From Acetofilamentum sp. (lineage in GTDB: Bacteria > Bacteroidota > Bacteroidia > Bacteroidales > JAFGXI01): a stretch of DNA of 64,000 bases. Both the position numbers and the translations under genes were made by a program. The stretch covers positions 7,334 to 71,333 of the forward strand of contig DYOK01000001.1 of the NCBI GenBank assembly GCA_020720565.1, written 5' to 3'. Positions 1 through 64,000 of this stretch are shown here, one piece after another; within the stretch, counting starts at the first letter, position 1; each line of letters opens with the position of its first letter. The notes beneath the pieces are model-generated. The model was not told where the DNA came from. It was given only the letters and a program-made list of their open reading frames with translations, and searched no databases.

Positions 1-1062
1 GGCGGCATTCATACCGAAGAAGAAATTAGTGCTGAGTTTATGTTCCAAGAACTCGAAGTGTCTTATGAGTTAATACCAGAAATGAGTCGAAGTATCAAAC
101 TATGGAGCGACTTTGTAGCCTATCGAAAAATTAGCAAAATAATAAAAGAATACCAACCTGACATTGTTCACACACATGCGTCGAAGGCTGGGCTCATTGG
201 TCGATTGGCTGCTATTCGACATGGTGTGCCAGTTATTATTCATACTTTTCATGGGCATGTTTTTCATTCCTATTTTGGTTGGTTAAAAACCAGAGTTTTT
301 ATTACAATAGAACAAATATTGGCTTTAAAAACCAATGCTATCATCGCAATTAGTCCATTACAATTGCAAGAATTGTCTCAAACTTTTAAAATCGCACCTA
401 CTCGGAAATTTCATTTGATACCGCTTGGTTTCAATTTAGATCCATATATCCAGAGACAGGATGAAAAACGCGAGGCTTTTCGTTCAAAATATCAATTAAA
501 AGAACAAGAAATTGCTATTTGTATTATTGGTCGCTTGGTTCCGATAAAAAATCATGCATTATTTATCGAAGCACTGGCCGAACTCAAAACAACACACCAA
601 CTAACATTTAGGGCGTTCGTGGTGGGCGATGGTTTTTTGAAAGCCGAGCTGCTTGAACAAGCCGAAAAATTAGGATTAAGCACCAGTCAAGACACAAAGC
701 CAGCCGATGTTTGCTTTACCTCGTGGATTACCGATACAGCACCAGTTTATGCGGGCTGCGACATTGTTGCTTTAAGTTCGAAAAACGAAGGGACACCTGT
801 TACCTTAATCGAAGCACAAGCGGCTCTTAAACCCATCGTAAGCACCCCTGCCGGCGGCACAGAAGATATTCTCTATCCGAGTTCGTTCCACAAAATTAGT
901 TTACCAAATCCAAAAGATTTCGCCCAAAATATTCGGGATATAATGGTACTTTTACAAACCGAGAAACCTGCTGAAGCGATTCGAAAGGTTTGTATCGATC
1001 GTTTTGCATATCAAAATTTAGTCAACAAAATGCAGATGTTATATACCAAATTATTGAAATAA
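1..1062 (+). CDS. Glycosyltransferase, GT-B fold / family 4-like (5' end outside window)
   Basis: Frame 1 is open from base 1 (GGIHTEEEISAEF precedes the first Met at 40). C-terminal half is typical of GT4 enzymes (GRLVPIKN, SSKNEGTPVTLIEAQA). Confidence 0.8.
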   Translation, partial: GGIHTEEEISAEFMFQELEVSYELIPEMSRSIKLWSDFVAYRKISKIIKEYQPDIVHTHASKAGLIGRLAAIRHGVPVIIHTFHGHVFHSYFGWLKTRVFITIEQILALKTNAIIAISPLQLQELSQTFKIAPTRKFHLIPLGFNLDPYIQRQDEKREAFRSKYQLKEQEIAICIIGRLVPIKNHALFIEALAELKTTHQLTFRAFVVGDGFLKAELLEQAEKLGLSTSQDTKPADVCFTSWITDTAPVYAGCDIVALSSKNEGTPVTLIEAQAALKPIVSTPAGGTEDILYPSSFHKISLPNPKDFAQNIRDIMVLLQTEKPAEAIRKVCIDRFAYQNLVNKMQMLYTKLLK

Positions 1063-1076
1063 GGGCTTCGACCTTA
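1060..1076 (+). repeat. Isolated repeat head (TAAGGGCTTCGACCTT) fused to the stop codon of the GT4 gene
   Basis: Matches the head of the dispersed repeat but lacks its body. Its TAA is the stop codon at 1060..1062. Confidence 0.6.
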
Positions 1077-1084
1077 ATAAGCAC

Positions 1085-1170
1085 TAAGAATAATAGAATG
1101 TCGTATTTTATTAAGCTAGAGGATTGATAAATTGCAAGTTAGAAAAACAATAAATAGGTCGAAGACCTTA
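1085..1170 (-). repeat. Dispersed ~85-bp repeat, full copy (reverse orientation)
   Basis: The reverse complement reads TAAGGTCTTCGACCTATTTATTGTTTTTCTAACT...CTAGCTTAATAAAATACGACATTCTATTATTC. Confidence 0.8.
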
Positions 1171-1202
1171 AGATACATTAAATAATACTTTATATTTAAG
1201 AC

Positions 1203-2582
1203 ATGTTGAGCCATCGCAATTTTGATTCTACTGATATCTTGTTTAGCCTGGTGTATTTGGTTATCATATTTATTATTGCCAACTTTATCCGAGGTTTTAA
1301 CATTAAGAAACGCCCCGAATATGCATACCTTTTTAAAGCTATGGGTATCAAGATATTTGGTTCGATGGCTTTTGCTTTTGTCTATTTGTTTTACTATGGA
1401 GATGGCGATACGGTTTATTACTTCGAAGGCGCCTCTACCCTTACCAATTACATATACAAAGACCCTTTCCAATACATTCGACTGCTTTTTTCCTCTACCG
1501 AATTCCCTTACGATTTAAACCATGTGCATAGCGAAATTTTATTTTCCAATTCTGGCGAAGAATGGTTTATGGTCAAAATTGTTTCCATTCTCAATATTGT
1601 AGCTTTTGATAGGTACTTTATCAATTCGATCATTATATCGATGGTTTCACTTTGGGGAAGTTGGCGCATGTTTCAGGGTTTTTTAATGTTCGAACCTAAA
1701 TATAAAAATTTGACTTTTTGGGCTGTATTCGGTGTGCCATCAGTCATATTTTGGGGAAGCGGATTACTTAAAGACACCATTACTTTTGCTTTTCTAGGTG
1801 TATTTTTCTATCATAGCATGAAAGTATTTTTTAAATACCAATTTAAAGCTAAATCGATTTTTGCCATCACCTTTTCGATGTTTATCATTTTTAACATCAA
1901 AGCGTATATCATTCTAAGCTTCTTGCCTGTTTTGCTTATTGGTTGGATTGTTTACAATCGAAAATCGATAAAAAGTACATTTATAAGGAACATTATCACT
2001 CCATTTCTCTTGATAAGTGGCATAGGTGCAGCCGTAGTTATTGTGCCAACTATTGCTCAAAGTAGCGACAAATATAAATTCGAGAATTTAGAATCTCGGT
2101 TAAAAGGATTTCACTCATGGCACTCATCTTTAGGCGGATCATCGTACGATCTACATGTAACCGATTACTCGGTACCATCAATCCTAGCAAAAATTCCGGC
2201 CTCATTGAATGTTACGTTTTATCGGCCTTATGTGACCGAAATTCGAAATGCGGTAAGTGCAATAGGAGCATTGGAAAGTCTATTATTTTTAGTGCTATCA
2301 ATAATAATTCTGATTCGACTTAGACTAAAACTTTTAGTAATTATATTCGATAGCCCCATTTTGATTATTGCTTTGTTCTACTGTATTATTTTTGGCTTTG
2401 CTGTTGGATTTACCTCGTATAACTTTGGTGCTTTGGCTCGATACAAAATTCCAACCATGCCTTTTTTTGCCTATTTAGTTTTGTATTTGTTTAATTATTA
2501 TCGCATTCACCGATTCGACAAAGCAGAAGAACGTGAACGTTCAATGGAACGCCCAGCAGAAATAAAGCAAGCAAAAGATTAA
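1203..2582 (+). CDS. Polytopic integral membrane protein, function unknown (possibly glycan-related, follows a GT4 gene)
   Basis: 459-aa ORF with many hydrophobic helices throughout and no catalytic motif I recognise. The overlapping ORFs 1116..1472(-) and 1222..1518(+) look spurious. Confidence 0.6.
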   Translation: MLSHRNFDSTDILFSLVYLVIIFIIANFIRGFNIKKRPEYAYLFKAMGIKIFGSMAFAFVYLFYYGDGDTVYYFEGASTLTNYIYKDPFQYIRLLFSSTEFPYDLNHVHSEILFSNSGEEWFMVKIVSILNIVAFDRYFINSIIISMVSLWGSWRMFQGFLMFEPKYKNLTFWAVFGVPSVIFWGSGLLKDTITFAFLGVFFYHSMKVFFKYQFKAKSIFAITFSMFIIFNIKAYIILSFLPVLLIGWIVYNRKSIKSTFIRNIITPFLLISGIGAAVVIVPTIAQSSDKYKFENLESRLKGFHSWHSSLGGSSYDLHVTDYSVPSILAKIPASLNVTFYRPYVTEIRNAVSAIGALESLLFLVLSIIILIRLRLKLLVIIFDSPILIIALFYCIIFGFAVGFTSYNFGALARYKIPTMPFFAYLVLYLFNYYRIHRFDKAEERERSMERPAEIKQAKD

Positions 2583-2620
2583 AAGTAGAATATAATAAAT
2601 GTTTTTTATAGGCGAACGGC

Positions 2621-3763
2621 TTAATATTGCAAAGCTTTCAAACTCACAATATACACGTTTTGATAGTAGAATTTGATAATATCTTTGTACGAAAAGCCCT
2701 TTTTGTCCATTTGCATGGCGCCTTCTTGCGATAGTCCGACACCATGACCATAACCCCTCCCATTTAATACAATTTGGCCGTCGGCATAGCTGATGGTAAA
2801 CAAAGTCGATTTTAACTTAAATTGGTTTCGCAGTGCAGTGTATGCTATCGAATCAGAACCAAACACATAGTATTTTTTACGTCTTAAACTCGAATCATTA
2901 AAATCTGAACCATTGATATTGGGTGAAATTTTAAAGCCGTTTTGCTTTAAATAACTGACCCACGAACTCAAAGGAACCGATTTGGTCCAAAGGTAGCTAT
3001 TACCGCCAATGCTGTATGGGTCTTCGACCGATCGCAAGTACGAACGCGACTGTTGCCAAACATGCTCCGAAGCTGCGGTATATCCCCCACTATTTGAATA
3101 AAAAGAGGCTGTAATTAAACTTAACGAAGAATCGACTATCACCAAGCCTTTGGTCATGCTAGTGGCTTCGACAATTAAATCGCTAAATTTGGCTCTGCCT
3201 TTAAAAGCTTGACAATGTACGTCGTCGCACAGATTAAAACCATCGGCTTCGTGCTTGTGGTAATTCTCAAGTGCATAGGTTCGGCATAAGATGGCTTGTG
3301 TTTTATAGTATTCTTTACCTGCTTTTGAACCGCCCTCGCTCTCGACAACTGCTGCGACATAATGCTCCAAATCTAATTGGTTGATGATTCGAATTTTGCC
3401 AGCAATAACTTCTAAATAAAAATCGTCTTGATATTCACGTGGTTTAAGTTGAGGGTTATCGGCTTTTAGTCTGATTGTATTAAAAGAACCTTTTCCTAAT
3501 AGTTCAATCTTTTGATAGCTGCCCAAATCTTTTGTGTCTTCTTTAATTTGGATTTTATCACCAATTTGGTTTAGATAAATTATTTCGTTTGGGTTAATGG
3601 TTTTTACCAATTGGCTATCGCCCCATAACTGATATTGACCAAAAACTGTTGAAATTAGTACTGTTTTAAGCGCATGTTGATGGAATAGCCCAATTCTAAT
3701 ATCTTGAGCAAATGATACATATGAAAATATCAGAAATAATAATATGATAATGATTCGTTTCAA
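2621..3763 (-). CDS. SpoIID/LytB domain protein (secreted peptidoglycan-remodelling family)
   Basis: N-terminal signal peptide. SpoIID-type motifs YHKHEADGFNLCDDVHCQAFKG and GRGYGHGVGLSQEGA. The start codon is TTG. Confidence 0.85.
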   Translation of the reverse strand: MKRIIIILLFLIFSYVSFAQDIRIGLFHQHALKTVLISTVFGQYQLWGDSQLVKTINPNEIIYLNQIGDKIQIKEDTKDLGSYQKIELLGKGSFNTIRLKADNPQLKPREYQDDFYLEVIAGKIRIINQLDLEHYVAAVVESEGGSKAGKEYYKTQAILCRTYALENYHKHEADGFNLCDDVHCQAFKGRAKFSDLIVEATSMTKGLVIVDSSLSLITASFYSNSGGYTAASEHVWQQSRSYLRSVEDPYSIGGNSYLWTKSVPLSSWVSYLKQNGFKISPNINGSDFNDSSLRRKKYYVFGSDSIAYTALRNQFKLKSTLFTISYADGQIVLNGRGYGHGVGLSQEGAMQMDKKGFSYKDIIKFYYQNVYIVSLKALQY

Positions 3764-3969
3764 TTTTATAAAATATATAGATTTTTAAACAAAAAATTTA
3801 AATGTACCTGAGTTGTCGAATTCTTCAAAAATAACTTATCGGGAGTTCTGAAAATTGCTTTTTCATCGTTGGACTTCAATTTTAAAATCCTCATTTACAA
3901 TAGTAAACTCCGGTTTTAAATTCTTGTCCGCCTCAAAAAATCTAATTTTTAGAACCCATCTTATGTAAA

Positions 3970-5028
3970 TTAGCAGTTATCATCATTTGCTTTTTGAATA
4001 TTATTCAGATTCAATTCATTATTCACTAATCGATCAAAATCACTTTCAAATAATCTGTCCTGTATAATTCTGTATTTCTCAAACTCTGTTTCCGCATGCA
4101 CTTTTGCAATTTCTGCAGACACTTTTCCTGCATCTTGTAATATATTTCTATCAGTGGCTTCAATAAATCTATTCAAACGTGTCTCCCAGTCTTCCATTGT
4201 CATCGGAATTCCCCTAAGTGCCATATCCTCAGCAATATCAATGTAGGCAGAAACCAATCGTTGTAATTGTTGCATCTCATTTTCGTTCAAATAGTTTTTT
4301 GCTACACTTACATCAAATTTTTGAATTTTTCCATTTGGTGCATCTTTCCAAATACTTAATCCCATATTCTGCTTTTGGTGGTCGGCTCTATTAATTATTA
4401 CTTCCGCTGCTGTTTGACCGTGTATTGCCCAATGTAACTTATTTTGAACTGTTGCAAAAAAACGTTTAGTTGCTTGAGCTGTAAAATCATAATCAATAGC
4501 TGTGGTATAAATATCGGTTATTTTTTGATAAAATTTGCGTTCGCTTAACCGTATTTCTCTAATACGTTGCAGTTGTTCTTCAAAGTATTTTTTGCCTAAA
4601 ATAGAGCCATCGTTTTTAAGTCGCTCATCGTCCATTGCAAAACCCTTGATCGTAAACTCTTGCACAATTTGAGTTGCCCACTTTCGGAACATTACCGCTC
4701 GCTCACTGTTAACTTTGTAGCCTATTGCAATTATTGCCGATAAATTATAGTGCTTTGTTTTGTAGCTTTTAGCATCATTGGCAGTTATTCGAAAATTTCG
4801 AATAACTGAACTTTCACTTAGCTCACTATCCAAAAATATTTTTTTTAAATGATAATTAATGGTATGAGTTTCTACATTGTATAACTCCCCCATCATTTTT
4901 TGAGTTAACCAAATATTTTCATCTGCATAAATTGCATCTATTCCACCATCACCTGTCGAAGCAATAAAAGTTAAATATTCGGCAGATGAAGATCGAATTA
5001 CTGCTTTATTTTTATTTTTTTCTGCCAT
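3970..5028 (-). CDS. RhuM-family (virulence-associated, Fic/DOC-related) protein
   Basis: The N-terminal block ENIWLTQKMMGELYNV...INYHLKKIF...VIRNFRITA...KHYNLSAIIAIGYKVNSERAVMFRKWATQ...IKGFAMDDERLKN matches the RhuM family pattern. Confidence 0.85.
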   Translation of the reverse strand: MAEKNKNKAVIRSSSAEYLTFIASTGDGGIDAIYADENIWLTQKMMGELYNVETHTINYHLKKIFLDSELSESSVIRNFRITANDAKSYKTKHYNLSAIIAIGYKVNSERAVMFRKWATQIVQEFTIKGFAMDDERLKNDGSILGKKYFEEQLQRIREIRLSERKFYQKITDIYTTAIDYDFTAQATKRFFATVQNKLHWAIHGQTAAEVIINRADHQKQNMGLSIWKDAPNGKIQKFDVSVAKNYLNENEMQQLQRLVSAYIDIAEDMALRGIPMTMEDWETRLNRFIEATDRNILQDAGKVSAEIAKVHAETEFEKYRIIQDRLFESDFDRLVNNELNLNNIQKANDDNC

Positions 5029-5172
5029 TTAGTGATTAATATATGATCCAAGACTCCAATTTTTCGTTTTGATAAAGTTTTGCTTATTATGTGTCAATAT
5101 ATAGTTTGACTTGTTAAATTTTACCCTTTACAGCAACATTAACTGGTTTTCAATTTTATTGTTTGATATCCT

Positions 5173-6294
5173 CTAATTTAAATTTTGAGTCATATGCTCA
5201 GCAATTCTTTTCGAAGCTCCGGAACCACCTAGGGCATTCTCCAACACATTATAATCGTTTAAGATGTCATTTCGAGTCTGCCCATCTATTATCTTTTTAA
5301 ATTCTCGCACAAGATTTTCGACTGTCAAATCGTCCTGTATCAATTCAGTGACAGACTTTTTATCTAAAATTAAGTTAACCAATGAAATGTACTTAACGTC
5401 AACAATCAGTTTAGCAATTTTGAACGATAGTGCATCGCCTTTATAGCAAACTACTTGAGGTATTTTAAATAAAGCCGTTTCAAGTGTGGCCGTTCCCGAT
5501 GTGACAATAGCAGAATGCGAATGCGAAAGCAAATCGTATGTTTTATTAACAACCAGTTTTACGTTTTTATTCGCAATTATAGGTTCAAAGATAGATAAGT
5601 CTAAAGCCGGTGCCACAGATACAACGAATTGGAATTGAGGAAATTGCTCGACTAAGGCTAGCATAATTGGCAGTTTTACATTCACTTCTTTAACTCTACT
5701 TCCTGGTAAAACGGCCACGATGGGGCGATTATCTAATGAATGGCTGGTTTTAAATTCTTCTAATGTAGGACGTTTGTTGGTCGAATAGAGACTCATGGCA
5801 TCGAGCAAAGGATGTCCAAAATAAGCCACCTCGTATTGATGTTTCTGATAAAACGGTTTTTCGAAAGGCAGAATCACGTACATTTGATCGACATATTTTT
5901 TGATAGTTTTAACTCGTGATTCTTTCCAAGCCCATACAGTTGGCGAAATATAATACAATACTTTTATGTTATTTTGATGTATAAACTTCGCCATTCTTAA
6001 ATTAAATCCGGGATAGTCAATCAAAATAACAGCATCGGGCTTAAAATCGAGGATGTCTTTTTTGCACTGCTTAAAGTTTTTAAAAATCGTAAAAATATTT
6101 TTTAGAACTTCAACAAACCCCATAAATGCGAGTTCTTTAATGTGTTTTTTAGGTGCTTTGCCAATCTGTTCAGTCATGGCATCACCGCCCCAAAAACTAA
6201 ATTGAGCATGTGAGTCGATTCTTTTGATTTCCCGAACCAAATTGGCACCATGTAAATCGCCTGAGGCCTCCCCTGCTATAATAAAATATTTCAT
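5173..6294 (-). CDS. lpxB: Lipid-A-disaccharide synthase
   Basis: MKYFIIAGEASGDLHGANL N-terminus and full-length LpxB-like sequence. I prefer the ATG at 6294 over the TTG at 6318 used by the ORF track. Confidence 0.9.
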   Translation of the reverse strand: MKYFIIAGEASGDLHGANLVREIKRIDSHAQFSFWGGDAMTEQIGKAPKKHIKELAFMGFVEVLKNIFTIFKNFKQCKKDILDFKPDAVILIDYPGFNLRMAKFIHQNNIKVLYYISPTVWAWKESRVKTIKKYVDQMYVILPFEKPFYQKHQYEVAYFGHPLLDAMSLYSTNKRPTLEEFKTSHSLDNRPIVAVLPGSRVKEVNVKLPIMLALVEQFPQFQFVVSVAPALDLSIFEPIIANKNVKLVVNKTYDLLSHSHSAIVTSGTATLETALFKIPQVVCYKGDALSFKIAKLIVDVKYISLVNLILDKKSVTELIQDDLTVENLVREFKKIIDGQTRNDILNDYNVLENALGGSGASKRIAEHMTQNLN

Positions 6295-6440
6295 CTGTCT
6301 ATTTTTTACAATTTGCAATTTGCTGAGTTGATTATTTGTTTAGTTGTTAATGTGTTGATGCGTTAATGTGGCAATGTGCAAATACAGCATTCAAAATTCA
6401 TAATACTTTGGCTATCAATTGTTGATTGACGAATTGAAAA

Positions 6441-6520
6441 ATTAAAATAATTTAATATTAACTTGCTCAAAAACCTGATAATCTTTTGGTTACAAACTAA
6501 AAAAAAGGCAGAAGACCTTA
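6441..6520 (-). repeat. Dispersed repeat, diverged copy (reverse)
   Basis: The reverse complement reads TAAGGTCTTCTGCCTTTTTT..GTTTGTAACC...TTATCAGG...ATTAAATTATT. The head TAA is the stop of ORF 6518..6895. Confidence 0.6.
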
Positions 6521-6895
6521 AAAGACAAATTTAAGGCCAAAAACCACAACAACCAGAATAACGGTCGATATCATAACTCCTTGAACTGTATAATAGTACT
6601 TTTTCCATATAAAAAGGAAAAACAAACCTAAATTGGGTATTGCACTTAAACTAAATAGCGACGAAAGGCGACCAATTTCGTGTAATTGCCTCAAAAATTG
6701 AATCAAACTGAGATGTCGATTGGCTTCTGCACTTACAAAAATAAGCGTCAATAAGGGTATAAATACCCCAAGGGACAAGCCTAACCAGCGATTATTGAGT
6801 ACCGATTTGGGTTTATTATCGTTTTCCAATCCAATTCCAATTTTTAATTTGTTCAATATCCTGATGGGCTGTACCGTCAATCTGATTTGGAACAA
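6518..6895 (-). CDS. Small hydrophobic membrane protein (start uncertain)
   Basis: Three predicted TM helices. The first ~26 codons overlap the surE 3' end out of frame, so the true start is probably an internal non-ATG codon downstream of 6816. The stop TAA lies in a repeat head. Confidence 0.4.
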   Translation of the reverse strand: MFQIRLTVQPIRILNKLKIGIGLENDNKPKSVLNNRWLGLSLGVFIPLLTLIFVSAEANRHLSLIQFLRQLHEIGRLSSLFSLSAIPNLGLFFLFIWKKYYYTVQGVMISTVILVVVVFGLKFVF

Positions 6896-7598
6896 CCGCT
6901 ATATAATTCCGTTCAAGTGCCCATTCGTCGGTGTCTTCGGCTTGCGGTTCAAAATTGTTAAATGCACCTGTTAACCAATAATAGGTACCACCATGAGGAT
7001 CGGTTCGCTTTTCGTATTCTTCTTTCCAAACACCCTTAGTCTGTCGGCAAACTTTTATTCCTTTTATTTCTGATAAACCAACATCAGGAAAGTTAATATT
7101 CAAATAAGTCTGATCGTTCAGTCCATTGGTTAACACTTCCTTAATCATTTGTGGCAAAAAATGGGATACCACAGAAAAATCGGCATCTTTATCGTGATTC
7201 AGCAACGAGAAGCCTACCGATGGGATGCCGTTTAAACAGCCTTCGCGTGCTGCTCCTAATGTTCCAGAGTAGATTACACTTATCGAGGCATTAGAACCAT
7301 GATTAACGCCTGATAATACCAATGCTGGGCGTTCTTTAAGAATCTGATTCATGGCCAATTTAACCGCATCAACAGGCGTTCCGTTGATTGAATAAATGGT
7401 TAATTCTTCTGATTTTTGGTGTAAAGTTAACCGCAGAGGATTTTTTATGGTTATAGCATGCGACATACCTGATTCCCCTCTATCGGGTGCAACCACCACG
7501 ATACGTCCAAAAGGCCTTGCGGCTTCTATTAAATGAGCTAATCCCTTGGCTTGATATCCATCGTCATTCGAGATTAGAATTAATGGCTTTTTAGTCAT
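6816..7598 (-). CDS. surE: 5'/3'-nucleotidase SurE
   Basis: ILISNDDGYQAKGL...VVAPDRGESGMSHAIT...GVNHGSNAS motifs across the full length. Confidence 0.92.
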   Translation of the reverse strand: MTKKPLILISNDDGYQAKGLAHLIEAARPFGRIVVVAPDRGESGMSHAITIKNPLRLTLHQKSEELTIYSINGTPVDAVKLAMNQILKERPALVLSGVNHGSNASISVIYSGTLGAAREGCLNGIPSVGFSLLNHDKDADFSVVSHFLPQMIKEVLTNGLNDQTYLNINFPDVGLSEIKGIKVCRQTKGVWKEEYEKRTDPHGGTYYWLTGAFNNFEPQAEDTDEWALERNYIAVVPNQIDGTAHQDIEQIKNWNWIGKR

Positions 7599-7717
7599 AT
7601 TTTTTCTTTTGTCATCTAAAAGGCAAATCTACATTAAGTCTTTGCTTTATCAAACACATTACGTTGAAGTATTAAAGCTTTTTTCAACAAAGCAAAAAAT
7701 AACGATTGCACGAGTTT

Positions 7718-7799
7718 TAAGGCCTTCAATTTATTGGTTGTTTCTGTAACTTTCAAAATGTCAGATTTTTAGCTAAAACAATACAATATTAAAGTATAC
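7718..7799 (+). repeat. Dispersed repeat, copy with deleted hairpin arm
   Basis: TAAGGCCTTCAATTTATTGGTTGTTTCTGTAACT...CAGATTTTTAGCTAAAACAATACAATATTAAAG. Confidence 0.6.
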
Positions 7800-7871
7800 A
7801 TACTACCTAAATATTTTTCTACACTTGAATATTAATCACTATATTTATTCCATCTTTTGATTTTTGAAAAT

Positions 7872-8228
7872 ATGAATATCGAAAATTTCAGACAATATTG
7901 TATCGATTTGAAAGGCACTACTGAAAGTTTTCCGTTCGATCAAACGACTTTAGTCTTTAAAGTAATGGATAAAATGTATGCATTGCTCGATTTAGAAGAT
8001 AAAAAAGCCAATTTAAAAGTTTTGCCAGACAACATTTTCGATTTAATCGATAGAAATGCCTTTGTTTTCCCTGGATATCACATGAATAAAAAGCATTGGA
8101 TTACTGTTGATATCGAACAAGCACCAAATGTTGAATTTATTAATCAACTGATTTACAATTCATATAAACTGGTCGTTAGCAGATTGCCAAAGAAAAAACA
8201 AATTGAATTAGCACAGCCATTCGATTAA
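7872..8228 (+). CDS. MmcQ/YjbR family DNA-binding protein
   Basis: MNIENFRQYCIDLKGTTESFPFD...LVFKV..KMYALL is typical of YjbR. I prefer the ATG at 7872 over the TTG at 7857. Confidence 0.8.
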   Translation: MNIENFRQYCIDLKGTTESFPFDQTTLVFKVMDKMYALLDLEDKKANLKVLPDNIFDLIDRNAFVFPGYHMNKKHWITVDIEQAPNVEFINQLIYNSYKLVVSRLPKKKQIELAQPFD

Positions 8229-8296
8229 TTGAAACGATTATATAAAGAATCGAACCTTTGATATTTAAACAGAGTATTCCTCTATTTTAAACAAAT

Positions 8297-10780
8297 CTAT
8301 ATTTCTTTTGATAAGAATTTATTCATTTTATAAAACAAAATGTCTTTTTTGATGGGCTTTGTGATAAAATCATCACAGCCAGCCTCAATTGCACGTCTTT
8401 TTTCGTCGGACATGGCATAAGCCGTTTGGGCAATAATTGGTAATTTTGAATATCTCGATTTAATTTCTTCTGCGGCAGTGTATCCGTCCATTTCTGGCAT
8501 TTTTAAATCGAGTAGTATCAAATTCGGAATCTCTTTTTGCACGGCTTTTATCAACTCTTTTCCATTTTTTAACCATACCAAACGCACTTCGGTTTTTTTA
8601 AGATAGGCTTCGATCAGTAAATAATTCGATTGCTCATCTTCTGCAACATAGACCAATTGGTCTTTCCATTTGCATTCTAATTGTTGATGGGGTTTAATAA
8701 ATGATTTGGTATCGCCAATTTCTTTAACAATTAAACTTGGCAAACTAACAATAAATTCGGTGCCGACACTTCGATGCGAGTTAACCAGTATATCACCACC
8801 CAATAAATTACTTAGATGTTTGCTAATGGCTAAACCCAAACCAGCACCACGAAATGGGCGTGTCGAGCTTTCGTCGACTTGTCTAAAGCGGTCGAAAATA
8901 ATATCCTGTTTCTCTTTGGGGATTCCTATTCCAGAATCTTTAACGTGAAAAATTATTTTGTTATCGAGTAACTCGTACCAAACCTCAATCGAGCCATTGG
9001 GTGTGAATTTTATCGAATTGTTAATTAAGTTATTTAGAATTTGTTTCAATCGGCTCCTATCCGATTTAATATTGACAGGTAATTTGCTGTATGCAAATCG
9101 CATCTGAACGTTGGTTTGTTCGTTTAGGATGTTGTAATATTCTATTTCGAGCTCTTCGAATACTTCGTTTATATTAAATACCTCTTGCCTAATTTCCAGT
9201 TGGTTCGATTCAATTTTCGAAATATCGATAATATCATCGATTAGTTTAATTAAAACATCGCCCGAGTTTTGAATCAGTGAAGAATATTTTGTTCTTAGTT
9301 CTTGATCTAAATCTTCGTTGAGCACCAAATTTGAAAAACCGATTATCGCATTCATAGGTGTCCTAATTTCGTGCGACATATTCGATAAAAAAGCTGATTT
9401 TAGCCGATCGGATTCAATCGCATTTTCTTTGGCTTGTATCAACTCTTTTTCGTACGAGATTCGTTCCAAGATAATGGCGGCTTGAGCAATAAAAATTTCG
9501 ACAAACTCGTTTTCGACTAGAAAATTCTCGTTAGGTGTTAAGATTGCAATTCCACCTAATATTTTGTTTTCGACAATTAGTTTTCCTGTATAAATTTTTT
9601 TAACACCAAGAAACGTTTTTAACAAAACCATTTTAGCTTTAGAAATGGTTTTAAAAAAACTACTAGTCGTCAATAAATCTTCAATATCAACAAAAAAATG
9701 ATTGCTAGGTATTTGGTAATCAATTACATCAATCTCTAACTTACTGATATCAAATTTTAAAAACTCTGACAATTGAGCCATTTTTGAACCCTCAATATGA
9801 TTGATTTTTACCCTGTGTGTCTCTGGTATATAATCGCCAATAATGATAACAGATTTAGGATTAAAGGCATAAAGGGTTCTGGCAATATACTTATATAGTG
9901 AGTTTTTGTCTTTATATTGGTTGAGTTGAAATACCGACAACGCTAGTAATTCTTTCTGTTTTCGATTTTCTGTATCGATTTTATATCGTTTGATGGACTC
10001 TGTTTTGTCTTGAAAAATACATTGAAAGTAGCTATCGCCTTGCTTTATAAATTTTGTAACCGAGATAGAAACATTACGTTCTTCTGAGTTTCGAACAAAT
10101 AAAATTGTGTTAAAACTTTTATCGTTGTTATCGCTTGAAGCGTTAAGAAGATAAGTTTTAAAGGCAGGGCCATCTTCACCAATAAAATCAGAAATTCTCT
10201 TGGAAATAAGGTCTGATTGCTTCAAATTGAACAGCTCTTCAGCTTTTGTATTTCCTTGATGAATTACGCCTTCTTCAGTATGGAGAATTAAAGTTGTTAA
10301 AGGTGATAATTGGAAAAGGAGGCTATACCGCTCTTCAAGTTCGTGTTGTTTTGATACATCGAACAAAATTCCCCTTATGGCATAAGGAAGATCATTACGA
10401 TAAACAATACTGGTACTTGAAATGACAGGCACTCTATTGCCATCTTTCGACTTTGCCCAATAGGTTTGCCGTTCGTATGGTTCGTTTCGGAGTATTCGGT
10501 CAATATTAACTAAGATTTTTGGGTAATCTTCGGGGAAGATATCTTGTAGACTAAAGTCTTCGGTAAACTCTTTATATGAATAACCATATTTAGCCAAGCC
10601 ATTAGCATTGATATAATTAACTTTACCGTCTAAATTGAGTTCAAAAACTAATTCAGGTATTAAATCGAGCATTTCTTTGTGCCGAGAAATATCGACGAGA
10701 TTTAAAGCACTTTTTAATCGCGCATTCTCCGCCTCGTATAATGCTAACTTGTTTAATAAATCTTGGTTAGTTTGGCTCAT
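8297..10780 (-). CDS. Hybrid sensor histidine kinase/response regulator with PAS and GAF-like domains
   Basis: HisKA H-box [18 protein letters not shown]. HATPase boxes ([27 protein letters not shown]). C-terminal receiver (VAEDE...[12 protein letters not shown]...KP). Confidence 0.9.
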
Positions 10781-10788
10781 AATTTAAG

Positions 10789-11736
10789 CTATGAGAAAAG
10801 CGAATCTACAAACTCTTTTCGGTTAAATATTTGCAAATCTTCCATTTTTTCACCAATTCCGATATATTTTACTGGTATTTTAAATTGATCGGAAATCCCT
10901 ATTACCACGCCGCCTTTTGCAGTGCCATCGAGTTTAGTTAGTGCTAAAGCTGTAACTTCTGTGGCAAGTGTAAATTGCTTAGCTTGCTCGAATGCATTTT
11001 GACCAGTTGAACCATCTAAGACCAATAATACTTCTTGAGGGGCATCTGGAATCAATTTTTTCATCACATTTTTAATTTTGGTGAGCTCATTCATCAAATT
11101 GATTTTATTATGCAAACGCCCAGCAGTGTCAATTATCACCACATCGGCTTTATTGGCTATGGCCGATTTTAAAGTATCGTATGCAACCGAGGCGGGATCG
11201 GAACCCATATTTTGCTTCACAATAGGCACCCCTACCCGTTGCGACCAAATAACCAATTGGTCGACTGCAGCAGCCCTAAAAGTATCTGCAGCACCTAAAT
11301 AAACCGATTTTCCCGATGTTTTAAATTGGTGAGCTAATTTACCAATAGTAGTGGTCTTGCCTACTCCATTTACGCCTACCACCATAATCACGTAGGGATA
11401 ACCCTTACCGTCAAAATCGATATTATGATTATGCGAATGGTTTTCTTCAAGCAAATTCGAAATCTCTTCTCTAAGGATGGCGTTAAGTTCCGATGCATTT
11501 AAAAACTTATCTTTTGCAACTCGCTTTTCGATTCGTTCAATTATTTTTAGCGTGGTCGAAACACCGACATCAGAACTTATCAGAATTTCTTCTAAATTAT
11601 CGAGTAATTCGTCGTCAATTTTTGATTTACCAATAATTGCTCTAGATATCTTTCCAAATACCGATTCTTTTGTTTTGGCTAAACCTTGGTCTAAACTTTG
11701 TTTTTTTTCTTTTGAGAAGAAATCGAAAATGCCCAT
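10789..11736 (-). CDS. ftsY: Signal recognition particle receptor FtsY
   Basis: SRP GTPase motifs GVNGVGKTTTIGKLA, DTAGRL and TKLDGTAKGG. Length is typical of a short FtsY. Confidence 0.93.
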   Translation of the reverse strand: MGIFDFFSKEKKQSLDQGLAKTKESVFGKISRAIIGKSKIDDELLDNLEEILISSDVGVSTTLKIIERIEKRVAKDKFLNASELNAILREEISNLLEENHSHNHNIDFDGKGYPYVIMVVGVNGVGKTTTIGKLAHQFKTSGKSVYLGAADTFRAAAVDQLVIWSQRVGVPIVKQNMGSDPASVAYDTLKSAIANKADVVIIDTAGRLHNKINLMNELTKIKNVMKKLIPDAPQEVLLVLDGSTGQNAFEQAKQFTLATEVTALALTKLDGTAKGGVVIGISDQFKIPVKYIGIGEKMEDLQIFNRKEFVDSLFS

Positions 11737-11862
11737 GAGATTATTTTTTTTGAAAAAGTAGTTAGCGTCGGAGTTAATCTATTATATTTAAATACTTGTA
11801 TATTAAGATATTGATAATAAATAAATAAAAAATTAACTTTGGATTTAAAACCTAGCTAAAAT

Positions 11863-11895
11863 AAAAAACTCTCTTTAATAAAAGAGAGTTTTTTA
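11863..11895 (-). terminator. Rho-independent-type hairpin after the rpmB-rpmG-DUF4295 operon
   Basis: AACTCTCTTT-aata-AAAGAGAGTT is a perfect 10-bp stem, flanked by an A-run on the plus strand (a T-run on the minus strand) and a T-run on the plus strand. Confidence 0.6.
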
Positions 11896-11914
11896 CTAAT
11901 AAGATATAAAAACA

Positions 11915-12067
11915 TTATTTACTAATGTGATCTTTAACTTTGTCGTTGTGAATCATTTCTTCTTTAAAAGAATAAGCACCACTTTTAGGTGACTTAATCA
12001 TTTTAATAACTTTGGTAAACTCTCTACCACTACCTGTCTGTAAGGACGCAACTGCTTTCTTTGCCAT
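11915..12067 (-). CDS. DUF4295 family small protein (not in ORF track, 50 aa)
   Basis: Hand translation gives MAKKAVASLQTGSGREFTKVIKMIKSPKSGAYSFKEEMIHNDKVKDHISK. It starts 7 nt after the rpmG stop. This small basic protein is the usual third gene of the Bacteroidota rpmB-rpmG operon. Confidence 0.75.
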   Translation of the reverse strand: MAKKAVASLQTGSGREFTKVIKMIKSPKSGAYSFKEEMIHNDKVKDHISK

Positions 12068-12073
12068 GACGTA

Positions 12074-12256
12074 TTATTTAATTTCTCTGTGAATGGTTAC
12101 TCTTTTGAGAATAGGATTGTATTTCTTAATCTCAAGACGTTCCGGAGTGTTCTTTTTATTTTTTTTAGTAATATATCGAGATGTTCCGGGCATTCCGCTC
12201 TCTTTGTGTTCAGTACATTCTAATATAACTTGTACTCTACTTCCTTTTTTTGCCAT
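12074..12256 (-). CDS. rpmG: 50S ribosomal protein L33
   Basis: The 60-aa sequence [21 protein letters not shown]...[21 protein letters not shown] is L33. Confidence 0.95.
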
Positions 12257-12276
12257 TTTAACTCAAGTTTAATCGA

Positions 12277-12519
12277 TTAATAACCTGCAATGTAGCCTTT
12301 AGCTTGAGCATCTTTGAGTGCAGCCAGCAAGCCTTTTTTATTGATGGTTCGAATACCAGATGCCGAAACCTTTAATTGAATCCAACGATCTTCTTCTGGA
12401 ATGTAGAATTTCTTTTTGAATAAATTTGGTTCGAAAACTCTCTTGGTTTTCTTATTTGAGTGAGAAACGTTGTTCCCAACCATTACTGCTTTTCCTGTGA
12501 TTTGACAAACTTTTGACAT
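12277..12519 (-). CDS. rpmB: 50S ribosomal protein L28
   Basis: [29 protein letters not shown] is the L28 signature. Confidence 0.95.
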
Positions 12520-12558
12520 TGTTCGAATGCTTTTCTGTTACCTTTTAAAAACGAAGTG

Positions 12559-12589
12559 CAAAGATAACATAATTTTACTTTTTACCAAA
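12559..12589 (-). promoter_or_regulatory. Bacteroidota-type promoter upstream of rpmB
   Basis: The minus strand reads TTTG (12589..12586), N19, then TATCTTTG (12566..12559). This matches the TTTG / TAnnTTTG consensus described for Bacteroides sigma-A promoters. It lies ~40 nt upstream of the ATG. Confidence 0.5.
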
Positions 12590-12598
12590 GACTTTTGT

Positions 12599-13837
12599 TT
12601 ATATTTTATTTATTATCAACAATCGCAACATATTTAGTGCCATTAAACTGGCTCTTGTGATGTTTCTACCTCGGTGTTCGCCAAATGTAAATTGTTGACT
12701 AATAGTATTTTTACCATCAGAAACAGCAATCCAAGTGGTGCCAACTGGTTTTTCTTGTGTACCTCCACTAGGGCCAGCAATGCCCGAAACTGATATCGCA
12801 TAATCTGTTTTTAATAATTCAATAGCACCCATTGCCATTTCTTCTACAACTTGTTGGCTTACAGCACCATATTTTGTAATATTTGAATCATTCACGTGTA
12901 AGATGTCGCTTTTAATCTGATTGTGGTAAGCCACCACACTTCCCTTAAAATAAGCCGAACTTCCCGCAACTGATGTGATTAAAGCAGCAATTTGACCTCC
13001 AGTACAACTTTCGGCTGTTGACAAGGTGCATTTTTTTTCCAATAATAATCGCCCAACAACTTGTTCTAATGTCTCCTCGTCGAACCCAAAAATTTCTTTA
13101 GTAAGAATTTGCTGTAATTTTTCAAGCTCTTTTTGAATGGATTCTTCAATTTCTGTCCTGTTGGCTCCTTCGGCTGTTAACCTGAGTCGTACAATGCCTG
13201 GTTTTGGCAAATAAGCCAATTTAAGATGATTGGGTAGATTGTTCTCCCAATCTGCAATTTTTACTGCTAACATCGACTCTGGTAAGCCTGTGGTTAAAAC
13301 GGTTTTCGAAACCACCACGTGCCCCCCATTCTGATTTAATAGTTCTGGTAAAACATGCTCTTCTACAATGCCTTTCATTTCGAAAGGTACACCTGGTAAC
13401 GAAATCACTTGTCGATCGTTTGAATTAAACCACATCCCAGCTGCAGTACCGGTTCTGTTAAAAAGCACTTTGGCATCTTTTGGCAACATGGCTTGCGAAC
13501 GATTTAATGCATTCAATTCAATTCCTCTGCCTACCAAAAGTTGTCCGATGTGCTTAAAAACCGCTTCGTTAAAAACCAATTCGCTATCGAAATATCGACT
13601 CAAAGTCTGTTTGGTAATGTCGTCGTTTGTAGGACCTAAACCTCCAGTTATAATGATTATTTCAGCTTTAGAACTATCTAATGCATCAATAATATCGCTG
13701 GCTTCATCTGAAATCGATTTAATTTGATTCACACGAATTCCAATATCATGAAGCGATTTGGCTAGCCACGCAGAATTTGTATCAACAATTTGTCCAATTA
13801 ATATTTCGTCACCTATGGTTATTAAATCTGCTTTCAT
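12599..13837 (-). CDS. cinA: CinA-family competence/damage-inducible protein (MoCF-like domain plus NMN deamidase domain)
   Basis: N-terminal MKADLITIGDEILIGQIVDTNS...ITGGLGPTNDDITK. C-terminal CinA domain (TAESCTGG, SGIAGPSGG). Confidence 0.9.
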   Translation of the reverse strand: MKADLITIGDEILIGQIVDTNSAWLAKSLHDIGIRVNQIKSISDEASDIIDALDSSKAEIIIITGGLGPTNDDITKQTLSRYFDSELVFNEAVFKHIGQLLVGRGIELNALNRSQAMLPKDAKVLFNRTGTAAGMWFNSNDRQVISLPGVPFEMKGIVEEHVLPELLNQNGGHVVVSKTVLTTGLPESMLAVKIADWENNLPNHLKLAYLPKPGIVRLRLTAEGANRTEIEESIQKELEKLQQILTKEIFGFDEETLEQVVGRLLLEKKCTLSTAESCTGGQIAALITSVAGSSAYFKGSVVAYHNQIKSDILHVNDSNITKYGAVSQQVVEEMAMGAIELLKTDYAISVSGIAGPSGGTQEKPVGTTWIAVSDGKNTISQQFTFGEHRGRNITRASLMALNMLRLLIINKI

Positions 13838-13840
13838 GTT

Positions 13841-15031
13841 TTATTCTCCCATTATCTCGGTAATCTTGGCTAACATCTGATCGATGCTCGCATCTGGCTT
13901 TAATTCTTTTGCTTTTGTTAAATTGGGTTTGGCCAAATTAAAATATTGTGTCATTAAATTCATGTCAGCTTGGTCGCCCCTTTTATACTGATAAACAGCT
14001 CTGTTATAATAAAGTACACCAAGATTATAGTAAATTGAATGGAGTGTGTTTTTGTCGCTTGGTTTTTGGTCGAGTGCCAAATTATAATAATTAGTTGCTT
14101 TGGAATAATATAGCTCGGCAGTACCTTGGTAGCCATTTTTTTCGAATTGTTTACCAAATTTGGTGTAGTTTCTGGCTAAAATAAATAAAATCTTAAGATT
14201 CGTTTTATTATGCTCAACCACTTTTTCCATCTGCTGAATCATATCATCGGTTTTTTCGGCATCTCGATAAATGGCAATAGCCTCGATTACAATAGCTTCG
14301 TTTTGAGGATAAAGCACCAAAGCTCTCTCAATCACTTTAATGGCTTCGGTATAATTTTTTTGTTTAGACAATATTTTAGCACTGTATAAAAAAGCTAAAT
14401 CTTTACTTTTTGTGAGTGCTGTGGGAATATCGGAATTAAAATCCATTATTTTTTGATAATAACTTAACGCCATTTCTGTCTTTCCAGTACATTCTGCCGA
14501 ATAACCCGAAAAGAAATACACATCGTTTGGATTCGAACCACTGTATTGAATAATTTGAGTAACATATTTGTCCTCGTTTTTTAAAGCTAATAAAACTTCG
14601 AAGTAACCATTAAAATATTGTTGAGCCAATTCAAATTGCTTTATAACACTGTCTTTAACAGCTGCGTTGTACGATTTTATGCCTTTGTTGTAAAAAACAG
14701 GTCCCAAATCTAACAATACATTTATTTGGTCGGAGTACATTTTTCGATCGGCGTCGATTCGAATCGATTCCTTAATGTAGGTTAAAGCTTTTTCTTCGGG
14801 ATACTGTTCCAAGTGCCCGTAGACTTCCGATTTTGCCATTTTCGTGTACACATACGAAGCTAAATACCACGTTCGAGGATCGTTTTGTTTTTGTGGATCT
14901 TTAATATTTGAATCTACTTGACGCTTTGCATCTTCGAGTTTGCCTTTCAGCAATTCAGTTTCGTTTTGTGCCAATAAGGTGTTTCCGAAATAGCCTAAAG
15001 CGATTGCAAAAAATAAAAATGTGGTTTTCAT
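13841..15031 (-). CDS. Secreted TPR-repeat protein
   Basis: Signal peptide (MKTTFLFFAIALGYFGNTLLAQ) followed by repeated TPR-like A/Y/L patterns. Confidence 0.7.
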   Translation of the reverse strand: MKTTFLFFAIALGYFGNTLLAQNETELLKGKLEDAKRQVDSNIKDPQKQNDPRTWYLASYVYTKMAKSEVYGHLEQYPEEKALTYIKESIRIDADRKMYSDQINVLLDLGPVFYNKGIKSYNAAVKDSVIKQFELAQQYFNGYFEVLLALKNEDKYVTQIIQYSGSNPNDVYFFSGYSAECTGKTEMALSYYQKIMDFNSDIPTALTKSKDLAFLYSAKILSKQKNYTEAIKVIERALVLYPQNEAIVIEAIAIYRDAEKTDDMIQQMEKVVEHNKTNLKILFILARNYTKFGKQFEKNGYQGTAELYYSKATNYYNLALDQKPSDKNTLHSIYYNLGVLYYNRAVYQYKRGDQADMNLMTQYFNLAKPNLTKAKELKPDASIDQMLAKITEIMGE

Positions 15032-15050
15032 ATCTGGTCTTTTTTGGTAT

Positions 15051-15117
15051 TAAGGTCATCGACCTATTATTTATTTTTCAACTACTAGATTTTTATAACA
15101 TTACGATAAATAAATGC
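15051..15117 (+). repeat. Dispersed repeat, shorter copy
   Basis: TAAGGTCATCGACCTATTATTTATTTTTCAACTACTAGATTTTTATAACATTACGATAAATAAA. It lies 20 nt upstream of a minus-strand gene start. Confidence 0.65.
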
Positions 15118-15296
15118 GACCTTGTAATTTTTGAATTACTAACTTCATATAAAATTTCAATTTACTTTTCGTTTATGCAAACATAACGAAAAATACTGTA
15201 TTTCAAATCAATGTCAAAGTGTTACGCTACAAATATTTTAATGCTATTTGAAAAAAATTCAAATTTATCTATATTTTGATAAAACAGACTAATAAA

Positions 15297-16364
15297 CTAC
15301 TTTTCTAAAGATTTTTTACAATTGATCCACATTTTTTGGATTTGTACATCATCGGGATAGATTTCGACTAATGAATTCAATAATGGATATGCTTTTGAAA
15401 ATAATTCTTTTGCTTGCTTTTTATTTTGGCGTTTATGTTTTTTTTGATCCAATATATTTAAAGCCGAATTGTAATATAATATGGCTAAATTAAACTGGGC
15501 ATCGGTATTGTTAGGATCCGACTCCAATGCCAGTTGGTAATAATATTCCGATTTCTGATAGTTTTTTTGATCGAATGCGATTGCCCCTTTCCATGCCTGA
15601 ACAAACGATTTATGTGTACCTGTGGAATCAATTGTCGATAATTCGATTAATGCACTGTCCATTTGATGGTGCTCAAAATAGTAGCTAACCAATTGGTTGG
15701 TAAACTGAATACGTTCTTCTGGTATTTTATCCTCATAATATTTTGATAAGGATTTAATTTCCTTAAGTTTATCCATTTTTCGCCAGACTTCGATTAGGTT
15801 TATTGCGATTGGAATATCAAATGGATCGAATTTTAATAGTGTCAAATAATATGCTTCTGCTTTAGGATAATCTTGGCTGTGTTGAGCCGCTATTGCTGCA
15901 TGATAAAGGGTTAAAGTATCAATTTTGTTTAATTTTTGAACTGAAATAAGCAAACTTTCTTCGAACAAACCTAATGCATGCTGTGCTTGTCCCGCATTAA
16001 AAAACTCAACTGCAGTAAAAAAATATTGCTGCGAAACATCTTGATATTGCTCTGGTAATAAATTAGATAAAAGTTTTAAAGAGTCATATTGTTCGGCTTT
16101 TTTGTAGTCGTTTAAAGCTTTTTTTATGGCAATCTCTTTTTGCTCAAATGGTGTGCTCACTTCTAGCCTACTTTGTTCTATCAAACCTTTGTAAAACCAG
16201 AGTTTGGCTTGTGTCGAATCTTCGGCTAAGCTCACATTTATAAGCGAATCGGCTATTTGAATGTTTTCGTTGTATAAATAGGATTCTATTATCGAATCAT
16301 TTGTTTGAGAATAAATCAAATTTTGATTTATTAGCCCTATAAAAATTAGTAAGATTGAACGCAT
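15297..16364 (-). CDS. Secreted TPR-repeat protein
   Basis: Signal peptide followed by TPR-like helical repeats (e.g. AQFNLAILYYNSA). Confidence 0.7.
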   Translation of the reverse strand: MRSILLIFIGLINQNLIYSQTNDSIIESYLYNENIQIADSLINVSLAEDSTQAKLWFYKGLIEQSRLEVSTPFEQKEIAIKKALNDYKKAEQYDSLKLLSNLLPEQYQDVSQQYFFTAVEFFNAGQAQHALGLFEESLLISVQKLNKIDTLTLYHAAIAAQHSQDYPKAEAYYLTLLKFDPFDIPIAINLIEVWRKMDKLKEIKSLSKYYEDKIPEERIQFTNQLVSYYFEHHQMDSALIELSTIDSTGTHKSFVQAWKGAIAFDQKNYQKSEYYYQLALESDPNNTDAQFNLAILYYNSALNILDQKKHKRQNKKQAKELFSKAYPLLNSLVEIYPDDVQIQKMWINCKKSLEK

Positions 16365-16426
16365 ATGATGATGAGCTAGTTATTGACTTAACGGGACTTC
16401 TGAAAATTGGTTGAAAGCCTTAGTTT

Positions 16427-16456
16427 TAAAAAAGGGAAGCATTTGCTCCCCTTTTT
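16427..16456 (-). terminator. Hairpin downstream of the TPR gene 16576..17844
   Basis: GGGAAGC-attt-GCTCCCC has one mismatch and is flanked by A- and T-runs, so it could act in both directions. Confidence 0.5.
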
Positions 16457-16493
16457 GATTTTTTATACGGTGTTTAGTTCAATTAATTATGTA

Positions 16494-16578
16494 CTTTAAA
16501 TAATAAAGTCGTTTCTTTATTTAGCTAAACGTCTGGTAAAATGCCAATTATAACACAAACAAATTGGTCGAAACCTTA
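16494..16578 (-). repeat. Dispersed repeat, diverged copy (reverse)
   Basis: The reverse complement reads TAAGGTTTCGACCAATTTGTTTG...TTTAGCTAAATAAAGAAACGACTTTATTATTT. The head TAA is the stop of the TPR gene at 16576. Confidence 0.6.
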
Positions 16579-17844
16579 TTTACCATCAATTTTAGCTTTC
16601 ATGGCATCAGACTTTTCTATTTCGCCAATTCTGTAGTAAATAATTTTTAACGATTGCATCGTATTCATATCTTTTGGGTCAATTTCGTGTGCTTTTTCGA
16701 GATATGGCAATGCTTTTTTGAAAATATCGTCTGCTTGAGTCTTGATTTTTTTATACTTCTGTACATCATCAGGATCTACAGCATTGGCTTCGTCGTTTTT
16801 TGCAGCAGCTTGATTGTAATAGATAACACCAATTGCATAATAAGAATTGAAATGCTTTGGATCAATTTCGATGGCTTTTTTGTAATTTTCTTCGGCTAAA
16901 GTTAAATTTTTTAGTAAAGAATCGCTATCATAAATGGTTCCTTTTACATAATATAATTCGGGATTTGTCGGCATTAACTCAATCCCTTTATCTAAATATG
17001 CAAGGGCTTCTTTTTGTTGTTTTTTAGCCAAATAATGGTTGATAAGTTCAATCATCAAAGGCGAGCTGTTATTGGGGTATTTTTGAATACCGGCTTCTAA
17101 ACTTTTAATGTATTTTGCAGTGTCACCTTTCGACGCATATTGTTTGGCAAGAAAGTAAAAATTTCTGGCTTTTTCAGTATCATCGGCACCAAAACCAAGT
17201 TCCGACAATGTTTTGTAGTATTCAATCGCTTTGTCAGTTTTTCCAGCGTTCGAAGCGGCTAAGGCACAGAAATAAACCACTTGCGTATCGGCATTTCCAA
17301 TCATTTGAGCCGAAAACATCGATTTTTCGAACAAATCTAATGCAGCGTTATAGTCTTTTTCATCTTGATATTTAATCAATCCTTTATTAACCAAAGCAAC
17401 TGATAGTGCCGAATTGCCATTGATAAAGTCGATAATAATGGCTTGATCGACGTAATCCGTATTTTGATCCATTAAAGCTTTCGAAAATTTAATCATATCC
17501 AAATAATTATTATCGATATCTAAGGTTTGTAAAGCTGGATCTTTAAAGTTAAAAAGAATCGCTTTTTTGTAACCATCGTATGATTTTCCGATAGCATTTG
17601 GATCTAATTTTTTAAATTCTGGCTTTTCCGAAACTGCTAAAGCGTAGTAAATTTGGCCATAATACAACCATGCTCTAGCGTCTTTTTCTGTTTTAGGATT
17701 CACCACACAAGCGTCGATATTTTCTTTTGCTAAGTCAAAATCGCCATCTTTGTAATAATTATTAGCAGAAACTCTTTTGCTCGTTTGGGCATAACTAATT
17801 TGAGCTACAGCCAATAATAGGATTAAAATTTTTGTTGTTTTCAT
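16576..17844 (-). CDS. Secreted TPR-repeat protein
   Basis: Signal peptide. Multiple TPR units (AEENYKKAIEIDPKHFNSYYAIGVIYY, LEKAHEIDPKD). The stop TAA lies in a repeat head. Confidence 0.75.
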   Translation of the reverse strand: MKTTKILILLLAVAQISYAQTSKRVSANNYYKDGDFDLAKENIDACVVNPKTEKDARAWLYYGQIYYALAVSEKPEFKKLDPNAIGKSYDGYKKAILFNFKDPALQTLDIDNNYLDMIKFSKALMDQNTDYVDQAIIIDFINGNSALSVALVNKGLIKYQDEKDYNAALDLFEKSMFSAQMIGNADTQVVYFCALAASNAGKTDKAIEYYKTLSELGFGADDTEKARNFYFLAKQYASKGDTAKYIKSLEAGIQKYPNNSSPLMIELINHYLAKKQQKEALAYLDKGIELMPTNPELYYVKGTIYDSDSLLKNLTLAEENYKKAIEIDPKHFNSYYAIGVIYYNQAAAKNDEANAVDPDDVQKYKKIKTQADDIFKKALPYLEKAHEIDPKDMNTMQSLKIIYYRIGEIEKSDAMKAKIDGK

Positions 17845-17953
17845 TATGATAAAATTAATAAAACTTTTTGTGCTATTTTTTTAATAAGGACGTATCAAAA
17901 ATATATCATTATTAAATTCAAAAAAATGACTTTATTCAAACTTAGTGCCATTA

Positions 17954-20479
17954 TTATTCAGTTGTTGCAATTTGTTCGTTTTCAATGCCCTCGTCAGTTC
18001 CGAGATTTTCCATTAACTCAATATTTTCCACTTCATCTTCTTGTGCAGGAACTTTAGCTACTGCAGCAATTTTATCTCCATCTTTAATATTGATAAGTCG
18101 TACACCTTGTGTGGCACGTCCCATGATTCGAAGGCTCGAAACTGCTAAGCGAATGGTAATTCCCGACTCGTTAATAATCATCAAGTCGTCGTCGTCGTTT
18201 ACATTTTTAATCGAAATTAACGAACCTGTTTTTTCGGTAATATTGATGGTTTTAACGCCTTTTCCACCGCGGTGTGTAATTCGATAATCGTCTATATCGG
18301 AACGTTTTCCATATCCATTTTCCGAAACTACCAAAATGTTATCTTGTTCTGGTTTAAAGCATATCATACCAATTACTTCGTCTTTTTCGCCAATCGAAAT
18401 GGCTCGTACTCCTGCACCAGTTCTACCGATAGGACGAATAGCTGCTTCGTTAAATCGGATCGCTTTACCCGTTCTGGCAGCAAACATAATTTCGTTTAGT
18501 CCATCGGTCAATTTGGCTTCGAGTAACATATCACCATCTTTAATTGTGATGGCATTGACCCCATTTTGACGTGGTCTCGAATAAGCTTCTAGGCTAGTTT
18601 TTTTGATTATACCTCGCTTGGTACCCAAAACAATAAAGTGATTGTTAATGTATTCCTCGTCGGTTAATTTGCCTTCGAGGTTGATAAATGCCTTAACATT
18701 ATCGTCGTTTTCGATACGAAGAATATTTTGGATGGCTCTACCTTTCGACGTTCTCGTTCCTTCTGGGATTTGATAAACTGGCAACCAAAATGCTTTACCT
18801 TTTTCGGTGAAAAGTAACATGGTGTTGTGCATACTGGCCACAAACATATATTCGATAAAGTCTTCGTCGCGAGTGGCACTACCTTTAAATCCTTTTCCAC
18901 CACGGGCTTGAGTTCTAAACTCGGTTAATGGCGTGCGTTTGATATATCCTAAACGAGAAATGGTAATGATCATATCCTCGTCGGCATAGAAATCTTCAGG
19001 ATTAAATTCTTCGGCATCGGGAATCAATTCGGTTCTTCTTCCATCGCCATATTTATCGCGAACCTCGATTAATTCAGTTTTAATCAACTCCATTCGCAAG
19101 GTTTCGCTGGCCAAAAGTGCTTTTAATTCCTCAATCAATTTCATGATATCGGCATATTCTGCTCTAAGTTTTTCTTGTTGTAGTCCAGTGAGTTGTCCTA
19201 AACGCATGTCGACAATAGCTTGCGATTGTACTTCGGACAAACTAAAGCGTTCCATTAAACGTTCTTTGGCTTCGTTTAAGCTTTTCGATTCTTTTATCAA
19301 TCGAACTACTTCGTCGATATTATCGCTAGCTATAATTAAACCCTCGAGAATATGGGCACGTTTTTCGGCTTTATCGAGTTCGAATTGTGCTCTACGAATC
19401 ACTACATCGTGGCGGTGCTCAATAAAGTAGTGAATCATTTCTTTCAGATTCAACAACTTTGGACGACCTTTTACCAGTGCAATATTATTGACACTAAACG
19501 ATGTTTGTAATTGGGTATATTTAAATAGTTTATTGAGTGTAACGCTTGCCATTGAATCGCGACGAACTTCGTACACAATTCGCATTCCTTCTCTATCCGA
19601 TTCATCGTTTATATTCGATAAACCATCAATTTTCTTTTCGTTGATTAATTCGGCAGTTTTACGAATTAACTCAGCCTTATTAACCTGATATGGAATTTCT
19701 GTAACAATAATTTTTTCTCTACCACCTTCTGTAACTTCGATATTGGTTTTGGCACGCATCATAATACGTCCACGACCAGTTTCAAAAGCATCTTTTATTC
19801 CTTGAAAGCCATAGATGATGCCACCTGTTGGAAAGTCAGGTGCTGCAATAAATTTCATCAATTCCTCGATAGTAATTTCTCGGTTGTCGATATAGGCCAT
19901 ACAAGCATTGATAACCTCGGTTAAATTGTGAGGTGCAATATTGGTTGCCATACCTACAGCGATACCCGAAGCACCATTTACAAGTAAGTTAGGAATACGA
20001 GTAGGCATTACAGTTGGCTCTTCGAGACTATCGTCGAAGTTGAGTTGCATATCGACCGTATTTTTATCTAAATCGGCCAATGTTTCTTCAGCTATTTTTT
20101 GGAAACGTGCTTCGGTATAACGCATGGCGGCAGCATTATCGCCGTCAACCGAACCAAAGTTACCTTGTCCGTCAACCAAAGGGTATCGCATAGACCAAGG
20201 CTGAGCCATACGCACCATGGCTTCGTATACCGAAGAGTCGCCGTGTGGGTGATATTTACCCAAAACCTCTCCTACTATTCTTGCTGACTTTTTATATGGT
20301 TTATTTGAAGCTAAACCTAGTTCGTTCATACCGAACAATACTCTTCGGTGAACTGGTTTAAATCCATCGCGCACATCTGGTAAAGCTCTTGACACAATAA
20401 CCGACATCGAATAATCGATGTAAGCCGCTTTCATTGCTTCCTCTATATCGAGTTTTATGATTTTATCTTCTCCGTTCAT
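17954..20479 (-). CDS. gyrA: DNA gyrase subunit A
   Basis: [47 protein letters not shown] and AAMRYTE active-site region, plus C-terminal beta-pinwheel repeats. Confidence 0.97.
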
Positions 20480-20814
20480 TTGCTAATTTTCTGTATATCA
20501 GTATTTTCGTTATTTACAATAGAAACGACTAAGTTAATCTTTTCGTTGGAAATAGGACTTATACATTGATTGGTTTTTTCAACAAGATTTTGTTAACAAG
20601 AAAAAAGTCCTATGCCATTTATTATTATTACTTGTTATTGTTCTGCGAATAAGCACCTACAAACAACTTTTTGAAACTATTCATACGTTTATTGGGTACA
20701 AAAACCGTATTTTTTCTCAAATTATAGTACGATTCATAAAATCGTTATATTTTTGTGCGTTACAATCAGAAATACAAAGTTAATATTAATTGATTTTTCA
20801 TCAGTTGAATCATT

Positions 20815-20885
20815 TAAGGACTTCGACTTATTTATTAGTTTTGTAACTGACGTTAAAACAATATCTCAGATAAGTAATAATTGAC
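20815..20885 (+). repeat. Dispersed repeat, diverged copy in the gyrA/clpC divergent spacer
   Basis: TAAGGACTTCGACTTATTTATTAGTTTTGTAACTGACG... Confidence 0.6.
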
Positions 20886-20958
20886 AATATATTATTCTGA
20901 GTGCTTATAATAATCTAAAAATAGTATTGCGAAAAAATCATAGAAATTAAAAACAATT

Positions 20959-23457
20959 ATGAATGCAGAATTTTCATCATCTGTAAAAGATGCTTTAAAA
21001 TATAGTAAAGAAGAAGCCATACGTCTTAACTCTAAAACAGTCGAAATTGAACACGTTTTTTTGGGCTTACTTCGTTTGGGAAAAGGATCGGCAATCGATT
21101 TTTTAGTATCTCGAAATGTCGATTTAGTAAAACTAAAAAATAATATTGAATCAAAAATCTTTTCGCGAGAAGAAATCGATTTAAGCGAAGATGATATCAA
21201 TATTTCGAAATCGGTAGAAAGAATGCTTCGAATAGTCAATCTTGAAGCCCTTTCGTTTGGTGTAAAAGTGACCGATACTAACCATTTGCTATTGGCTATT
21301 TTAAAGGAACCTAACAATTTAGCAAGTTCATTTTTAGAAAAAGATTATGGTCTTGTTTATCAGAAAGTTAGAGAAGCTTTAATTTCGCCAACTAAATCGG
21401 AAGCTGAACATTCGTCTAACGACGATGACGATGAAGAATCAAGCTCGTTCAATAAGCCACAAAACCCGCCTGCCAAAAGCAATAGCGAAACGCCTGTGCT
21501 CGATAATTTTGGAATAGATCTTACCGAAGCTGCTATGGAAGGACGTTTAGACCCTATTATTGGTCGTGAAAACGAAATTGAACGAATTTCTCAAATTTTA
21601 AGTCGTCGTAAAAAAAACAACCCCATTCTTATTGGCGAACCAGGTGTTGGAAAATCGGCCATAGCCGAAGGGCTTGCGAATCGAATTGTTAAAAGAAAAG
21701 TTTCTCGTATTTTGTTTAATAAACGCGTGATTGCACTCGATATGGCATCGATTGTAGCTGGAACCAAATACAGAGGTCAGTTCGAAGAACGAATGAAAGC
21801 TATTCTGAACGAGCTATCAAAAAACAAAAACATCATTTTGTTTATCGACGAAATACATACGATTGTTGGTGCGGGTGGGGCAACCGGCTCGCTCGACGCC
21901 GCCAACATGCTCAAACCTGCTTTAGCTCGTGGCGATATCCAATGCATTGGTGCTACTACCCTTGACGAATACCGCCAACATATCGAAAAAGACGGTGCTT
22001 TAGAGCGTCGTTTTCAAAAAGTAATGGTAGAGCCTACTTCGGTTGAAGAAACTCTCGAAATACTGCATAACATAAAAGAACGATACGAAGACCACCATAA
22101 CGTTAATTACGACGAGACTGCCCTTAAAGCTTGTGTTTCTTTAACCACACGCTATATAAGCGACCGACATCTTCCCGATAAAGCTATCGACGCTCTAGAC
22201 GAAAGTGGTGCTAGAGTGCATATTGCTAATATCAATATCCCAAAGAAAATTGTTTCGCTCGAAAAAGAAATCGAAAATGTTAAAGCTTCGAAATTTGCCG
22301 CTGTAAAAAATCAAGATTTTGAGAAAGCAGCCAGTTTAAGAGATGTCGAACGTCAATTGCTTAAAGAAATTGAAAACGAAAAAGAACTCTGGGAAAAAGA
22401 TTTGATTAAGCATCGAGAAACCGTAACGGGCGAAAAAGTGGCTGAAGTGGTTGCCATGATGACTGGTGTTCCTGTTCAGCGCATAGCAGAGGCAGAGAGT
22501 ACACGATTACTCAAAATGTATGATCAAATTCAAGATAGCGTAATCGGACAATCTGACGCCATCAAGCAAATTGTTAAAGCCATTCAACGAAACCGTGCTG
22601 GTTTAAAAGACCCCAATCGCCCTATTGGTACTTTCATCTTTTTAGGACCTACTGGTGTTGGGAAAACACAACTAGCCAAAGTTTTAGCACAATATTTATT
22701 TGAATCGCACGACAATCTTATTCGCATCGATATGAGCGAATACATGGAGAAGTTTTCAGTATCTAGACTGGTTGGTGCACCTCCGGGATATGTGGGTTAC
22801 GAAGAAGGCGGACAACTGACCGAAAAAGTAAGAAGAAAGCCTTATTCGGTCGTGTTATTAGACGAAATTGAGAAAGCACACCCCGATGTATTTCATATTC
22901 TGTTACAAGTGCTCGACGAAGGTCGCCTTACCGACAGTTTAGGTCGTAGAATTGACTTTAGAAACACCATAATCATTATGACTTCGAACATTGGTAGCCG
23001 TCAATTACAAGAGTATGGACAAGGGATTGGATTTGGAACTTCGGCCAAGCAAGACGGCATGAGCGGGCAGCACGACAGTATTATTAAAAAAGCGCTACAC
23101 AAGGCCTTCGCACCAGAGTTTATTAATCGAGTGGACGATATTATTATGTTTAATAACCTGGACAGAAAAGATATACATAAAATTATCGACATTGAATTGG
23201 CCGACCTTGTTAAACGTATTAACCAACTGGGATTCTCAATTCAAATATCACCAATTGCAAAAGATTATATTGCCGATAAAGGATTTGACCCAAAGTATGG
23301 TGCTAGACCATTAAAACGAGCCATCCAAAAATACCTCGAAGATCCTTTAGCCGAAGCTATAATCAAAGCTGAAACAACAGAAGGTGACAAATTATTAATT
23401 GGGTATTCAAAAGCACAAGATAAGATTACAATTAAAATAAATAAAGCAAATAAGTAA
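20959..23457 (+). CDS. clpC: ATP-dependent Clp protease ATP-binding subunit (ClpC-type AAA+ chaperone)
   Basis: Clp_N repeats and two AAA+ modules ([15 protein letters not shown]; [12 protein letters not shown]). UVR-like linker ([11 protein letters not shown]). ClpB/C C-terminal domain. Confidence 0.93.
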
Positions 23458-23459
23458 AA

Positions 23460-24029
23460 ATGGCAACTACAGCAGACATTAAAAAAGGGATGTGTATCGA
23501 ATTTAACGGTAAACCATATTCCATCGTCGATTTTCAACATGTTAAACCAGGCAAAGGCCCTGCTTTTGTGAGAACAAAACTAAAAAATCTTGAAACGGGA
23601 AAAGTTATTGATAACACATTTACTTCGGGTTTTAAAATCGAGGTAATTCGTGTAGAACGTAGAAAATATCAATATTTGTACGAAGACGATATGGGTATGA
23701 ATTTTATGCATACCGAGACATTCGAACAATTACCTATGAGCAAATCTTTAATTGACAATCCTCTTTTGTTAAAAGAAGGAATGGAAGTTGAAGTTTTATT
23801 TAATGCAGAAAACGAAACGCCACTTCAACTCGACTTGCCTCCATTTGTTGAGCTAGAAGTAACTTATTCAGAACCTGGAATTAAAGGTGATACATCTTCT
23901 TCGACAGCCTTAAAACCTGCTACTGTAGAAACTGGAGCCATTATTATGGTGCCTTTGTTTGTCAATATGGGCGATATTATTAAAATTGATACCCGTGACG
24001 CAAGCTACTCTGAACGCGTTAAAAAATAA
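23460..24029 (+). CDS. efp: Elongation factor P
   Basis: [44 protein letters not shown] is the canonical EF-P sequence. Confidence 0.95.
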
Positions 24030-24046
24030 GATTGTAAAATTTTTTT

Positions 24047-24964
24047 ATGAGATTCGAAAAAGTACAGACTTTAAAAGAAATTTCTCAACTCATTGGTGCC
24101 GAATACATTGGAAATGAAAACTTTCCCATAAGCGGCATCAATGAGATTCATATGGTTGAGCCTGGCGACATTACTTTTGTCGACCATCCTAAGTATTATC
24201 AAAAAGCATTAAACTCAAAGGCTAGCGTAATCATAATCAATCAAAGAGTCGAAGCACCAGAAGGCAAAGTACTACTTATTTCGAACGATCCATTTGCCGA
24301 TTACAATAAGATTACTCAGCACTTTAAGCCATTCACATCATCTAGTCATTCAGTTTCTCCATTAGCAAAAATTGGAAAAGGAACCATTATTCAACCTTTG
24401 TGTTTTATTGGTTCTGGGGTTCAGATTGGTCAAAATTGTATTATTCACAGTCATGTGAGTATATATGATGGCTGCATCATTGGCGACAATGTAACCATTC
24501 ACAGCCATAGCGTTATAGGTGCCGACGCATATTATTTTCAGAAAAAAAATGGAATCTATCGCAAAATGCACAGTTGCGGCAACGTGATTATCGGAAACAA
24601 TGTCGAAATAGGTGCTTTATGTTCAATAGATAAAGGCGTTTCGTCTGATACCATAGTCGGAGATGGTACAAAACTCGATAACCATGTACAAATTGGACAC
24701 GATACTAAAATTGGAAAAAATTGCTTACTCGGTTCCCAAGTGGCTATTGCTGGCGTTACAACAATTGAAGACAATGTTCTGATATGGGCTAAAGTTGGCA
24801 TTAATAAAGACCTTGTAATTGGTCAAGGTGCCACTATTTTGGCCACTTCGAATGTTGACAAAACCCTTGAAGGGGGTAAAACTTACTATGGTTCACCCGC
24901 TGTTGAGGCCAGAGCAAAATGGAAACAAATTGGTAAATTAAATCGGTTTATCGACTCACTATAA
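24047..24964 (+). CDS. lpxD: UDP-3-O-acylglucosamine N-acyltransferase (LpxD-like, short form)
   Basis: LpxD-type N-terminal domain (LKEISQLIGAEYIGN) followed by hexapeptide left-handed beta-helix repeats. The efp-lpxD adjacency is common in this phylum. Confidence 0.8.
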   Translation: MRFEKVQTLKEISQLIGAEYIGNENFPISGINEIHMVEPGDITFVDHPKYYQKALNSKASVIIINQRVEAPEGKVLLISNDPFADYNKITQHFKPFTSSSHSVSPLAKIGKGTIIQPLCFIGSGVQIGQNCIIHSHVSIYDGCIIGDNVTIHSHSVIGADAYYFQKKNGIYRKMHSCGNVIIGNNVEIGALCSIDKGVSSDTIVGDGTKLDNHVQIGHDTKIGKNCLLGSQVAIAGVTTIEDNVLIWAKVGINKDLVIGQGATILATSNVDKTLEGGKTYYGSPAVEARAKWKQIGKLNRFIDSL

Positions 24965-25098
24965 TTTTTTAATAGTCTAAGTTTTGTCTTATTTAAACAC
25001 GACTTAATATTTAAAAAATTATTTTTTTTCGTACGTCATTGAATAATTCGGCTAATTGTTTTACATTTACAACTCGAACCTACCTATTTGACCTTATT

Positions 25099-26328
25099 AT
25101 GAACACCTTGCCAGAACGGAACCTAACCCTCCAATCTAAGTTGTTAGAAGCACTCTATAAGCTTAATAATAGTTTCTATAAGAACCTGTCAATTAGAATT
25201 ATAACCGATCAAATCAAAAACTTTCTTGAACAAGAATTAAAGTTATCTCGTTTTGTTTTAGTTTATTTTGAAGATAACGAATGGAATCCTATTTTTTTTG
25301 AAGGTGCAAATTTTTCAAAACTTAAAACTGTAAACTTCGAAAAAGAATTAAAACCTTTTGAATGCGATAGTCCAATTCGATTTGCTCCCGAACATGAATT
25401 AAGCGCATTTTCGTTTGTTATTCCAATTCTACATAAAAAAAAACCGATCGCATACCTTTTAATTAGTGACAATTATGAACATCTAAGCATTGAGCGTCCT
25501 TGCATTCGTCATACAAGATTTATTACACATTATGCACAAGCATTTATTATGGGTATGGAAAATAAGCGGCTTTTTAAAGAAAACTCTAAAAAAGAGCGTT
25601 TTAAAACCGAACTTAATTTAGCCTCAAAAATGCAATTGATGTTAGTTAAAAGTTCTGATTTATTACCAAATAACGATACTATAGAATTTTTTACCTATTA
25701 CAAGTCATTATTCGAAATTGGGGGTGACTTTTATGACGCTTGCCAAATCGATGAGCAATCAACTGCTTTTTGTATTGCAGATGTTTCGGGAAAAGGGGTT
25801 TCTGCAGCGTTGCTAATGTCTAATTTACAAGCCAATTTAAATGCCCTTTTCCAAAACGATTTGCCTTTGCCTATTATTATCGAAAAACTAAATTCAATTA
25901 TTAACAATATCACCCAAAACGATAGATTTGTAACACTTTTTCTAGGCTGTTATCGTTCCGATACCAAAACGCTTAGGTATATAAATGCTGGACATAATCC
26001 ACCTGTTATATTTCTTTCGAATCAAATTAGCACTCAATATCTCGAAAAAGGATGTGCTGGTATTGGGATGCTCGATGATTTGGGGGAAATTGAAGTCGGC
26101 GAATTAAGTATTCCTTCTGGTTCTAAATTAATTTGTTTTACCGATGGCGTTAGCGAATCGCATACAAAATTTGGCTTAGAGTTTGGTCATACCAATTTTG
26201 TACCTTTTTTAAACCAAAGCGAAACGATACAAACTACGGTATCCAATATTCTTGCCTTTTTTAAAGAAATGGTTCCCTCGGAAAACATTATCGACGACAC
26301 CACTATTTTTGGGGTGGGATTTAAATAA
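25099..26328 (+). CDS. PP2C-family (SpoIIE-type) serine phosphatase with N-terminal GAF-like sensor region
   Basis: SpoIIE motifs GGDFYD, ADVSGKGVSAALLMS, NAGHNPP and TDGVSE. I prefer the ATG at 25099 (MNTLPERN) over 25039. Confidence 0.8.
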   Translation: MNTLPERNLTLQSKLLEALYKLNNSFYKNLSIRIITDQIKNFLEQELKLSRFVLVYFEDNEWNPIFFEGANFSKLKTVNFEKELKPFECDSPIRFAPEHELSAFSFVIPILHKKKPIAYLLISDNYEHLSIERPCIRHTRFITHYAQAFIMGMENKRLFKENSKKERFKTELNLASKMQLMLVKSSDLLPNNDTIEFFTYYKSLFEIGGDFYDACQIDEQSTAFCIADVSGKGVSAALLMSNLQANLNALFQNDLPLPIIIEKLNSIINNITQNDRFVTLFLGCYRSDTKTLRYINAGHNPPVIFLSNQISTQYLEKGCAGIGMLDDLGEIEVGELSIPSGSKLICFTDGVSESHTKFGLEFGHTNFVPFLNQSETIQTTVSNILAFFKEMVPSENIIDDTTIFGVGFK

Positions 26329-26402
26329 GATCTTCGACCTGTATTTTTGTAGTACCTTATATATCTGTACTATAGATTAAATAAATACGACATAAATTAT
26401 CC
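26326..26402 (+). repeat. Dispersed repeat copy
   Basis: TAAGATCTTCGACCTGTATTTTTGTAGTACC...TAAATAAATACGACATAAATTATCC. The head TAA is the stop of the SpoIIE-type phosphatase gene. Confidence 0.7.
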
Positions 26403-26416
26403 ATAAAACTTAAAAA

Positions 26417-26450
26417 AGAGATTCGAATAAAAGCCGAATCTCTTTTTTTT
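26417..26450. terminator. Bidirectional hairpin between convergent phosphatase and argF genes
   Basis: AGAGATTCG-aataaaagc-CGAATCTCT is a 9-bp stem followed by T8 on the plus strand and preceded by A5. Confidence 0.65.
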
Positions 26451-26469
26451 ATTTATTTTAAGCCTTGTT

Positions 26470-27474
26470 TTATTTTGAACCTAAAGTAGCTACCATAATG
26501 GCTTTAATGGTATGAAGTCTGTTTTCTGCTTCGTCAAAAACAATCGAAGCTTCCGACTCAAATACGTCTTCGGTAACTTCGAGACCATCTAAACCAAATT
26601 TTTGGAATATTTCTTCCCCTAATTTAGTTTCTCTGTTGTGGAATGCAGGTAAACAATGCATGAATTTTACATTTTTATTACCTGTAGCGTCCATAGTGGC
26701 TTTGTTAATTTGGTAAGGTTTAAGAAGCTCTATGCGTTTGTTCCATACTTCGGTAGGCTCTCCCATCGAAACCCATACGTCAGTATATAAGAAATCACAA
26801 TCTTTAACACCTTCTTTTACATTATCAGTAACGGTGATTTTTGCACCAGTTTCTTTTGCAATTTCCATTGCAGTTTTAACTAAATCAGCTTCGGGTTGAA
26901 CTTCTTTTGGAGCAATCGATCTAAAATCCATACCCATTTTTGCAGCACCTATCAATAAAGAATTTCCCATGTTATTTCGAGCATCTCCTAAGTACGCAAA
27001 TTTAACTTCGTGAAGCGGTTTATCGCTGTGTTCCATCATGGTTAAGAAATCGGCCAAAATTTGAGTTGGATGAAACTCATCTGTTAAACCATTCCATACA
27101 GGTACGCCAGCGTATTTCCCTAGTTCTTCGACAATTTCTTGTCCATATCCACGGTACTCGATACCATCATACATACGTCCTAAAACACGAGCGGTATCTT
27201 TCATCGATTCTTTTTGACCAATTTGCGAACCAGATGGCCCTAAATAGGTAACATTACCACCCTGGTCGTATACTGCTGTTTCGAATGCACAGCGGGTTCT
27301 GGTCGATGCTTTTTCGAAAATTAGTGCAATGTTTTTACCTTTTAAGGTTTGTTGCTCAGTTCCTGAATATTTAGCCTTTTTTAAGTCGGCCGATAAGTCT
27401 AACAAAAACTTAATTTCTTTTGGTGTAAAATCGAGAAGCTTTAAAAAGTTTCTATTTCTTAAATTAAATGCCAT
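26470..27474 (-). CDS. argF: Ornithine carbamoyltransferase (canonical OTC type)
   Basis: [21 protein letters not shown] and HCLPAFH motifs. From memory it aligns along the whole length with enterobacterial ArgI/ArgF. Confidence 0.93.
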
Positions 27475-27507
27475 AATTCAAATTTATTGTTGATTGATTA
27501 TAAAAGT

Positions 27508-27560
27508 TGAGGTCTTAGACCTATTTATTGATTTTCTAACTAAATTTTTGTTAATAATTT
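27508..27560 (+). repeat. Dispersed repeat, truncated copy between arcC and argF
   Basis: TGAGGTCTTAGACCTATTTATTGATTTTCTAACTAAATTTTTG. It is antisense to the surrounding minus-strand genes. Confidence 0.6.
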
Positions 27561-28501
27561 AAGGTAATTCGAGTACCGACACTTCGGTCTTCGAGTTGTT
27601 TCGATTCGGTAATGACCGACTTACCTCCTCCTCCTTCGACAAAGCGAACGGCGGCTTCTACCTTTGGCCCCATACTTCCTTCTCCAAACATGCCTTTGCT
27701 TAAATATTCTCTAGCATCTTTAGCATCGAGAAATTCTAATATCTCTTGCTCAGGTGTTCCGAAATTGGCATATACAAAAGGCACATCGGTTAGAATATAG
27801 AGTTCGTCGGCTCCAATTTTTTGGGCTAATAATGCCGAAGCTCTATCTTTATCGATCACAGCTTCGAGTGGTTGCAACATTTTATTTTCGTCGTAATAAA
27901 CTGGAATTCCTCCTCCACCCGAAGCTATTACAATGTGACCAGCTTCGACCAAAGATTTAATGACATCTTGGTTCATAATTTCCAAAGGTTCTGGAGATGC
28001 TACAGCTCTTCGCCAAGCATCAGCACCCTTAGGATCTTTTTTAAAAACCCAATTCTTTTTTCCAACAATTTCGTCGGCTTGTGCTTTTGAATATAATTTT
28101 CCAACTCTTTTAGTTGGGTTTTCGAAAGCTTTATCTTTTTTATCGACAATAACTTGCGTTACGATTGAAATCACTTTTTTGTCAATTCCTTCTTCGGTAA
28201 GAATATTTTTTAAATTTCGCTCAATCATATATGCAATTCCACCTTGCGAATCGGCTACGCAGATATCTAAAGGCATTTGAGGAATATCATACATTTCTTT
28301 GCCTGCGTCGTTTCGCATCAAAATATTTCCTACTTGTGGCCCATTTCCATGGCTAATGACCAAATTGTAGCCTTCCTTTATAAGGTACACTAAGTTTTTT
28401 AATGTATCGTAGGAATTAACATTTTGCTCGTCAATAGTTCCTTTTTCATTTCCTCTTAAAAGAGCATTACCCCCAAGGGCAACTACTGCTAGTTTTTTCA
28501 T
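27551..28501 (-). CDS. arcC: Carbamate kinase
   Basis: MKKLAVVALGGNALL...VISHGNGPQVGN...ASGGGGIPV are carbamate kinase signatures. Confidence 0.92.
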   Translation of the reverse strand: MKKLAVVALGGNALLRGNEKGTIDEQNVNSYDTLKNLVYLIKEGYNLVISHGNGPQVGNILMRNDAGKEMYDIPQMPLDICVADSQGGIAYMIERNLKNILTEEGIDKKVISIVTQVIVDKKDKAFENPTKRVGKLYSKAQADEIVGKKNWVFKKDPKGADAWRRAVASPEPLEIMNQDVIKSLVEAGHIVIASGGGGIPVYYDENKMLQPLEAVIDKDRASALLAQKIGADELYILTDVPFVYANFGTPEQEILEFLDAKDAREYLSKGMFGEGSMGPKVEAAVRFVEGGGGKSVITESKQLEDRSVGTRITLNY

Positions 28502-28519
28502 ATTTGTTTTTATTTTAAC

Positions 28520-28556
28520 AAGGTCTTTGACCCATATGTTTTAAATATTTTATCCA
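28520..28556 (+). repeat. Possible repeat-head fragment
   Basis: CAAGGTCTTTGACCCATATGTTTTAAATATT. Only the head region is recognisable. Confidence 0.35.
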
Positions 28557-28832
28557 ACATTTATTGACAATGAATTTTTTGATAAATCAAAATCCTCATT
28601 TAATCACAAGCATTAGTTTTATTATTAACCTTTAATTGAGTGTGCAAATTTAGTAAAATATCGTGAAAATAAACTTTTTGAATTATTTTTTCAAACAGTT
28701 GATATTGTGTTGCTTAAGTAAATATCTTTATAAACCATGACGAAAGTCAAAAATATAGTATTAGTTCTTTAATTTTTTTTAAATTTGAAAGCCTAACACA
28801 CTTCAATTTAAAACTACTTTACTACTCCATTT

Positions 28833-29615
28833 ATGATCGAATTAAAATTCGCCAACTTACTCATTGAAAACAGAATAGCTTACATCACCATTAATCGTCC
28901 CGATAAAAGGAATGCACTTAATTCAGAGGTTGTGAGTAATCTTAAACAACTTTTTAAAGAAGCTGAGCAAAATCCCGAAGCCAAAATTATTGTATTGAAA
29001 GCCAATGGCGATGCGTTCTGTGCTGGGGCAGATTTAGCTTATCTTCAGCAATTACAAAAAAATTCTTTTGAAGAAAACCTAGAAGATTCGAATCATTTAA
29101 AATCCTTATTCGAAGCCATTTATCTCAATTCAAAAATTGTAATTGCCCAAGTCGAAGGTCATGCCATTGCTGGTGGTGGTGGTTTGGCTACAGTGTGCGA
29201 TTTTGTTTTTTCGGTACCCGAAGCTAAAATTGGATTTACTGAAGTTAAAATCGGATTTGTCCCTGCTATTATTTCGCTGTTTATTTTAAGAAAAATAGGA
29301 GAAAACAGAACTAAGGAGTTACTTTATACAGGCGATTTAATAACTTCACAAAAAGCAAAAGCAATAGGTTTGATAAATTATATAATAGATCCCGAAAATA
29401 TTTCGAGTGAAGTTTACGATTTTGCACAAAAGTTAATAAAATCTTGCTCAGCCGATTCATTGGCATTGACCAAAAATCTATTAGCTCAAGTTCCCACTAT
29501 GAATCTGAGCGAAGGTCTGAATTATGCCTCTGAAATGAATGCTAAAGCAAGATCAACAAATGATTGCATAAGGGGAATATCTGCTTTTTTAAATAAAGAG
29601 ACCATTGAGTGGTAA
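28833..29615 (+). CDS. Enoyl-CoA hydratase/isomerase (crotonase) family protein
   Basis: Crotonase fold motifs: ITINRPDKRNALN, FCAGADL, AQVEGHAIAGGGGLA. Confidence 0.88.
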   Translation: MIELKFANLLIENRIAYITINRPDKRNALNSEVVSNLKQLFKEAEQNPEAKIIVLKANGDAFCAGADLAYLQQLQKNSFEENLEDSNHLKSLFEAIYLNSKIVIAQVEGHAIAGGGGLATVCDFVFSVPEAKIGFTEVKIGFVPAIISLFILRKIGENRTKELLYTGDLITSQKAKAIGLINYIIDPENISSEVYDFAQKLIKSCSADSLALTKNLLAQVPTMNLSEGLNYASEMNAKARSTNDCIRGISAFLNKETIEW

Positions 29616-29629
29616 GTTGTTAAATTAAG

Positions 29630-29718
29630 TACATAGAATAATCTAGTGTCAGACTTTATTAAGCTTAGAGCTTGTTTTAATGTACGTAACAAAAACAACA
29701 AATAGGTCGAAGACCTTA
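29630..29718 (-). repeat. Dispersed repeat, full copy (reverse)
   Basis: The reverse complement reads TAAGGTCTTCGACCTATTTGTTGTTTTTGTTACG...AGCTTAATAAAGTCTGACACTAGATTATTC. Confidence 0.75.
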
Positions 29719-29871
29719 TCTAAAATAGAATACGTTAGATGATTGCTAAAACACTCATTGAATTGATGTAAATATGATTGTTGTGTTAAAAATATTTTGC
29801 AACATAAAATTGTGAATACTTACTTTCAAAACATACATACAATGTGGAATAATATTATATTTTTGTACGAC

Positions 29872-30555
29872 ATGAAAGCCAAATATACTAACAAAACATT
29901 TTTAATCGTCTTTTCAGTTATACTTAGCCTACTCGCTTCATGTAGAAGCGATGTAAGCAAGGGAAAGGAAGGGATTATTCACTATGAACTCACCTATTTA
30001 GATGACGAAACAGCGAATCCAATCATTACTTTTTTGCCCAACACCATGCAATATTCCTTTAAAGACGACCGTACAGTGCAAAAAGTTGAAGGTTGGGGTG
30101 GTGTTTTTAAAATGGTTGGTATATCTGACAACGAAAAAGACTCTGTAATTGCTTTAATGAAAATTTTGGGCGAAAAATACCAATATCGATGCGGATTAGG
30201 TGACGATAGTTTTGGTTACGACCCACTCGAAGGTGTTAAAATTGAGTACGTAGACGGAACCAAAGAAATTGCTGGATATAAATGTAAGAAAGCAATTGCC
30301 AAATATAAAGACCAAACCTTCGACTTGTATTATACCGAAGAAATTAAAATTAAAGAAGCCAATTGGAATACACCTTATAAGGAAGTGAAAGGCGTGTTGA
30401 TGGAATATCAAATCAATATGTTCAACATTAACACTAAAATTGTAGCTAAAGAAATCGAGAAAATCGAAGTCGCCGAAACCGAGTTTGAAATTCCTGAAGG
30501 CTTTTTAAAAGTAGATAAAAAGAAAATTGAAGAATCAGTTTTTAAATTTATGTAA
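29872..30555 (+). CDS. Lipoprotein, GLPGLI/DUF4412-like (family assignment tentative)
   Basis: Lipobox LLASC after the ATG at 29872. Shares DGTKxIAGYxCKKA and FEIPxxF blocks with the next gene. Confidence 0.6.
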   Translation: MKAKYTNKTFLIVFSVILSLLASCRSDVSKGKEGIIHYELTYLDDETANPIITFLPNTMQYSFKDDRTVQKVEGWGGVFKMVGISDNEKDSVIALMKILGEKYQYRCGLGDDSFGYDPLEGVKIEYVDGTKEIAGYKCKKAIAKYKDQTFDLYYTEEIKIKEANWNTPYKEVKGVLMEYQINMFNINTKIVAKEIEKIEVAETEFEIPEGFLKVDKKKIEESVFKFM

Positions 30556-30628
30556 CTTTTTTGCCATTCCTTTGTCTTAGGCATCAGATTTGTAAAACCG
30601 TTTTTAAATCAATATAAATATTTTTAAA

Positions 30629-31300
30629 ATGAAATCAATTACGTTACTTCTCTCAATTGCTTTGGTAGCAATCAATTTAAACACTTTTGCAGGCGGAAAA
30701 AAACCTGCTGGCGGATTCTCGGGCACAGTAAAATATAAAATTACTTACGAAGGTCGCGAAATATCGGCACAAGAACAAGCCCAAATGCCCTCAGAAATTG
30801 TTGAATACCATCTTAACAATATGACTCGAAAAGACATGGTAACTCCAATGTATTCGGTAATTACAATTTTAAACAACGAAACCCAAGAAACCATTCTTTT
30901 AATCGATGCAATGGGTAAAAAATTCTACATTAAAAAATCGGGCGAAGAAGTTAAAGCAGCAATGGCTAAAAACGACTCTGCAAATGCTAAACCCGAAGTA
31001 AAAATGTTAGACGGAACAAAAACGATTGCTGGTTATGTTTGTAAAAAAGCTGAATTAGTTTCGGGCGAAGAAACCACTACTGTTTTTTATACCGATGCAA
31101 TTGCAGCGGTAAATCAAGAATACAAAGAAATACCAGGCTACCCAATGTATTATAGCTCTAAAATTCCACAAATGGAAGAATTAGTAATGGTCGGCGAAGC
31201 CACAAGTGTTGACACCAAAAAGCCAAGCAAAAAGTTATTTGAGATTCCTAGCGATTACGAAGAAATGACTCCTGAAATGGCGAAACAAATGGGCATGTAA
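30629..31300 (+). CDS. Secreted protein, paralog of 29872..30555
   Basis: Signal peptide. DGTKTIAGYVCKKAE and FEIPSDY blocks are shared with the upstream gene. The stop TAA lies in a repeat head. Confidence 0.6.
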   Translation: MKSITLLLSIALVAINLNTFAGGKKPAGGFSGTVKYKITYEGREISAQEQAQMPSEIVEYHLNNMTRKDMVTPMYSVITILNNETQETILLIDAMGKKFYIKKSGEEVKAAMAKNDSANAKPEVKMLDGTKTIAGYVCKKAELVSGEETTTVFYTDAIAAVNQEYKEIPGYPMYYSSKIPQMEELVMVGEATSVDTKKPSKKLFEIPSDYEEMTPEMAKQMGM

Positions 31301-31385
31301 GGCCTGCGACCTATTTCTTGTTTTTGTAACTAGTAATTTATCAGAATTCTAGCTTTTTAAAATACGATATTAAATTATGCATAAT
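31298..31385 (+). repeat. Dispersed repeat, full copy
   Basis: TAAGGCCTGCGACCTATTTCTTGTTTTTGTAACTAGTAATTTATCAGAATTCTAGCTTTTTAAAATACGATATTAAATTATGC. The head TAA is the stop of gene 30629..31300. Confidence 0.8.
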
Positions 31386-31413
31386 ACTTTAATAGTCCAA
31401 AAAAAGAAAATTA

Positions 31414-31443
31414 AAAGGTACTAAATTTAGTACCTTTTTTTAT
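31414..31443 (+). terminator. Hairpin plus T-run after gene 30629..31300 and its repeat copy
   Basis: AAAGGTACTA-aat-TTAGTACCTTT followed by TTTTTT. Confidence 0.6.
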
Positions 31444-31453
31444 TGGTATAACT

Positions 31454-31487
31454 AAAAAAATCCTGTCTATCGTTTGATAAACAGGAT
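31454..31487 (-). terminator. Hairpin downstream of purH
   Basis: ATCCTGT...ACAGGAT with an inner TATC/GATA extension, followed on the minus strand by T7 (plus-strand A-run 31454..31460). Confidence 0.55.
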
Positions 31488-31513
31488 GTACTATATTCTA
31501 CTAGTTAATAAGA

Positions 31514-33034
31514 TTAATGTTTAAAGTGTCTGATGCCAGTAAACACCATCGACATTTGGTTTTGGTTACAAAAATCGATAGAATCTTGATCTTTAATCGA
31601 CCCTCCTGGTTGAATAACGGCTTTAATACCAGCTTGCATTGCAATTTCTACAGAATCGGCAAATGGGAAAAATGCGTCGGAAGCCATCACAGCACCATTT
31701 AAATCGAAACCAAAACTTTTTGCTTTTTCAATGGCTTGTCGTAAAGCATCAATTCTTGAGGTCTGCCCTGTCCCACTGGCCAAAAGCTGGTCTCCTTTAG
31801 CCAGAACAATGGTATTCGATTTGGTGTGTTTTACTATTTTATTGGCAAATAATAAATCTTTTACTTCGCTTGGCGAAGGTTTGCTATTGCTTACCACCCT
31901 TAAGTCTTGTTCGCTTTCAACTTTAGAATCTTTTTCTTGACACAATATGCCATTTAAAGCTGTTCTAAAGTTAAATTGTGGTAATTCGATATTTTTGATA
32001 ACCAACAAGATTCTGTTCTTTTTACTCATCAAAACCTTTAATGCATCATCGGAATAAGAGGGTGCGATACAAACCTCCATAAACAAGGTATTCATTTCAT
32101 CGGCTACTTGTCCGTCGATTGGCCGATTGGTGATAATTACTCCACCAAATGCCGATACAGGGTCACCTGCAAGTGCGTCTTTCCATGCTTGAACCATACT
32201 TGGTCTCGATGCTATGCCGCATGCGTTATTATGCTTTAAAATGGCAAAAGTAGGCTGTTCAAAATCGCGAATTAAGTTAACTGCCGCATCAATATCGAGC
32301 AAATTATTATACGAAACTTCTTTACCATGAAGTTGATCAAACATTTCGTCAAATTTACCGAAAAACAAAGCTTTCTGATGTGGATTCTCTCCATATCTTA
32401 AACCTCGATGATCGTTCACACTTTGTTTAAAAACCGAAATATCTTCTTTAGCATTGAAATATTTAAAAATAGCTGTATCGTAATGCGAAGACACATTAAA
32501 TGCATGTAACGCAAACAACCTTCTTTGTTCCACAGATGTGGCACAAGCTTGTGTTTTTAAAATATCTAACAACATAGAATATTGTTGTTTCGAAGGAATT
32601 ACAACCACATCGCCAAAATTTTTAGCAGCTGCTCTTATCAGCGAAATTCCGCCTATGTCAATCTTTTCGATAATTTCGGCGTCGGTACCACCTGAGGCAA
32701 CCGTTTCTTCGAATGGATATAGATCTACCACAACCAAATCAATCTCAGGAATTTGAAACGATTCTAGTTGAGCAATATCCGACTGATTTTCGCGACGTGC
32801 CAAAATGCCACCAAAAACTTTTGGATGTAAGGTTTTAACACGTCCACCTAAGATTGAAGGATAAGTTGTTAAATCTTCGACAGGCACCACCTTTGCACCA
32901 AGCGATTCTAAAAACGTTTGAGTTCCACCTGTAGAATAGAGTGTAACATTATTCTCTATAAGGGTTTTAACAATTTCGTCTAATCCATCTTTGTGGTAAA
33001 CAGAAATAAGTGCCGACTTTATTTTTTTATGCAT
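31514..33034 (-). CDS. purH: Bifunctional AICAR transformylase / IMP cyclohydrolase
   Basis: ALISVYHKDGL, GGRVKTLHP and GGILARR are full-length PurH motifs. ATG at 33034; the ORF track uses the TTG at 33040. Confidence 0.95.
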   Translation of the reverse strand: MHKKIKSALISVYHKDGLDEIVKTLIENNVTLYSTGGTQTFLESLGAKVVPVEDLTTYPSILGGRVKTLHPKVFGGILARRENQSDIAQLESFQIPEIDLVVVDLYPFEETVASGGTDAEIIEKIDIGGISLIRAAAKNFGDVVVIPSKQQYSMLLDILKTQACATSVEQRRLFALHAFNVSSHYDTAIFKYFNAKEDISVFKQSVNDHRGLRYGENPHQKALFFGKFDEMFDQLHGKEVSYNNLLDIDAAVNLIRDFEQPTFAILKHNNACGIASRPSMVQAWKDALAGDPVSAFGGVIITNRPIDGQVADEMNTLFMEVCIAPSYSDDALKVLMSKKNRILLVIKNIELPQFNFRTALNGILCQEKDSKVESEQDLRVVSNSKPSPSEVKDLLFANKIVKHTKSNTIVLAKGDQLLASGTGQTSRIDALRQAIEKAKSFGFDLNGAVMASDAFFPFADSVEIAMQAGIKAVIQPGGSIKDQDSIDFCNQNQMSMVFTGIRHFKH

Positions 33035-33080
33035 AACCAAATTTATATTAAATTTTTTATCAAAAGTCCGTAAGAAAAGT

Positions 33081-33088
33081 CAAAGATA
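33081..33088 (-). promoter_or_regulatory. Candidate -7 box (TATCTTTG) upstream of purH
   Basis: Exact TAnnTTTG match on the minus strand, ~46 nt upstream of the ATG at 33034. Confidence 0.4.
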
Positions 33089-33237
33089 AAATGCTATTTA
33101 TTCTTTTTTATAATATTTTTTCGAACAATTTCCAGTGAATTGATATCAAGCAGTAAGATACTTGAATATTAGTACTTTTATATCTATAATGACACTATTT
33201 TTTATACGAAAAAAGCAATTAGATTGCCTAAAATGAT

Positions 33238-33245
33238 TAATTTTG
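33238..33245 (+). promoter_or_regulatory. Candidate -7 box (TAATTTTG) upstream of the Crp/Fnr gene
   Basis: Exact TAnnTTTG match ~70 nt upstream of the ATG at 33315. Confidence 0.35.
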
Positions 33246-33314
33246 TGCTGTCAAACATAAATTCTTTTAAAGACATTTTTCTAAAAATTAAATCGAATAT
33301 AAAAGATTAATTAA

Positions 33315-34016
33315 ATGAAACACAAAGATATAAACTGCGATAATTGTTTTATAAGCAAGTCTTCTGTATTTACAGTTCTAACAGACGAAGAAAAAAATAT
33401 TATTCGTCAGAATCACTCTTGTACACATTATAAAAAAGGGGAAATCATATACAAAGAAGGCGACAAGCCGACAGGACTTATCTGCTTGTCTGATGGCAAA
33501 GTCAAAATATATAAAGAAGGTGTGGGAGGACGTGAACAGATTGTTAGAATGGCTAAACCAGTTGGTTTTATTGGGTATAGAGCATTATTTGCAAACGAGA
33601 ATTACATCGCTTCTGCTTTAGCTATCGAGGATTCAACAGTTTGTAATATCGACAAAAAAATTCTTTTCGAAATGATTCATCGAAATACCGAATTTGCATC
33701 CAATATTATTAAATCTTTGGCCACCGAATTAGGATTCTCTAATAACAGAACCGTAACATTAACCCAGAAACACATTAGAGGTCGTTTGGCCGAGTCTCTT
33801 TTGTTCTTGATGGATACCTATGGTTTCGAAGAAGATGGCAAAACTATTCGGGTGTATTTGTCTCGCGAAGACATCGCGAACTTATCAAACATGACCACAT
33901 CAAACGCCATTCGCACGCTCTCTACTTTTGCTAGTGAAAATATTATTAGCCTCGATGGTCGAAAAATTAGTATCCTCGATGTACGTGCACTTGGAAAAGT
34001 AAGCGAGATGGGTTAA
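33315..34016 (+). CDS. Crp/Fnr family transcriptional regulator
   Basis: cNMP-binding beta-roll followed by a C-terminal HTH (REDIANLSNMTTSNAIRTLS). The N-terminus contains CDNC. Confidence 0.88.
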   Translation: MKHKDINCDNCFISKSSVFTVLTDEEKNIIRQNHSCTHYKKGEIIYKEGDKPTGLICLSDGKVKIYKEGVGGREQIVRMAKPVGFIGYRALFANENYIASALAIEDSTVCNIDKKILFEMIHRNTEFASNIIKSLATELGFSNNRTVTLTQKHIRGRLAESLLFLMDTYGFEEDGKTIRVYLSREDIANLSNMTTSNAIRTLSTFASENIISLDGRKISILDVRALGKVSEMG

Positions 34017-34038
34017 TTAAGTTATTATTGCAATTATT

Positions 34039-34500
34039 ATGATACAACGCATTCAAACCTTATATCTTTTAATATCGGTAGTGGTTATTAACTTGCTTTT
34101 TGTTTTGCCCATTAACGAATTAACTAATTCTGTGCATATGCTTCGCTTTACAATTTTTGGCATTTCCGAAATTGTTCACGATAAGACTGAGTTGATAATA
34201 GAAACTATACCCTTGCTGGTATTAACTAGCTTTTCTGCCCTATCGCTATTCTTTTCGATTTTTCTTTTTAAAAACAGAAGATTACAAACTAGACTTGTGG
34301 TGTATTCGATAGTTGTACTTATAGGTTTACAAACGCTTTTTATATTTTATTTGTATAAAATCACTACCCTCAATCAGACCAACTTTAGTTTCTCGCCAGG
34401 ATTGTTTTTACCTATCGTAGCCGCCTTTCTTGCCTTTCTTGCATTTCGTGCTATTCGAAAAGATGATGAATTGGTTAAGTCGACAGATAGAATAAGATAA
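34039..34500 (+). CDS. DUF4293 family membrane protein
   Basis: MIQRIQTLYLLISVV start and four TM helices are typical of DUF4293. The stop TAA lies in a degenerate repeat head. Confidence 0.7.
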   Translation: MIQRIQTLYLLISVVVINLLFVLPINELTNSVHMLRFTIFGISEIVHDKTELIIETIPLLVLTSFSALSLFFSIFLFKNRRLQTRLVVYSIVVLIGLQTLFIFYLYKITTLNQTNFSFSPGLFLPIVAAFLAFLAFRAIRKDDELVKSTDRIR

Positions 34501-34576
34501 GTGCTTCGATCTGTTTTTATTGCATAACTGCATGTGTATCATATTATTACGAAAATAATTCGTCATTAAATTATTC
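34498..34576 (+). repeat. Dispersed repeat, diverged copy
   Basis: TAAGTGCTTCGATCTGTTTTTATTGCATAACTGC...TTCGTCATTAAATTATTC. The head TAA is the stop of the DUF4293 gene. Confidence 0.6.
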
Positions 34577-34730
34577 AAAGTATTAATTTTAATTTTTGGC
34601 TTGGTTTCTGTTAAAGATTGTTAAGACTATTCACATTGGGAAATAGTCAGTTTTTTCGTATCAAATTTTAATTAGATTTGCGAAACAAATCAAGTTTTTT
34701 TTGACAATCTTTTAAAACCAGTTTAAAATT

Positions 34731-35801
34731 ATGAAATCAATATTTTTATTTCTCTCATTTTTTCTAATGCAATTTTCGTATAGCCAATCCAAGGCTATTA
34801 TCACATTTGCAAAAACTGAACATGATTTTGGTACTATTCTCGAAGTAAATGGTCCACAAACCTATGAGTTTAAACTTAAAAATACAGGAACAGCACCATT
34901 GGTTATCAATAATATTGAAGCCTCGTGTGGTTGCACTACCCCAGAATGGAGCAAAGCCCCCATTGCAGCTGGTAAAGAAGGTTATGTAAAAGTCAGTTTC
35001 GACCCAAAAGACAGACCGGGTTCTTTTAGTAAAACCATTACTGTAAGTTCGAATGCCACCGTTCCAGAAACAATTCTTACCATTAAAGGTATAGTAAAAG
35101 AACGAGCAAAAACCATAGACGACGAGTATCAATATACGCTTAATGGTCTAAAAATGACCAGTTCGCATGTAGCCATGACAAGAGTCTATAGCAATTCTTC
35201 AAAAAAAGATGTTTTAGACTTATACAATTCTACAGACAAACCTATTGTGGTTCAGTTCGACCAAATCCCATCTCATCTCACCATTAGTCCTGCCAAATTA
35301 ACTGTAGCCCCAAAGCAAAAAGCAGTTGTTAATTTCACTTTTGATGCCACCAAGAAAAAAGATTTTGGATTTGTGTCGGACCGAGTTATGGTGATTATCG
35401 ACAATAAAAGGGATTCAAAAAACAAAATTACGGTGAGTGCCGATATTCAAGAAGACTTTTCGAAACTTACTAAAGCTCAACTGGATGCGACACCAAAAGC
35501 TGGATTTAATAGCACAATTCACGACTTAGGCCTTATTAATTCTGGTGAGAAAAAAACATTCTCTTTTACACTTACTAATAATGGAAAAACCGATTTAATC
35601 GTACGTAAAATATCGTCAAATTGCGGCTGTACAGTGGCTAAATTACAATCCATGACCATTAAACCTGGACAATCTACCAAAATTGATGTGAATTTTGATG
35701 CAAAAGGCTTAACAGGTAAGCAAAACAAAACAATTACCGTTATTACGAACGACCCTCAAAATTCCACTACAATTCTTAGAATTAAAGGAGATATAAAATA
35801 A
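34731..35801 (+). CDS. Secreted DUF1573 domain protein (two DUF1573 modules)
   Basis: Signal peptide. Two modules carry the FxFxNTG..PLxI....SCGCT..xW pattern (ASCGCTTPEW and SNCGCTVAK). Confidence 0.8.
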   Translation: MKSIFLFLSFFLMQFSYSQSKAIITFAKTEHDFGTILEVNGPQTYEFKLKNTGTAPLVINNIEASCGCTTPEWSKAPIAAGKEGYVKVSFDPKDRPGSFSKTITVSSNATVPETILTIKGIVKERAKTIDDEYQYTLNGLKMTSSHVAMTRVYSNSSKKDVLDLYNSTDKPIVVQFDQIPSHLTISPAKLTVAPKQKAVVNFTFDATKKKDFGFVSDRVMVIIDNKRDSKNKITVSADIQEDFSKLTKAQLDATPKAGFNSTIHDLGLINSGEKKTFSFTLTNNGKTDLIVRKISSNCGCTVAKLQSMTIKPGQSTKIDVNFDAKGLTGKQNKTITVITNDPQNSTTILRIKGDIK

Positions 35802-35945
35802 ACGTTGACGCTATGAATTTATCTTGAAAATAGATTTTTTGAATAATTTTAAAAATAGATCTATCAACCAAGGTGATAAAATAAGTTCACCATCCAATTT
35901 TAACATTTATTAAAACTGTTTTATAACACAAGACAGTTTTTTTTT

Positions 35946-35953
35946 TACTTTTG
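35946..35953 (+). promoter_or_regulatory. Candidate -7 box (TACTTTTG) upstream of the trx-like gene
   Basis: Exact TAnnTTTG match ~35 nt upstream of the ATG at 35988. Confidence 0.4.
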
Positions 35954-35987
35954 CAAAAATATTATCAACTTAATTATATATTTAAAT

Positions 35988-36332
35988 ATGTTAATGACAA
36001 ATTTAGAGCACGTATTAACCGCTGCTCAACATAAAGAAGTAATCGAAAACAACGAAAACGTAATGATTTGCTGTGGCAGAATGGGACCAATGTGTATTCC
36101 TGTTTACATTGCAATGGACGAATTAAAAGCAGAATATCCAAACATCAAATTTTTGGATATGGAATTTGATTCACCAGATGCTCACGTCATTAGAAATGCA
36201 CCAGAATGCTCACGTTTTATGGGATTACCATTTACAATGTATTACAAAAATGGAAAAGTAGCCAAAGCGACCACCAGCATTCAAAACAAAGAGCAAATTA
36301 AAGCCATTTTGGATCAATATTTAGCTTCGTAA
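35988..36332 (+). CDS. Thioredoxin-fold protein with non-canonical active-site region
   Basis: Size and secondary pattern match thioredoxin (cis-Pro region GLPFTMYYKNGK). CCGRMGPMC replaces WCGPC. It lies directly upstream of a TrxR-like gene. Confidence 0.65.
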   Translation: MLMTNLEHVLTAAQHKEVIENNENVMICCGRMGPMCIPVYIAMDELKAEYPNIKFLDMEFDSPDAHVIRNAPECSRFMGLPFTMYYKNGKVAKATTSIQNKEQIKAILDQYLAS

Positions 36333-36379
36333 TTGACTGAAAAATTTTATTCTATAACGATTTTCTAATTTTTTAAGTT

Positions 36380-37306
36380 ATGAACACTAATCATTTTGAT
36401 GTCATTGTTTTAGGTGGTGGAGCCGCAGGATTGACAGCTGGCATATACTTATCCCGAGCTAAAGTCAGCACATTGATTTTAAATGAAGGTATGGTAGGTG
36501 GGCAGATGGTTCTGACATACGAAATAGCTAATTACCCTGGTATAGAACAAACTTCGGGTTATATGCTTTCGCTTACCATGAAAAAACAAGCTGAAACTTT
36601 CGGTTGTGTGGTTAAACAGAATGTGATTATTAAGGACGTCAATCTCGAAGGATCAGTTAAAAAAGTTGTACTTAGCAATAACGAAGAATATACAGCAAAA
36701 GCTGTTATTATTGCGTCTGGAGGTAGTTCAAGAAATTTGGGCATTGAAAGCGAAGACACTTTTAAAGGCAGAGGAATTTCATACTGCGCGACTTGCGATG
36801 GCGACTTTTATACAGGCCGTGATATTATTGTAGTTGGTGGCGGAAATTCGGCTCTAGAAGAAGCTGTTTCCTTGACTAAGTACGCCAAAACAGTTACAAT
36901 AGTGCATCAATTCGACCATTTTCAAGCTTTTGAACACGCTGTAGAGGCCGCAAAACAAAATCCAAAAATAAATTTTGTAATGGAATCAACCATAAGTGGG
37001 TTCTATGGACAAGACCAATTGGATTTTGTAAAGATTAAAAATCTAAAAACCAACGAAACAACTGACAGAACAATTGACGGCGTTTTTATTTTTATTGGTT
37101 ATATGGCTAATTCCACAAAATTTCAAAATAAAGTACATTTGAATCAACGTGGCGAAATCCCAACTGACGAAAAAATGGCGACCAATATCCCTGGCGTATT
37201 TGCAGCAGGAGATGTCAGAGAGAAACAAATACGTCAGATTGTAACTGCCACTTCTGACGGCGCAATTGCAGCAATAAGTGCAATAGAATACATTCAAAAT
37301 CAATAG
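36380..37306 (+). CDS. Thioredoxin-disulfide reductase family flavoprotein (atypical pyridine-nucleotide site)
   Basis: FAD motif VLGGGAAGLTAG, redox-active CATCDG, GGGNSALEEA and GVFAAGDV. HQFDHFQ sits where NTRs have HRRxxxR. Confidence 0.85.
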   Translation: MNTNHFDVIVLGGGAAGLTAGIYLSRAKVSTLILNEGMVGGQMVLTYEIANYPGIEQTSGYMLSLTMKKQAETFGCVVKQNVIIKDVNLEGSVKKVVLSNNEEYTAKAVIIASGGSSRNLGIESEDTFKGRGISYCATCDGDFYTGRDIIVVGGGNSALEEAVSLTKYAKTVTIVHQFDHFQAFEHAVEAAKQNPKINFVMESTISGFYGQDQLDFVKIKNLKTNETTDRTIDGVFIFIGYMANSTKFQNKVHLNQRGEIPTDEKMATNIPGVFAAGDVREKQIRQIVTATSDGAIAAISAIEYIQNQ

Positions 37307-37332
37307 CAATTTGTTTTTACAAATATATTAAT

Positions 37333-37364
37333 AGCCTTGTTATCATTTTAACAGGGCTTTTTTT
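37333..37364 (+). terminator. Hairpin plus T-run after the trx-like/trxR-like gene pair
   Basis: AGCCTTGTTA-tcattt-TAACAGGGCT is a 10-bp stem with one G-U pair, followed by TTTTTTT. Confidence 0.65.
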
Positions 37365-37449
37365 ATCAATACTAATTAAGCTCAATATTTCATAGTTAGA
37401 AAAGCCATATCTTTGTAAAGCTTGTTAATTAAAGAATCTGGATTAACAA

Positions 37450-38589
37450 ATGCTCATGAATTTTTTCGAAAAACTTTGTTTTCTATATTTTATGATAATT
37501 GACCATTTAGAAAATTCTCATTCGTTTCCTAACCTTAGCGTAAATAAAGGTAAAGATGTAAGTTCTACCAATCCACAATCGGTTAATGATTTTCGAGCCA
37601 AGCGTCAAAAACAAAACGATGCCATATCTTATTTTAATGCCATAAGACTAGGCCATATTCCTAGCCTAAGCAAAGCCATTACACTGATTGAAAGCACCCG
37701 TCCTGAGCATCAAAAACTGGCTTCCGAAATTGTTAACCTCTGTCTACCCTACTCCGGAAATGCCATGCGTATTGGAATAACTGGTGTACCCGGTGTAGGA
37801 AAAAGTACATTTATCGAAACTTTTGGTTTAAGTTTGGTTCAGCAGGGGAAAAAGATTGCGATTCTGGCAATAGACCCAAGCAGCGAAAAGTCGAAAGGTA
37901 GTATTTTAGGCGATAAAACCAGAATGGAGGAGCTTGTAAAATCTCCATTTGCATTTATTAGACCGTCGCCTTCGTCTGGAACTTTGGGTGGTGTAGCTCG
38001 AAAAACAAGAGAAAGTATTATTCTTTGCGAAGCAGCAGGTTTTAACATGGTATTAATCGAAACCGTTGGAGTTGGACAATCAGAAATCGCTGTCCATTCG
38101 ATGACAGACTTTTTTCTCCTGTTGATGCTGGCTGGTGCTGGTGACGAACTTCAAGGTATCAAAAGAGGAATTATGGAAATGGCCGATGGTATTGCCATTA
38201 CTAAAGCTGATGGTGACAATTTATTGAAAGCTCAAGCTGCTGTATCCGAATTTTCAAACGCATTACATCTTTTTCCGCCAACTAGTTCTGGTTGGATTCC
38301 AAAAGTCTTAGCCTGTTCTTCAACAGAAAATACTGGTATACAAGAGCTTGGCAGTAATATTGAACTGTTTTTTACAAGGCAAACCGAAAATGGACATCTC
38401 CAAATAAAGCGTATCTCACAATCAAAATATTGGATGCACGAAAACATTAAAGCTTTGATTTTAGATGATCTTTACCGTGATCCGAAAATATCGGAACAAC
38501 TAATCACAATCGAAGAGCAACTAATTAATCAAAAAATTGATCCTTTTAAAGCCTCTGAAATAATCTTTGAAATGTATCGTTCTAAATAA
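37450..38589 (+). CDS. meaB: Methylmalonyl-CoA mutase-associated GTPase MeaB (ArgK/LAO-AO type G3E GTPase)
   Basis: LSKAITLIES, P-loop GVPGVGKSTFIE, ETVGVGQSE and ITKADGD. The start may be 37492. The stop TAA lies in a repeat head. Confidence 0.88.
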   Translation: MLMNFFEKLCFLYFMIIDHLENSHSFPNLSVNKGKDVSSTNPQSVNDFRAKRQKQNDAISYFNAIRLGHIPSLSKAITLIESTRPEHQKLASEIVNLCLPYSGNAMRIGITGVPGVGKSTFIETFGLSLVQQGKKIAILAIDPSSEKSKGSILGDKTRMEELVKSPFAFIRPSPSSGTLGGVARKTRESIILCEAAGFNMVLIETVGVGQSEIAVHSMTDFFLLLMLAGAGDELQGIKRGIMEMADGIAITKADGDNLLKAQAAVSEFSNALHLFPPTSSGWIPKVLACSSTENTGIQELGSNIELFFTRQTENGHLQIKRISQSKYWMHENIKALILDDLYRDPKISEQLITIEEQLINQKIDPFKASEIIFEMYRSK

Positions 38590-38672
38590 GGTCTTCGACC
38601 TATTTCTGGTTTATGTAACTAGCTATTTATCAGATTTATAGCTTTATTAAATGCGTCAATAAATTATTATTC
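38587..38672 (+). repeat. Dispersed repeat, full copy
   Basis: TAAGGTCTTCGACCTATTTCTGGTTTATGTAACTAGCTATTTATCAGATTTATAGCTTTATTAAATGCGTCAATAAATTATTATTC. The head TAA is the meaB stop. Confidence 0.8.
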
Positions 38673-38691
38673 AAAGTACAATAAGTTCTTA

Positions 38692-39504
38692 TTAGAAAAA
38701 TTTCGACATTTGGATTTGAACTTCTGTAGCTTCTTTTCGGGCCGAATCGGCAAAACTCTCACTTGAATCGGCATAGATTATTCCTCTACTAGAATTGATT
38801 ATCAACCCCTTATCGGCATTAGAACCAAACTTTAAAACATCTTCCAAACTGCCGCCTTGAGCGCCTATTCCAGGAACCAATAAAAAGTGATTGGGTACAA
38901 TTTTCCGAACATCGGTCAACATTTCTGCTTTTGTTGCACCGACCACATACATCGTATTTTCTTTTGTGCCCCAAGTCGAAGACTTTTCTAAAACCTGTTC
39001 GAACAGGTACTGTGCTGAATCCGATTTTGTGGTCTGAAAGTCGTAAGCCCCAATATTACTAGTTAAGGCTAAGATAATTACCCACTTATTGTCGTATTCT
39101 AAGAATGGCGAAACAGAATCTTTACCCATATAAGGTGCAACTGTGACCGCATCAAAGTTCATATTTTCGAAAAAAGCTTTGGCGTACATTTTCGAAGTAT
39201 TTCCGATATCACCTCGCTTGGCATCTGCAATGGTAAATATTTCTGGATAACGCTCGTTCAAATAATGCATGGTTTTCTCTAAACTCTTCCATCCCGCTAA
39301 ACCCAAACTTTCGTAAAATGCTAAATTGGGTTTGTATGCTATTGTTTTTGAAGCTGTTGCATCAATAATTTGTTTATTAAATTCAAAGATTGGGTCATCA
39401 GATTTTAACAAATGAGTTGGAATTTTCTGAATGTCGGAATCTAATCCAACACAAAGCAAACTTTTTTTTGATTCAATATTCTGAACAAGTGTCTGATAAT
39501 TCAT
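38692..39504 (-). CDS. pyrF: Orotidine-5'-phosphate decarboxylase (type 2, long form)
   Basis: [19 protein letters not shown] and VPGIGAQGG motifs. Confidence 0.9.
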
Positions 39505-39515
39505 AGGTTACATGC

Positions 39516-40598
39516 TTAAGCCATTCCACTTTCGCGAAGACGCTCAGCGTTTTCTTCGAATTGTAATTTATCTATAATTTCTTGTATATCACCGTCCATA
39601 ATCGAAGGTAAATTATACATTGTTAGGCCAATACGGTGATCAGTCATACGGCCTTGTGGATAGTTGTAGGTTCTGATTTTTGCTGAACGGTCGCCAGTAG
39701 AAACCATTGTTTTTCTTTTAGATGCAATTTCGTCAAGGAATTTTTGATGTTCAAGGTTGTAAATCCTTGTTCTAAGCTCTTTCATGGCTTTATCCAAATT
39801 TTTAAGCTGGGATTTTTCATCTTGACAAGTCACGACTATACCTGTTGGAATGTGTGTTAATCGAATGGCAGAATATGTGGTATTGACCGATTGTCCTCCT
39901 GGTCCTGAAGAACAATACGTATCTTTGCGAATATCACCCTGATTAAGCACAATATCGAACTCTTCGGCCTCTGGTAATACAGCTACCGATGCTGCTGAGG
40001 TATGCACTCTACCCTGTGTTTCGGTTTGCGGTACACGTTGAACACGATGTACGCCAGACTCATATTTTAATGTGCCATATACTTTATTACCAGTTACCTC
40101 GACTACAACTTCTTTGTATCCTCCAGATGTCCCATCTGTAAACGAAGTGATTGAGTATTTCCAACCTTTACCATCCATGTATTTCGAATACATTCTAAAA
40201 AGGTCTCCAGCAAAAATACTGGCTTCATCGCCACCAGTACCGGCACGAATCTCCAGTACAGCGTTTTTGTCATCTTCGGGATCGGCAGGAAGTAACAGAA
40301 ACTTAATTTCATCTTCGAGGGGTGCAATCTGGCTTTCGAGAAGTTCAAGTTCTTGCTTGGCCATATCCCTCATCTCTTCATCTTTTTCGGTATTTAAAAT
40401 TTCTTTAGCTACCGCCAGATTACTATTGATGTCTTTATATTTCTTATATGCAGCAACAACAGGTTCTAATTGTTTGAATTCTTTATTCAGCTTAACGAAA
40501 CGCTTCATATCGTTAATAATCGAAGGATCGGTTATTAATTCAGCAACTTCGTCGAAACGAATTTTAACTCCATCGAGTTTTTCTAATAACATGCTCAT
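39516..40598 (-). CDS. prfA: Peptide chain release factor 1
   Basis: PET-type (RF1-like PxT) motif (RVPQTETQGR), GGQ motif (SGPGGQSVNTT) and full-length RF1 architecture. Confidence 0.96.
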   Translation of the reverse strand: MSMLLEKLDGVKIRFDEVAELITDPSIINDMKRFVKLNKEFKQLEPVVAAYKKYKDINSNLAVAKEILNTEKDEEMRDMAKQELELLESQIAPLEDEIKFLLLPADPEDDKNAVLEIRAGTGGDEASIFAGDLFRMYSKYMDGKGWKYSITSFTDGTSGGYKEVVVEVTGNKVYGTLKYESGVHRVQRVPQTETQGRVHTSAASVAVLPEAEEFDIVLNQGDIRKDTYCSSGPGGQSVNTTYSAIRLTHIPTGIVVTCQDEKSQLKNLDKAMKELRTRIYNLEHQKFLDEIASKRKTMVSTGDRSAKIRTYNYPQGRMTDHRIGLTMYNLPSIMDGDIQEIIDKLQFEENAERLRESGMA

Positions 40599-40699
40599 TT
40601 TTAACTTTTTTAGCTTGTCCTAATTTGATAGATAATATTTTTACAAAAGTCAATGACTTTTTTTCTTTTTTATTGAAAATTTATTTTAAAAAGTTGTTT

Positions 40700-41869
40700 T
40701 TAATATTCAAATATGCCTTTGTCACTTTTAATTGTTAATCGCTTAGAAGTCGATTTTTCAACACGTCCAACAATTTGAGCATCAACCCCAAACGATTTTG
40801 AAATTTCGATAATCGAAGGTGCAATACGCTGATTCACATAAAATTCGAATCGGTGTCCCATATTAAAAACTTTATACATTTCTGACCATTCGGTATTTGA
40901 CGATTTTTGAATGATATCAAATAATGGTGGCACATCGAATAAATTATCTTTAATGATATGGACTTGTTCGACAAAATGCAACACTTTTGTTTGAGCACCT
41001 CCAGAGCAATGAACCATGCCATGAATTTGACTGCGGTATTGATCTAAAACAGCCTTAACAATTGGTGCATAGGTTCTTGTGGGTGAAAGTACCAATTGTC
41101 CTGCATCGACATCTAAATTCTTAATGGTATCGGTTAATTGATAAGGTCCTGAGTATACCAAATGTTCTGGTATTAAATTATCATAACTTTCGGGATATTT
41201 TTTAGCTAATATATGATTAAAAACATCGTGACGTGCCGATGTTAAACCATTGCTGCCCATTCCTCCGTTGTATTGGGTTTCGTATTTTGCTTGACCAAAT
41301 GAAGCTAATCCAACAATGACATCACCTTCTTGGATTAACTCATTAGTAATAACGTCGCTTCGCTTCATTCGGGCAGTTACCGTAGAATCTACTATAATTG
41401 TACGAACTAAATCGCCCACATCGGCAGTTTCGCCACCAGTCAGATGAATGCTAATACCTTGATCTCTCAAATTTTCAAGGATTTCTTCGGTGCCTTGAAT
41501 TATCGCCGAAATAACTTCGCCGGGAATTAGGTTTTTATTCCTACCAATGGTAGAAGACACTATAATATTCTCAGTTGCACCCACGCACAATAAGTCATCG
41601 ATATTCATGACTAATGCATCTTGTGCAATTCCTTTCCAAACACTTAAATCGCCAGTTTCTTTCCAGTACATGTAGGCAAGAGATGATTTGGTGCCAGCAC
41701 CGTCGGCATGCATAATATTGCAATATTCAGGATTGTTTCCCAAAATATCGGGTATCACTTTGCAAAATGCTTTTGGGAAAAGACCCTTATCAATATTTCT
41801 GATAGCTTGATGAACATCTTCTTTCGATGCCGAAACTCCTCTGCTCTGGTATCTTTCGTTTTGTGACAT
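40700..41869 (-). CDS. purM: Phosphoribosylformylglycinamidine cyclo-ligase (AIR synthase, long Bacteroidota form)
   Basis: MSQNERYQSRGVSASKEDVH start, AIRS N and C domains (HADGAGTKS, GGETAD). I prefer the ATG at 41869 to 41902. Confidence 0.9.
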   Translation of the reverse strand: MSQNERYQSRGVSASKEDVHQAIRNIDKGLFPKAFCKVIPDILGNNPEYCNIMHADGAGTKSSLAYMYWKETGDLSVWKGIAQDALVMNIDDLLCVGATENIIVSSTIGRNKNLIPGEVISAIIQGTEEILENLRDQGISIHLTGGETADVGDLVRTIIVDSTVTARMKRSDVITNELIQEGDVIVGLASFGQAKYETQYNGGMGSNGLTSARHDVFNHILAKKYPESYDNLIPEHLVYSGPYQLTDTIKNLDVDAGQLVLSPTRTYAPIVKAVLDQYRSQIHGMVHCSGGAQTKVLHFVEQVHIIKDNLFDVPPLFDIIQKSSNTEWSEMYKVFNMGHRFEFYVNQRIAPSIIEISKSFGVDAQIVGRVEKSTSKRLTIKSDKGIFEY

Positions 41870-41953
41870 TACAAATACTTTTCTTTGATAAACGCAAATC
41901 ACTTTTGATAAAGTAATTCTGCTTTTAATAATAATTTAACTATTATGACATGA

Positions 41954-41986
41954 AAAGACGCCCCATTATACAATGGAGCGTCTTTT
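41954..41986 (-). terminator. Hairpin downstream of the OmpA-family gene
   Basis: AAAAGACGC...GCGTCTTTT arms with an internal CC/GG extension, 18 nt beyond the stop at 42004. Confidence 0.6.
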
Positions 41987-42003
41987 AAATATTTATAACA
42001 AAG

Positions 42004-44070
42004 CTACTCTTCTTCGGTAGCGGGTTCTTCTTCTGTAGCAGGAGTTTCTCCTTGTCCATTAGTACTAGGTGCCGCCATTTTAGGAGCCACAGGGAAGTCT
42101 GTTTTAAGTACTTTCAATTCTGTTCTTCTATTCAATTGATGAGCTACTTCTTGCTCTTCAACTGTAGCCAATCCTTTAATGAACTCTTCTGAAAGTACGT
42201 CACCTTCTTTTAAGAAAGAATAACGTTCTGCGTCTTCTTTAGCCACAGTAGCAGGAGTCGATTCTCCATAACCTTTAGCAACCAAACGTTCTTTTGGAAT
42301 ACCTTTAGTGATAAGATATTTTACAACAGACTCTGCACGTTGTTGAGCTAAAGTTTGATTTTTCTCTTCAGAACCACGGAAGTCGGTATGTGCACCCAAT
42401 TCAATAATAATACCTGGGTTATCGTTCAGAACTTCTACTAAATTATCGAGCGAAGCCATTGATTCGGGCATTAAGTCAGCTTTGGTATATTCGTAGAAAA
42501 TATTAGGAATTTTAATAGGTACCCAAACCGATTTCATAGTAATGTCAACCACAAAATCTTTATCTTCTTCAATACCTTTTGTCGATTCGCCAGCTTTACC
42601 ATTAAGATATTTATCGAACGACGATATCAATTGATAGTCTACATTTGGTAACAACTTAAATTCATACGAACCATCTACAGCAGTTAGCATTTCGGCTACA
42701 CTACCATCGCTACCTCTAAGTTCAACTTTTGCACCAGCTAAAATCTTGTCAGTTTTTTCGTCTTTAACCAAACCTTTGATAGTGAATTTCAAAGGAGGTA
42801 AAGTAAAATCATAAATATCTTCAGCACCTTTTCCTCCAGGCCGGCTAGACGTGAAATACCCTTGTTCTAAATTTCCTTTGAAGATAATACCAAAATCGTC
42901 AGCAGCAGAATTGATTGGAGATTTTAAATTACTTACTTTGTATTTGCCAGAATTTTTGTCTAATTCTGCACGAAAAATATCAAGACCACCCATGCCCACA
43001 TGGTAATCGGAAGAGAAATACAAATCGCCATTGTTTCGAATAGAAGGATAAACTTCGTTGCCAGGGGTATTAATTTCTGATCCCATATTGATGGGTTCGC
43101 CAAAAGGAGATGTCTTTTTCTCTCTTGTCATTTTCCAGATATCTTTTCCACCGTATCCACCAGGTAAATCGGCAGCAAAATACAAGGTCATTTCTTTGAT
43201 ATCAATTGAAGGATGTCCATAGCTTGCAGTATCACTACCTGGGAATGTAATTTCGATAGGTTCGCCAAAGCTTGCACCTTTTTTGTCGGCTTCACAAATT
43301 TTACAACCCAAGTTTTTATTTTTTTCTACTTTACATCGAGTAAAGAATATAGTAGAGCCTTTAACAGTTACCATAGACGCTCCTTCGTCGTTAACTGTAT
43401 TAATCAATTCACCTTCTAATGGCATTGGCTCTGACCAAGCACCTTTACGATCTTTAGTAACACTATAGATATCGGTAAATCCAAATCCAGTTACAGAGTG
43501 AGTTTGATCCCCTTTAGAACCAGACCGAGTAGACGAAAAGTAAACTATTCTATAGTCTTTGCTGCCCCAAGCTGGACAAAAATCCATATCTTTAGAATTA
43601 AACAAAGGCATGTTTTCTACTAAATAGCGTGTAGGTTTTTCGACCCAACGGGCAGCCATTTCGCACGACTCAACGCCAATTTTGGCTTTTTTATCGTTTG
43701 GAGCAAACTCGCCATATCGTTTGTAAGTTTTTACAGCCTCTTCGAAATTACCATTCTTTTTTTGCATATCGGCAAGGTAAAGAACAGCAATTGGATCGGG
43801 ATATTTGGCTTTAATGGCCTTATCGAACCAAGCTTGAGCTTGTTTGGGGTCGTTTTTTAACATGTATGCAACCCCAGTATTAAAAGCGATATTTGATATC
43901 CGTACAGGATCTTTCGCTTTAACAAAAGCTGCTTTAAAAAGCTCTACCGCACTAGCGTATTCGTTCAATTCTAAGGCTTCCATTGCTTGGATTTCTTCTT
44001 TGCTTTGAGAGAAAGCTGAATTGGCCACAAACACAAACACTAGAAAAAGTGTGATTTTTCGTAATAACAT
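42004..44070 (-). CDS. OmpA-family outer-membrane/periplasmic protein with TPR, TolB-like beta-propeller and CarboxypepD_reg-like regions
   Basis: Signal peptide and N-terminal TPR. Repeated propeller-like blades (SxxG..LYFSSD). C-terminal OmpA_C (GAHTDFRGSEEKNQTLAQQRAESV...NRRTE). Acidic PATEEE tail. Confidence 0.85.
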   Translation of the reverse strand: MLLRKITLFLVFVFVANSAFSQSKEEIQAMEALELNEYASAVELFKAAFVKAKDPVRISNIAFNTGVAYMLKNDPKQAQAWFDKAIKAKYPDPIAVLYLADMQKKNGNFEEAVKTYKRYGEFAPNDKKAKIGVESCEMAARWVEKPTRYLVENMPLFNSKDMDFCPAWGSKDYRIVYFSSTRSGSKGDQTHSVTGFGFTDIYSVTKDRKGAWSEPMPLEGELINTVNDEGASMVTVKGSTIFFTRCKVEKNKNLGCKICEADKKGASFGEPIEITFPGSDTASYGHPSIDIKEMTLYFAADLPGGYGGKDIWKMTREKKTSPFGEPINMGSEINTPGNEVYPSIRNNGDLYFSSDYHVGMGGLDIFRAELDKNSGKYKVSNLKSPINSAADDFGIIFKGNLEQGYFTSSRPGGKGAEDIYDFTLPPLKFTIKGLVKDEKTDKILAGAKVELRGSDGSVAEMLTAVDGSYEFKLLPNVDYQLISSFDKYLNGKAGESTKGIEEDKDFVVDITMKSVWVPIKIPNIFYEYTKADLMPESMASLDNLVEVLNDNPGIIIELGAHTDFRGSEEKNQTLAQQRAESVVKYLITKGIPKERLVAKGYGESTPATVAKEDAERYSFLKEGDVLSEEFIKGLATVEEQEVAHQLNRRTELKVLKTDFPVAPKMAAPSTNGQGETPATEEEPATEEE

Positions 44071-44190
44071 AATTTTAAAATTTTAGTCTAGTCATCAAAC
44101 GTCTGTAAAAGTATGTATTTTAATCGATTTAAAAAAACATTGATAATGCTCTTTCAAAACAAATGCCATTTTTTCTAGAATTTTTTAATC

Positions 44191-44198
44191 TACTTTTG
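44191..44198 (+). promoter_or_regulatory. Candidate -7 box (TACTTTTG) upstream of mqnB
   Basis: Exact TAnnTTTG match 20 nt upstream of the ATG at 44219. Confidence 0.4.
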
Positions 44199-44218
44199 TA
44201 CTTCTGTTTTGGAATAAA

Positions 44219-44836
44219 ATGAATAAAATTCTAATTATTGCGGCTACTAGCATTGAAATAGAGCCCCTTATAAACAATTGTCCCGCTAATGTCGACCTAT
44301 TGATTACAGGTATTGGCTCAGCTTCTAGTATTCTAGAAACTTGTATTAAATTATCTAAAAATAACTATAAACTTCTTATAAACATTGGAATAGCAGGCTC
44401 TTATCACAGTAAATTTGAGATTGGTCAAGTTGTTCAAGTGGTTCACGACGAATTTGGCGATTTAGGCTTCGAAGATGCAAATACTTTTATTCCAATTCAA
44501 AAAACAAAATGGTACTCGGTACCTAAAAACATCAATAACATCTATTCATTAGCTGATGATTTTGAATTAATAAAAGTCAATGGGCTAACTGTTAACCGCA
44601 CTGCGGGTTGCGAATCAACCATTTTAGAACGAAAAAGCATATTTAATGCAGATGTCGAAACAATGGAATCGGCTGCTTTTTTTATGATTTCTGAAAAATT
44701 CTCTATTCCTCTTTTATCTCTTCGAGCTATTTCGAATCAGGTCGAAGTAAGAAATATTGAACTTTGGAATATCCCTTTCGCTGTAGCAGAGTTGCATCAA
44801 ACATTAAGAAAAATATTAAACACAATTCAATTATAA
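44219..44836 (+). CDS. mqnB: Futalosine hydrolase (PNP/UDP phosphorylase fold)
   Basis: MNKILIIAATSIEIEPL...GIGSAS...NIGIAGS nucleosidase pattern. It is translationally adjacent to mqnD. Confidence 0.75.
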   Translation: MNKILIIAATSIEIEPLINNCPANVDLLITGIGSASSILETCIKLSKNNYKLLINIGIAGSYHSKFEIGQVVQVVHDEFGDLGFEDANTFIPIQKTKWYSVPKNINNIYSLADDFELIKVNGLTVNRTAGCESTILERKSIFNADVETMESAAFFMISEKFSIPLLSLRAISNQVEVRNIELWNIPFAVAELHQTLRKILNTIQL

Positions 44837-44837
44837 T

Positions 44838-45677
44838 ATGCCAACATTAAGTTTAGGATTTTCAACTTGCCCCAACGATACGTTTATTTTCGATGCTATG
44901 GTTCATCATAAAATTGATACTTTCGGGTATCATTTCGATTTAATAATGGGCGATGTGGAAGAACTTAATCAAATGGCCTTGAAAAGTGAATTAGATATTA
45001 CTAAACTTAGCTACCATGCCTATGCTTATTTGTGGTCGCAATATGCAATATTAAATTCGGGAAGTGCTTTAGGTAAAAATAATGGGCCATTATTAATAAG
45101 CAAAAAGAAAATATATCCCGACGAAATTGAACATCTTAAAATTGCTATTCCTGGCGTTCATACCACTGCTAATTTGTTGTTTTCTATTGCTTTTCCAAAA
45201 GCTACAAACAAAAAAGAGTATTTATTTTCAGATATTGAGACTGCCATATTAGACCAAGAAGTTGATGCTGGACTAATTATACATGAGAATCGATTTACCT
45301 ATTTAAACAAAGGCTTAATTAAAATTGTTGATTTAGGCGAGTTCTGGGAAAATTCTACCCATCAGACTATTCCTCTCGGTGGAATTGTAGTAAAGAGGAG
45401 TTTATCGAACCAAACTCAAGTTCAAATCAATCAAATGATTAGAAAGAGCATCGAATATGCTTATGCTAATCCGAGTTCGGCAACTGCATTTATGAAGCAA
45501 TATGCTCAAGAAATGCAAGAAGATATTATGAAACAACACACCGATTTGTATGTCAACAATTTTACTTTCGACTTGGGACAAGATGGCCAGAAATCGATAG
45601 AAATGCTTTATACAAAAGCATTTGATTTAGGGCTTATTCCCTCTTTACCACAAGATGTTTTTGTTACACCTTATTGA
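44838..45677 (+). CDS. mqnD: 1,4-dihydroxy-6-naphthoate synthase
   Basis: LSLGFSTCPNDTFIFDAMVHHKIDT is the characteristic MqnD N-terminus. The length also fits. Confidence 0.8.
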   Translation: MPTLSLGFSTCPNDTFIFDAMVHHKIDTFGYHFDLIMGDVEELNQMALKSELDITKLSYHAYAYLWSQYAILNSGSALGKNNGPLLISKKKIYPDEIEHLKIAIPGVHTTANLLFSIAFPKATNKKEYLFSDIETAILDQEVDAGLIIHENRFTYLNKGLIKIVDLGEFWENSTHQTIPLGGIVVKRSLSNQTQVQINQMIRKSIEYAYANPSSATAFMKQYAQEMQEDIMKQHTDLYVNNFTFDLGQDGQKSIEMLYTKAFDLGLIPSLPQDVFVTPY

Positions 45678-45730
45678 TTCTTTGTAATATTTACAGATCC
45701 AATTTGTTATTAAGAATAAAACGCTTTTAT

Positions 45731-48433
45731 TTAGCTCTGAATAAAAGAAATATTTAATATCCTGTCGATTGAACCATATTCGTCTAAAATTGGTGAATAG
45801 GTTTCGTTTAAAAGGATACTATCTCCATTATTCAAATGAACTGTGGCAAGTCTCGAAACTACTTCTTTGTCTTTTAACTTAGACCATATGGCTCCTAATT
45901 CGGCTTCGTAATCTTCTGAATGATAGAAATCACGATGATTTAAGCCAATAATTGTTGACCTATCTGCAATCCCAAAAGATTCGAGAACTTTATCGTTTAC
46001 ATTTAACACTTCACCTTCGAGATTAAAATATACCACGAGTGCTGCGGCATCAATTGCTGAAGTTAAACTCACCAACTCAGCTTCTTTTTTGCCCATTTCT
46101 TCTTGGGTAGCAAGCATTTCTTCCATGTTTTGACGCATCTCTTCCTCTTGTGCTTGCATCTCTTCGTGTTGTTGCGAGATCTGTTGCTGACTCATCACTT
46201 CTTCAGTAATATCAAACGAAATGTTTAATACTTTTGATACCCTTTGATGGGCATCATAAACGGGTGTATAAGTTTCGTTTAACCAAATGACATCTCCTTT
46301 TGGGGTTCTAATTTGTCCTTTTCTGGCAATAATTTGCCCATTTTCAAGTTCAGACCAGATTCTATCGTTTTGAACCTCATCATCTACATTGATATAAAAA
46401 TCTCTATGATTGGCTCCAATGATTTCGTCCTTAGATTTTAACCCAAACAAATCGATAATTTTTTTATTGACGGTAAGAATATTTCCATACAAGTCGAATT
46501 CAGCGACCAATGACGAGACATTTAATGCATTTACAACACCTGTAAGTTCAGATTCTTTTCGAGCCATTTCCTCCTGTGTAGCTTGCATTTCTTCTAAATT
46601 CTGACGCATTTCTTCTTCTTGAGCAGACAATTCTTCTGCTTGTTGCCTTGATTGTTCGAGTAGTTCTTTGGTTTGCTGATTGATTTGTTGACGACCAATA
46701 GCTTGAGCAATATTTTGGGCAATTTTTTCACAAAACTCTAATTCGAATGGTTCGAAGGTTCTAAATGAGGCTAATTCGAGAACACCGTAAAGTTCATTTT
46801 CAGATATTAATGGCAACATAAGTAGAGCACTGGGGGGCGCTTCCCCCAATCCAGATGTGATGCTGATGTAATTTTGAGGCAAATCTGTTAAATAGGTCAT
46901 TTTACCTTCTAAGGCCGTGTTTCCAAGCAATCCATCTCCAACTTTAATTTCTTTGTTAAGAAATTTCCTTCTATCATATGCGTATGCAGATTTTAAGAAT
47001 AAGGTTTCTTTATCTTTAGCTAGTAAAAAGAAGGCTCCTTGGTTTACGTCTAAATAAGAAATCAAATTGGACAATATATTATAAGTATATGACTCGATGT
47101 CCATTTCGTTATCTTGCAAAATTGCAACAAACTTGGCATTACCTTCCACCATCCATTTTCTTTGTTCTTCTAATTTGGCTTGATGTTGCATTTCTTCAGC
47201 TACATTTTTAAGTTTATCCCGAACTTGCAATAAAGTATTACCCAGCAAATCGTCCTCACTTAAAGCTTCAAAAGTTGAGTTATAATTTTCGTTTCCGATT
47301 TCGATAGTAAAATGTGCCATTTTCTTTAATCCATCGCTAACAGTAATTAAAGTATTTTGCATCTCACCCACTTCGTCATTAGATTGAATCGATTTAGAAT
47401 CTGAAATTTTTCCGTTCGATAAGTCGTTTAAATTTCTAGTTACTCTTTTAATAGGAATAATTATAAACATTCTAATTACAATAAACAAGGTTACAATAGC
47501 TAGAAGGAAAATCATAATACCAATAAAAAACAAGCTATATGAGGACGCATTCATATTGGTAATAAAATCTTTTTTACTGTTTTGATAAACCAAAACACCT
47601 AAAACTTCGTTGTCAAAGCTAGTAATTGGTATTTGCAAATAGTTATTAATTTTGTCAAATTCGATGCGTTTGTTTTTATTTTCGGATTGATATATTTTGT
47701 TAAAGTTTTCTCGATTAAAATTGGAAGTTGAAAATACAATTAAATCTTCTTGAATAAAGTTTGAAGCGACTTGTGCCCCTTCTACTTTAGACATCATATT
47801 TACATATTCCTTACTTATTATCAGTGCGTATGATTCGTAATCGCTAGGTTTTAATTCTTTAATTAATTCTATAAATGGCGAGTTAACTTCTAATGCACCA
47901 ATAAATTGCCCTCTAACAATAACAGGACTAATCCCTCTTATATCAATTCCATACTTACCAACTTCGAGACCCTGAATTGATTTTTTATCTTCAAATATTT
48001 TTTGAATGGCCTTTCTTTTTTGTAGTACATTATCACCTTTTTCCGACGATCTGGATCTAAAAAGCACAATCCCAGGATGGGCATAACAATTAATTGGAGG
48101 TACTTCAATTTTTGACTGATTAGCCCCAAACTTAATTCGGTCGATTTCTGAATTAATTAGACTCCAAGATGTATCAATCTTCTGGGTTTGGTTATAAACA
48201 GTAAAAGCAGCCCTAATTGCATAAGAATTCGCCAAAGTATTTGAATAGTGAGCTAAAAAGCTCTCTTTACTCGCTAATATTTCTGTTACAGATTTTTCTT
48301 TGCTCGATAAAACTTTTTTCATTTCAGCCTCAAAAGTTTCGACAAGTATTCTTCTGTTTAAGAGATACATACTGCCGCCAAGCAAAACCAAAGAGAGTAT
48401 AATTGGTAAAAAAATCTTTGTTTGTAATTTCAT
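45731..48433 (-). CDS. Membrane sensor protein: periplasmic Cache-like domain, TM, HAMP, GAF, then two coiled-coil+PAS modules; no recognisable output domain
   Basis: N-terminal TM, ~270-aa extracytoplasmic region, second TM, HAMP-like segment (SNDEVGEMQ) and GAF-like block. Duplicated (Q/E-rich EEMRQNxEEMxATQEEM + PAS) modules run to the C-terminus. Confidence 0.8.
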   Translation of the reverse strand: MKLQTKIFLPIILSLVLLGGSMYLLNRRILVETFEAEMKKVLSSKEKSVTEILASKESFLAHYSNTLANSYAIRAAFTVYNQTQKIDTSWSLINSEIDRIKFGANQSKIEVPPINCYAHPGIVLFRSRSSEKGDNVLQKRKAIQKIFEDKKSIQGLEVGKYGIDIRGISPVIVRGQFIGALEVNSPFIELIKELKPSDYESYALIISKEYVNMMSKVEGAQVASNFIQEDLIVFSTSNFNRENFNKIYQSENKNKRIEFDKINNYLQIPITSFDNEVLGVLVYQNSKKDFITNMNASSYSLFFIGIMIFLLAIVTLFIVIRMFIIIPIKRVTRNLNDLSNGKISDSKSIQSNDEVGEMQNTLITVSDGLKKMAHFTIEIGNENYNSTFEALSEDDLLGNTLLQVRDKLKNVAEEMQHQAKLEEQRKWMVEGNAKFVAILQDNEMDIESYTYNILSNLISYLDVNQGAFFLLAKDKETLFLKSAYAYDRRKFLNKEIKVGDGLLGNTALEGKMTYLTDLPQNYISITSGLGEAPPSALLMLPLISENELYGVLELASFRTFEPFELEFCEKIAQNIAQAIGRQQINQQTKELLEQSRQQAEELSAQEEEMRQNLEEMQATQEEMARKESELTGVVNALNVSSLVAEFDLYGNILTVNKKIIDLFGLKSKDEIIGANHRDFYINVDDEVQNDRIWSELENGQIIARKGQIRTPKGDVIWLNETYTPVYDAHQRVSKVLNISFDITEEVMSQQQISQQHEEMQAQEEEMRQNMEEMLATQEEMGKKEAELVSLTSAIDAAALVVYFNLEGEVLNVNDKVLESFGIADRSTIIGLNHRDFYHSEDYEAELGAIWSKLKDKEVVSRLATVHLNNGDSILLNETYSPILDEYGSIDRILNISFIQS

Positions 48434-48547
48434 AGCTTATGGGAAACTTATTGGGTCAAAAGAATAAATTTGGGTTAAACATCCTTATTTACAAAAGTAT
48501 ACGAAAAAATTATGAATAATAAAATTTTTTTGACCAAATTGGTATTT

Positions 48548-50011
48548 CTATGGTTTTTTATCAGGTTCTTTGGCAATAAAACTAAGTACTTTAATTTCAA
48601 AGCCTTCCTGCAGTGATGGTGCTGGGGTCAGCATTATTTTCCCTTCTTTTCCAATTAAATGGTATTGTGGCCAGGTTATTAAATTGAAATTTTCGAGCAA
48701 ATTTCTGCTTTTCCCGATATGATAAATTGGCCATTTGTATATTGTAGTATCAATCTTCGAAACAAAGTCAATTGTTTCGTCGGTAAAAACGGTAACAACC
48801 TCAATGTTTTTCTCATGTTCCGAATAAAATGCTTTTAATCGATCCATATCTTCGATGCAATTATGCAAATCGCTACGCATAAAATTCAAATAAATCAGTT
48901 TATCATGATATTGATATAATTCCTCTTCCTTTCCTTCTCTATTGGTTAAAATTAAATTAGGCACTTTTTCGGGAAGTTTATTTAAAATGGTTTCTTTCTT
49001 TTTGATAATTTGATTGGCAATTTTTTTTATTTCGGCATGCTGCGTTAATATTACCATTGAATCTAAAATCAAATGCAATTGCGGACGTGGAAATCTTTTT
49101 AGATACTTTGGCTTCGAATGAAATAATTCATCGTGAATTCCTTTGAGAATAACCAGCTCTAGAATCTCATCGGATTGTATTCGCTCTTTGCTTTTAATTA
49201 GTTCCTTAATTTTTGATGGACTTCTTGAATATTGTATCAAATTCTCCAATTCTTCGACTTCGAATCGGTTATTATATTGTACAAAATAATCTTCAAACAA
49301 AATATTAAACAAATTCATATAGGCGACATTATAATATAAAATCGGATATGGATTATCGAAATAATTAGTTACCATATAGTTTCTATCTCTATTAGGGCCA
49401 TAAAACTTTATCTCGTTGAGTTTATAAAAAATATAATTTTTAAAATACATCTGATTAACCTCGCTGTAATAATTGTTGATTTTAGTTTCAAATTTTGAAA
49501 CAACTTTGAACTGTGGATAGTGAACAATTGAGTCGTACTTTCGAATTAAAAAGTCGTTGTATATTTCATCAAAGTTCTTTATTAATCGATTAAGTTCTTC
49601 TTTTTGTTCAGATTTTGCAACCAAACGAATAAGTTCCATTTCAAAATATGGATTTAATTCTTCAGCTTTAGATTTATCTTTTTTTGGTGGGAAAATAAAT
49701 TCGTAGTTCTTTTGTGAGGGATCAATGTAAAATACTAAATGATATACGCCTAAAAAAGTATGGATCTGTGAAATCTTATTCTCTTTTATTTTAAAACTAA
49801 AAGCGCCATTTTCATTTGTCTTAACAACCGAAATTGTATCAATATCAAAGGTTACATAATCGGAATAAGACCAAAAAACAATAGTTTCGTTGTGATAATC
49901 GGAACTTTGAATTTTAATAGTAGTTTGGGCAATACTTTCAATTCTAAATAAAATCAAAATTGTAAATAATAAAATTATGTTATTTCGAAAAAGAAAATTA
50001 TTTTTTTTCAT
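48548..50011 (-). CDS. Secreted protein with C-terminal TlpA/AhpC-TSA-like thioredoxin fold lacking CxxC
   Basis: Signal peptide after the ATG at 50011. C-terminal pattern LIYLNFMRSDLHNC...IEVVTVFTDE...WPQYHLIGKEGKI fits a TlpA-like fold, with WCxxC degraded to DLHNC. Confidence 0.6.
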   Translation of the reverse strand: MKKNNFLFRNNIILLFTILILFRIESIAQTTIKIQSSDYHNETIVFWSYSDYVTFDIDTISVVKTNENGAFSFKIKENKISQIHTFLGVYHLVFYIDPSQKNYEFIFPPKKDKSKAEELNPYFEMELIRLVAKSEQKEELNRLIKNFDEIYNDFLIRKYDSIVHYPQFKVVSKFETKINNYYSEVNQMYFKNYIFYKLNEIKFYGPNRDRNYMVTNYFDNPYPILYYNVAYMNLFNILFEDYFVQYNNRFEVEELENLIQYSRSPSKIKELIKSKERIQSDEILELVILKGIHDELFHSKPKYLKRFPRPQLHLILDSMVILTQHAEIKKIANQIIKKKETILNKLPEKVPNLILTNREGKEEELYQYHDKLIYLNFMRSDLHNCIEDMDRLKAFYSEHEKNIEVVTVFTDETIDFVSKIDTTIYKWPIYHIGKSRNLLENFNLITWPQYHLIGKEGKIMLTPAPSLQEGFEIKVLSFIAKEPDKKP

Positions 50012-50062
50012 GATTCTATTTTTAATACAATTTGCATTTACCGTCAAGCAACAGATTTTAAA

Positions 50063-50548
50063 TTATTGATGTTTCGAAATCGATATTTTAATTCCGTTTG
50101 GCAAAAAATCGCTGACATCTCCCCCATGTCGAACAATATCTCTGACTATGGTTGAACTTATTGGTGTATGTTCTGGTTTGGTAAGCAGAAAAACGGTTTC
50201 GATATGTGGATGCATCAGTTTATTCATCTGTGCAATGGAACATTCGTAGTCGAAATCGACCGAAGTCCTTAATCCTCTTAAAATAAATTGAGCCCCTTGA
50301 TCGTTACAACAATCAACTGTGAGTCCTTGATATTGAATTACTTCTATTTTATTTTCGCCATAAAACGCTTGTTTTATCCAGTCGACTCGGTCTTCTAATT
50401 TAAAAAATCCCGTCTTATTTGAATTGTATCCAATGGCAATAATAATTTTGTCGAACATAGGTAAAGCCCGTTGAACAATGTCAAAATGACCGATTGTAAA
50501 AGGGTCGAATGAACCTGGAAACAAGGCAATTCTTAGATTATTATTCAT
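50063..50548 (-). CDS. coaD: Phosphopantetheine adenylyltransferase
   Basis: ALFPGSFDPFTIGHFDIV and ISSTIVR motifs. Confidence 0.93.
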   Translation of the reverse strand: MNNNLRIALFPGSFDPFTIGHFDIVQRALPMFDKIIIAIGYNSNKTGFFKLEDRVDWIKQAFYGENKIEVIQYQGLTVDCCNDQGAQFILRGLRTSVDFDYECSIAQMNKLMHPHIETVFLLTKPEHTPISSTIVRDIVRHGGDVSDFLPNGIKISISKHQ

Positions 50549-51281
50549 AAAGATATTCTAAATTGTATATTTTTTGAAGCGAATGCACCATGCGAGAACC
50601 ATACCAAGAAAATACTTCTCCATCGACAAATTTAACATTTGAATTTGGAAATAGTGTTCTAAATTCTTCTAAATGTGTTCTTTTGAATAAAAATGGCTCA
50701 GATGATAAAAATATATTTTGTGGATTTAAATTCATAATTTCTTGATATTCTATCACGGGATAGCGTTTTTTTTCAATCAAATTGGTATAGCCTGCATGTT
50801 GTAACATATTGTCGATAAAAGTCGATTGACCAACGACCATTAGCGGTTTATACCAAATCAGATAAACTACACTTTCTAACTTAAACTTGGTTTTTTGTTT
50901 CAAAAGTTGCTTAATGTTTTCGAGTAAAGAATCGCCGTCGGTTAAAACGCCACAAACTTCTGATATTTTATGAATTGCAGTTAGAGCCGACTCAATATTG
51001 AATATATCGAGTACTAATACATTGAATTGCTGCGATAATAAATCGATTTGAGCTTTATTGTTTTCTTCTTTTACCGAAATAATTAGATCGGGTTTGAGAG
51101 CGATTACTTTATTAATGTCAATTGTTTTTGGGCCGCCAATTTGTTCAATTTGCGAAATTTTGTCAGCCGGATGTATGCAAAAATTTGTGCGTCCGATCAA
51201 TTTTTCGCCCAATTTCAAATCGAATAACAATTCGGTAATCGATGGAACCAGTGATATAATTCTTTTTGGAAAAGTCTTCAT
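50541..51281 (-). CDS. BtuF-like (helical-backbone, cobalamin/siderophore-type) substrate-binding protein without signal peptide
   Basis: RIISLVPSITELLFDL...GRTNFC and the DLII pattern fit class III periplasmic-binding-protein folds. It overlaps the coaD start by 8 nt. Confidence 0.75.
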   Translation of the reverse strand: MKTFPKRIISLVPSITELLFDLKLGEKLIGRTNFCIHPADKISQIEQIGGPKTIDINKVIALKPDLIISVKEENNKAQIDLLSQQFNVLVLDIFNIESALTAIHKISEVCGVLTDGDSLLENIKQLLKQKTKFKLESVVYLIWYKPLMVVGQSTFIDNMLQHAGYTNLIEKKRYPVIEYQEIMNLNPQNIFLSSEPFLFKRTHLEEFRTLFPNSNVKFVDGEVFSWYGSRMVHSLQKIYNLEYLYE

Positions 51282-51476
51282 TGGTGTGAAAAAGCAAATC
51301 TCGTTAATATAACTAACTTCATTTTAAATGTGTAAGCAATTTGAAAATTCTGATTCGCTTAGCAATGAATTATTTTAACGAGATTTTGCATGATTAAATA
51401 ATATCGTTTACAATGTCTGTTGTCAAATAGATTGGAATCTAAAAAACTTTCATACGATTGTAGAATTTACGTTTTT

Positions 51477-52223
51477 TTAAGTTTGCATCGCACCACAAAC
51501 GGTCAACACTTGCCCACTTACATAAGAAGACAAATCGGACGCAAAGAAAAGAGCTACTTTTGCTACCTCCTCTGGAGTTCCTCCCCTACGAAGTGGAATT
51601 TTCTCGAACCAGCCTTCTACAACTTCTTTGGGTAAAGTACCAGTCATCTCGGTAATGATAAAGCCTGGTGCAATTGCATTACAACGTACATTGCGTGAGC
51701 CTAACTCTTTTGCAATTGATTTTGTGAAGCCAATCATACCTGCTTTGGAAGCCGAATAATTAGATTGACCCGCATTTCCACCCACACCAACTACAGAGCT
51801 CATATTAACAATGGAACCACTTTTTTGTTTTAGCATCACTTTTTGGACTGCCTTGGTCATGTTAAATATTGATTTTAAATTGACGTTTAAAACCAAATCC
51901 CATTGCTCCTCGGTCATTCTCATCAATAAATTATCTTTTGTTATACCCGCATTGTTAATTAACGCATCAATTCGGCCAAAATCTTCGGCAATTTTATCGA
52001 CAGTAACTTGGCAGTCGTTAAAATCGGCTGCATTCGAAACATAGCCTTTGGCTTTAACACCCATTGCATTGAGCTCTTTTTCTAACGAAGTAAAATTCTC
52101 GTCTTCGCGAATATCGGTAAAGGCCACATTTGCACCTTCTTGCGCAAACATCATGGCAATGGCTTTACCAATTCCTCTTGAGCCACCGGTTACGATAGCT
52201 ACTTTACCTTGAAGTAATCCCAT
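51477..52223 (-). CDS. fabG: 3-oxoacyl-[acyl-carrier-protein] reductase
   Basis: SDR motifs TGGSRGIGKAIA, NNAG and YSASKAG. The FabG-like C-terminus ends QVLTVCGAM. Confidence 0.92.
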   Translation of the reverse strand: MGLLQGKVAIVTGGSRGIGKAIAMMFAQEGANVAFTDIREDENFTSLEKELNAMGVKAKGYVSNAADFNDCQVTVDKIAEDFGRIDALINNAGITKDNLLMRMTEEQWDLVLNVNLKSIFNMTKAVQKVMLKQKSGSIVNMSSVVGVGGNAGQSNYSASKAGMIGFTKSIAKELGSRNVRCNAIAPGFIITEMTGTLPKEVVEGWFEKIPLRRGGTPEEVAKVALFFASDLSSYVSGQVLTVCGAMQT

Positions 52224-52334
52224 ATATCAAATTATTATTTTTTGTAAAGATACTCGAATGATAAAAATTTCAAAACATCGAGACTTAAAAAAGTGTGTAA
52301 TATTCTCATCTCGATAAGATATTCCTTGTTAATG

Positions 52335-52934
52335 CTAATCGTCGAGATAGATAGATCCTTTTAAGTTCGTTATTTTCCATCGTTTAAAATCTTCATCAGC
52401 AACGAATCCAATTCCAAAAAAGATTTCGTTCTTGGTATGAATTTTAACATATTTATCGGAATATATTTTCTTTGTATTCTGATCCCAATATACCAACTCG
52501 GTACGAATGGTATCATTGTCTTCGTTAACGGCTACTACGTTGCCTTTGGCCTCCCATAGTTTTTGATCGATTTTATGCTTCGCAAAATTGCAAGTTAAAT
52601 ATGATTCGACATTGGGGAAATTATGGTATGTAGTCACCGTAATCCCTTTATTGTAAATCTCGTAAGGGTTTTGTTCTAGTTGTGTATAGCGTTCCATTTC
52701 GGGTGCTGCTACTTTTAAAACAACTTTACCAGAGTCTGTTCTTAGAATTTCGATATTTTTGGCTTGTTGTAGTGGTAAAGATTTATAATCAATCATTTTT
52801 TTAATTTCTTCCATGTCGTTCGAACACGAAAGCAAAAGCATCAGACTCGAAATGAGTCCAATGCTTTTAAAAGTAATATTTTTTTTTGTACACAAAATTA
52901 AAATCTTGCAATAGTGGTTTCTTGAATCCAACAT
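52335..52934 (-). CDS. lptC: LptC-like LPS export periplasmic protein (lipoprotein; start uncertain)
   Basis: Lipobox LLLSCS followed by an OstA/LptC-like beta-jellyroll pattern. The listed start overlaps the upstream gene by 37 nt, so a later TTG start is possible. Confidence 0.7.
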   Translation of the reverse strand: MLDSRNHYCKILILCTKKNITFKSIGLISSLMLLLSCSNDMEEIKKMIDYKSLPLQQAKNIEILRTDSGKVVLKVAAPEMERYTQLEQNPYEIYNKGITVTTYHNFPNVESYLTCNFAKHKIDQKLWEAKGNVVAVNEDNDTIRTELVYWDQNTKKIYSDKYVKIHTKNEIFFGIGFVADEDFKRWKITNLKGSIYLDD

Positions 52935-54217
52935 TCAACTTTAACTGTAGTACCCTCTGTTACGTTGTATGCAAATCCATCTTCTCTATTTGGAAAATGA
53001 TTTTTATAGCTTGCAATCAAACTATTGGCTTCGTTGGCCACTTTACTATCGATGCTTTTGGCATAGTTAAATTTGTCAACTGCAGCCCAGAATACGGTTT
53101 TTTGATGAAAAGGATCATCTCCACAACTTGCTGCTGATGAGGCGTAAAGTTTTCCAATCAAAATATAAGGATCTCCCCAACCAGATCTGTGTGATGCTGC
53201 CTTTAAGGCGTACGAACGAGAAGTAGATGGTGAACCACTTGAGATAATAGCCAATTCGTAATAATATTGTGCTTTTGTTTGTTGATTTGTTTCCAACTCA
53301 ATAGCTTTTAGATAAAATTCGCTTGCTTTGTTAAATTCTTTTTTAGAAGCTGCCATCTTTGCAATATTATAAGCGGCATTGGCCGAAGGGGAAAGCTCGT
53401 ACAATTTTATTGAAGCATCGAAAAACAATTTTGAATCGGTACATCCCCCTTTATCGAGGTACTTAGTAATGTTCGTCAATAAATCGACATCGTTTGGATT
53501 GGCTTGAAATTTAGAAGTAAAATGTCCTATCAACACATCGCAACTACCAGCTCCAGTGGCAATAAATAATTTTCCAAGATTATCTTCGATCGCTTTATAT
53601 TGATTGTATTTTGCTGTATCGTCTTTGGCTGTTTCGAGTAATAAAGAAAGTGCATTTGTAGTCACCGAAAAGTCTTGCACTACTTGACCCGCATCAATCT
53701 TTTTAGCTTTATACAAATCTGCTGATGCATTCATGTAATTTTGTAGTACAGCGGGTTGAACTTTTTCTTTACATAATTCGATAGAACGAGCCATCATATC
53801 GTGTGCTTTATCGGTCGATTCTTTTTCAAATTGGTATAAATCATTTCCTTTTCGACCTAATACATTGCCTTCTTCACCAAAATATTTAATTCGTATATCG
53901 TAAATCAGCATTAAAGTGTCGATTAGTCCTTTTTTAACTGTTGCATTTTTTTCCTTCACAATCATATCGGAATACATTTTTACACCGTCGACATACATTT
54001 TTTTTGAAGATTGAGGGCATTCAGCAAAAACTCTACGCCAAGCACTGATGGCATCGGTATAATTTTTTTGTTTAACAAACTCGTTATACTCCGATAAATC
54101 TCTTTTACATTGTTCTGGATTGGCACCATATTTTGTATCATCTGATTGTGCCAAAACATTCAAACTGAAGAGGCTAAATGCAATTAAAAAACTGGTTTTA
54201 AAAATTAAATTTTTCAT
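52898..54217 (-). CDS. Secreted TPR-like helical repeat protein
   Basis: Signal peptide (LNVLAQSDD) followed by an all-helical repeat composition (KAIELETNQQTKAQYYYELA). Confidence 0.6.
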   Translation of the reverse strand: MKNLIFKTSFLIAFSLFSLNVLAQSDDTKYGANPEQCKRDLSEYNEFVKQKNYTDAISAWRRVFAECPQSSKKMYVDGVKMYSDMIVKEKNATVKKGLIDTLMLIYDIRIKYFGEEGNVLGRKGNDLYQFEKESTDKAHDMMARSIELCKEKVQPAVLQNYMNASADLYKAKKIDAGQVVQDFSVTTNALSLLLETAKDDTAKYNQYKAIEDNLGKLFIATGAGSCDVLIGHFTSKFQANPNDVDLLTNITKYLDKGGCTDSKLFFDASIKLYELSPSANAAYNIAKMAASKKEFNKASEFYLKAIELETNQQTKAQYYYELAIISSGSPSTSRSYALKAASHRSGWGDPYILIGKLYASSAASCGDDPFHQKTVFWAAVDKFNYAKSIDSKVANEANSLIASYKNHFPNREDGFAYNVTEGTTVKVECWIQETTIARF

Positions 54218-54366
54218 GTGTCTATAATTTATTTCTAATTCTCACATGTAACTCGCCAGGGATTTTTCAGCTTTGTGTAAAATGCCTTCGAATGGCTCGT
54301 TTCAGTGGTTAAATTGTTTCTAGCTCAGTGAGCGTTAATTACTATTATTTGATGCTATTGCAAATA

Positions 54367-55656
54367 TTAATCGTACTTACGTTTTATAAACCAAATATCG
54401 TGTAAGGATACATCAACTCCAAATTTGATATAGTTTTGATTTAATAAATTAGATTCGAACAAACCGCGTCTACCAAGTTCCACCATTATATTGAGACTTG
54501 TTTTAGAACGTTTCATGGGCAAGCTCACACCAAAAGTTATGCCAACTTCTTTTATTTGTTCATCAACACCTTCTGTAACATCGACAACATTAATATAACC
54601 CAGTTCATATTTACCACCTAATCTATATCTCATTCTCGAAAGATAATTGCGTGGTGTTCTAGGATTTGGAATTAGTTCTGCCCCTATAACAAATTTGTGC
54701 GTATTCTTGTATGTTTCCCCTTCCCGTAGTCTAGGTATCTGACTCCATGCTTTGGTTTGATAGTCGAATCCAAATAAGATTGATTCTGAATAAATACTAA
54801 ATCCGCCGCCCCAAAACATTGGCTGTGTAAAGTTTTCGTTTAAAGTGTTAGAAAAAAGTGTATCATCTTTATGTCCAATTGAACTCGAAATTTGTAATAC
54901 ATCCGATTTTGTCTTAATATCTTTTTCGAGACCCAATACACCGCCTATTGTAAAATGGTATTTCTGATCTAACTTATCGTTATATTGAAAACCAAATGAA
55001 TAATTAAAATCACTTAATTTATTGGTTCTGGTATCAATAAATTTAGATACGCTATTATTATCCGCCTCAGGTTGGTCATAAATTTGTGTAGTAATCTTTC
55101 CAAATACATAGGACCCTTTAAAGCCAAGACTTAATTTTTTAAATAGCTCTATCGAATAATCGAGATATATTTGATTTACACCGCCCTGCCCCATAATGTC
55201 GCGCCGAATGGTGAATAAGGTTTCGGAGCCATCACTAACAGGTAGTTTTTCAACTAAATGATATCCTACTTTACTTAAAGGCACAAACCCAGCAGAAATT
55301 TTCATCCATTTAGTTATAGGTAAACCGATGGCTAAATAATCGATATTTCCGTTAAAAGACGATTCGTTAAAGTTTTTGGTTTGGAAGTTCGAATAGATTC
55401 CCGAGGCACCAAATTCGAAAAGAAAAGCCATAGTATCAATTCCTGATGAAGCTGCCGGATTTAAATTATTCAGAAAATAGGAACTTTGTAGACCAATTCC
55501 AAGTCCTGCCAAACCACGGTTTTGAGCAAAACCAGATTCGTTCAAATCTCCAATTCCTATGAATGAGTATGGTGAAGTGTGGGTTTGTTGTGCCCCTGCG
55601 TTGCTGCCTAAAAGACAAACCAAAACGAATAAAAATCCGACTATTTTATTTGACAT
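54367..55656 (-). CDS. Outer-membrane beta-barrel protein (putative porin)
   Basis: Signal peptide, alternating aromatic/hydrophilic beta-strand pattern, N-terminal SPYSFIGIGD. It overlaps the coaX stop by 11 nt. Confidence 0.6.
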   Translation of the reverse strand: MSNKIVGFLFVLVCLLGSNAGAQQTHTSPYSFIGIGDLNESGFAQNRGLAGLGIGLQSSYFLNNLNPAASSGIDTMAFLFEFGASGIYSNFQTKNFNESSFNGNIDYLAIGLPITKWMKISAGFVPLSKVGYHLVEKLPVSDGSETLFTIRRDIMGQGGVNQIYLDYSIELFKKLSLGFKGSYVFGKITTQIYDQPEADNNSVSKFIDTRTNKLSDFNYSFGFQYNDKLDQKYHFTIGGVLGLEKDIKTKSDVLQISSSIGHKDDTLFSNTLNENFTQPMFWGGGFSIYSESILFGFDYQTKAWSQIPRLREGETYKNTHKFVIGAELIPNPRTPRNYLSRMRYRLGGKYELGYINVVDVTEGVDEQIKEVGITFGVSLPMKRSKTSLNIMVELGRRGLFESNLLNQNYIKFGVDVSLHDIWFIKRKYD

Positions 55657-56347
55657 TATACTCTAGTATTCTGTTTAAGCCTATCAAGACTAAATTTTCG
55701 ATTGCAAAGATGGTTTTTTTTGTTCGTTTGACAAAGTAAAACGCATCACCTCCTGTAAAAAAAATTGCTAAACGAGGATTTTTTTGTTGATAATATTTAA
55801 TGTAACCTTCAATTTCGTGAACCAGTCCTAGTATTACCCCGCTCCTAATGGCCATTTCGGTGGTCGAAGCCGCATATTTTATTTGACCTTCTGGTTTTAC
55901 CAACGGAAGTTTATCGGTAAAATTGTGCAAAGCATTAAATCTTAATTGTAAACCTGGAGAAATCGTGCCCCCCATATACCCTTTTTTTTGACTGTAAAAA
56001 TCTACAGTTAATGCAGTACCAAAGTCGAACAGTAGTATCTCTTTATTGGGTTCCAATTGTGTTGCCCCGATTATCCCCGCTAATCGATCGGTACCAAGTG
56101 TTGTGCATTTGTAATTATTTGTAATGGGAATTGGTGTCGAAATTTGATAATGTAAACAATTTTCTTTTAATAGTTTTGTATCTATATTTCGAGTCGACGA
56201 TACAATGGCTTTTAGGTGTGGATAGTGATCAAATATCCAATCTAAAGAGACCACATCATTCAAAAAAACATCGACACTTTTTAGACTATTGTGCTCAAAA
56301 ATAGCCACCTTTGTTCTAGAATTACCAATATCAATCACTAAATTCAT
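55646..56347 (-). CDS. coaX: Type III pantothenate kinase
   Basis: MNLVIDIGNSRTKVAIF, GTDR and DFGTALT motifs. Confidence 0.9.
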   Translation of the reverse strand: MNLVIDIGNSRTKVAIFEHNSLKSVDVFLNDVVSLDWIFDHYPHLKAIVSSTRNIDTKLLKENCLHYQISTPIPITNNYKCTTLGTDRLAGIIGATQLEPNKEILLFDFGTALTVDFYSQKKGYMGGTISPGLQLRFNALHNFTDKLPLVKPEGQIKYAASTTEMAIRSGVILGLVHEIEGYIKYYQQKNPRLAIFFTGGDAFYFVKRTKKTIFAIENLVLIGLNRILEYNVK

Positions 56348-56414
56348 ATCTCATTTTTTTTATATATCTTCATGCCTCAAAAGTATTAAGAAAGTTTATT
56401 TTATAAAAACGCTC

Positions 56415-58997
56415 ATGAATCATAAGAAAATAGTTATAATTGAGAAAGACAAAATACTTAAAAGCATACTTGAACTTTTTGTAGAACAGCTTGGGCACGA
56501 GATCGTAGGCTCTTTTTTTAATTTTAGAGAAAGTTTAGAGACCCTTAAAAAACAGCCCGTCGAAATTTTGTTAATCGATTTAAACGGATTCGAAAACCCG
56601 CTAAAAATTAAAGACGATATAAAAAGTATCGAAAATTTTCATTTCCCAACGCTTTTTATTGGTAATGCAGAAGATATTGAAATTGCAAAAAAAATGATTG
56701 GCTTGTACATATACGCTTATATGTCAAAACCGATTAGTAAAGATGTGCTCAAAATTAATATCGATATTGCAAACTCTAAACATGGACGAATTGCCGAGTC
56801 TGAACATCATCAAATGTTCGAAAAGTGTAAAATCAAATGTAATGTTGACCAAAATGGTCATATAGTTGAGTATAGCCCATTATTTCCAGCCTTTTTTACA
56901 AAAGGTAATACTGACATACTTGGAATAAAACTTTGTGATATTTTTAATCAAGATGCTAATTTAAAACGCTTTGAACAATTTGCCAAATCGGCACAAGAAA
57001 ACGAATCTTCGAATACAGTTTTTCAGATTAATGATCGTTTTTACGAGGCTTTTTTTCAAAAAAAATCAAATGTACTTTATACCATTTGTTTTAGACAACC
57101 CATATTCGAAAAAGAGTTGGTTTTTAAGTCTAGCTTAATCGAAAATCAGTTTCAATCACTCTTCAACCACAGTCGAGAAAATTTGCTTTTTTTCGATATC
57201 AATTTATTACTTTCAAAATATAATAACGCCGCAAAAGAGTCGTATAAATCTATCATGGGCAAGGAATTATATACAGGAATGAGTTTGCGCCAAGTGCTAC
57301 ATTTCTTGCCTCAGAACGAATACGAACATGTAATAGAGTCTGTTAAAATACCTGCCGAACATATATTAAACAGAATTGTACACGGTGTTGCACAAGACTA
57401 TAGGCTCGAAATAAAAGTAGCTCCAATAGTTCATAGTTCTGATAGCTCATTTAATGGTGTACTGATATCAACAATTGATTTAAGTTATGTCAATCGACTC
57501 GAAAAAGAAATTATTAGTTTAAAAGATGAACTAAAGCCTGTTTACGAAAGCACCATTCAACGGTTTTACCTTACAGACAGTAATAAAAAAATCTTAGCTT
57601 TTAATAATTCTGCTTTGAAAATTATTCAAATGGAATTTAATCACACCTTAAAAAAAGGTGATGATATTAGTCGATTTGTACCGAAAGAAGTTGGCCTAGA
57701 AGAATTTGATAATGTATTTTCTAGAGCATTAAAAGGTGAACACATCAGTTTTAAAACAAAAATCGTATCATCAATTGGTGAATATTGGAACGAAGTGCAT
57801 TACGAACCTGTAATTAACGAAAACGGGGACTTAAATCGAGTATTAATTTGGACACTTGATATTACCGATTCTGAAAAAAACCTTATTGCTCTTAATGAAA
57901 GTAATCAGCGATACGAATTGGTTGCGAAAGGCGGTAACGATGGCTTATGGGACTGGAATCTTAAAAATAACGAGGTTTATTTTTCGCCTCGATGGAAAAA
58001 TTTACTTGGATACGACGAAGAAGAGATTGAAAACGAATATGGTGTTCGCAATGCACTTACCCACCCCGACGACAGACCAGAAAGCGAAAGACATCTTAAA
58101 CAATCTTTAGAAAAAAGTTCCGATATATTCCAGAACGAAATTAGACTTCTATGTAAAGACAAACAATACAAATGGGTACTCGAACGTGGAATAATCTTAA
58201 GAGACCAAAACAACAAACCGTACCGGATGGCAGGTTCAATTACCGATATCACCGATAGAAAAGAAACCGAAGTGGCTTTGCTTCAGTTGAATCGTTCATT
58301 ACTCGAAGAACGAGCCATGTTTATAAAAGGACATGTGGGCATTATTCGTGTCAATGCTCAAGATTTGACCAAAGTAAGTTATGTGTCGGAAAACTCTGTC
58401 GATATTACAGGGTATACACCACGCGAATTTTACACCAATAAAGTCCCTTTACGCGACATAATTCATCCCGAAGATAAATTTAGACATAAAAAAGAACGTG
58501 ATTATGCGATAGAACATAATCAAACTCATATCGACTTTAGTCATTACAGATTGATTAAAAAAAACGGTAGTGTAATTTGGGTTAAAGACTTTACAACCAT
58601 ATTAAAAGATGAAAATGGGCATGTAAAAGACTTATTAGGCTACTTTATCGACATTTCCGATTCGAAAAAAGTTGAAATTGAGTACGAACAACTACAAAGC
58701 ATGTTCTCTGCCATATGGAACGTATTTCCTTTCGAATTATTTATAGTTCAATCGAATGGCAGAATCGTTTTTAGTAGGAATCAGAACAATTACAATTTAG
58801 CAAAGTTAGTTAACAATGAAATTTATATCCAAAATATTTTTCACTCGGTATCCGATTGGACTTCGATTTCGCATAAGGTTTTACAAAAAAGCGAAACAGT
58901 AGGCATCAAGATACAAAAATCGGAAGGTCAATTTGAGATTACTTTCTCGAAAATAGACCAAGACCGAATATTAGTATCGAGCAATATTCCATTCTAA
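56415..58997 (+). CDS. Receiver-like domain followed by multiple PAS domains; no recognisable output domain
   Basis: The ATG at 56415 (MNHKKIVIIEKDK) avoids overlap with coaX. REC-like fold (ILLIDL, SKP) followed by at least 4 PAS/PAC-like modules (e.g. DGLWDWNLKNNEVYFSPRWKNLLGY). Confidence 0.8.
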   Translation: MNHKKIVIIEKDKILKSILELFVEQLGHEIVGSFFNFRESLETLKKQPVEILLIDLNGFENPLKIKDDIKSIENFHFPTLFIGNAEDIEIAKKMIGLYIYAYMSKPISKDVLKINIDIANSKHGRIAESEHHQMFEKCKIKCNVDQNGHIVEYSPLFPAFFTKGNTDILGIKLCDIFNQDANLKRFEQFAKSAQENESSNTVFQINDRFYEAFFQKKSNVLYTICFRQPIFEKELVFKSSLIENQFQSLFNHSRENLLFFDINLLLSKYNNAAKESYKSIMGKELYTGMSLRQVLHFLPQNEYEHVIESVKIPAEHILNRIVHGVAQDYRLEIKVAPIVHSSDSSFNGVLISTIDLSYVNRLEKEIISLKDELKPVYESTIQRFYLTDSNKKILAFNNSALKIIQMEFNHTLKKGDDISRFVPKEVGLEEFDNVFSRALKGEHISFKTKIVSSIGEYWNEVHYEPVINENGDLNRVLIWTLDITDSEKNLIALNESNQRYELVAKGGNDGLWDWNLKNNEVYFSPRWKNLLGYDEEEIENEYGVRNALTHPDDRPESERHLKQSLEKSSDIFQNEIRLLCKDKQYKWVLERGIILRDQNNKPYRMAGSITDITDRKETEVALLQLNRSLLEERAMFIKGHVGIIRVNAQDLTKVSYVSENSVDITGYTPREFYTNKVPLRDIIHPEDKFRHKKERDYAIEHNQTHIDFSHYRLIKKNGSVIWVKDFTTILKDENGHVKDLLGYFIDISDSKKVEIEYEQLQSMFSAIWNVFPFELFIVQSNGRIVFSRNQNNYNLAKLVNNEIYIQNIFHSVSDWTSISHKVLQKSETVGIKIQKSEGQFEITFSKIDQDRILVSSNIPF

Positions 58998-59074
58998 TAA
59001 AAAAATTCGTACTGTAACATAAACCCCAATATTAACGTCTACCAAATCATTTAAAAATAATAATAAATCTTAAT

Positions 59075-60850
59075 ATGAAATCATTTTTTAAATTTACATT
59101 AGCCTCAATGTTAGGCTTTATTCTAGCTGGTATACTGCTAATTTTTGTAGTTGCAGGCATAATAGGTGCTATGATAGCGGCTGCCGGCGATGACACTGTT
59201 ACTCAAAAACCTAAAACAGTGTTAACAATCGATTTGACGCAAGGTGTTACAGAACGCACATCGAAAAATCCATTAGAAAATTTTAATTTTCAGGCGTTTA
59301 AATCTGAAAATAAAATCGGCTTAAACGATATTTTAAGCCAAATTGAAAGAGCTAAAACAGATGAAAATATTAAAGGAATTTACATCAACTCTAGCTCAAT
59401 CGAAGCAGGCATTTCTACTGTTGAGGAAATTAGAAATGCATTAATCGACTTTAAAACCAGCGGTAAGTTTATCTTATCATATAACGAGGTGTATTCTCAA
59501 GGCGCATATTATTTGGCTTCTGTATCGAATAAAATTTATCTTAATCCAGAAGGTTTAGTCGATTTTAAAGGGCTTTCGGCTCAAATTATGTTTTATAAAG
59601 ACGCACTCGATAAATTAGGCGTTGAGCCCATTATTATTAGAGGTAAAAACAATAAATTTAAAAGTGCGGTTGAGCCTTATATGTATAATCATATCAGTGA
59701 AGCCAACAAATTGCAAACATTAACTTATATGGGCTCTATTTGGAATCATATTTTAAAGGGAATTTCTGATACTAGAAAAATTTCTGTTGATCAACTCAAT
59801 GTTATGGCTGATAGCATGTATGTGAATAGTGCTAAAGCAGCCAAAGAATACAAACTGGTCGACGATCTAAAGTATTACGACGAAGTATTAGCGGAGCTTA
59901 AAAAACTTTCTGACACTCCCGAAAAAGATGATATCAATTTTATGTCAATTTCTGAATATTCAAAAGTACCTCAATTAGCAACAGGCAAAGGAGTTTCTAA
60001 AAATAAAATTGCAGTAATCTATGCCACTGGTCAAATTGATATGGGCAAAGGAAGTGCAGAAGAGATCGGTTCTGAGGGCTTGTCGTCGGCCATTCGCAAA
60101 GCCAGACTTGATACTACAGTAAAAGCAATTGTTTTGCGTGTTAATTCACCTGGTGGTAGTGCTTTAGCCTCTGAAGTGATTTGGAGAGAGGTTGTTTTAG
60201 CCAAAAAAGCAAAGAAAGTTGTGGTTTCTATGGGAGATGTAGCTGCTTCTGGTGGATATTATATCGCTGCGCCCGCCGATAAAATCTATGCCAATCCGGT
60301 CACCATTACAGGATCAATTGGCGTATTTGGAATTTTGTGGAATGGTCAAAACTTAATGAATAAAATTGGTATTAATACCGATGCTGTAAATACCAATGCA
60401 CATTCTGATATAGGGAATATGTTTCGTCCGATGAGCGATGGCGAATATGCTGTTATTCAAAAAAGTGTCGAAGATATTTATGATGTCTTTTTAGGACACG
60501 TTGCCGAAGGCCGAAATAAAACCAAAGCCGAAATTGATTCTATTGGACAAGGCCGTGTTTGGAGTGGTTATAACGCCAAAGAAATTGGTCTTATTGACGA
60601 GTTCGGTGGATTAAACGATGCCATTAAAGGAGCTAAAGAATTAGCAAAATTAGATGATTATAGAGTGGTTGAATATCCTGAACAAAAAGAGCCTTTCGAG
60701 GAAATTATGGAGAGTTTTGGTGCAAAAGCACAGCTTTATTTTACCGAAAGTCAACTTGGTGAAACATTCAAATATTATCAACAAATTCAGAACTTAACTA
60801 AACTAAGAGGCGTTCAAGCTAGAATTCCTTTTGTTATCGAAATTAAATAA
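59075..60850 (+). CDS. sppA: Signal peptide peptidase SppA, 67K type
   Basis: N-terminal TM and two ClpP/crotonase-like halves. Catalytic region VVVSMGDVAASGGYYIA. The stop TAA lies in a repeat head. Confidence 0.92.
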   Translation: MKSFFKFTLASMLGFILAGILLIFVVAGIIGAMIAAAGDDTVTQKPKTVLTIDLTQGVTERTSKNPLENFNFQAFKSENKIGLNDILSQIERAKTDENIKGIYINSSSIEAGISTVEEIRNALIDFKTSGKFILSYNEVYSQGAYYLASVSNKIYLNPEGLVDFKGLSAQIMFYKDALDKLGVEPIIIRGKNNKFKSAVEPYMYNHISEANKLQTLTYMGSIWNHILKGISDTRKISVDQLNVMADSMYVNSAKAAKEYKLVDDLKYYDEVLAELKKLSDTPEKDDINFMSISEYSKVPQLATGKGVSKNKIAVIYATGQIDMGKGSAEEIGSEGLSSAIRKARLDTTVKAIVLRVNSPGGSALASEVIWREVVLAKKAKKVVVSMGDVAASGGYYIAAPADKIYANPVTITGSIGVFGILWNGQNLMNKIGINTDAVNTNAHSDIGNMFRPMSDGEYAVIQKSVEDIYDVFLGHVAEGRNKTKAEIDSIGQGRVWSGYNAKEIGLIDEFGGLNDAIKGAKELAKLDDYRVVEYPEQKEPFEEIMESFGAKAQLYFTESQLGETFKYYQQIQNLTKLRGVQARIPFVIEIK

Positions 60851-60905
60851 GTCTTAGACCTATTTTTAGAATTAACTAGCAGATTTTTAATCTTATAAAT
60901 TAGTA
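60848..60905 (+). repeat. Dispersed repeat, shorter copy
   Basis: TAAGTCTTAGACCTATTTTTAGAATTAACTAGCAGATTTTTAATCTTATAAATTAG. The head TAA is the sppA stop. Confidence 0.65.
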
Positions 60906-60936
60906 CACAAACAATATTGTTTTCATAAAACATAAT

Positions 60937-61890
60937 TTGGAAGGAGAAAAATCAAATATTGAATCACAAATTAAAGCCGAGGCCTTTCGCCTTGGCTTTT
61001 CTGACTGCGGTATTTCTGAAATAACGACTCAAAAAGTTGCCTTTAGCCATTATCAGAATTGGTTATCAAATGGTTTCCATGCACAAATGGAATATATGGA
61101 ACGAAACCAACAGCTCAGAGAAAATCCTGTTCGACTCATAGAAGGTGCTCAATCGGTGGTATCAGTTCTTTTAACATACAATATCCCAAGTCAAGACAAC
61201 AAAACCCAATTTGTTAATATCTCGAAATACGCCCAACATAGAGATTATCATAAGGTTATAAAAAAGAAGTTAAAGGCCTTATTGAAATATATTCAGACTC
61301 ATATTCCCCATGCAGACGCTCGTTTTTTTACCGATTCGGCGCCCCTATTCGAAAAAGCAATGGCACAACAAAGTGGACTGGGTTGGATCGGGAAAAATAC
61401 TTTGTTAATACACAAAAAGTTAGGCTCGTTTGTCTTTATAGGGGAACTCGTTTTAAATATTAAACTAAGTCCTGATACGCCACATCTACCCTACTGTGGT
61501 AATTGTACGCTTTGTATCGATTCTTGCCCAACCCATGCGATTGTAGCGCCTTATCAAGTAAATTCGAACCTTTGTATTTCGTATCAGACCATCGAAAATA
61601 AAGAATTAATTCCTGATTCGATGATTTCGAAAATACAGAATCATATTTTCGGATGTGATATTTGCCAAACCGTTTGCCCTTGGAATACAAAAAATTCTGT
61701 TTTTACCAAAGATGCTGACTTAAGTCTTAAAAACGCTATCCCAAATTTTAAACTGTCTGAAATACTCGAAATGACGCCTATAAATTTCGAAGAAACATTC
61801 GAAGGTTCGCCCATTAAACGTGCTGGCTATGAAAAAATAAAACAAACAGCCAATCAGATTTATTTGAGCCAATCTAAAAAAAATAGATAA
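60937..61890 (+). CDS. queG: Epoxyqueuosine reductase
   Basis: Two ferredoxin-type clusters (CGNCTLCIDSCP and CDICQTVCPWN) and GLGWIGKNTLLI. The start codon is TTG. Confidence 0.9.
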   Translation: MEGEKSNIESQIKAEAFRLGFSDCGISEITTQKVAFSHYQNWLSNGFHAQMEYMERNQQLRENPVRLIEGAQSVVSVLLTYNIPSQDNKTQFVNISKYAQHRDYHKVIKKKLKALLKYIQTHIPHADARFFTDSAPLFEKAMAQQSGLGWIGKNTLLIHKKLGSFVFIGELVLNIKLSPDTPHLPYCGNCTLCIDSCPTHAIVAPYQVNSNLCISYQTIENKELIPDSMISKIQNHIFGCDICQTVCPWNTKNSVFTKDADLSLKNAIPNFKLSEILEMTPINFEETFEGSPIKRAGYEKIKQTANQIYLSQSKKNR

Positions 61891-62018
61891 TCCCCAAAAA
61901 ATTTATTTGAAGTTGCCATAACATTCACAATACTAATTAAGTTTTTTTAAAATATTAGATTTGCTTATCAACTAGAGTGCATATATATTTGTGGTCGAAA
62001 TTAAAAATTATAAAAATT

Positions 62019-62780
62019 ATGTTTGGAAATTCTTCAAATCCTATTTTACAAGAAAAAACGTTCAACAAAGAGCGCGTTTATGGTAACAGTGCAACCATGA
62101 CCGTGAATGGAACCATCGAAAAAACAGGCGTTTTACTATTAATCTTAATTGTGGCTGCTTCGTATACTTGGCAAATGGCTTTCAATTCGGGTGATATCGA
62201 AAATGCTTCGGCTAGCATGTTCCCTTGGATGATTGGCGGTGCAATTGGTGGATTGGTCGTTGCCATTGCGATGATGTTTATGCATAAATATGCGGCATAT
62301 CTTGCTCCTATTTATGCCGTTTTAGAAGGATTATTTATTGGTGCTATTTCTGCATTTTTTGAATTTATGTATCCAGGTGTTGTTATGAATGCTGTTTTAG
62401 GCACATTTGGAACTTTCTTAGTGATGCTTTTTGCCTATCGAACAGGCTTGATAAAAGTTACCGAAAAATTACGTGCAGTTATTATTGGAGCTACCATTGC
62501 AGTAGGAATTACCTATTTGCTTACATGGGTACTCGGTATGTTTGGTGTAAATATGGGCTTTATGCACGGCAATGGGCTTTTAAGTATTGGCATTTCGTTG
62601 GCTGTCATTGTAATTGCTGCCTTTAATTTACTTCTCGATTTCGATATGATCGAAAGAGGTGCTCAAAGTGGTGCTCCTAAATATATGGAATGGATTGGTG
62701 CATTTGGTTTGTTGGTTACTTTGGTATGGCTCTATATCGAATTTTTAAAGTTATTATCGAAACTACAAAGCAGAGATTAA
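62019..62780 (+). CDS. Bax inhibitor-1/YccA family membrane protein
   Basis: MFGNSSNPIL start followed by seven TM helices. I prefer the ATG at 62019 to the upstream non-ATG start at 61977. Confidence 0.85.
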   Translation: MFGNSSNPILQEKTFNKERVYGNSATMTVNGTIEKTGVLLLILIVAASYTWQMAFNSGDIENASASMFPWMIGGAIGGLVVAIAMMFMHKYAAYLAPIYAVLEGLFIGAISAFFEFMYPGVVMNAVLGTFGTFLVMLFAYRTGLIKVTEKLRAVIIGATIAVGITYLLTWVLGMFGVNMGFMHGNGLLSIGISLAVIVIAAFNLLLDFDMIERGAQSGAPKYMEWIGAFGLLVTLVWLYIEFLKLLSKLQSRD

Positions 62781-62801
62781 AACATCTTGTATCAGTTTTT
62801 A

Positions 62802-62828
62802 AAGAGGCTTTTCAAGCCTCTTTTTTTT
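62802..62828 (+). terminator. Hairpin plus T-run after the Bax inhibitor-1 family gene
   Basis: AAGAGGCTT-ttc-AAGCCTCTT is a 9-bp stem followed by TTTTTT. Confidence 0.7.
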
Positions 62829-62841
62829 GTTCAAAATCATT

Positions 62842-62905
62842 TAAGGTCTTCGACCTATTTATTATTTATCACTACTTTCCGAAACTTTAAAACGGAAATT
62901 ACTTG
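62842..62905 (+). repeat. Dispersed repeat, copy with divergent body
   Basis: TAAGGTCTTCGACCTATTTATTATTTATCACTAC... The head is perfect and the body diverges. Confidence 0.65.
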
Positions 62906-62990
62906 CAACTTTTCATGTTTTACAGGCGATTGCTCTGAAAAAAGTGCATTCAGTAATTTTTGCTAAAAGGTACGTATTTGTTTACTCCAC

Positions 62991-63071
62991 TAAGGTCTCC
63001 GACCTATTTATTGGTTTGTAACTATCTATTTATTAGTACTCTAGCTTAAAAAATACGACATTAAATTATTC
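62991..63071 (+). repeat. Dispersed repeat, full copy
   Basis: TAAGGTCTCCGACCTATTTATTGGTTTGTAACTATCTATTTATTAGTACTCTAGCTTAAAAAATACGACATTAAATTATTC. Confidence 0.8.
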
Positions 63072-63325
63072 TAACTACTTATTTAAGCTTTGAATACATT
63101 TGTAGCATCAATGGGAAGGTCAATAGAGTGGAAATGCCACCCGGAAAAACATTGTTCGATATAGATAAATTCCCTGTTCAGACAGATTTGTTCAGCGTAA
63201 TTAATTGATTATGTATGAAATACATTTTTGAAAATTATTTTTTTTACAATTTGCAAAGAGACAAATCTTACACTACATTGGGCACAGTGATGACTTCAAA
63301 GCTTTTTAAGTTTTTCTAGTTTGCT

Positions 63326-64000
63326 TTACAATGTACCAAAATATAATAACAATGCAATCAGAGATATAAATCCAATAATAATACCCGCAATTGCTAAGCC
63401 TTTTAATGGTCTACCAGGACCCATACCAATTATTCCAAAAATAATGGCTGCTGGAGCCAATATAATCCCAAAAATGAAAAGACCAACTAACGAAGCAATA
63501 AATGACAAAATACCAAAAACAGATGAGCGTTTTGGAGGTTCCGGTTGCCTGGTATTTTCTGTGCCATTTATAAAATTTTCTTTTGAAATTGCAGGACTTT
63601 CTTTTATCACGTCTTTAGTCCCGTCAGGATATTTAATCAAAAATACTTCTTGCTTTGATATTGTGTATAACACTTCAGAGCTAGAATTACATTTTTGGTA
63701 TTTGATGTCAGTAGTGGTTACTTCAATAACTTTAGCCGATATTTCATCACCATCTTTTAAGACGATGATATCACAAGCGGCGCTGTCGTCAACCATCTGT
63801 ATGTTTTGGTCAGGTGATACAACTATTTGCTCGATTTGATGATTATTTGAGGCCTCAACAATAGAAGTCTCATTTTTTACATCATTAAAATAGGTTTCAG
63901 ATTCGCTAACAATTCCTTGAGAGACTATGTTATTGTCAATTGGTTGAGGTTTCGAATTGTATTTTTTATGAACTTTACTTTTAGTTTCGATGTGATAACC
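63326..64000 (-). CDS. Membrane protein with C-terminal DUF4190-like double-TM region (5' end may lie outside window)
   Basis: C-terminal GILSFIASLVGLFIFGIILAPAAIIFGIIG...GLAIAGIIIGFISL pattern. By hand translation the frame stays open from the Met at 63796 up to base 64000. The opposite-strand ORF 63321..63839 looks like antisense noise. Confidence 0.6.
   Translation of the reverse strand, partial: GYHIETKSKVHKKYNSKPQPIDNNIVSQGIVSESETYFNDVKNETSIVEASNNHQIEQIVVSPDQNIQMVDDSAACDIIVLKDGDEISAKVIEVTTTDIKYQKCNSSSEVLYTISKQEVFLIKYPDGTKDVIKESPAISKENFINGTENTRQPEPPKRSSVFGILSFIASLVGLFIFGIILAPAAIIFGIIGMGPGRPLKGLAIAGIIIGFISLIALLLYFGTL

Follow-up and report, generated by a model that had tools for sequence, protein, structure and literature searches.

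Miniature non-coding DNA transposons (MITEs) are generally less than 200 bp long and A+T-rich, with TA termini, terminal inverted repeats (TIR) and target-site duplications (TSD) (PMC2229807). RUP, a MITE of IS630-Spn1 in Streptococcus pneumoniae, is a non-coding intergenic element of ~107 bp present in ~100 copies; it inserts at TA, carries stop codons in all frames and also enters other repeats and IS elements (PMC2229807). The Correia elements (NEMIS) of Neisseria, MITEs 100-155 bp long, end in TA and show its duplication; they lie densely in intergenic DNA, are co-transcribed with their neighbors and can alter gene ends (PMC2229807). Their inverted repeats are long (~26 bp) and good, and the whole transcript folds into a hairpin that is cut by RNase III. 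A REP is no more than a palindrome of 20-40 nt; it carries a conserved 5' tetranucleotide and has no TA flanks. In PATEs and other IS200/IS605 derivatives, each end bears a subterminal hairpin, a conserved target of 4-5 nt lies on just one side, and insertion is biased by strand.

The repeat family described here shares some features with each of these. Like RUP, its units are 93-105 nt long, have TA at both ends and are found nested in other repeats. Unlike RUP, with which no sequence similarity is shown, it has weak inverted repeats and a hairpin at the left end only; the inverted repeats of RUP match a known IS, for this family we found no parent, and the host phylum differs. The features of Correia elements listed above, from size and TA termini to altered gene ends, also recall this family, but the sequences are unrelated, and the fold of a single unit here is no more stable than that of shuffled sequence.

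We analyzed a 64,000-nt stretch of DNA (the window), which has a G+C content of 34%. The host is an uncultured freshwater Bacteroidales bacterium. The first-pass annotation had proposed at least 16 copies of one repeat, and head matching combined with a profile search bore this out with 17 copies or fragments, 11 long and 6 partial, whose summed lengths amount to ~2% of the window sequence (Table 1). Thirteen copies lie on the plus strand and four on the minus strand, which are too few to give weight to the split. The 16-nt head TAAGGTCTTCGACCTA had 13 matches at ≤3 mismatches compared to 0.26 expected from shuffled sequence, and none of 100 shuffles reached 13. An nhmmer profile built from 7 seed copies recovered 6 further, non-seed copies in the window with E-values of 1e-8 to 2e-3. 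Chance resemblance between AT-rich spacers, which the base composition of the window and the AT-rich bodies of the elements might have suggested, is thus refuted by the excess of head matches over shuffles, by E-values down to 1e-8 for non-seed copies and by the recovery of the identical head hundreds of times in other metagenome bins (MAGs). The sequence of the consensus first proposed was right, though it stopped ~10 nt short of the true end, full copies ending in (A/G)T(A/G)CTTA.

Table 1. Copies and fragments of the repeat in the window.
Position	Strand	Copy	Support	Context
1060..1076	+	Solo head hairpin, TA-AGGGCTTCGACCT-TA		TAA is the stop of the glycosyltransferase gene ending at 1062
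1078..1170	-	Full copy, 93 nt	nhmmer E 1e-24 (seed member); sequence read	Head 1155-1170, 32 nt upstream of start codon 1203; tail end TAAG at 1078-1081
6470..6520	-	Degenerate partial copy, head + ~35 nt	Head match; nhmmer E 0.012	lpxB-surE spacer
7718..7809	+	Old full-length copy, 92 nt; hairpin 3' arm partly deleted	nhmmer 7717-7811, E 1e-8, non-seed	
15051..15142	+	Degenerate copy	Head match; nhmmer 15050-15120, E 2e-3	Head 20 nt from start codon 15031 of opposite-strand gene
16488..16578	-	Old full-length copy, 91 nt	nhmmer 16580-16487, E 3e-8, non-seed	Head TAA (16578-16576) is the stop of TPR gene 16576-17844(-)
20815..20907	+	Full copy, 93 nt	Head match; nhmmer E 8e-20	Divergent gyrA-clpB spacer
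26326..26412	+	87-nt copy with 5-nt deletion	Head match + nhmmer	Head TAA is the stop of SpoIIE-domain gene ending at 26328; upstream of canonical terminator 26412-26448
27508..27548	+	Truncated copy, head + ~25 nt	Head match; nhmmer 27508-27543, E 1e-4	Amino-acid-kinase/OTCase-like spacer; head 34 nt from start codon 27474
28519..28534	+	Degenerate solo head	3 mismatches; weak call alone	18 nt from start codon 28501
29626..29718	-	Full copy, 93 nt	Head match; nhmmer E 4e-23	Tail 11 nt from stop 29615
31298..31391	+	Full copy	Head match; nhmmer E 8e-24	Head TAA is the stop of gene 30629-31300; upstream of bidirectional terminator 31413-31438
34498..34585	+	Old copy	nhmmer 34495-34584, E 7e-4	Head TAA is the stop of DUF4293 gene 34039-34500
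38587..38691	+	105-nt copy	Head match + nhmmer	Fills entire meaB/OMP-decarboxylase gap; head TAA 38587-38589 is the meaB stop; convergent OMP-decarboxylase stop 38692-38694
60848..60889	+	Partial copy, head minus one G		TAA is the stop of peptidase S49 gene 59075-60850
62842..62875	+	Head + ~18 nt, then unrelated sequence	Head match; nhmmer 62839-62869, E 5e-5	
62991..63081	+	Full copy, 91 nt	Head match; nhmmer E 3e-22	

A genome scan with a 19-nt version of the head returned at least 103 stretches; among the matches listed, one Bacteroidales MAG accounted for nearly all, two further MAGs for a few and a fourth for one. Bacteroidales MAGs that carry the head include GMC9, GMC3 and GMC7, and the window and the carrier loci together (~0.66 Mb) hold 348 head matches at ≤4 substitutions. 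The window unit, TAAGG...(A/G)T(A/G)CTTA, measures ~93 nt in five window copies and in locus L026, and one window copy reaches 105 nt. In the GMC loci the unit length is fixed, with 105 nt in 49 of 60 copies, and the flanks diverge directly outside TAAGG...CTTA. The left end, TA-AGGTC-TTC-GACCT-ATTTA, is a hairpin palindrome whose 5-bp hairpin (AGGTC-TTC-GACCT) constitutes the head, and the right end, ...AGTACT-TA, repeats the left in inverted and degenerate form. TA stands at the start and at the end of all 69 full-length GMC9 copies and of the intact window copies. The terminal inverted repeats are imperfect, matching at 14 of 21 positions in the window family but at only 9 of 19 in the GMC9 form. 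The ends also differ in structure: in 68 aligned copies, a hairpin is present on the left only. Some copies have the hairpin, or a 36-nt left end, at both ends; the solo head at 1060 and its neighbor at 1078..1170 likewise make up a 111-nt unit with a hairpin at each end, and the segment 1060-1171 has a fold z-score of -3.5. The unit opens with TAA and has no ORF inside, and its head is far better conserved than its body.

We compared filled sites with empty counterparts in related MAGs. In four or more paralogous pairs, and in one orthologous pair, the filled site exceeds the empty one by the element and one TA, no more and no less. The filled site L018:5899-6003 aligns with the empty site L048:312-373 (accactat|TA|tcatcgtgg) at 96.8% identity over 62 nt, and the nested copy L031:1275-1379 lies inside another subfamily of which at least 15 intact copies match at 96-100%. 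L023:4847-4951 and L071:2658-2762 are further filled sites with empty counterparts. In the orthologous pair, L011 carries the element at the TA of a stop codon (TAA), and L105 is empty. The target is a TA in an A/T-rich context, with no flank consensus otherwise. This precise difference indicates that the repeat is mobile DNA that inserts at TA; duplication of the TA, insertion between T and A, and an element that carries one TA of its own give the same sequence data. Mobility is shown in the related MAGs, and the window's own subfamily is supported indirectly, through the junction between meaB and the OMP-decarboxylase gene.

At that junction, the convergent meaB and OMP-decarboxylase genes of the closest relatives overlap by 14 or 4 nt and carry no element. 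The window has precisely one copy, of 105 nt, between the two genes, and its MeaB is ~6 residues shorter. The nearest MeaB in databases is 65% identical, so that the window subfamily has no close relative there; contigs from the same species are 99.6% identical to the window, without indels. In 80 relatives (702 kb) the head gave 3 weak matches, and in the syntenic closest relatives (L189-L194) there was no head match and all window copies were absent. The amino-acid-kinase/OTCase-like spacer, which holds a truncated copy in the window, is 24-40 nt long in relatives. The family is lineage-specific.

Together, these results make it highly probable that the repeats are copies of a MITE. The first-pass annotation had listed a non-autonomous MITE among its readings, and that proposal gains from the filled and empty sites, the sharp ends and fixed length, the subfamilies of different ages, the absence from the closest syntenic relatives and the lack of a transposase nearby. 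The units are short, non-coding, A+T-rich and multi-copy (93-105 nt, 17 copies in 64 kb), with TA at both termini and a target-site duplication pattern at filled and empty sites. IS630/Tc1-mariner-type enzymes integrate at a TA dinucleotide, which is duplicated in the process. TA integration with duplication is the pattern seen here, and insertion between T and A gives an identical one. A transposase encoded elsewhere would most plausibly recognize the terminal 20-35 nt and integrate the unit at TA in AT-rich DNA, duplicating the TA. In this genome the copies would remain as intergenic filler, transcribed along with the neighboring genes. We infer the class of transposase, a duplicated TA (as opposed to an insertion that splits T from A) and present-day inactivity. 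As the earlier annotation had stated, the window encodes no transposase, integrase or RAYT: none appears among the called genes with Pfam labels, and a Pfam scan of the genes without a label added none. No autonomous partner was found there either, nor did we find a transposase among the ORFs between head pairs in ~0.6 Mb of GMC loci. The ages of the subfamilies differ, with a median identity of 91% in GMC9 subfamily A versus 63% in the window. Pairwise identity among the window copies is 48-85%, which marks them as old, and they have probably lost their mobility. Hairpins in the window are broken, and many copies are truncated.

The copies were first described as exclusively intergenic, which holds overall, except that seven of the 17 share their first three bases (TAA) with a gene's stop codon and thereby supply it (Table 1). 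The copy with its head at 6520(-) was rejected as a further case; the only ORF it closes is spurious and overlaps surE. Because the unit begins TA-A, a TAA stop would result whether it entered at the TA of an existing stop codon or slightly inside a 3' end that the gene can spare. Stop codons are always donated by the hairpin end: overall, 22 of 175 exact heads lie at stop codons compared to none for the other end, though either end would preserve TAA. Symmetric cut-and-paste transposition gives no reason to expect this head-first bias. The bias raises the possibility, which we consider unlikely, that the element is asymmetric and hairpin-ended, with directional integration or retention, rather than a conventional symmetric DDE-type MITE. 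If so, the hairpin end would be set against the ends of coding sequences to supply their TAA stop, and either an unrecognized transposition mechanism would read target asymmetry or the hairpin end would have been co-opted as a gene-end signal.

The asymmetry of the two ends and the positional bias of the hairpin end would also fit REP/BIME-type or IS200/IS605-derived (PATE-like) elements, in which an HUH tyrosine transposase (RAYT or TnpA) would recognize the hairpin as single-stranded DNA and spread the unit next to a short target (TA) without target duplication. Like REPs and BIMEs, the family has a short conserved hairpin, high copy number, extragenic location, both orientations and, at times, inverted pairs (1060/1170 here); like PATEs, it has its hairpin near an end. 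Conservation is highest in a short, perfect hairpin at one end, hairpins stand alone at 1060, 28519 and 62842 and at many more places in GMC9 loci, and sequences cannot distinguish TA duplication from insertion beside or within TA. Against these points, TA is always present on both flanks and once in empty sites, the classic pattern of a target-site duplication. The mobile unit is ~100 nt long with a single terminal hairpin, rather than a 20-40 nt palindrome as the whole unit, and the second subterminal hairpin is missing in most copies. There is no conserved GTAG/GTGG-type tetranucleotide, no conserved tetra- or pentanucleotide target, no RAYT flanked by repeats and no Y1 transposase in the window or the loci examined. 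Lagging-strand insertion into single-stranded DNA would predict a replication-strand bias, yet orientation relative to local GC skew was 85:96 (p = 0.46). We consequently think a REP- or PATE-like origin quite improbable, and the label "REP-like" given to the copies at first is not sustained.

The heads at stop codons could instead be read as functional structured RNAs, or as weak intrinsic terminators or stabilizers at gene ends that are kept by selection; a hairpin directly behind the stop codon, with U-rich sequence after it, would act on the mRNA upstream. The head does fit a minimal pattern for a terminator, with 5 pairs (3 G-C) and a T-rich tail, and its conservation relative to the body would be expected of a functional structure. 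However, orientation relative to flanking genes showed no preference, with equal numbers between co-directional genes (16:16 and 19:16). Strong canonical terminators follow the copies at 26326 and 31298, which are therefore not the terminators of those genes. RNAalifold returned the hairpin only in 68 copies and nothing in 12 window-type copies, and covariation was at the level of shuffled controls (reached by 142 of 500 shuffles). Head variants comprised 95 pair-breaking single changes versus 6 compensated and 11 broken doubles, and single units had fold z-scores of -1.7 to +0.9, like shuffles. Rfam 15 gave no hit at the gathering score, with chance-level hits only (E > 0.7), and the family is absent from relatives that carry the same genes. 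The suggestion of structured 3'-UTR RNAs is not supported by these data, and such a function appears very unlikely. Equally hard to credit is the proposal that the copies are ordinary solo-end remnants of a full-length insertion sequence, with no dedicated miniature element. Many copies are indeed head-only or truncated, but full units are short, fixed in length and defined at both ends, it is these short units that sit at the filled counterparts of empty sites, and there is no long form between matching ends in the loci examined.

A full-text literature search with the hairpin sequence and for Bacteroidales MITEs returned nothing relevant. The family thus seems to be undescribed, and the MITE is an ordinary kind of element. 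It provides a bounded repeat family for the annotation of uncultured Bacteroidales MAGs, and its insertions reshape gene ends: stop codons are supplied, MeaB is shortened and convergent genes that once overlapped are separated. The young GMC9 subfamilies, with 91% identity and nested insertions, suggest recent activity, which makes the GMC9 MAG a place to look for the responsible transposase. In GMC9 the family is also dense enough to break assemblies; the contigs of this MAG are short, and many of them end in copies of the element.

We searched the window with the 16-nt head of the repeat unit (its left end, TAAGGTCTTCGACCTA) and found 13 matches with three or fewer mismatches, compared to a mean of 0.26 and a maximum of 2 in dinucleotide-preserving shuffles. 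Seven long copies served as seeds for a profile, which also recovered non-seed copies (see table). These results show that the repeat family is real, and our total of 17 copies and fragments (11 long and 6 partial) bears out the at least 16 copies claimed in the first-pass annotation. Intact copies extend from TAAGG to (A/G)T(A/G)CTTA over approximately 93 nt (105 nt for the copy at 38587-38691). The consensus proposed earlier was correct in sequence, but stopped about 10 nt short of the end of intact copies. The window has 34% G+C and no tRNA genes.

An exact-match scan with a 19-nt head, run over one genome per species, identified at least 103 stretches in other genomes, and the taxonomic range given by these matches is a lower bound. 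Among the matches listed, nearly all came from the metagenome-assembled genome (MAG) Bacteroidales bacterium GMC9.metabat2.98 (JAOZVK01), a few from the GMC3 (JAOZMN01) and GMC7 (JAOZTL01) MAGs, and one from contig L026 (DYPF01000032.1). The latter copy (L026:7895-7987) belongs to the window's own subfamily; the contig has 30% G+C and is titled as a Chloroherpeton thalassium MAG, a label or binning that is doubtful. Through L026, the window subfamily is also present in a sulfidic-cave sample. All full GMC9 copies start with TAAGG and end with CTTA, 49 of 60 are exactly 105 nt, and their flanks are unrelated from the first base outside the unit. Alignment of 68 distinct copies revealed a conserved left end of ~35 nt and right end of ~30 nt, with a middle that sorts the copies into at least five subfamilies. 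Searches of a plasmid collection (blastn, 11-base words) and viral contigs returned only chance matches.

For each full copy, we rebuilt the presumed empty site as left flank, TA and right flank, and used it as a query against the same loci. Uninterrupted sequence elsewhere in the carrier loci (the GMC contigs that contain the family) matched several of these reconstructions. For example, accactat-TAAGG...CTTA-tcatcgtgg in L018 corresponds to accactat-TA-tcatcgtgg in L048. An orthologous pair was found in the GMC3 and GMC9 MAGs, which have four syntenic genes in common: GMC3 carries a copy at the TA within a TAA stop (L011:3748), and the GMC9 site (L105) reads ...AAATTA-TA-AATAATTG... with no element. 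Together, these paralogous and orthologous pairs indicate that the unit is mobile DNA that inserts at TA and has TA on both sides afterwards. The flanks provide A/T-rich context only, with no target consensus longer than TA. We adopt the reading that TA is duplicated upon insertion, because TA-specific transposons and bacterial MITEs follow this established pattern (PMC2229807); the sequences would fit insertion between T and A equally well. The filled and empty sites and the sharp unit ends support one of the initial proposals, that the family belongs to the well-known MITE kind of element. As first suspected, the family itself appears to be undescribed: Rfam gave no match at the gathering score over the whole window and nothing meaningful for two copies at E values up to 10, and full-text literature searches for the hairpin sequence and Bacteroidales MITEs yielded nothing relevant.

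Unit boundaries, repeat copies, filled and empty sites, and gene features with their positions
Feature	Position or first form	Counterpart or value
Unit boundaries	left TAAGGTCTTCGACCTATTTA...	right ...AGTACTTA
Non-seed copy, window	7717-7811	profile search E 1e-8
Non-seed copy, window	16580-16487	profile search E 3e-8
Non-seed copy, window	62839-62869	profile search E 5e-5
Non-seed copy, window	27508-27543	profile search E 1e-4
Non-seed copy, window	34495-34584	profile search E 7e-4
Non-seed copy, window	15050-15120	profile search E 2e-3
Filled site	L018:5899-6003	empty L048:312-373, 96.8% identity over 62 nt
Filled site, nested in other-subfamily copy	L031:1275-1379	15 or more intact copies, 96-100% identity
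Filled site	L023:4847-4951	inserted in different repeat family
Filled site	L071:2658-2762	empty L015
TPR gene region	L003, L004: 15959-16639	L001, L002: 15449-16639
Sensor-gene direct repeats, window	45787-46646	99 nt at 75%; 43 nt at 72%; each pair 471 nt apart

The evidence for mobility comes from related MAGs; the window subfamily lacks a close sister genome for precise empty sites, and the indirect evidence from the window is consistent with insertion. In 80 metagenomic loci (702 kb) that encode the neighbouring OTCase-like protein at 79-89% identity, the head matched only three times, each time weakly. Gene order across window 31.5-48 kb is conserved in L189 and L191, the closest syntenic relatives, which carry no element copies. 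There, convergent meaB and OMP-decarboxylase share 14 or 4 nt of overlap; in the window the two genes are separated by exactly one 105-nt copy. Compared with its closest homologues, MeaB (37450-38589) is ~6 residues shorter at the C-terminus, since its reading frame now ends at the first TAA of the inserted copy; the OMP-decarboxylase gene still uses its own stop codon, directly adjacent to the last base of the element. Relatives have 24-40 nt separating the amino-acid-kinase and OTCase-like genes; this spacer is roughly twice as long in the window and contains a truncated copy at 27508.

Pairwise identity between window copies is 48-85% (median 63%), and the hairpin is broken or partly deleted in several of them. 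Because of this low mutual identity and hairpin damage, the window population is judged old and probably inactive. Copies of GMC9 subfamily A are 80-97% identical (median 91%), which points to recent bursts in this MAG, with nested insertions among them. The GMC9 MAG also contains further repeat families (L012, L029, L030, L038; L034, L045, L048, L083; L084, L085). One is represented by GGCTACCCGTCAGAAGTTGGAC...; in another, arrays of AATTACG/AATTATG heptamers adjoin TTGGTTTACACCT, and the MITE interrupts one of its 14 or more copies; a third comprises CAATGATT/CAATGGTA arrays that begin directly after solo heads.

In 7 of the 17 window copies, the first TAA is also a gene's stop codon, compared to 2.5 expected if TA sites in rebuilt spacers were hit randomly. 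Of 175 exact heads (window included), 22 terminate an open frame spanning 90 codons or more; the counts for the other two frames are 2 and 2. Within the carrier loci, 18 copies lie at stop codons, not far above the 11.9 expected at random in either orientation, and all 18 are head-first versus 5.9 expected. No tail end (the right end of the unit) fell at a stop codon among 69 full GMC9 copies. Translation does not explain the bias, because both ends begin TA-AG and TAA is kept either way. The bias might stem from a target preference that is asymmetric, with A-rich sequence on the head side; from selection acting against some feature of the tail end; or from tolerance of a hairpin immediately following the stop codon. 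A broader tendency for heads to lie nearer gene ends than tails was not significant (27:16 for full-length copies, p 0.13, paired test). Only the sharing of stop codons by the head end stands among these patterns.

Comparison of the first 21 nt after TA with the reverse-complemented final 21 nt before TA gave a 14/21 inverted-repeat match for the window family (AGGTCTTCGACCTATTTATTG versus AGTACTTAGAATAATTTAATG) and a weaker match for GMC9 ends (9/19). Some GMC7 and GMC9 copies, and the window unit at 1060-1171, carry the hairpin or the ~36-nt left end at both ends. TA-specific insertion and imperfect inverted repeats fit an IS630/Tc1-mariner-type transposase, which would move the unit in trans. 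The transposase of IS630-Spn1 has been proposed to act in trans on RUP (PMC2229807), and we infer an analogous enzyme for the present family. As the first-pass annotation stated, there is no transposase in the window, either by Pfam labels of called genes or by Pfam scan of unlabelled ORFs. We also searched for a partner among multi-copy GMC ORFs and between head-to-tail and head-to-head pairs 0.3-4 kb apart. The ORFs enclosed by element ends encode MoxR, butyrate kinase, RmlA, response regulators and others, with no transposase among them in ~0.6 Mb of carrier loci. We consider an HUH (single-strand) mechanism less probable than the IS630/Tc1-mariner type, since the unit has no second hairpin and no one-sided target, and its orientation is unbiased relative to GC skew (85:96); the earlier REP-like reading is not supported.

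The other initial suggestion, that the copies are structured 3'-UTR RNAs, is not supported: tests of orientation, RNAalifold structure, covariation and fold z-score were all negative. Copies between co-directional genes in the carrier loci occur equally in both orientations (16:16 and 19:16). RNAalifold recovered only the 5-bp head hairpin from 68 GMC9 copies on either strand, a helix made invariant by selection of the set, and predicted no structure for 12 window-type copies. We tested a two-helix model, comprising the head hairpin and an internal 4-bp helix, against shuffled and slid controls. The internal ACTAG/CTAG to CTGA/TCAG "compensation" looked promising by eye and was no better than controls, and the covariation score was equalled in 142 of 500 shuffles. 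Across 143 distinct head variants, single changes break the pair in 95 and keep a wobble in 27, and double changes are compensatory in 6 and not compensatory in 11, a pattern indicative of decay from a master sequence. Fold z-scores of single units ranged from -1.7 to +0.9 relative to shuffles; the 1060-1171 unit was the sole outlier (-3.5). The copies at 26326 and 31298 each have a stop codon on one side and a strong canonical terminator on the other, and therefore are transcribed as 3' UTR and are not the terminators of the genes concerned. A palindrome with a perfect 11-bp stem (AAAAGGTACTAAATTTAGTACCTTTT, 31413-31438), situated downstream of the 31298 copy and between convergent genes, was scored as a terminator for both strands. 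A Bacteroidetes-type promoter (TTTG / TAnnTTTG) within the conserved TTTTGTAAC box is speculation: as judged by eye, the position-2 A is absent in most copies, and the location of the box differs between the two families.

Gene content (DUF4295 adjoining L28/L33, and GldB/GldH-type neighbours in relatives) and the best named homologues, which are 55-61% identical and come from Bacteroidales, Prolixibacteraceae and Mangrovibacterium, place the window in an isolated Bacteroidales-like lineage. Outside the window species, the nearest MeaB is only 65% identical, and the protein database has no closer sister species. MAGs GCA_020718325.1 and GCA_974003235.1, as well as metagenomes from Trout Bog lake, contain the window DNA at 99.5-99.7% identity, and MAG GCA_022736635.1 encodes an identical MeaB within the same gene order. 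In a presence/absence comparison, four other assemblies of the window species were 99.6% identical, without indels. In two Trout Bog assemblies (L003 and L004), the gene call for the TPR protein matching window 13841-15031(-) is 226 aa long rather than 396 aa, reflecting either a strain difference or an assembly frameshift.

The gene at 45731-48433(-), encoding a 900-aa dCache/GAF/PAS sensor, has two direct repeats suggestive of a domain duplicated within the gene. The neighbouring paralogues at 29797-30555 and 30629-31300, which have PNGase_F-II_N-type domains, contain a DNA repeat at 30251/31008. A RhuM-family gene (3970-5028(-); PF13310, E 3e-106) stands alone amid housekeeping genes (lpxB, spoIID-like); genes of this family are usually located on islands or prophages.

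Follow-up and report, generated by a model that had tools for sequence, protein, structure and literature searches.

A Bacteroidota thioredoxin reductase subfamily with HQFDHFQ at the position of the NADPH-binding HRRxxxR motif

Described thioredoxin reductases and the place of the reductase among them

The T. maritima thioredoxin reductase (TR) with its Grx-like protein and the C. pasteurianum Cp34/Cp9 pair are NADH-preferring systems. The active site of AhpF is CxHC, and the protein contains additional Trx-fold domains; both AhpF and the NADH enzymes of the lipoamide dehydrogenase type carry Glu at the end of strand beta2. The three arginines of HRRxxxR make salt bridges to the NADPH 2′-phosphate, and the GR/KG site together with the Phe after CxxC constitutes the thioredoxin-binding signature of TrxRs (PMC5627308). 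The pyrophosphate (PP) motif GGGxxAxE is kept in the NADPH-type TR1 and the NADH-type TR3 and is degenerate in the NAD(P)H-independent TRi; D. vulgaris TRi (DvTRi) has TQ/NGK replacing HRRD and the degenerate PP motif GEGxxAxN, and in D. vulgaris TR3 (DvTR3) CxQ stands where others have GR/KG, a His occurs in VSY and Pro occupies the Trx-Phe position (PMC5627308). FFTRs are without both the PP motif and HRRxxxR (PMC10880999), and the T. acidophilum TR, which is without HRRxxxR, is NADH-dependent (PMC6262447). Atypical TRs are said to be confined to Clostridia and Deltaproteobacteria (Valette et al.). A full-text search of the literature found no account of TrxRs of the HQFDHFQ type or of NADH-type TrxRs in Bacteroidota, and no biochemical characterisation of any HQFDHFQ-family member.

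The reductase described here belongs to the low-Mr TrxR structural family, having the two-domain fold, CxxC in the nucleotide domain and the docking residues (Table 1). It matches Pfam Pyr_redox_2 (1.4e-50), and its AF2 model (pLDDT 83.6) has the NTR fold and superposes on NTR structures in the flavin-reducing conformation (TM 0.81-0.83). In length, fold and two-domain architecture it agrees with canonical NTRs (E. coli TrxB, B. cereus 7AAW, D. radiodurans 2Q7V), with which it shares FAD GxGxxG, GRG, CATC, GxGxxA and GD at 40-43% identity, and 7aaw was the top match in the PDB search (E=2.5e-75); canonical NTRs differ in having HRRxxxR, where the subfamily has a fixed HQFDHFQ. Against the NCBIfam equivalog model TIGR01292 the reductase scored 338.4 bits, about 5 bits short of the cutoff of 343.45, and L021, a fused member of the clade, scored 348.7 bits. 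No second TrxR homologue was found in the 64-kb window.

Table 1. Features of the locus, with coordinates as positions in the window, the whole 64-kb stretch of DNA that was analysed
Feature	Position	Strand	Details
Crp/Fnr-family regulator	33315..34016	+	233 aa; Pfam cNMP_binding and HTH_Crp_2
Candidate Bacteroidetes-type -7 box TACTTTTG (TAnnTTTG)	35946..35953	+	Consensus match only
Thioredoxin-fold partner	35988..36332	+	114 aa; CCGRMGPMC (residues 28-36, nt 36069-36095) replacing CxxC
Low-Mr thioredoxin-reductase-family flavoprotein, HQFDHFQ subfamily	36380..37306	+	Intact ORF, ATG start, 308 aa
FAD pyrophosphate motif GGGAAG	36413..36430	+	Residues 12-17; G12, G14, A16 and G17 invariant across the family
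Thioredoxin-docking GRG and redox-active CATC	36767..36796	+	Residues 130-132 and 136-139; G130, G132 and C136-C139 invariant
Second dinucleotide (pyrophosphate) motif GGGNSALEEA	36836..36865	+	Residues 153-162; family-invariant
HQFDHFQ, replacing the 2′-phosphate motif HRRxxxR	36905..36925	+	Residues 176-182; gapless alignment to solved NTRs
Terminator-like hairpin	37333..37368	+	10-bp stem and T-run; 27 nt past the reductase stop codon

The original prediction treated the protein as an altered-specificity or nucleotide-independent relative of NTRs. Part of this holds, because with the 2′-phosphate arginine cluster gone the donor is probably not NADPH; kinship with FFTR, DTR or DDOR does not, as the family nests among canonical NTRs. 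FFTR (6GNA), DvTRi (5NII), DTR (5J60) and DDOR (5N0J) share with the reductase the TrxR fold and the loss of the arginine cluster, but they have also lost GxGxxA, which the reductase keeps, and are far more distant in sequence (3.5e-27 for 6gna, 5.5e-31 for 5nii, 3e-51 for 5j60 and 4e-16 for 5n0j, compared with 2.5e-75 for the NTR). These differences, together with the tree, led us to reject identity as an FFTR; a DvTRi-type identity was rejected on the combination of HQFD with an intact GGGNSALEE, and a DTR or DDOR identity on the same distances and on the C-terminus, which in PDB alignments is a normal NTR end without the flavin-covering extension.

A pyridine-nucleotide-independent reductase similar to FFTR, DvTRi or DTR, in which ferredoxin, flavodoxin or another protein reduces the FAD and the former NADPH domain merely carries the CATC dithiol, would account for the lost arginine cluster and would suit the hosts (Proteiniphilum and Lentimicrobium, for example), which are mostly anaerobes with many low-potential carriers; in L010, a ferredoxin-type NapH-like gene even lies three genes downstream. 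We nevertheless regard it as rather unlikely, given an invariant GGGNSALEEA, a motif that TRi and FFTR have either lost or kept only in degenerate form, the sequence distances and ordinary C-terminus described above, and ferredoxin and flavodoxin genes that show no consistent linkage across the family loci.

Among NADH-using enzymes, AhpF and AhpF-like proteins (TIGR03140/TIGR03143) have a TrxR-type core, and the N-terminal half of TIGR03143 scored 342.6 bits against the reductase. An AhpF-type identity was rejected, since the TrxR core alone matches (the cutoff being 687.65 bits) and the active site is CATC. AhpF-type sites read xEFxxxxKA, as in VFEFLEELKA of the L002 AhpF and VEFMEDLNA of L027, where Glu ends beta2, whereas the reductase is without the beta2-end Glu, CxHC and the extra Trx-fold domains. 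The NADH-preferring TRs (D. vulgaris TR3/Trx3, T. acidophilum, T. maritima and Cp34/Cp9) share with the present locus an altered 2′-phosphate motif beside a kept PP motif, a reductase gene that has its own atypical Trx- or Grx-like partner gene, and anaerobic or microaerophilic hosts. However, none of them has been described with HQFDHFQ, with a C-x6-C partner or from Bacteroidota and, unlike DvTR3, the HQFDHFQ reductase has canonical GRG, ISY and DF, its partner carrying CGRMGPMC and not the CxxC of Trx3.

The nucleotide site and conservation of the replacement motif

As originally predicted, the ORF keeps GGGAAG, CATC and GGGNSALEEA. CATC itself (nt 36785-36796) stands in the context CATCDGDF, which is invariant in the family, as is GD. 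The invariance of the FAD motif, GRG, CATC, GxGxxA and GD, together with the NTR-like AF2 model, indicates that the enzyme is intact.

The segment "vtivHQFDHFQA" pairs without gaps with "vtivHRRDtLRA" in phmmer alignments to five solved NTRs (7aaw, 2q7v, 4gcm, 5uwy and 5mh4), bearing out the claim that all three 2′-phosphate arginines are replaced; the reductase thus reads VTIVHQFDHFQ where the NTR signature is VxxxHRRDx[F/L]R, and retains GGGxxAxE. An alignment error, which the prediction had named as a way to overturn it, is excluded because the columns on either side are near-identical. Comparison with 53 canonical NTRs revealed no neighbouring basic cluster and no compensating conserved Lys or Arg anywhere in the family, the sole family-specific changes being E50A, A115G, R178F, R182Q, I208F, Y259E and A295T. 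The suggestion that the retained GGGNSA hints at NADH agrees with the literature, where TR3 has an intact PP motif and TRi a degenerate one (PMC5627308). The site is nonetheless unlike a textbook NADH site, since no acidic residue ends strand beta2 and His176 is retained there; the conserved Phe residues 178, 181 and 208 could equally form a pocket for a different ligand.

The pattern H[QIME]FD[HY]FQ was present in 120/120 best database homologues (63-100% identity), which indicates that HQFDHFQ is neither chance nor decay, and an HQFDHFQ-type motif was also kept in 22 species-representative genomes. H176, F178, D179, F181 and Q182 are invariant in the family, residue 177 varies among Q, I, M and E, and residue 180 also admits Glu, Asn and Gln. 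Conserved over hundreds of sequences from several phyla, the replacement motif is under selection. In an NJ tree of the family and canonical NTRs (200 bootstrap replicates), the Bacteroidota clade formed a single group (200/200) nested among the HRR-type NTRs and was joined to the non-Bacteroidota sequences L020, L021 and L037 in 193/200 replicates; the HQFDHFQ motif arose once. These sequence comparisons confirm a conserved Bacteroidota TrxR subfamily with a fixed HQFDHFQ replacement. The large conserved family, its fixed replacement motif and its conserved gene partner had not figured in the original prediction.

That the reductase is a duplicate in decay, or a pseudogene whose cofactor site has been inactivated, a view to which the loss of the canonical motif and the score just under the equivalog cutoff might lend themselves, is effectively refuted by the intact ORF, the invariant catalytic motifs, and the conservation of the replacement motif and of synteny. 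It is also quite improbable that the enzyme is still an NADPH or dual enzyme, with His176, His180, Gln177, Gln182 or the backbone holding the 2′-phosphate and HQFDHFQ being a neutral variant. His176 is kept, His or Tyr is common at 180, overall identity to NADPH enzymes reaches the 40-43% given above, and databases name the protein "thioredoxin reductase (NADPH)", though automatically; on the other hand, the salt-bridging arginines are all gone with no basic residue gained, position 177 tolerates Glu, Ile and Met and position 180 Glu, Asn and Gln, and a neutral variant would not become one precise clade-wide motif. The lack of any recruited basic residue and the tolerance of Glu at 177, which would repel a 2′-phosphate, both argue against 2′-phosphate binding.

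The thioredoxin-fold partner and a proposed scenario

The gene immediately 5′ of the reductase gene in 20/20 Bacteroidota loci encodes a thioredoxin-fold partner. Its AF2 model (pLDDT 91.6) has the classic Trx fold, with TM 0.75-0.83 to thioredoxins, and its profile matched PDB thioredoxins at E=6e-6, while its score against Pfam Thioredoxin (PF00085) was 14.5 bits, under the 23.5 cutoff. The WCGPC/CxxC active site is missing from this fold, C-x6-C (CGRMGPMC) standing instead in an active-site loop rich in Cys and Met. Only 201 relatives were found at E<=1e-3 among 1.84 billion representatives. The adjacent Trx-like protein had been proposed as an acceptor; the gene is indeed there, but the role of its product as a substrate of the reductase is uncertain, because the nucleophilic Cys of CxxC is missing. 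We make no claim that the partner derives from the fused thioredoxin of L021, to which its BLASTP similarity is weak and C-terminal (E=0.016). The C-x6-C partner is a compact and tractable unknown.

The partner and reductase genes are separated by 47 nt, in which no + strand terminator-like site was found. The candidate -7 box sits 35-42 nt 5′ of the partner ATG, and the same TAnnTTTG box occurs at -34..-48 in L001, L002, L003, L010 and L017. The short gap, the promoter-like box upstream, the terminator-like hairpin downstream and the constant 5′ position of the partner thus predict a two-gene operon.

Thioredoxins of the canonical type accompany the reductase in its relatives. In L021 and L037 a CxxC thioredoxin precedes an HQFD-type reductase in a single fused protein; they resemble in this the Trx-TrxR fusions of plant/cyanobacterial NTRC and M. 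leprae TrxB-TrxA, from which they differ in the N-terminal place of the thioredoxin and the HQFD-type reductase; the window protein is unfused. A 139-aa TM-anchored WCxPC thioredoxin is encoded directly 3′ of the reductase in seven loci and nearby in two more, and is absent from this window. The fusions and the membrane-anchored neighbour argue that the protein is a true thioredoxin reductase.

We propose, with about even confidence, the following scenario: the HQFDHFQ protein is a functional NADH-linked, 2′-phosphate-independent TrxR that serves a dedicated thiol-redox module in Bacteroidota, most of them anaerobes. The reductase would be a homodimer working like E. coli TrxB, the donor reducing FAD, FAD the CATC dithiol and the dithiol thioredoxin as the nucleotide domain rotates. 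The adenosine 2′-phosphate pocket would have been rebuilt from HRRxxxR to HQFDHFQ and the GGGNSALEEA helix left untouched, and with the pyrophosphate helix kept in this way NADH, not NADPH, would most likely be bound and oxidised. The reductase would be co-transcribed with its dedicated C-x6-C thioredoxin-fold protein, in relatives a canonical CxxC thioredoxin, either tethered to the membrane or fused to the reductase, may also receive electrons, and the whole would make up a thiol-reducing module with regulation of its own, probably by Crp/Fnr. NADH is probably the electron donor, and we likewise infer which acceptors are served, how the module is regulated and what its physiological role is.

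If this scenario is true, a widespread second reductase drawing on a different electron pool would require revised models of redox homeostasis, and of oxygen and metal(loid) tolerance, in gut, sediment and digester Bacteroidota, and the automatic label "thioredoxin reductase (NADPH)" would be corrected in thousands of annotations. To our knowledge, motif-based surveys label every TrxB without HRRxxxR "non-NTR, probably FFTR"; the HQFDHFQ family shows this class to be heterogeneous. HQFDHFQ also offers a natural template for engineering cofactor specificity in TrxR-fold enzymes. In glutathione-lacking Bacteroides-type anaerobes, TrxR is the sole thiol-disulfide hub according to the B. fragilis work as cited in PMC5627308.

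Linked genes and upstream elements

A homologue of the Crp/Fnr regulator adjoins nine family loci and is also found in 4/5 loci of remote members of the partner family. This is an association only, and the Crp/Fnr protein possibly regulates the partner-reductase pair. Other neighbours, present at some loci and absent from the window, encode ArsM-like methyltransferases, DUF5714/MbdU-like proteins, rhodanese, a CoADR-rhodanese fusion, OsmC and AhpC-AhpF; DUF1847 is also recurrently linked to the family.

Such neighbours, and the Cys- and Met-rich partner loop, would suit a pair specialised in reducing a small molecule, a metal(loid) or a persulfide via the C-x6-C partner, or acts as an NADH oxidase or peroxide-reducing system similar to Cp34/Cp9, and could point to a link with arsenic methylation or sulfur stress. 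We rate this as no likelier than continued use of NADPH, since the neighbours vary and no partners are constant except proteins with a thioredoxin fold, and the Trx-docking residues and Trx fusions favour the reduction of protein disulfides. More tentatively than the NADH-linked scenario, the locus might represent an undescribed Crp/Fnr-controlled module comprising an HQFDHFQ reductase with a non-NADPH donor (NADH or another ligand of the Phe pocket), a C-x6-C redox, metal(loid) or persulfide partner and a membrane-tethered thioredoxin; the recurrent linkage to ArsM-like, rhodanese, CoADR-rhodanese, DUF1847 and OsmC genes is what suggests the C-x6-C protein as a new class of metal(loid)/persulfide or redox partner, as opposed to a usual substrate of the reductase.

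A sigma-70 promoter scan returned sites no commoner than in shuffled sequences, as expected for Bacteroidota, and a palindrome search of 20 upstream regions found no common operator 5′ of the partner gene. The palindromes there were locus-specific, GGTGA-N10-TCACC lying at 35872-35891 in the window and TTGAG-N4-CTCAA in L010.

Conservation of a rebuilt 2'-phosphate site

The reductase ORF starts with ATG, encodes 308 amino acids and matches Pfam Pyr_redox_2 (1.4e-50) and NCBIfam TIGR01292 (thioredoxin-disulfide reductase; 338.4 bits), the latter 5 bits under the curated cutoff of 343.45. GGGAAG, CATC, GGGNSALEEA and HQFDHFQ were found where the original prediction had placed them, and the Trx-docking signature as defined by Valette et al. 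(PMC5627308), G[R/K]G plus Phe after CxxC, is present. In phmmer alignments, VTIVHQFDHFQA lay without gaps on VTIVHRRDTLRA of five solved NADPH-thioredoxin reductases (NTRs), bearing out the predicted loss of all three arginines of HRRxxxR, which binds the NADPH 2'-phosphate, and ruling out an alignment artefact. The AlphaFold model (pLDDT 83.6) best matched NTRs in the flavin-reducing conformation (TM 0.81-0.83 to 5MH4, 5U63 and 1F6M). The window derives from MAG contigs (GCA_022736635.1 and GCA_020718325.1), and no second TrxR homologue was found within its 64 kb.

Thousands of relatives turned up among 5.8 billion proteins searched, and all of the 120 best hits (63-100% identity) carry H[QIME]FD[HY]FQ[AG][FYL] at the 2'-phosphate site. 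In a 27-sequence alignment of the family, V151-V163, including GGGNSALEEA, was invariant, as were H176, F178, D179, F181 and Q182. Decay was thus rejected as the explanation of the lost arginines, the replacement motif being conserved across the family. When one genome per species was scanned, this HQFD-type motif occurred in 19 Bacteroidota genomes, including Proteiniphilum acetatigenes DSM 18083, Maribellus sp. YY47, a Lentimicrobium MAG and a 'Chlorobi' MAG, and outside Bacteroidota in three MAGs (Myxococcales L020, Spirochaetes L021 and Leptospirales L037). The remaining 58 loci returned had full HRRxxxR (52) or other variants (L027, L033, L041, L074, L078 and L080). In a neighbour-joining tree (301 columns, AhpF as outgroup, 200 bootstraps), the Bacteroidota HQFD-type sequences formed one clade (200/200), as did the set including the three MAGs (193/200), nested within HRR-type reductases. 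The change from HRRxxxR to HQFDHFQ therefore arose once and has been retained since.

Comparison of 23 HQFD-type with 53 canonical sequences identified only seven clade-specific positions (E50A, A115G, R178F, R182Q, I208F, Y259E and A295T), R177 giving way to Q, I, M or E. The refuting condition set with the original prediction, that basic residues come from an adjacent segment instead, is answered by the clade having gained no conserved Lys or Arg. The enzyme is a real, intact and conserved low-Mr thioredoxin reductase variant with a rebuilt 2'-phosphate pocket.

HRRxxxR is also missing from TrxR variants at L033, L074 (9989-10948), L080 (960-1922), L027 (10010-10924; 304 aa, AhpF-like VEFMEDLNA site) and L041 (157-1365; Cloacimonadales, GNGNTA and HDEGTMD plus a C-terminal Trx-like domain). 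Variants from Mycoplasmatota, Vagococcus and Gemella read VNILETLQA, IQNLGYLTA and VYRRENVRC, respectively. The site has been remodelled repeatedly, in differing ways.

Subclass and electron donor

Against PDB, the reductase matched canonical NTR at 2.5e-75, DTR (5J60) at 3e-51, DvTRi (5NII) at 5.5e-31, FFTR (6GNA) at 3.5e-27 and DDOR (5N0J) at 4e-16. FFTR and TRi are defined by losing both nucleotide motifs (PMC10880999; PMC5627308), TRi having GEGxxAxN and TQ/NGK (PMC5627308), whereas the pyrophosphate motif GGGNSALEEA is invariant in the present family; dependence on ferredoxin or flavodoxin is thus unlikely. At its Trx-contact positions, TR3, the NADH enzyme of D. vulgaris, reads CxQ, His and Pro (PMC5627308), where the window reductase has canonical residues, and AhpF-type NADH sites (L002 AhpF and L027) have Glu-Phe rather than His-Gln-Phe at the beta2 end. 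The reductase therefore fails a defining feature of each named subclass, NADPH-TrxB included. It appears TrxR-like in its working, yet is a distinct subfamily, of which no description was found in the literature searched; Valette et al. considered atypical TRs confined to Clostridia and Deltaproteobacteria (PMC5627308). Since thioredoxin reductases that do not use NADPH are already well established, the finding should interest a specialist without astonishing one.

The pyrophosphate motif is kept in NADPH-type TR1 and NADH-type TR3 and degenerate in NAD(P)H-independent TRi (PMC5627308), and the T. acidophilum TR, which also lacks HRRxxxR, is NADH-dependent (PMC6262447). Glu is accepted at position 177 (HEFDEFQ at L012) and is hard to reconcile with 2'-phosphate binding; residual or dual NADPH use is more doubtful still than a ferredoxin or flavodoxin donor. 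Given the invariant pyrophosphate motif, the selected uncharged replacement and the tolerance of Glu, the most economical reading is a dinucleotide without a 2'-phosphate, i.e. NADH, in which our confidence is middling; the caveats are a beta2 end without the canonical acidic residue and three conserved phenylalanines (178, 181 and 208) in or near the site. The reductase is probably NADH-linked.

Partner protein and associated thioredoxins

The reductase gene comes second in an operon of two genes, 47 nt after the partner gene, with no terminator-like site in the gap. The 114-aa partner has a confidently predicted thioredoxin fold (pLDDT 91.6; TM about 0.8 to thioredoxins) but falls under the Pfam Thioredoxin threshold and lacks CxxC. 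The loop at its active site reads C28-C29-G-R-M-G-P-M-C36, and G30, R31, G33, P34, M35, C36, P38, V39 and Y40 are invariant. In 20/20 Bacteroidota loci the reductase gene comes straight after the partner gene. Only 201 family members were found at E<=1e-3 among 1.84 billion representative proteins, so sharply is the family set apart from ordinary thioredoxins. In remote members, C29 is constant, with Cys or Ser at position 36, a C-x6-C/S pattern that mirrors CxxC/CxxS logic in an enlarged loop; the partner could be a substrate, adaptor or sensor. In a Clostridia MAG (L044), a 44% identical homologue with CAGRRGPMC directly precedes a canonical HRRDSLR reductase, and the partner family is therefore not exclusive to the HQFD-type enzyme. 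The perfect inverted repeat GGTGA-N10-TCACC between the DUF1573 gene and the partner's promoter-like box may be what is left of a terminator, or may serve as an operator; no palindrome common to the 20 loci was found.

A membrane-anchored thioredoxin directly follows the reductase in seven loci and is nearby in two more. These proteins of ~139 aa have one N-terminal hydrophobic helix, then basic residues, and a WC[AGM]PC site, and are probably membrane-tethered and cytoplasm-facing. The window locus has none, and a MeaB GTPase gene follows instead. Furthermore, in two fusions an HQFD-type reductase carries an N-terminal canonical CxxC thioredoxin. Each lies beside an ArsM-like methyltransferase, whose match to NF008823 stays below cutoff at 194-221 bits, and beside a radical-SAM/SPASM enzyme; L021 additionally has a DUF5714/MbdU-like metal-binding protein nearby. 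The case that the enzyme really reduces thioredoxins rests best on these fusions and on the membrane thioredoxin.

Coordinates of features in the window and in compared loci from other genomes
Feature	Locus	Position	Remark
Reductase gene	window	36380..37306 (+)	
GGGAAG	reductase	residues 12-17	
GRG	reductase	residues 130-132	
CATC	reductase	residues 136-139	
GGGNSALEEA	reductase	residues 153-162	
HQFDHFQ	reductase	residues 176-182	
Inverted repeat	window	35872-35891 (+)	
Candidate Bacteroidetes-type -7 box	window	35946-35953	TACTTTTG; upstream of partner gene
Partner gene	window	35988..36332	directly 5' of reductase gene
Terminator-like hairpin	window	37333-37368	10-bp stem, T-run; downstream of reductase gene
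Partner homologue	L044	2697-3044	
HRRDSLR reductase	L044	3056-3985	
Membrane-anchored thioredoxin	L002	10959-11375	directly follows reductase
Membrane-anchored thioredoxin	L004	5465-5881	directly follows reductase
Membrane-anchored thioredoxin	L006	4290-4709	directly follows reductase
Membrane-anchored thioredoxin	L007	10965-11384	directly follows reductase
Membrane-anchored thioredoxin	L008	1972-2391	directly follows reductase
Membrane-anchored thioredoxin	L010	10952-11371	directly follows reductase
Membrane-anchored thioredoxin	L017	10936-11355	directly follows reductase
Thioredoxin-reductase fusion	L021	4751-6031	426 aa; CPPC
Thioredoxin-reductase fusion	L037	9605-10981	458 aa; CSPC
Crp/Fnr-family regulator	window	33315..34016 (+)	
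Crp/Fnr-family regulator	L002	8721-9416	
Crp/Fnr-family regulator	L006	2044-2739	
Crp/Fnr-family regulator	L010	8780-9475	
Crp/Fnr-family regulator	L090	1098-1793	
Crp/Fnr-family regulator	L092	1963-2658	
DUF1573 protein gene	window	34731-35801 (+)	
MeaB/ArgK gene	window	37450-38589 (+)	directly downstream of reductase

Regulator and neighbourhood

A Crp/Fnr-family regulator adjoins the partner/reductase pair in nine family loci, the window included, and is found in 4/5 loci of remote partner-family members. At its N-terminus the window copy carries C-x2-C (CDNC), and the 231-aa orthologues in other loci have a conserved N-terminal F-x-CDI-x-APCFQ; this C-x5-C suggests redox or Fe-S sensing. 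OsmC and DUF302 also occur near reductase-containing loci, as does ahpC-ahpF in Proteiniphilum. Remote partner members without a reductase adjoin a divergent Crp/Fnr regulator, then the same kind of membrane-anchored thioredoxin (~138 aa, WCxPC). Additional thioredoxins often occur nearby, as do rhodanese, DUF1847, a methyltransferase of ArsM-like type or a CoADR-rhodanese fusion. Such loci (L092 3630-5630, L090 4216-4602 and L089 1152-1541) contain rhodanese, a 666-aa CoA-disulfide-reductase/rhodanese fusion, DUF1847 and DUF6132. These neighbours may indicate a connection with persulfide or sulfur stress.

The partner and regulator context is conserved and is not described in the literature searched; the regulation and acceptors of this dedicated module are what we infer. 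Its fixed motif, family breadth in Bacteroidota and unusual C-x6-C partner make the reductase a worthwhile and readily testable target.

GC stays within 29-39% along the whole window, no compositional island marks the reductase locus, and no Rfam match reached gathering thresholds across 1-64000. The downstream gene encodes a MeaB/ArgK-type G-protein chaperone (NF006958, 455.7 bits), with no methylmalonyl-CoA mutase gene within 10 kb in the window gene list. The DUF1573 gene encodes a secreted 356-aa HYDIN-VesB-type Ig-repeat protein with a CGCT motif in every repeat, scoring 117.7 bits (cutoff 100) against the NCBIfam OS_HP2 (seleno)protein subfamily domain.

Follow-up and report, generated by a model that had tools for sequence, protein, structure and literature searches.

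A short repeat with MITE-like ends that appears to lie on native stop codons in an uncultured Bacteroidales lineage

Introduction

The last codon of meaB in the DNA analyzed here is at the same time the first three letters of a short non-coding repeat. Further copies of this repeat are scattered through the window (the whole 64,000-nt stretch of an Acetofilamentum sp. contig that was analyzed), and several of them stand in the same relation to the end of a gene. This arrangement raises the question of whose stop codon it is, in other words, whether the repeat has settled on stops that were already present, whether it has replaced the original stops and altered the proteins, or whether it is kept at the 3΄ ends of genes as an RNA signal. 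The repeat was therefore examined with respect to its ends and copies, the corresponding loci of relatives, its folding and its resemblance to known mobile repeats.

Results

Structure and distribution of the repeat

A profile search with nhmmer detected 16 copies or fragments of a repeat of ~92 nt in the window (Table 1). Its 19-mer head, TAAGGTCTTCGACCTATTT, was found at 11 sites in the window when up to three mismatches were allowed, compared with 0.01 sites expected by chance, and the opposite end is a tail ...AGTACTTA. The unit consists of a head hairpin (AGGTC-TTC-GACCT, 5 bp), a T-rich run, a moderately conserved body and a tail ending ...ATTATTCnAAGTACTTA. In an alignment of 21 copies, similarity begins with TAAGG and ends with ...CTTA, and the head agrees with the reverse-complemented tail in 17 of 24 positions, with TAAG/CTTA shared at the extreme ends. 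Five further copies, none on a stop, lie in the adjacent 8.8 kb to the left of the window in the same genome, so that the host carries 21 copies in 72.8 kb; the repeat contains stops in all frames. In the window, which has a G+C content of 34.6% and 6950 nt of intergenic DNA, the repeat fills ~18% of the intergenic DNA.

The genes of the window and their nearest protein matches point to an uncultured Bacteroidales as host. The same contigs are present in MAGs and metagenomes labelled SulCav, TB_PC08 or GS09 (sulfidic-cave samples). A sister family in two Bacteroidales MAGs (GMC9 and GMC7) has an identical 25-nt head and 8-nt tail around a different body, and variants in six metagenome contigs likewise carry this head and tail on other bodies, which is the pattern expected of ends recognized by a transposase. 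A scan of metagenomes yielded only six further heads. Truncated copies retain the head (4–5 head-only fragments, compared with no tail-only fragment), and in at least 13 other copies it is the head, not the tail, that lies 10–35 nt upstream of a divergent ATG.

Table 1. Copies of the repeat in the window and neighboring terminators (positions in the window)
Feature	Position	Strand	Remarks
17-nt hairpin-only head unit, TAAGGGCTTCGACCTTA; TAA serves as GT4 stop codon (gene ends 1062)	1060-1076	+	Adjoins the tail of the inverted full copy at 1079-1170
Full copy, best match to the family model	1079-1170	-	Head 32 nt upstream of the ATG of a divergent gene at 1203
Decayed copy; head TAA is the stop of the ~100-aa membrane-protein gene (6518-~6835)	6441-6520	-	
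Full copy in a divergent intergenic region, off stop	7718-7806	+	
Full copy	15051-15141	+	Head 19 nt from the ATG of a divergent TPR gene (13841-15031)
Native intrinsic terminator of the 422-aa TPR gene, AAAAAGGGGAGCAAATGCTTCCCTTTTTT	16425-16454	-	32 nt past the element tail; orthologous to the relatives' terminators
Copy; head TAA serves as stop codon of the TPR gene for 422 aa (16576-17844)	16490-16578	-	
Full copy, gyrA/clpC divergent spacer	20815-20906	+	Tail 52 nt upstream of the clpC ATG
Copy; head TAA serves as stop codon of the gene for the SpoIIE-type phosphatase (25039-26328)	26326-26411	+	
Native bidirectional terminator hairpin	26412-26448		Directly 3΄ of the element tail
Head-only truncated copy (TGAGG...), argB-like/OTCase operon spacer	27508-27550	+	Head 33 nt from the OTCase ATG
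Full copy, supplies no stop	29627-29718	-	Tail 11 nt past the stop of the enoyl-CoA hydratase gene
Copy; head TAA serves as stop codon of the DUF4412 paralogue (30629-31300)	31298-31389	+	
Native terminator hairpin	31413-31438		21 nt past the element tail
Decayed copy; head TAA is the DUF4293 stop (34039-34500)	34498-34584	+	
Full copy; head TAA is the meaB stop (meaB 37450-38589)	38587-38683	+	Tail end and stop of convergent pyrF (38692) ~8 nt apart
Strongly decayed copy; head TAA is the sppA stop (59075-60850)	60848-60920	+	
Head-only fragment, perfect 19-mer	62842-62868	+	
Full copy, off stop	62991-63080	+	

Coincidence of repeat heads with stop codons

The preliminary description reported that the TAA of the head is the stop codon of a co-oriented ORF at eight loci (1060, 6520 on the minus strand, 16578 on the minus strand, 26326, 31298, 34498, 38587 and 60848), and we found this to be correct: all eight are in frame and follow 126–604 open codons. 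Its gene names also agree with Pfam, which identified GT4, TPR, SpoIIE, DUF4412, DUF4293, MeaB and S49/SppA domains; the remaining small ORF (6518–~6835, minus strand) had no Pfam match and belongs to a conserved family of membrane proteins of ~100 aa (152 hits, best 61% identity). The further statement that five loci read AAA-TAA-GG needs correction, as only three do so (1060, 16578 and 38587), while five read AAA-TAA-G. The last sense codon is AAA in five of the eight element-bearing genes, compared with four of 35 other genes ending in TAA (p = 0.0055); in the relatives, 18% of non-coding AAATAA sites are stops.

Random placement in the 6950 nt of intergenic DNA would make a copy coincide with a stop in well under 1% of cases. 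Under a null that is restricted to non-coding TA sites, 8.9% of which lie in stop codons in uninvaded relatives, the probability of finding at least eight of 16 copies on stops is 2.6e-5. The stop-linked fraction is 8/21 for the host genome (P = 2.8e-4) and 11/48 when all genomes are pooled (P = 2.8e-3), compared with 8–9% under a null with TA or TAA as target, copies in other genomes being on stops in three of ~27 cases. The excess at stops is thus real, and the 8/16 of the window is partly luck. Copies with a perfect head are rarely on stops (3/32), whereas decayed copies often are (8/16; p = 0.003), those at 6520 and 60848 being badly decayed.

Comparison with relatives lacking the element

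The closest relatives that we used are uncultured Bacteroidales with identities of 81% for ClpC, 75% for SppA and 64–65% for MeaB, and they share synteny with the window in three parts (roughly 11–31, 31.5–49 and 57–64 kb). Their syntenic DNA (106.5 kb) contains no copy of the repeat, and every element-bearing spacer with a syntenic counterpart is ~45–260 nt longer in the window. The spacer of the divergent TPR gene (13841–15031), for example, measures 265 nt in the window and 7 or 115 nt in the relatives, the argB-like/OTCase operon spacer 76 nt compared with 18 or 28 nt, and the sppA–queG spacer 86 nt compared with 18 nt; at other loci, the lengths are 211 nt compared with 77 or 63 nt, 479 nt compared with 229 or 244 nt, 141 nt compared with 97 nt, and 181 nt compared with 81 or 89 nt. 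Between meaB and pyrF, the window has a spacer of 102 nt, whereas in the relatives the two genes overlap by 4–14 nt and there is no spacer.

The proteins encoded at these loci end where their element-free counterparts end. Comparison with orthologues or homologues, as the preliminary description had proposed, placed the last residue at the same position in all six informative genes. The DUF4293 protein has 153 aa in both the window and its orthologue and ends ...DRIR* in both, and the TPR protein has 422 aa compared with 422 and 421 aa in its orthologues (...GK* or ...GQ*). The SpoIIE-type phosphatase ends ...GVGFK* in the window and ...GVEFK* in the orthologue, and the DUF4412 protein ends ...KQMGM* in the window and ...KQMGM* or ...ASMGL* in the orthologues. 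SppA and each of its 12 nearest homologues have the same length, 591 aa, and for the small membrane protein, for which protein sequences only were compared, the homologue alignment reaches the last residue. In the relatives' DNA, the other five genes stop with TAA, which is followed by unrelated sequence. The length of MeaB is within the range of its orthologues.

The TPR, SpoIIE and DUF4412 loci are all arranged as stop, element, a native spacer of 0–32 nt and a strong native terminator. This order and the agreement with the ends of the orthologues indicate that the element was inserted precisely at the native stop, so that the entire native 3΄ untranslated region lies downstream of it. Among the explanations originally offered, insertion at or next to TAA stops is therefore the one supported, given element-free relatives with the same end residues, in which, where DNA was read, TAA precedes unrelated sequence and then the native terminator. 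The preliminary description had also named two observations that would together speak against its interpretation, namely, orthologues ending at the same residue before unrelated sequence and a lack of enrichment at stops; the first is what we observed, whereas the enrichment proved real.

A proposed MITE-like element with TA at both ends

The explanation that we favor, with a probability of roughly 0.5, is that the element is a small non-autonomous MITE-like repeat that lies on native stops and leaves the proteins unchanged. Its form would be TA-AGGTCTTCGACCTATTT...AGTACT-TA, the terminal inverted repeats being imperfect and the 5-bp head hairpin weak, and it would have spread through the short spacers between genes in a single uncultured Bacteroidales lineage known from sulfidic-cave samples. 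Integration would take place at a TA dinucleotide, most likely with its duplication and with a preference for TA flanked by runs of A or T. If the element entered at the TA of a TAA or TAG stop, its own initial A would restore TAA, the reading frame would end at the ancestral residue, and the effect would be confined to a longer 3΄ untranslated region before the native terminator. The statement that the head supplies the stop is literally true of the sequence, yet the stop is the gene's own.

Several features of the copies are consistent with this explanation. Nearly all copies have TA at both ends, and in the window, the five clear stop-linked copies invariably have A after the TA of the tail, as expected if the TA of a TAA was duplicated. 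In variant heads, positions 1 and 2, normally TA, vary (CAA, ATA, TTA, TGA, AAA), while A3 is invariant. One stop-linked copy of the sister family (L012, position 1254) has C after the tail TA and does not suit TAA or TAG as target. A copy-by-copy comparison led us to reject longer duplications of the target (TAA, TTA, TTAA, NTA), as five tails read TAT compared with TAA in the heads. We infer the duplication of TA and the class of the mobilizing enzyme, and the excess at stops would likewise arise from the target preference combined with the purging of insertions that harm promoters, leaders or terminators in very short spacers; together, these can explain much of the excess.

As all 10–14 contigs of the cave population carry every copy in the same architecture, a search for empty sites there found none, nor did any other empty site prove similar enough for the right-hand junction to be aligned. 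Apparent nested insertions at two loci (L018 and L013) were considered and gave no clean empty site of a host element. No transposase gene with matching ends (TAAGGTCTTCGACC...), DDE type included, was found in ~610 kb of partly redundant DNA, and the ORFs beside heads are ordinary housekeeping genes. An inward-facing pair of heads at another locus (L008) was considered as a parent element and rejected, since it flanks cheB/cheD and not a transposase. The repeat is absent from the relatives examined. It represents a new family within a familiar class of genomic parasite, and not a new mode of ending genes.

Polarity of the insertions and a strand-specific alternative

Among copies that adjoin a 3΄ end head-first, the head is exactly on the stop in 11 of 13 cases, compared with none of seven for tails (p = 0.0005); all seven tails lie 8–29 nt away from a convergent stop. 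This polarity is not what a symmetric TA target would lead one to expect, as tail-first insertion would also rebuild TAA, and the restriction to heads could point to a strand-specific mechanism of the HUH/RAYT type. It is thus possible, although less probable than the MITE-like explanation, that the same mobile repeat lies on native stops but has been moved by a strand-specific HUH/Y1 enzyme (RAYT or IS200/IS605-type). Such an enzyme would use a TAA to the left of the element as its target, recognize the hairpin GGTC-TTC-GACC, generate no duplication and cleave on the right at ...CTTA, which would make the repeat a REP/REPIN-like family of Bacteroidales. The polarity would then be explained, with the head always 3΄ of TAA, the right flank unconstrained and only heads on stops. 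Solo and tandem heads are frequent among the copies, similar to REP singlets and clusters, and the sister family folds as one long hairpin, similar to a REPIN (z = –3.6). The RAYT subclass 2.6 of Bacteroidetes makes the mechanism plausible in this phylum (PMC6006769), and REPs of E. coli are found near stop codons, about half of them within 15 nt in one survey as cited in PMC12306157.

Other observations argue against a strand-specific enzyme. A regular-expression search of the six-frame translations of the examined loci detected no Y1 gene or HUH/Y motif, and the window family has no convincing hairpin at its right end. The invariance of A3 and the variation at positions 1 and 2 place the boundary after TA, not after TAA. 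The 12 copies on the plus strand compared with four on the minus strand of the window would suit this mechanism, although the bias is not significant (p = 0.08), and the plus strand is C-rich, so that most copies lie off the predicted lagging-template strand (a weak test). A more specific proposal, which we hold slightly more doubtful still, is that the head is the recognition hairpin of a system of the HUH/RAYT type, an undescribed REP class with a TAAG foot that integrates immediately 3΄ of TAA in one orientation. If true, the commonest stop codon of the host would serve as the attachment site, a strategy of the safe-harbour type.

RNA structure and possible function at 3΄ ends

We further considered whether selection maintains the head, or the element as a whole, as an RNA signal at the 3΄ end (terminator, mRNA stabilizer, translational brake or 3΄-UTR small RNA), and whether its position directly at stop codons results from this selection. 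The head hairpin has 5 bp, including three G–C pairs, with a predicted stability of –4.1 kcal/mol, and is followed by a T-rich run; intact heads are detected by a minimal pattern scan for terminators. In addition, the head is the part that survives in truncated copies, every copy is fixed in the cave population, and translation in E. coli is known to be affected by hairpins lying within 15 nt of a stop, as cited in PMC12306157. The hairpin is, however, weak and intact in only one of the seven full stop-linked copies, and three of these are predicted to have no hairpin. Copies with a perfect head, moreover, are on stops in only the 3/32 cases given above, and the orthologues of the relatives do without the element.

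Searches for a conserved structure were negative. Rfam 15 gave no match in the window at gathering thresholds, and a permissive search gave nothing relevant; a CRISPR-DR19 hit inside meaB (E = 0.22) was dismissed as a chance match. Folding of single copies of the window family showed no stability above that of shuffled sequences, and RNAalifold applied to 21 copies found only the three innermost pairs of the head hairpin to be conserved, with no compensatory change or covariation. The difference in hairpin stability between stop-linked and other copies was significant only when loci ascertained by pattern were included (window alone, p = 0.26). Both strands of the consensus were also inspected by eye for the Bacteroidetes promoter motif (TTTG ... 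TAnnTTTG) and contain no acceptable match, the best candidates having two mismatches in the –7 box or a spacer of 16 nt; a sigma-70 promoter scan is uninformative in this phylum.

Canonical native terminators, stronger than the head hairpin, are kept just downstream of stop-linked copies at three loci. Since these terminators persist and the hairpin is weak and mostly decayed, the element appears to be dispensable as a terminator for the upstream gene, at least as far as the sequences indicate. The suggestion that the repeat is a selected 3΄-end RNA element is accordingly not supported, and we regard it as unlikely.

Finally, the view that the element replaced the original stops and thereby truncated or extended the proteins is very improbable: altered C-termini are refuted for six of the eight genes (DUF4293, TPR, SpoIIE, DUF4412, SppA and the small membrane protein), the C-termini of pyrF and of the argB-like gene beside copies are also native (that of the latter, at 27551, was considered as element-derived and proved identical to its orthologue), and, although the two homologues closest to MeaB, with 3΄ ends that overlap pyrF, are 7–9 residues longer, others stop at or before its last residue.

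Discussion

Implications

For annotation, these results mean that copies should be masked as a repeat family, while the stops that they overlap are genuine and the protein ends need no correction. The family also shows a small mobile element saturating a compact genome, with little harm expected, since a copy that enters at the TA of a stop codon would restore that codon. Three features provide a handle for finding the mobilizing enzyme, namely, the strict head-first polarity, the persistence of fragments that consist of the head alone, and the occurrence of one 25-nt head on different bodies in several uncultured Bacteroidales; candidates for this enzyme include the poorly characterized RAYT subclass of Bacteroidetes.

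Comparison with known systems

Palindrome-associated elements derived from IS200/IS605 resemble the repeat in having a left end 3΄ of a short fixed sequence, a hairpin near the left end and a strand-specific orientation. In contrast to these elements, the hairpin of the repeat is only 2 nt from the junction, which leaves no room for a guide segment, the window family lacks a right-end hairpin, and TA is found at both ends.

REP, BIME and REPIN sequences share with the repeat a short hairpin, a fixed 5΄ foot, an arrangement as singlets, tandems and inverted doublets, and great abundance in intergenic DNA (PMC6006769, PMC12306157). The foot is GT[AG]G in REPs and TAAG in the repeat. The genes of RAYT subclass 2.6 are flanked by atypical weak hairpins that likewise lack GTAG, often with 3-nt loops, of which further copies are found elsewhere in the genome (PMC6006769, Table S1). 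Unlike REPs, the repeat has a hairpin of only 5 bp and a conserved body of ~75 nt and a tail after the head, and no RAYT gene was found in the DNA searched.

The closest parallels to the MITE-like explanation are found among TA-flanked elements. Bacterial MITEs typically have TA at their termini (PMC5896051), and RUP of Streptococcus pneumoniae inserts at TA (PMC2229807). RUP and the IS630/Tc1-mariner-type MITEs such as Correia/NEMIS of Neisseria are, like the repeat, intergenic non-coding sequences of ~100 nt with a high copy number, terminal inverted repeats and TA at both ends, with stops in all frames and absence from related genomes (PMC2229807, PMC5896051). The repeat differs from them in that no IS630-type parent was found, in its weak inverted repeats (17/24) and in its polar insertion, with only the head on stops; moreover, transcripts of Correia or RUP typically form a long stem-loop, whereas the window family has no such fold.

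With respect to gene ends, the nearest counterparts are QMITE1 and QMITE2 of Coxiella burnetii, which overlap functional genes only at their 3΄ ends, by 1–50 bp, and change protein size little (PMC5896051). The repeat likewise overlaps the 3΄ ends of genes, and some QMITE overlaps are as short as 1–3 bp. The QMITE overlaps, however, vary in length and alter C-terminal residues, whereas the overlap of the repeat is always exactly the stop codon and leaves the residues unchanged.

Placement and fragments of the repeat

A second recurrent context of the repeat was found upstream of divergently oriented genes, where, for at least 13 copies that do not lie at a stop codon, the head precedes the ATG of a long ORF by 10–35 nt. 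The end proximal to the ATG in these copies is always the head and never the tail. The repeat is also often present as head-only fragments or tandem heads, and tail-only fragments numbered 0 in 72.8 kb of this genome (the window and the adjacent 8.8 kb).

Positions of repeat heads, head fragments and sister-family copies
Feature	Sequence	Position	Source
Head near divergent ATG	Window	1170(-), 15051(+), 27508(+)	
Head near divergent ATG	L068 (left flank of window)	8652(-)	
Head near divergent ATG	Other loci	L008 7895, L010 401, L015 4596, L018 228, L021 1707, L028 893, L030 2564, L032 4378, L038 509, L039 4372	
Head-only or tandem heads	Window	62842-62868, 27508-27550, 1060-1076	
Head-only or tandem heads	L068	8604-8652, 1239-1292	
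Head-only or tandem heads	Other loci	L018 150-228, L013 about 7634-7670	
Sister family	L007	4847-4951	MAG JAOZVK01, GMC9.metabat2.98
Sister family	L016	1847-1951	MAG JAOZVK01, GMC9.metabat2.98
Sister family	L034, L012, L009		MAG JAOZVK01, GMC9.metabat2.98
Sister family, second source			JAOZTL01 (GMC7)

Insertion sites

Convergent meaB and pyrF overlap by 4–14 nt in the nearest relatives (L040 1355-1358, L042 2612-2625); in the window lineage, insertion of the repeat moved the two genes apart (38589-38692). A match to CRISPR-DR19 (Rfam) within the meaB coding sequence (38458-38497, minus strand) was weak (21 bits, E = 0.22) and was judged to be due to chance.

The 7-nt sequence AATCATT directly precedes two heads in the window (20808-20814 and 62835-62841), and ATCATTT occupies the corresponding position in L034. 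The AATCATT motif could reflect a target preference, or could be the longer left end of a subfamily. In L046, from a relative without the element, the stop of the SpoIIE gene already has the context AAA-TAA-GGT (15311-15330), similar to the beginning of the head; this single case may hint at a target resembling the element end.

Neighboring genes and related repeats

A gene for an HpaII-type restriction endonuclease lies approximately 7.5 kb to the left of the window start (L068 187-1263), and its 3΄ end region is overlapped by a truncated repeat copy. This low-GC Bacteroidales repeat is also present as full copies in public MAGs (SulCav isolates) under the titles Chloroherpeton thalassium, Porphyromonas sp. 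and Draconibacterium orientale (loci L008, L021, L022 (DYPF01), L023, L032 (DYSC01), L010, L019 (DYMH01)), the organism labels of which look unreliable.

A sister family of approximately 105 nt shares an identical 25-nt head and 8-nt tail with the window family, joined by a different body, and, in contrast to the window family, folds into a single long hairpin (z = -3.6 and -2.2).
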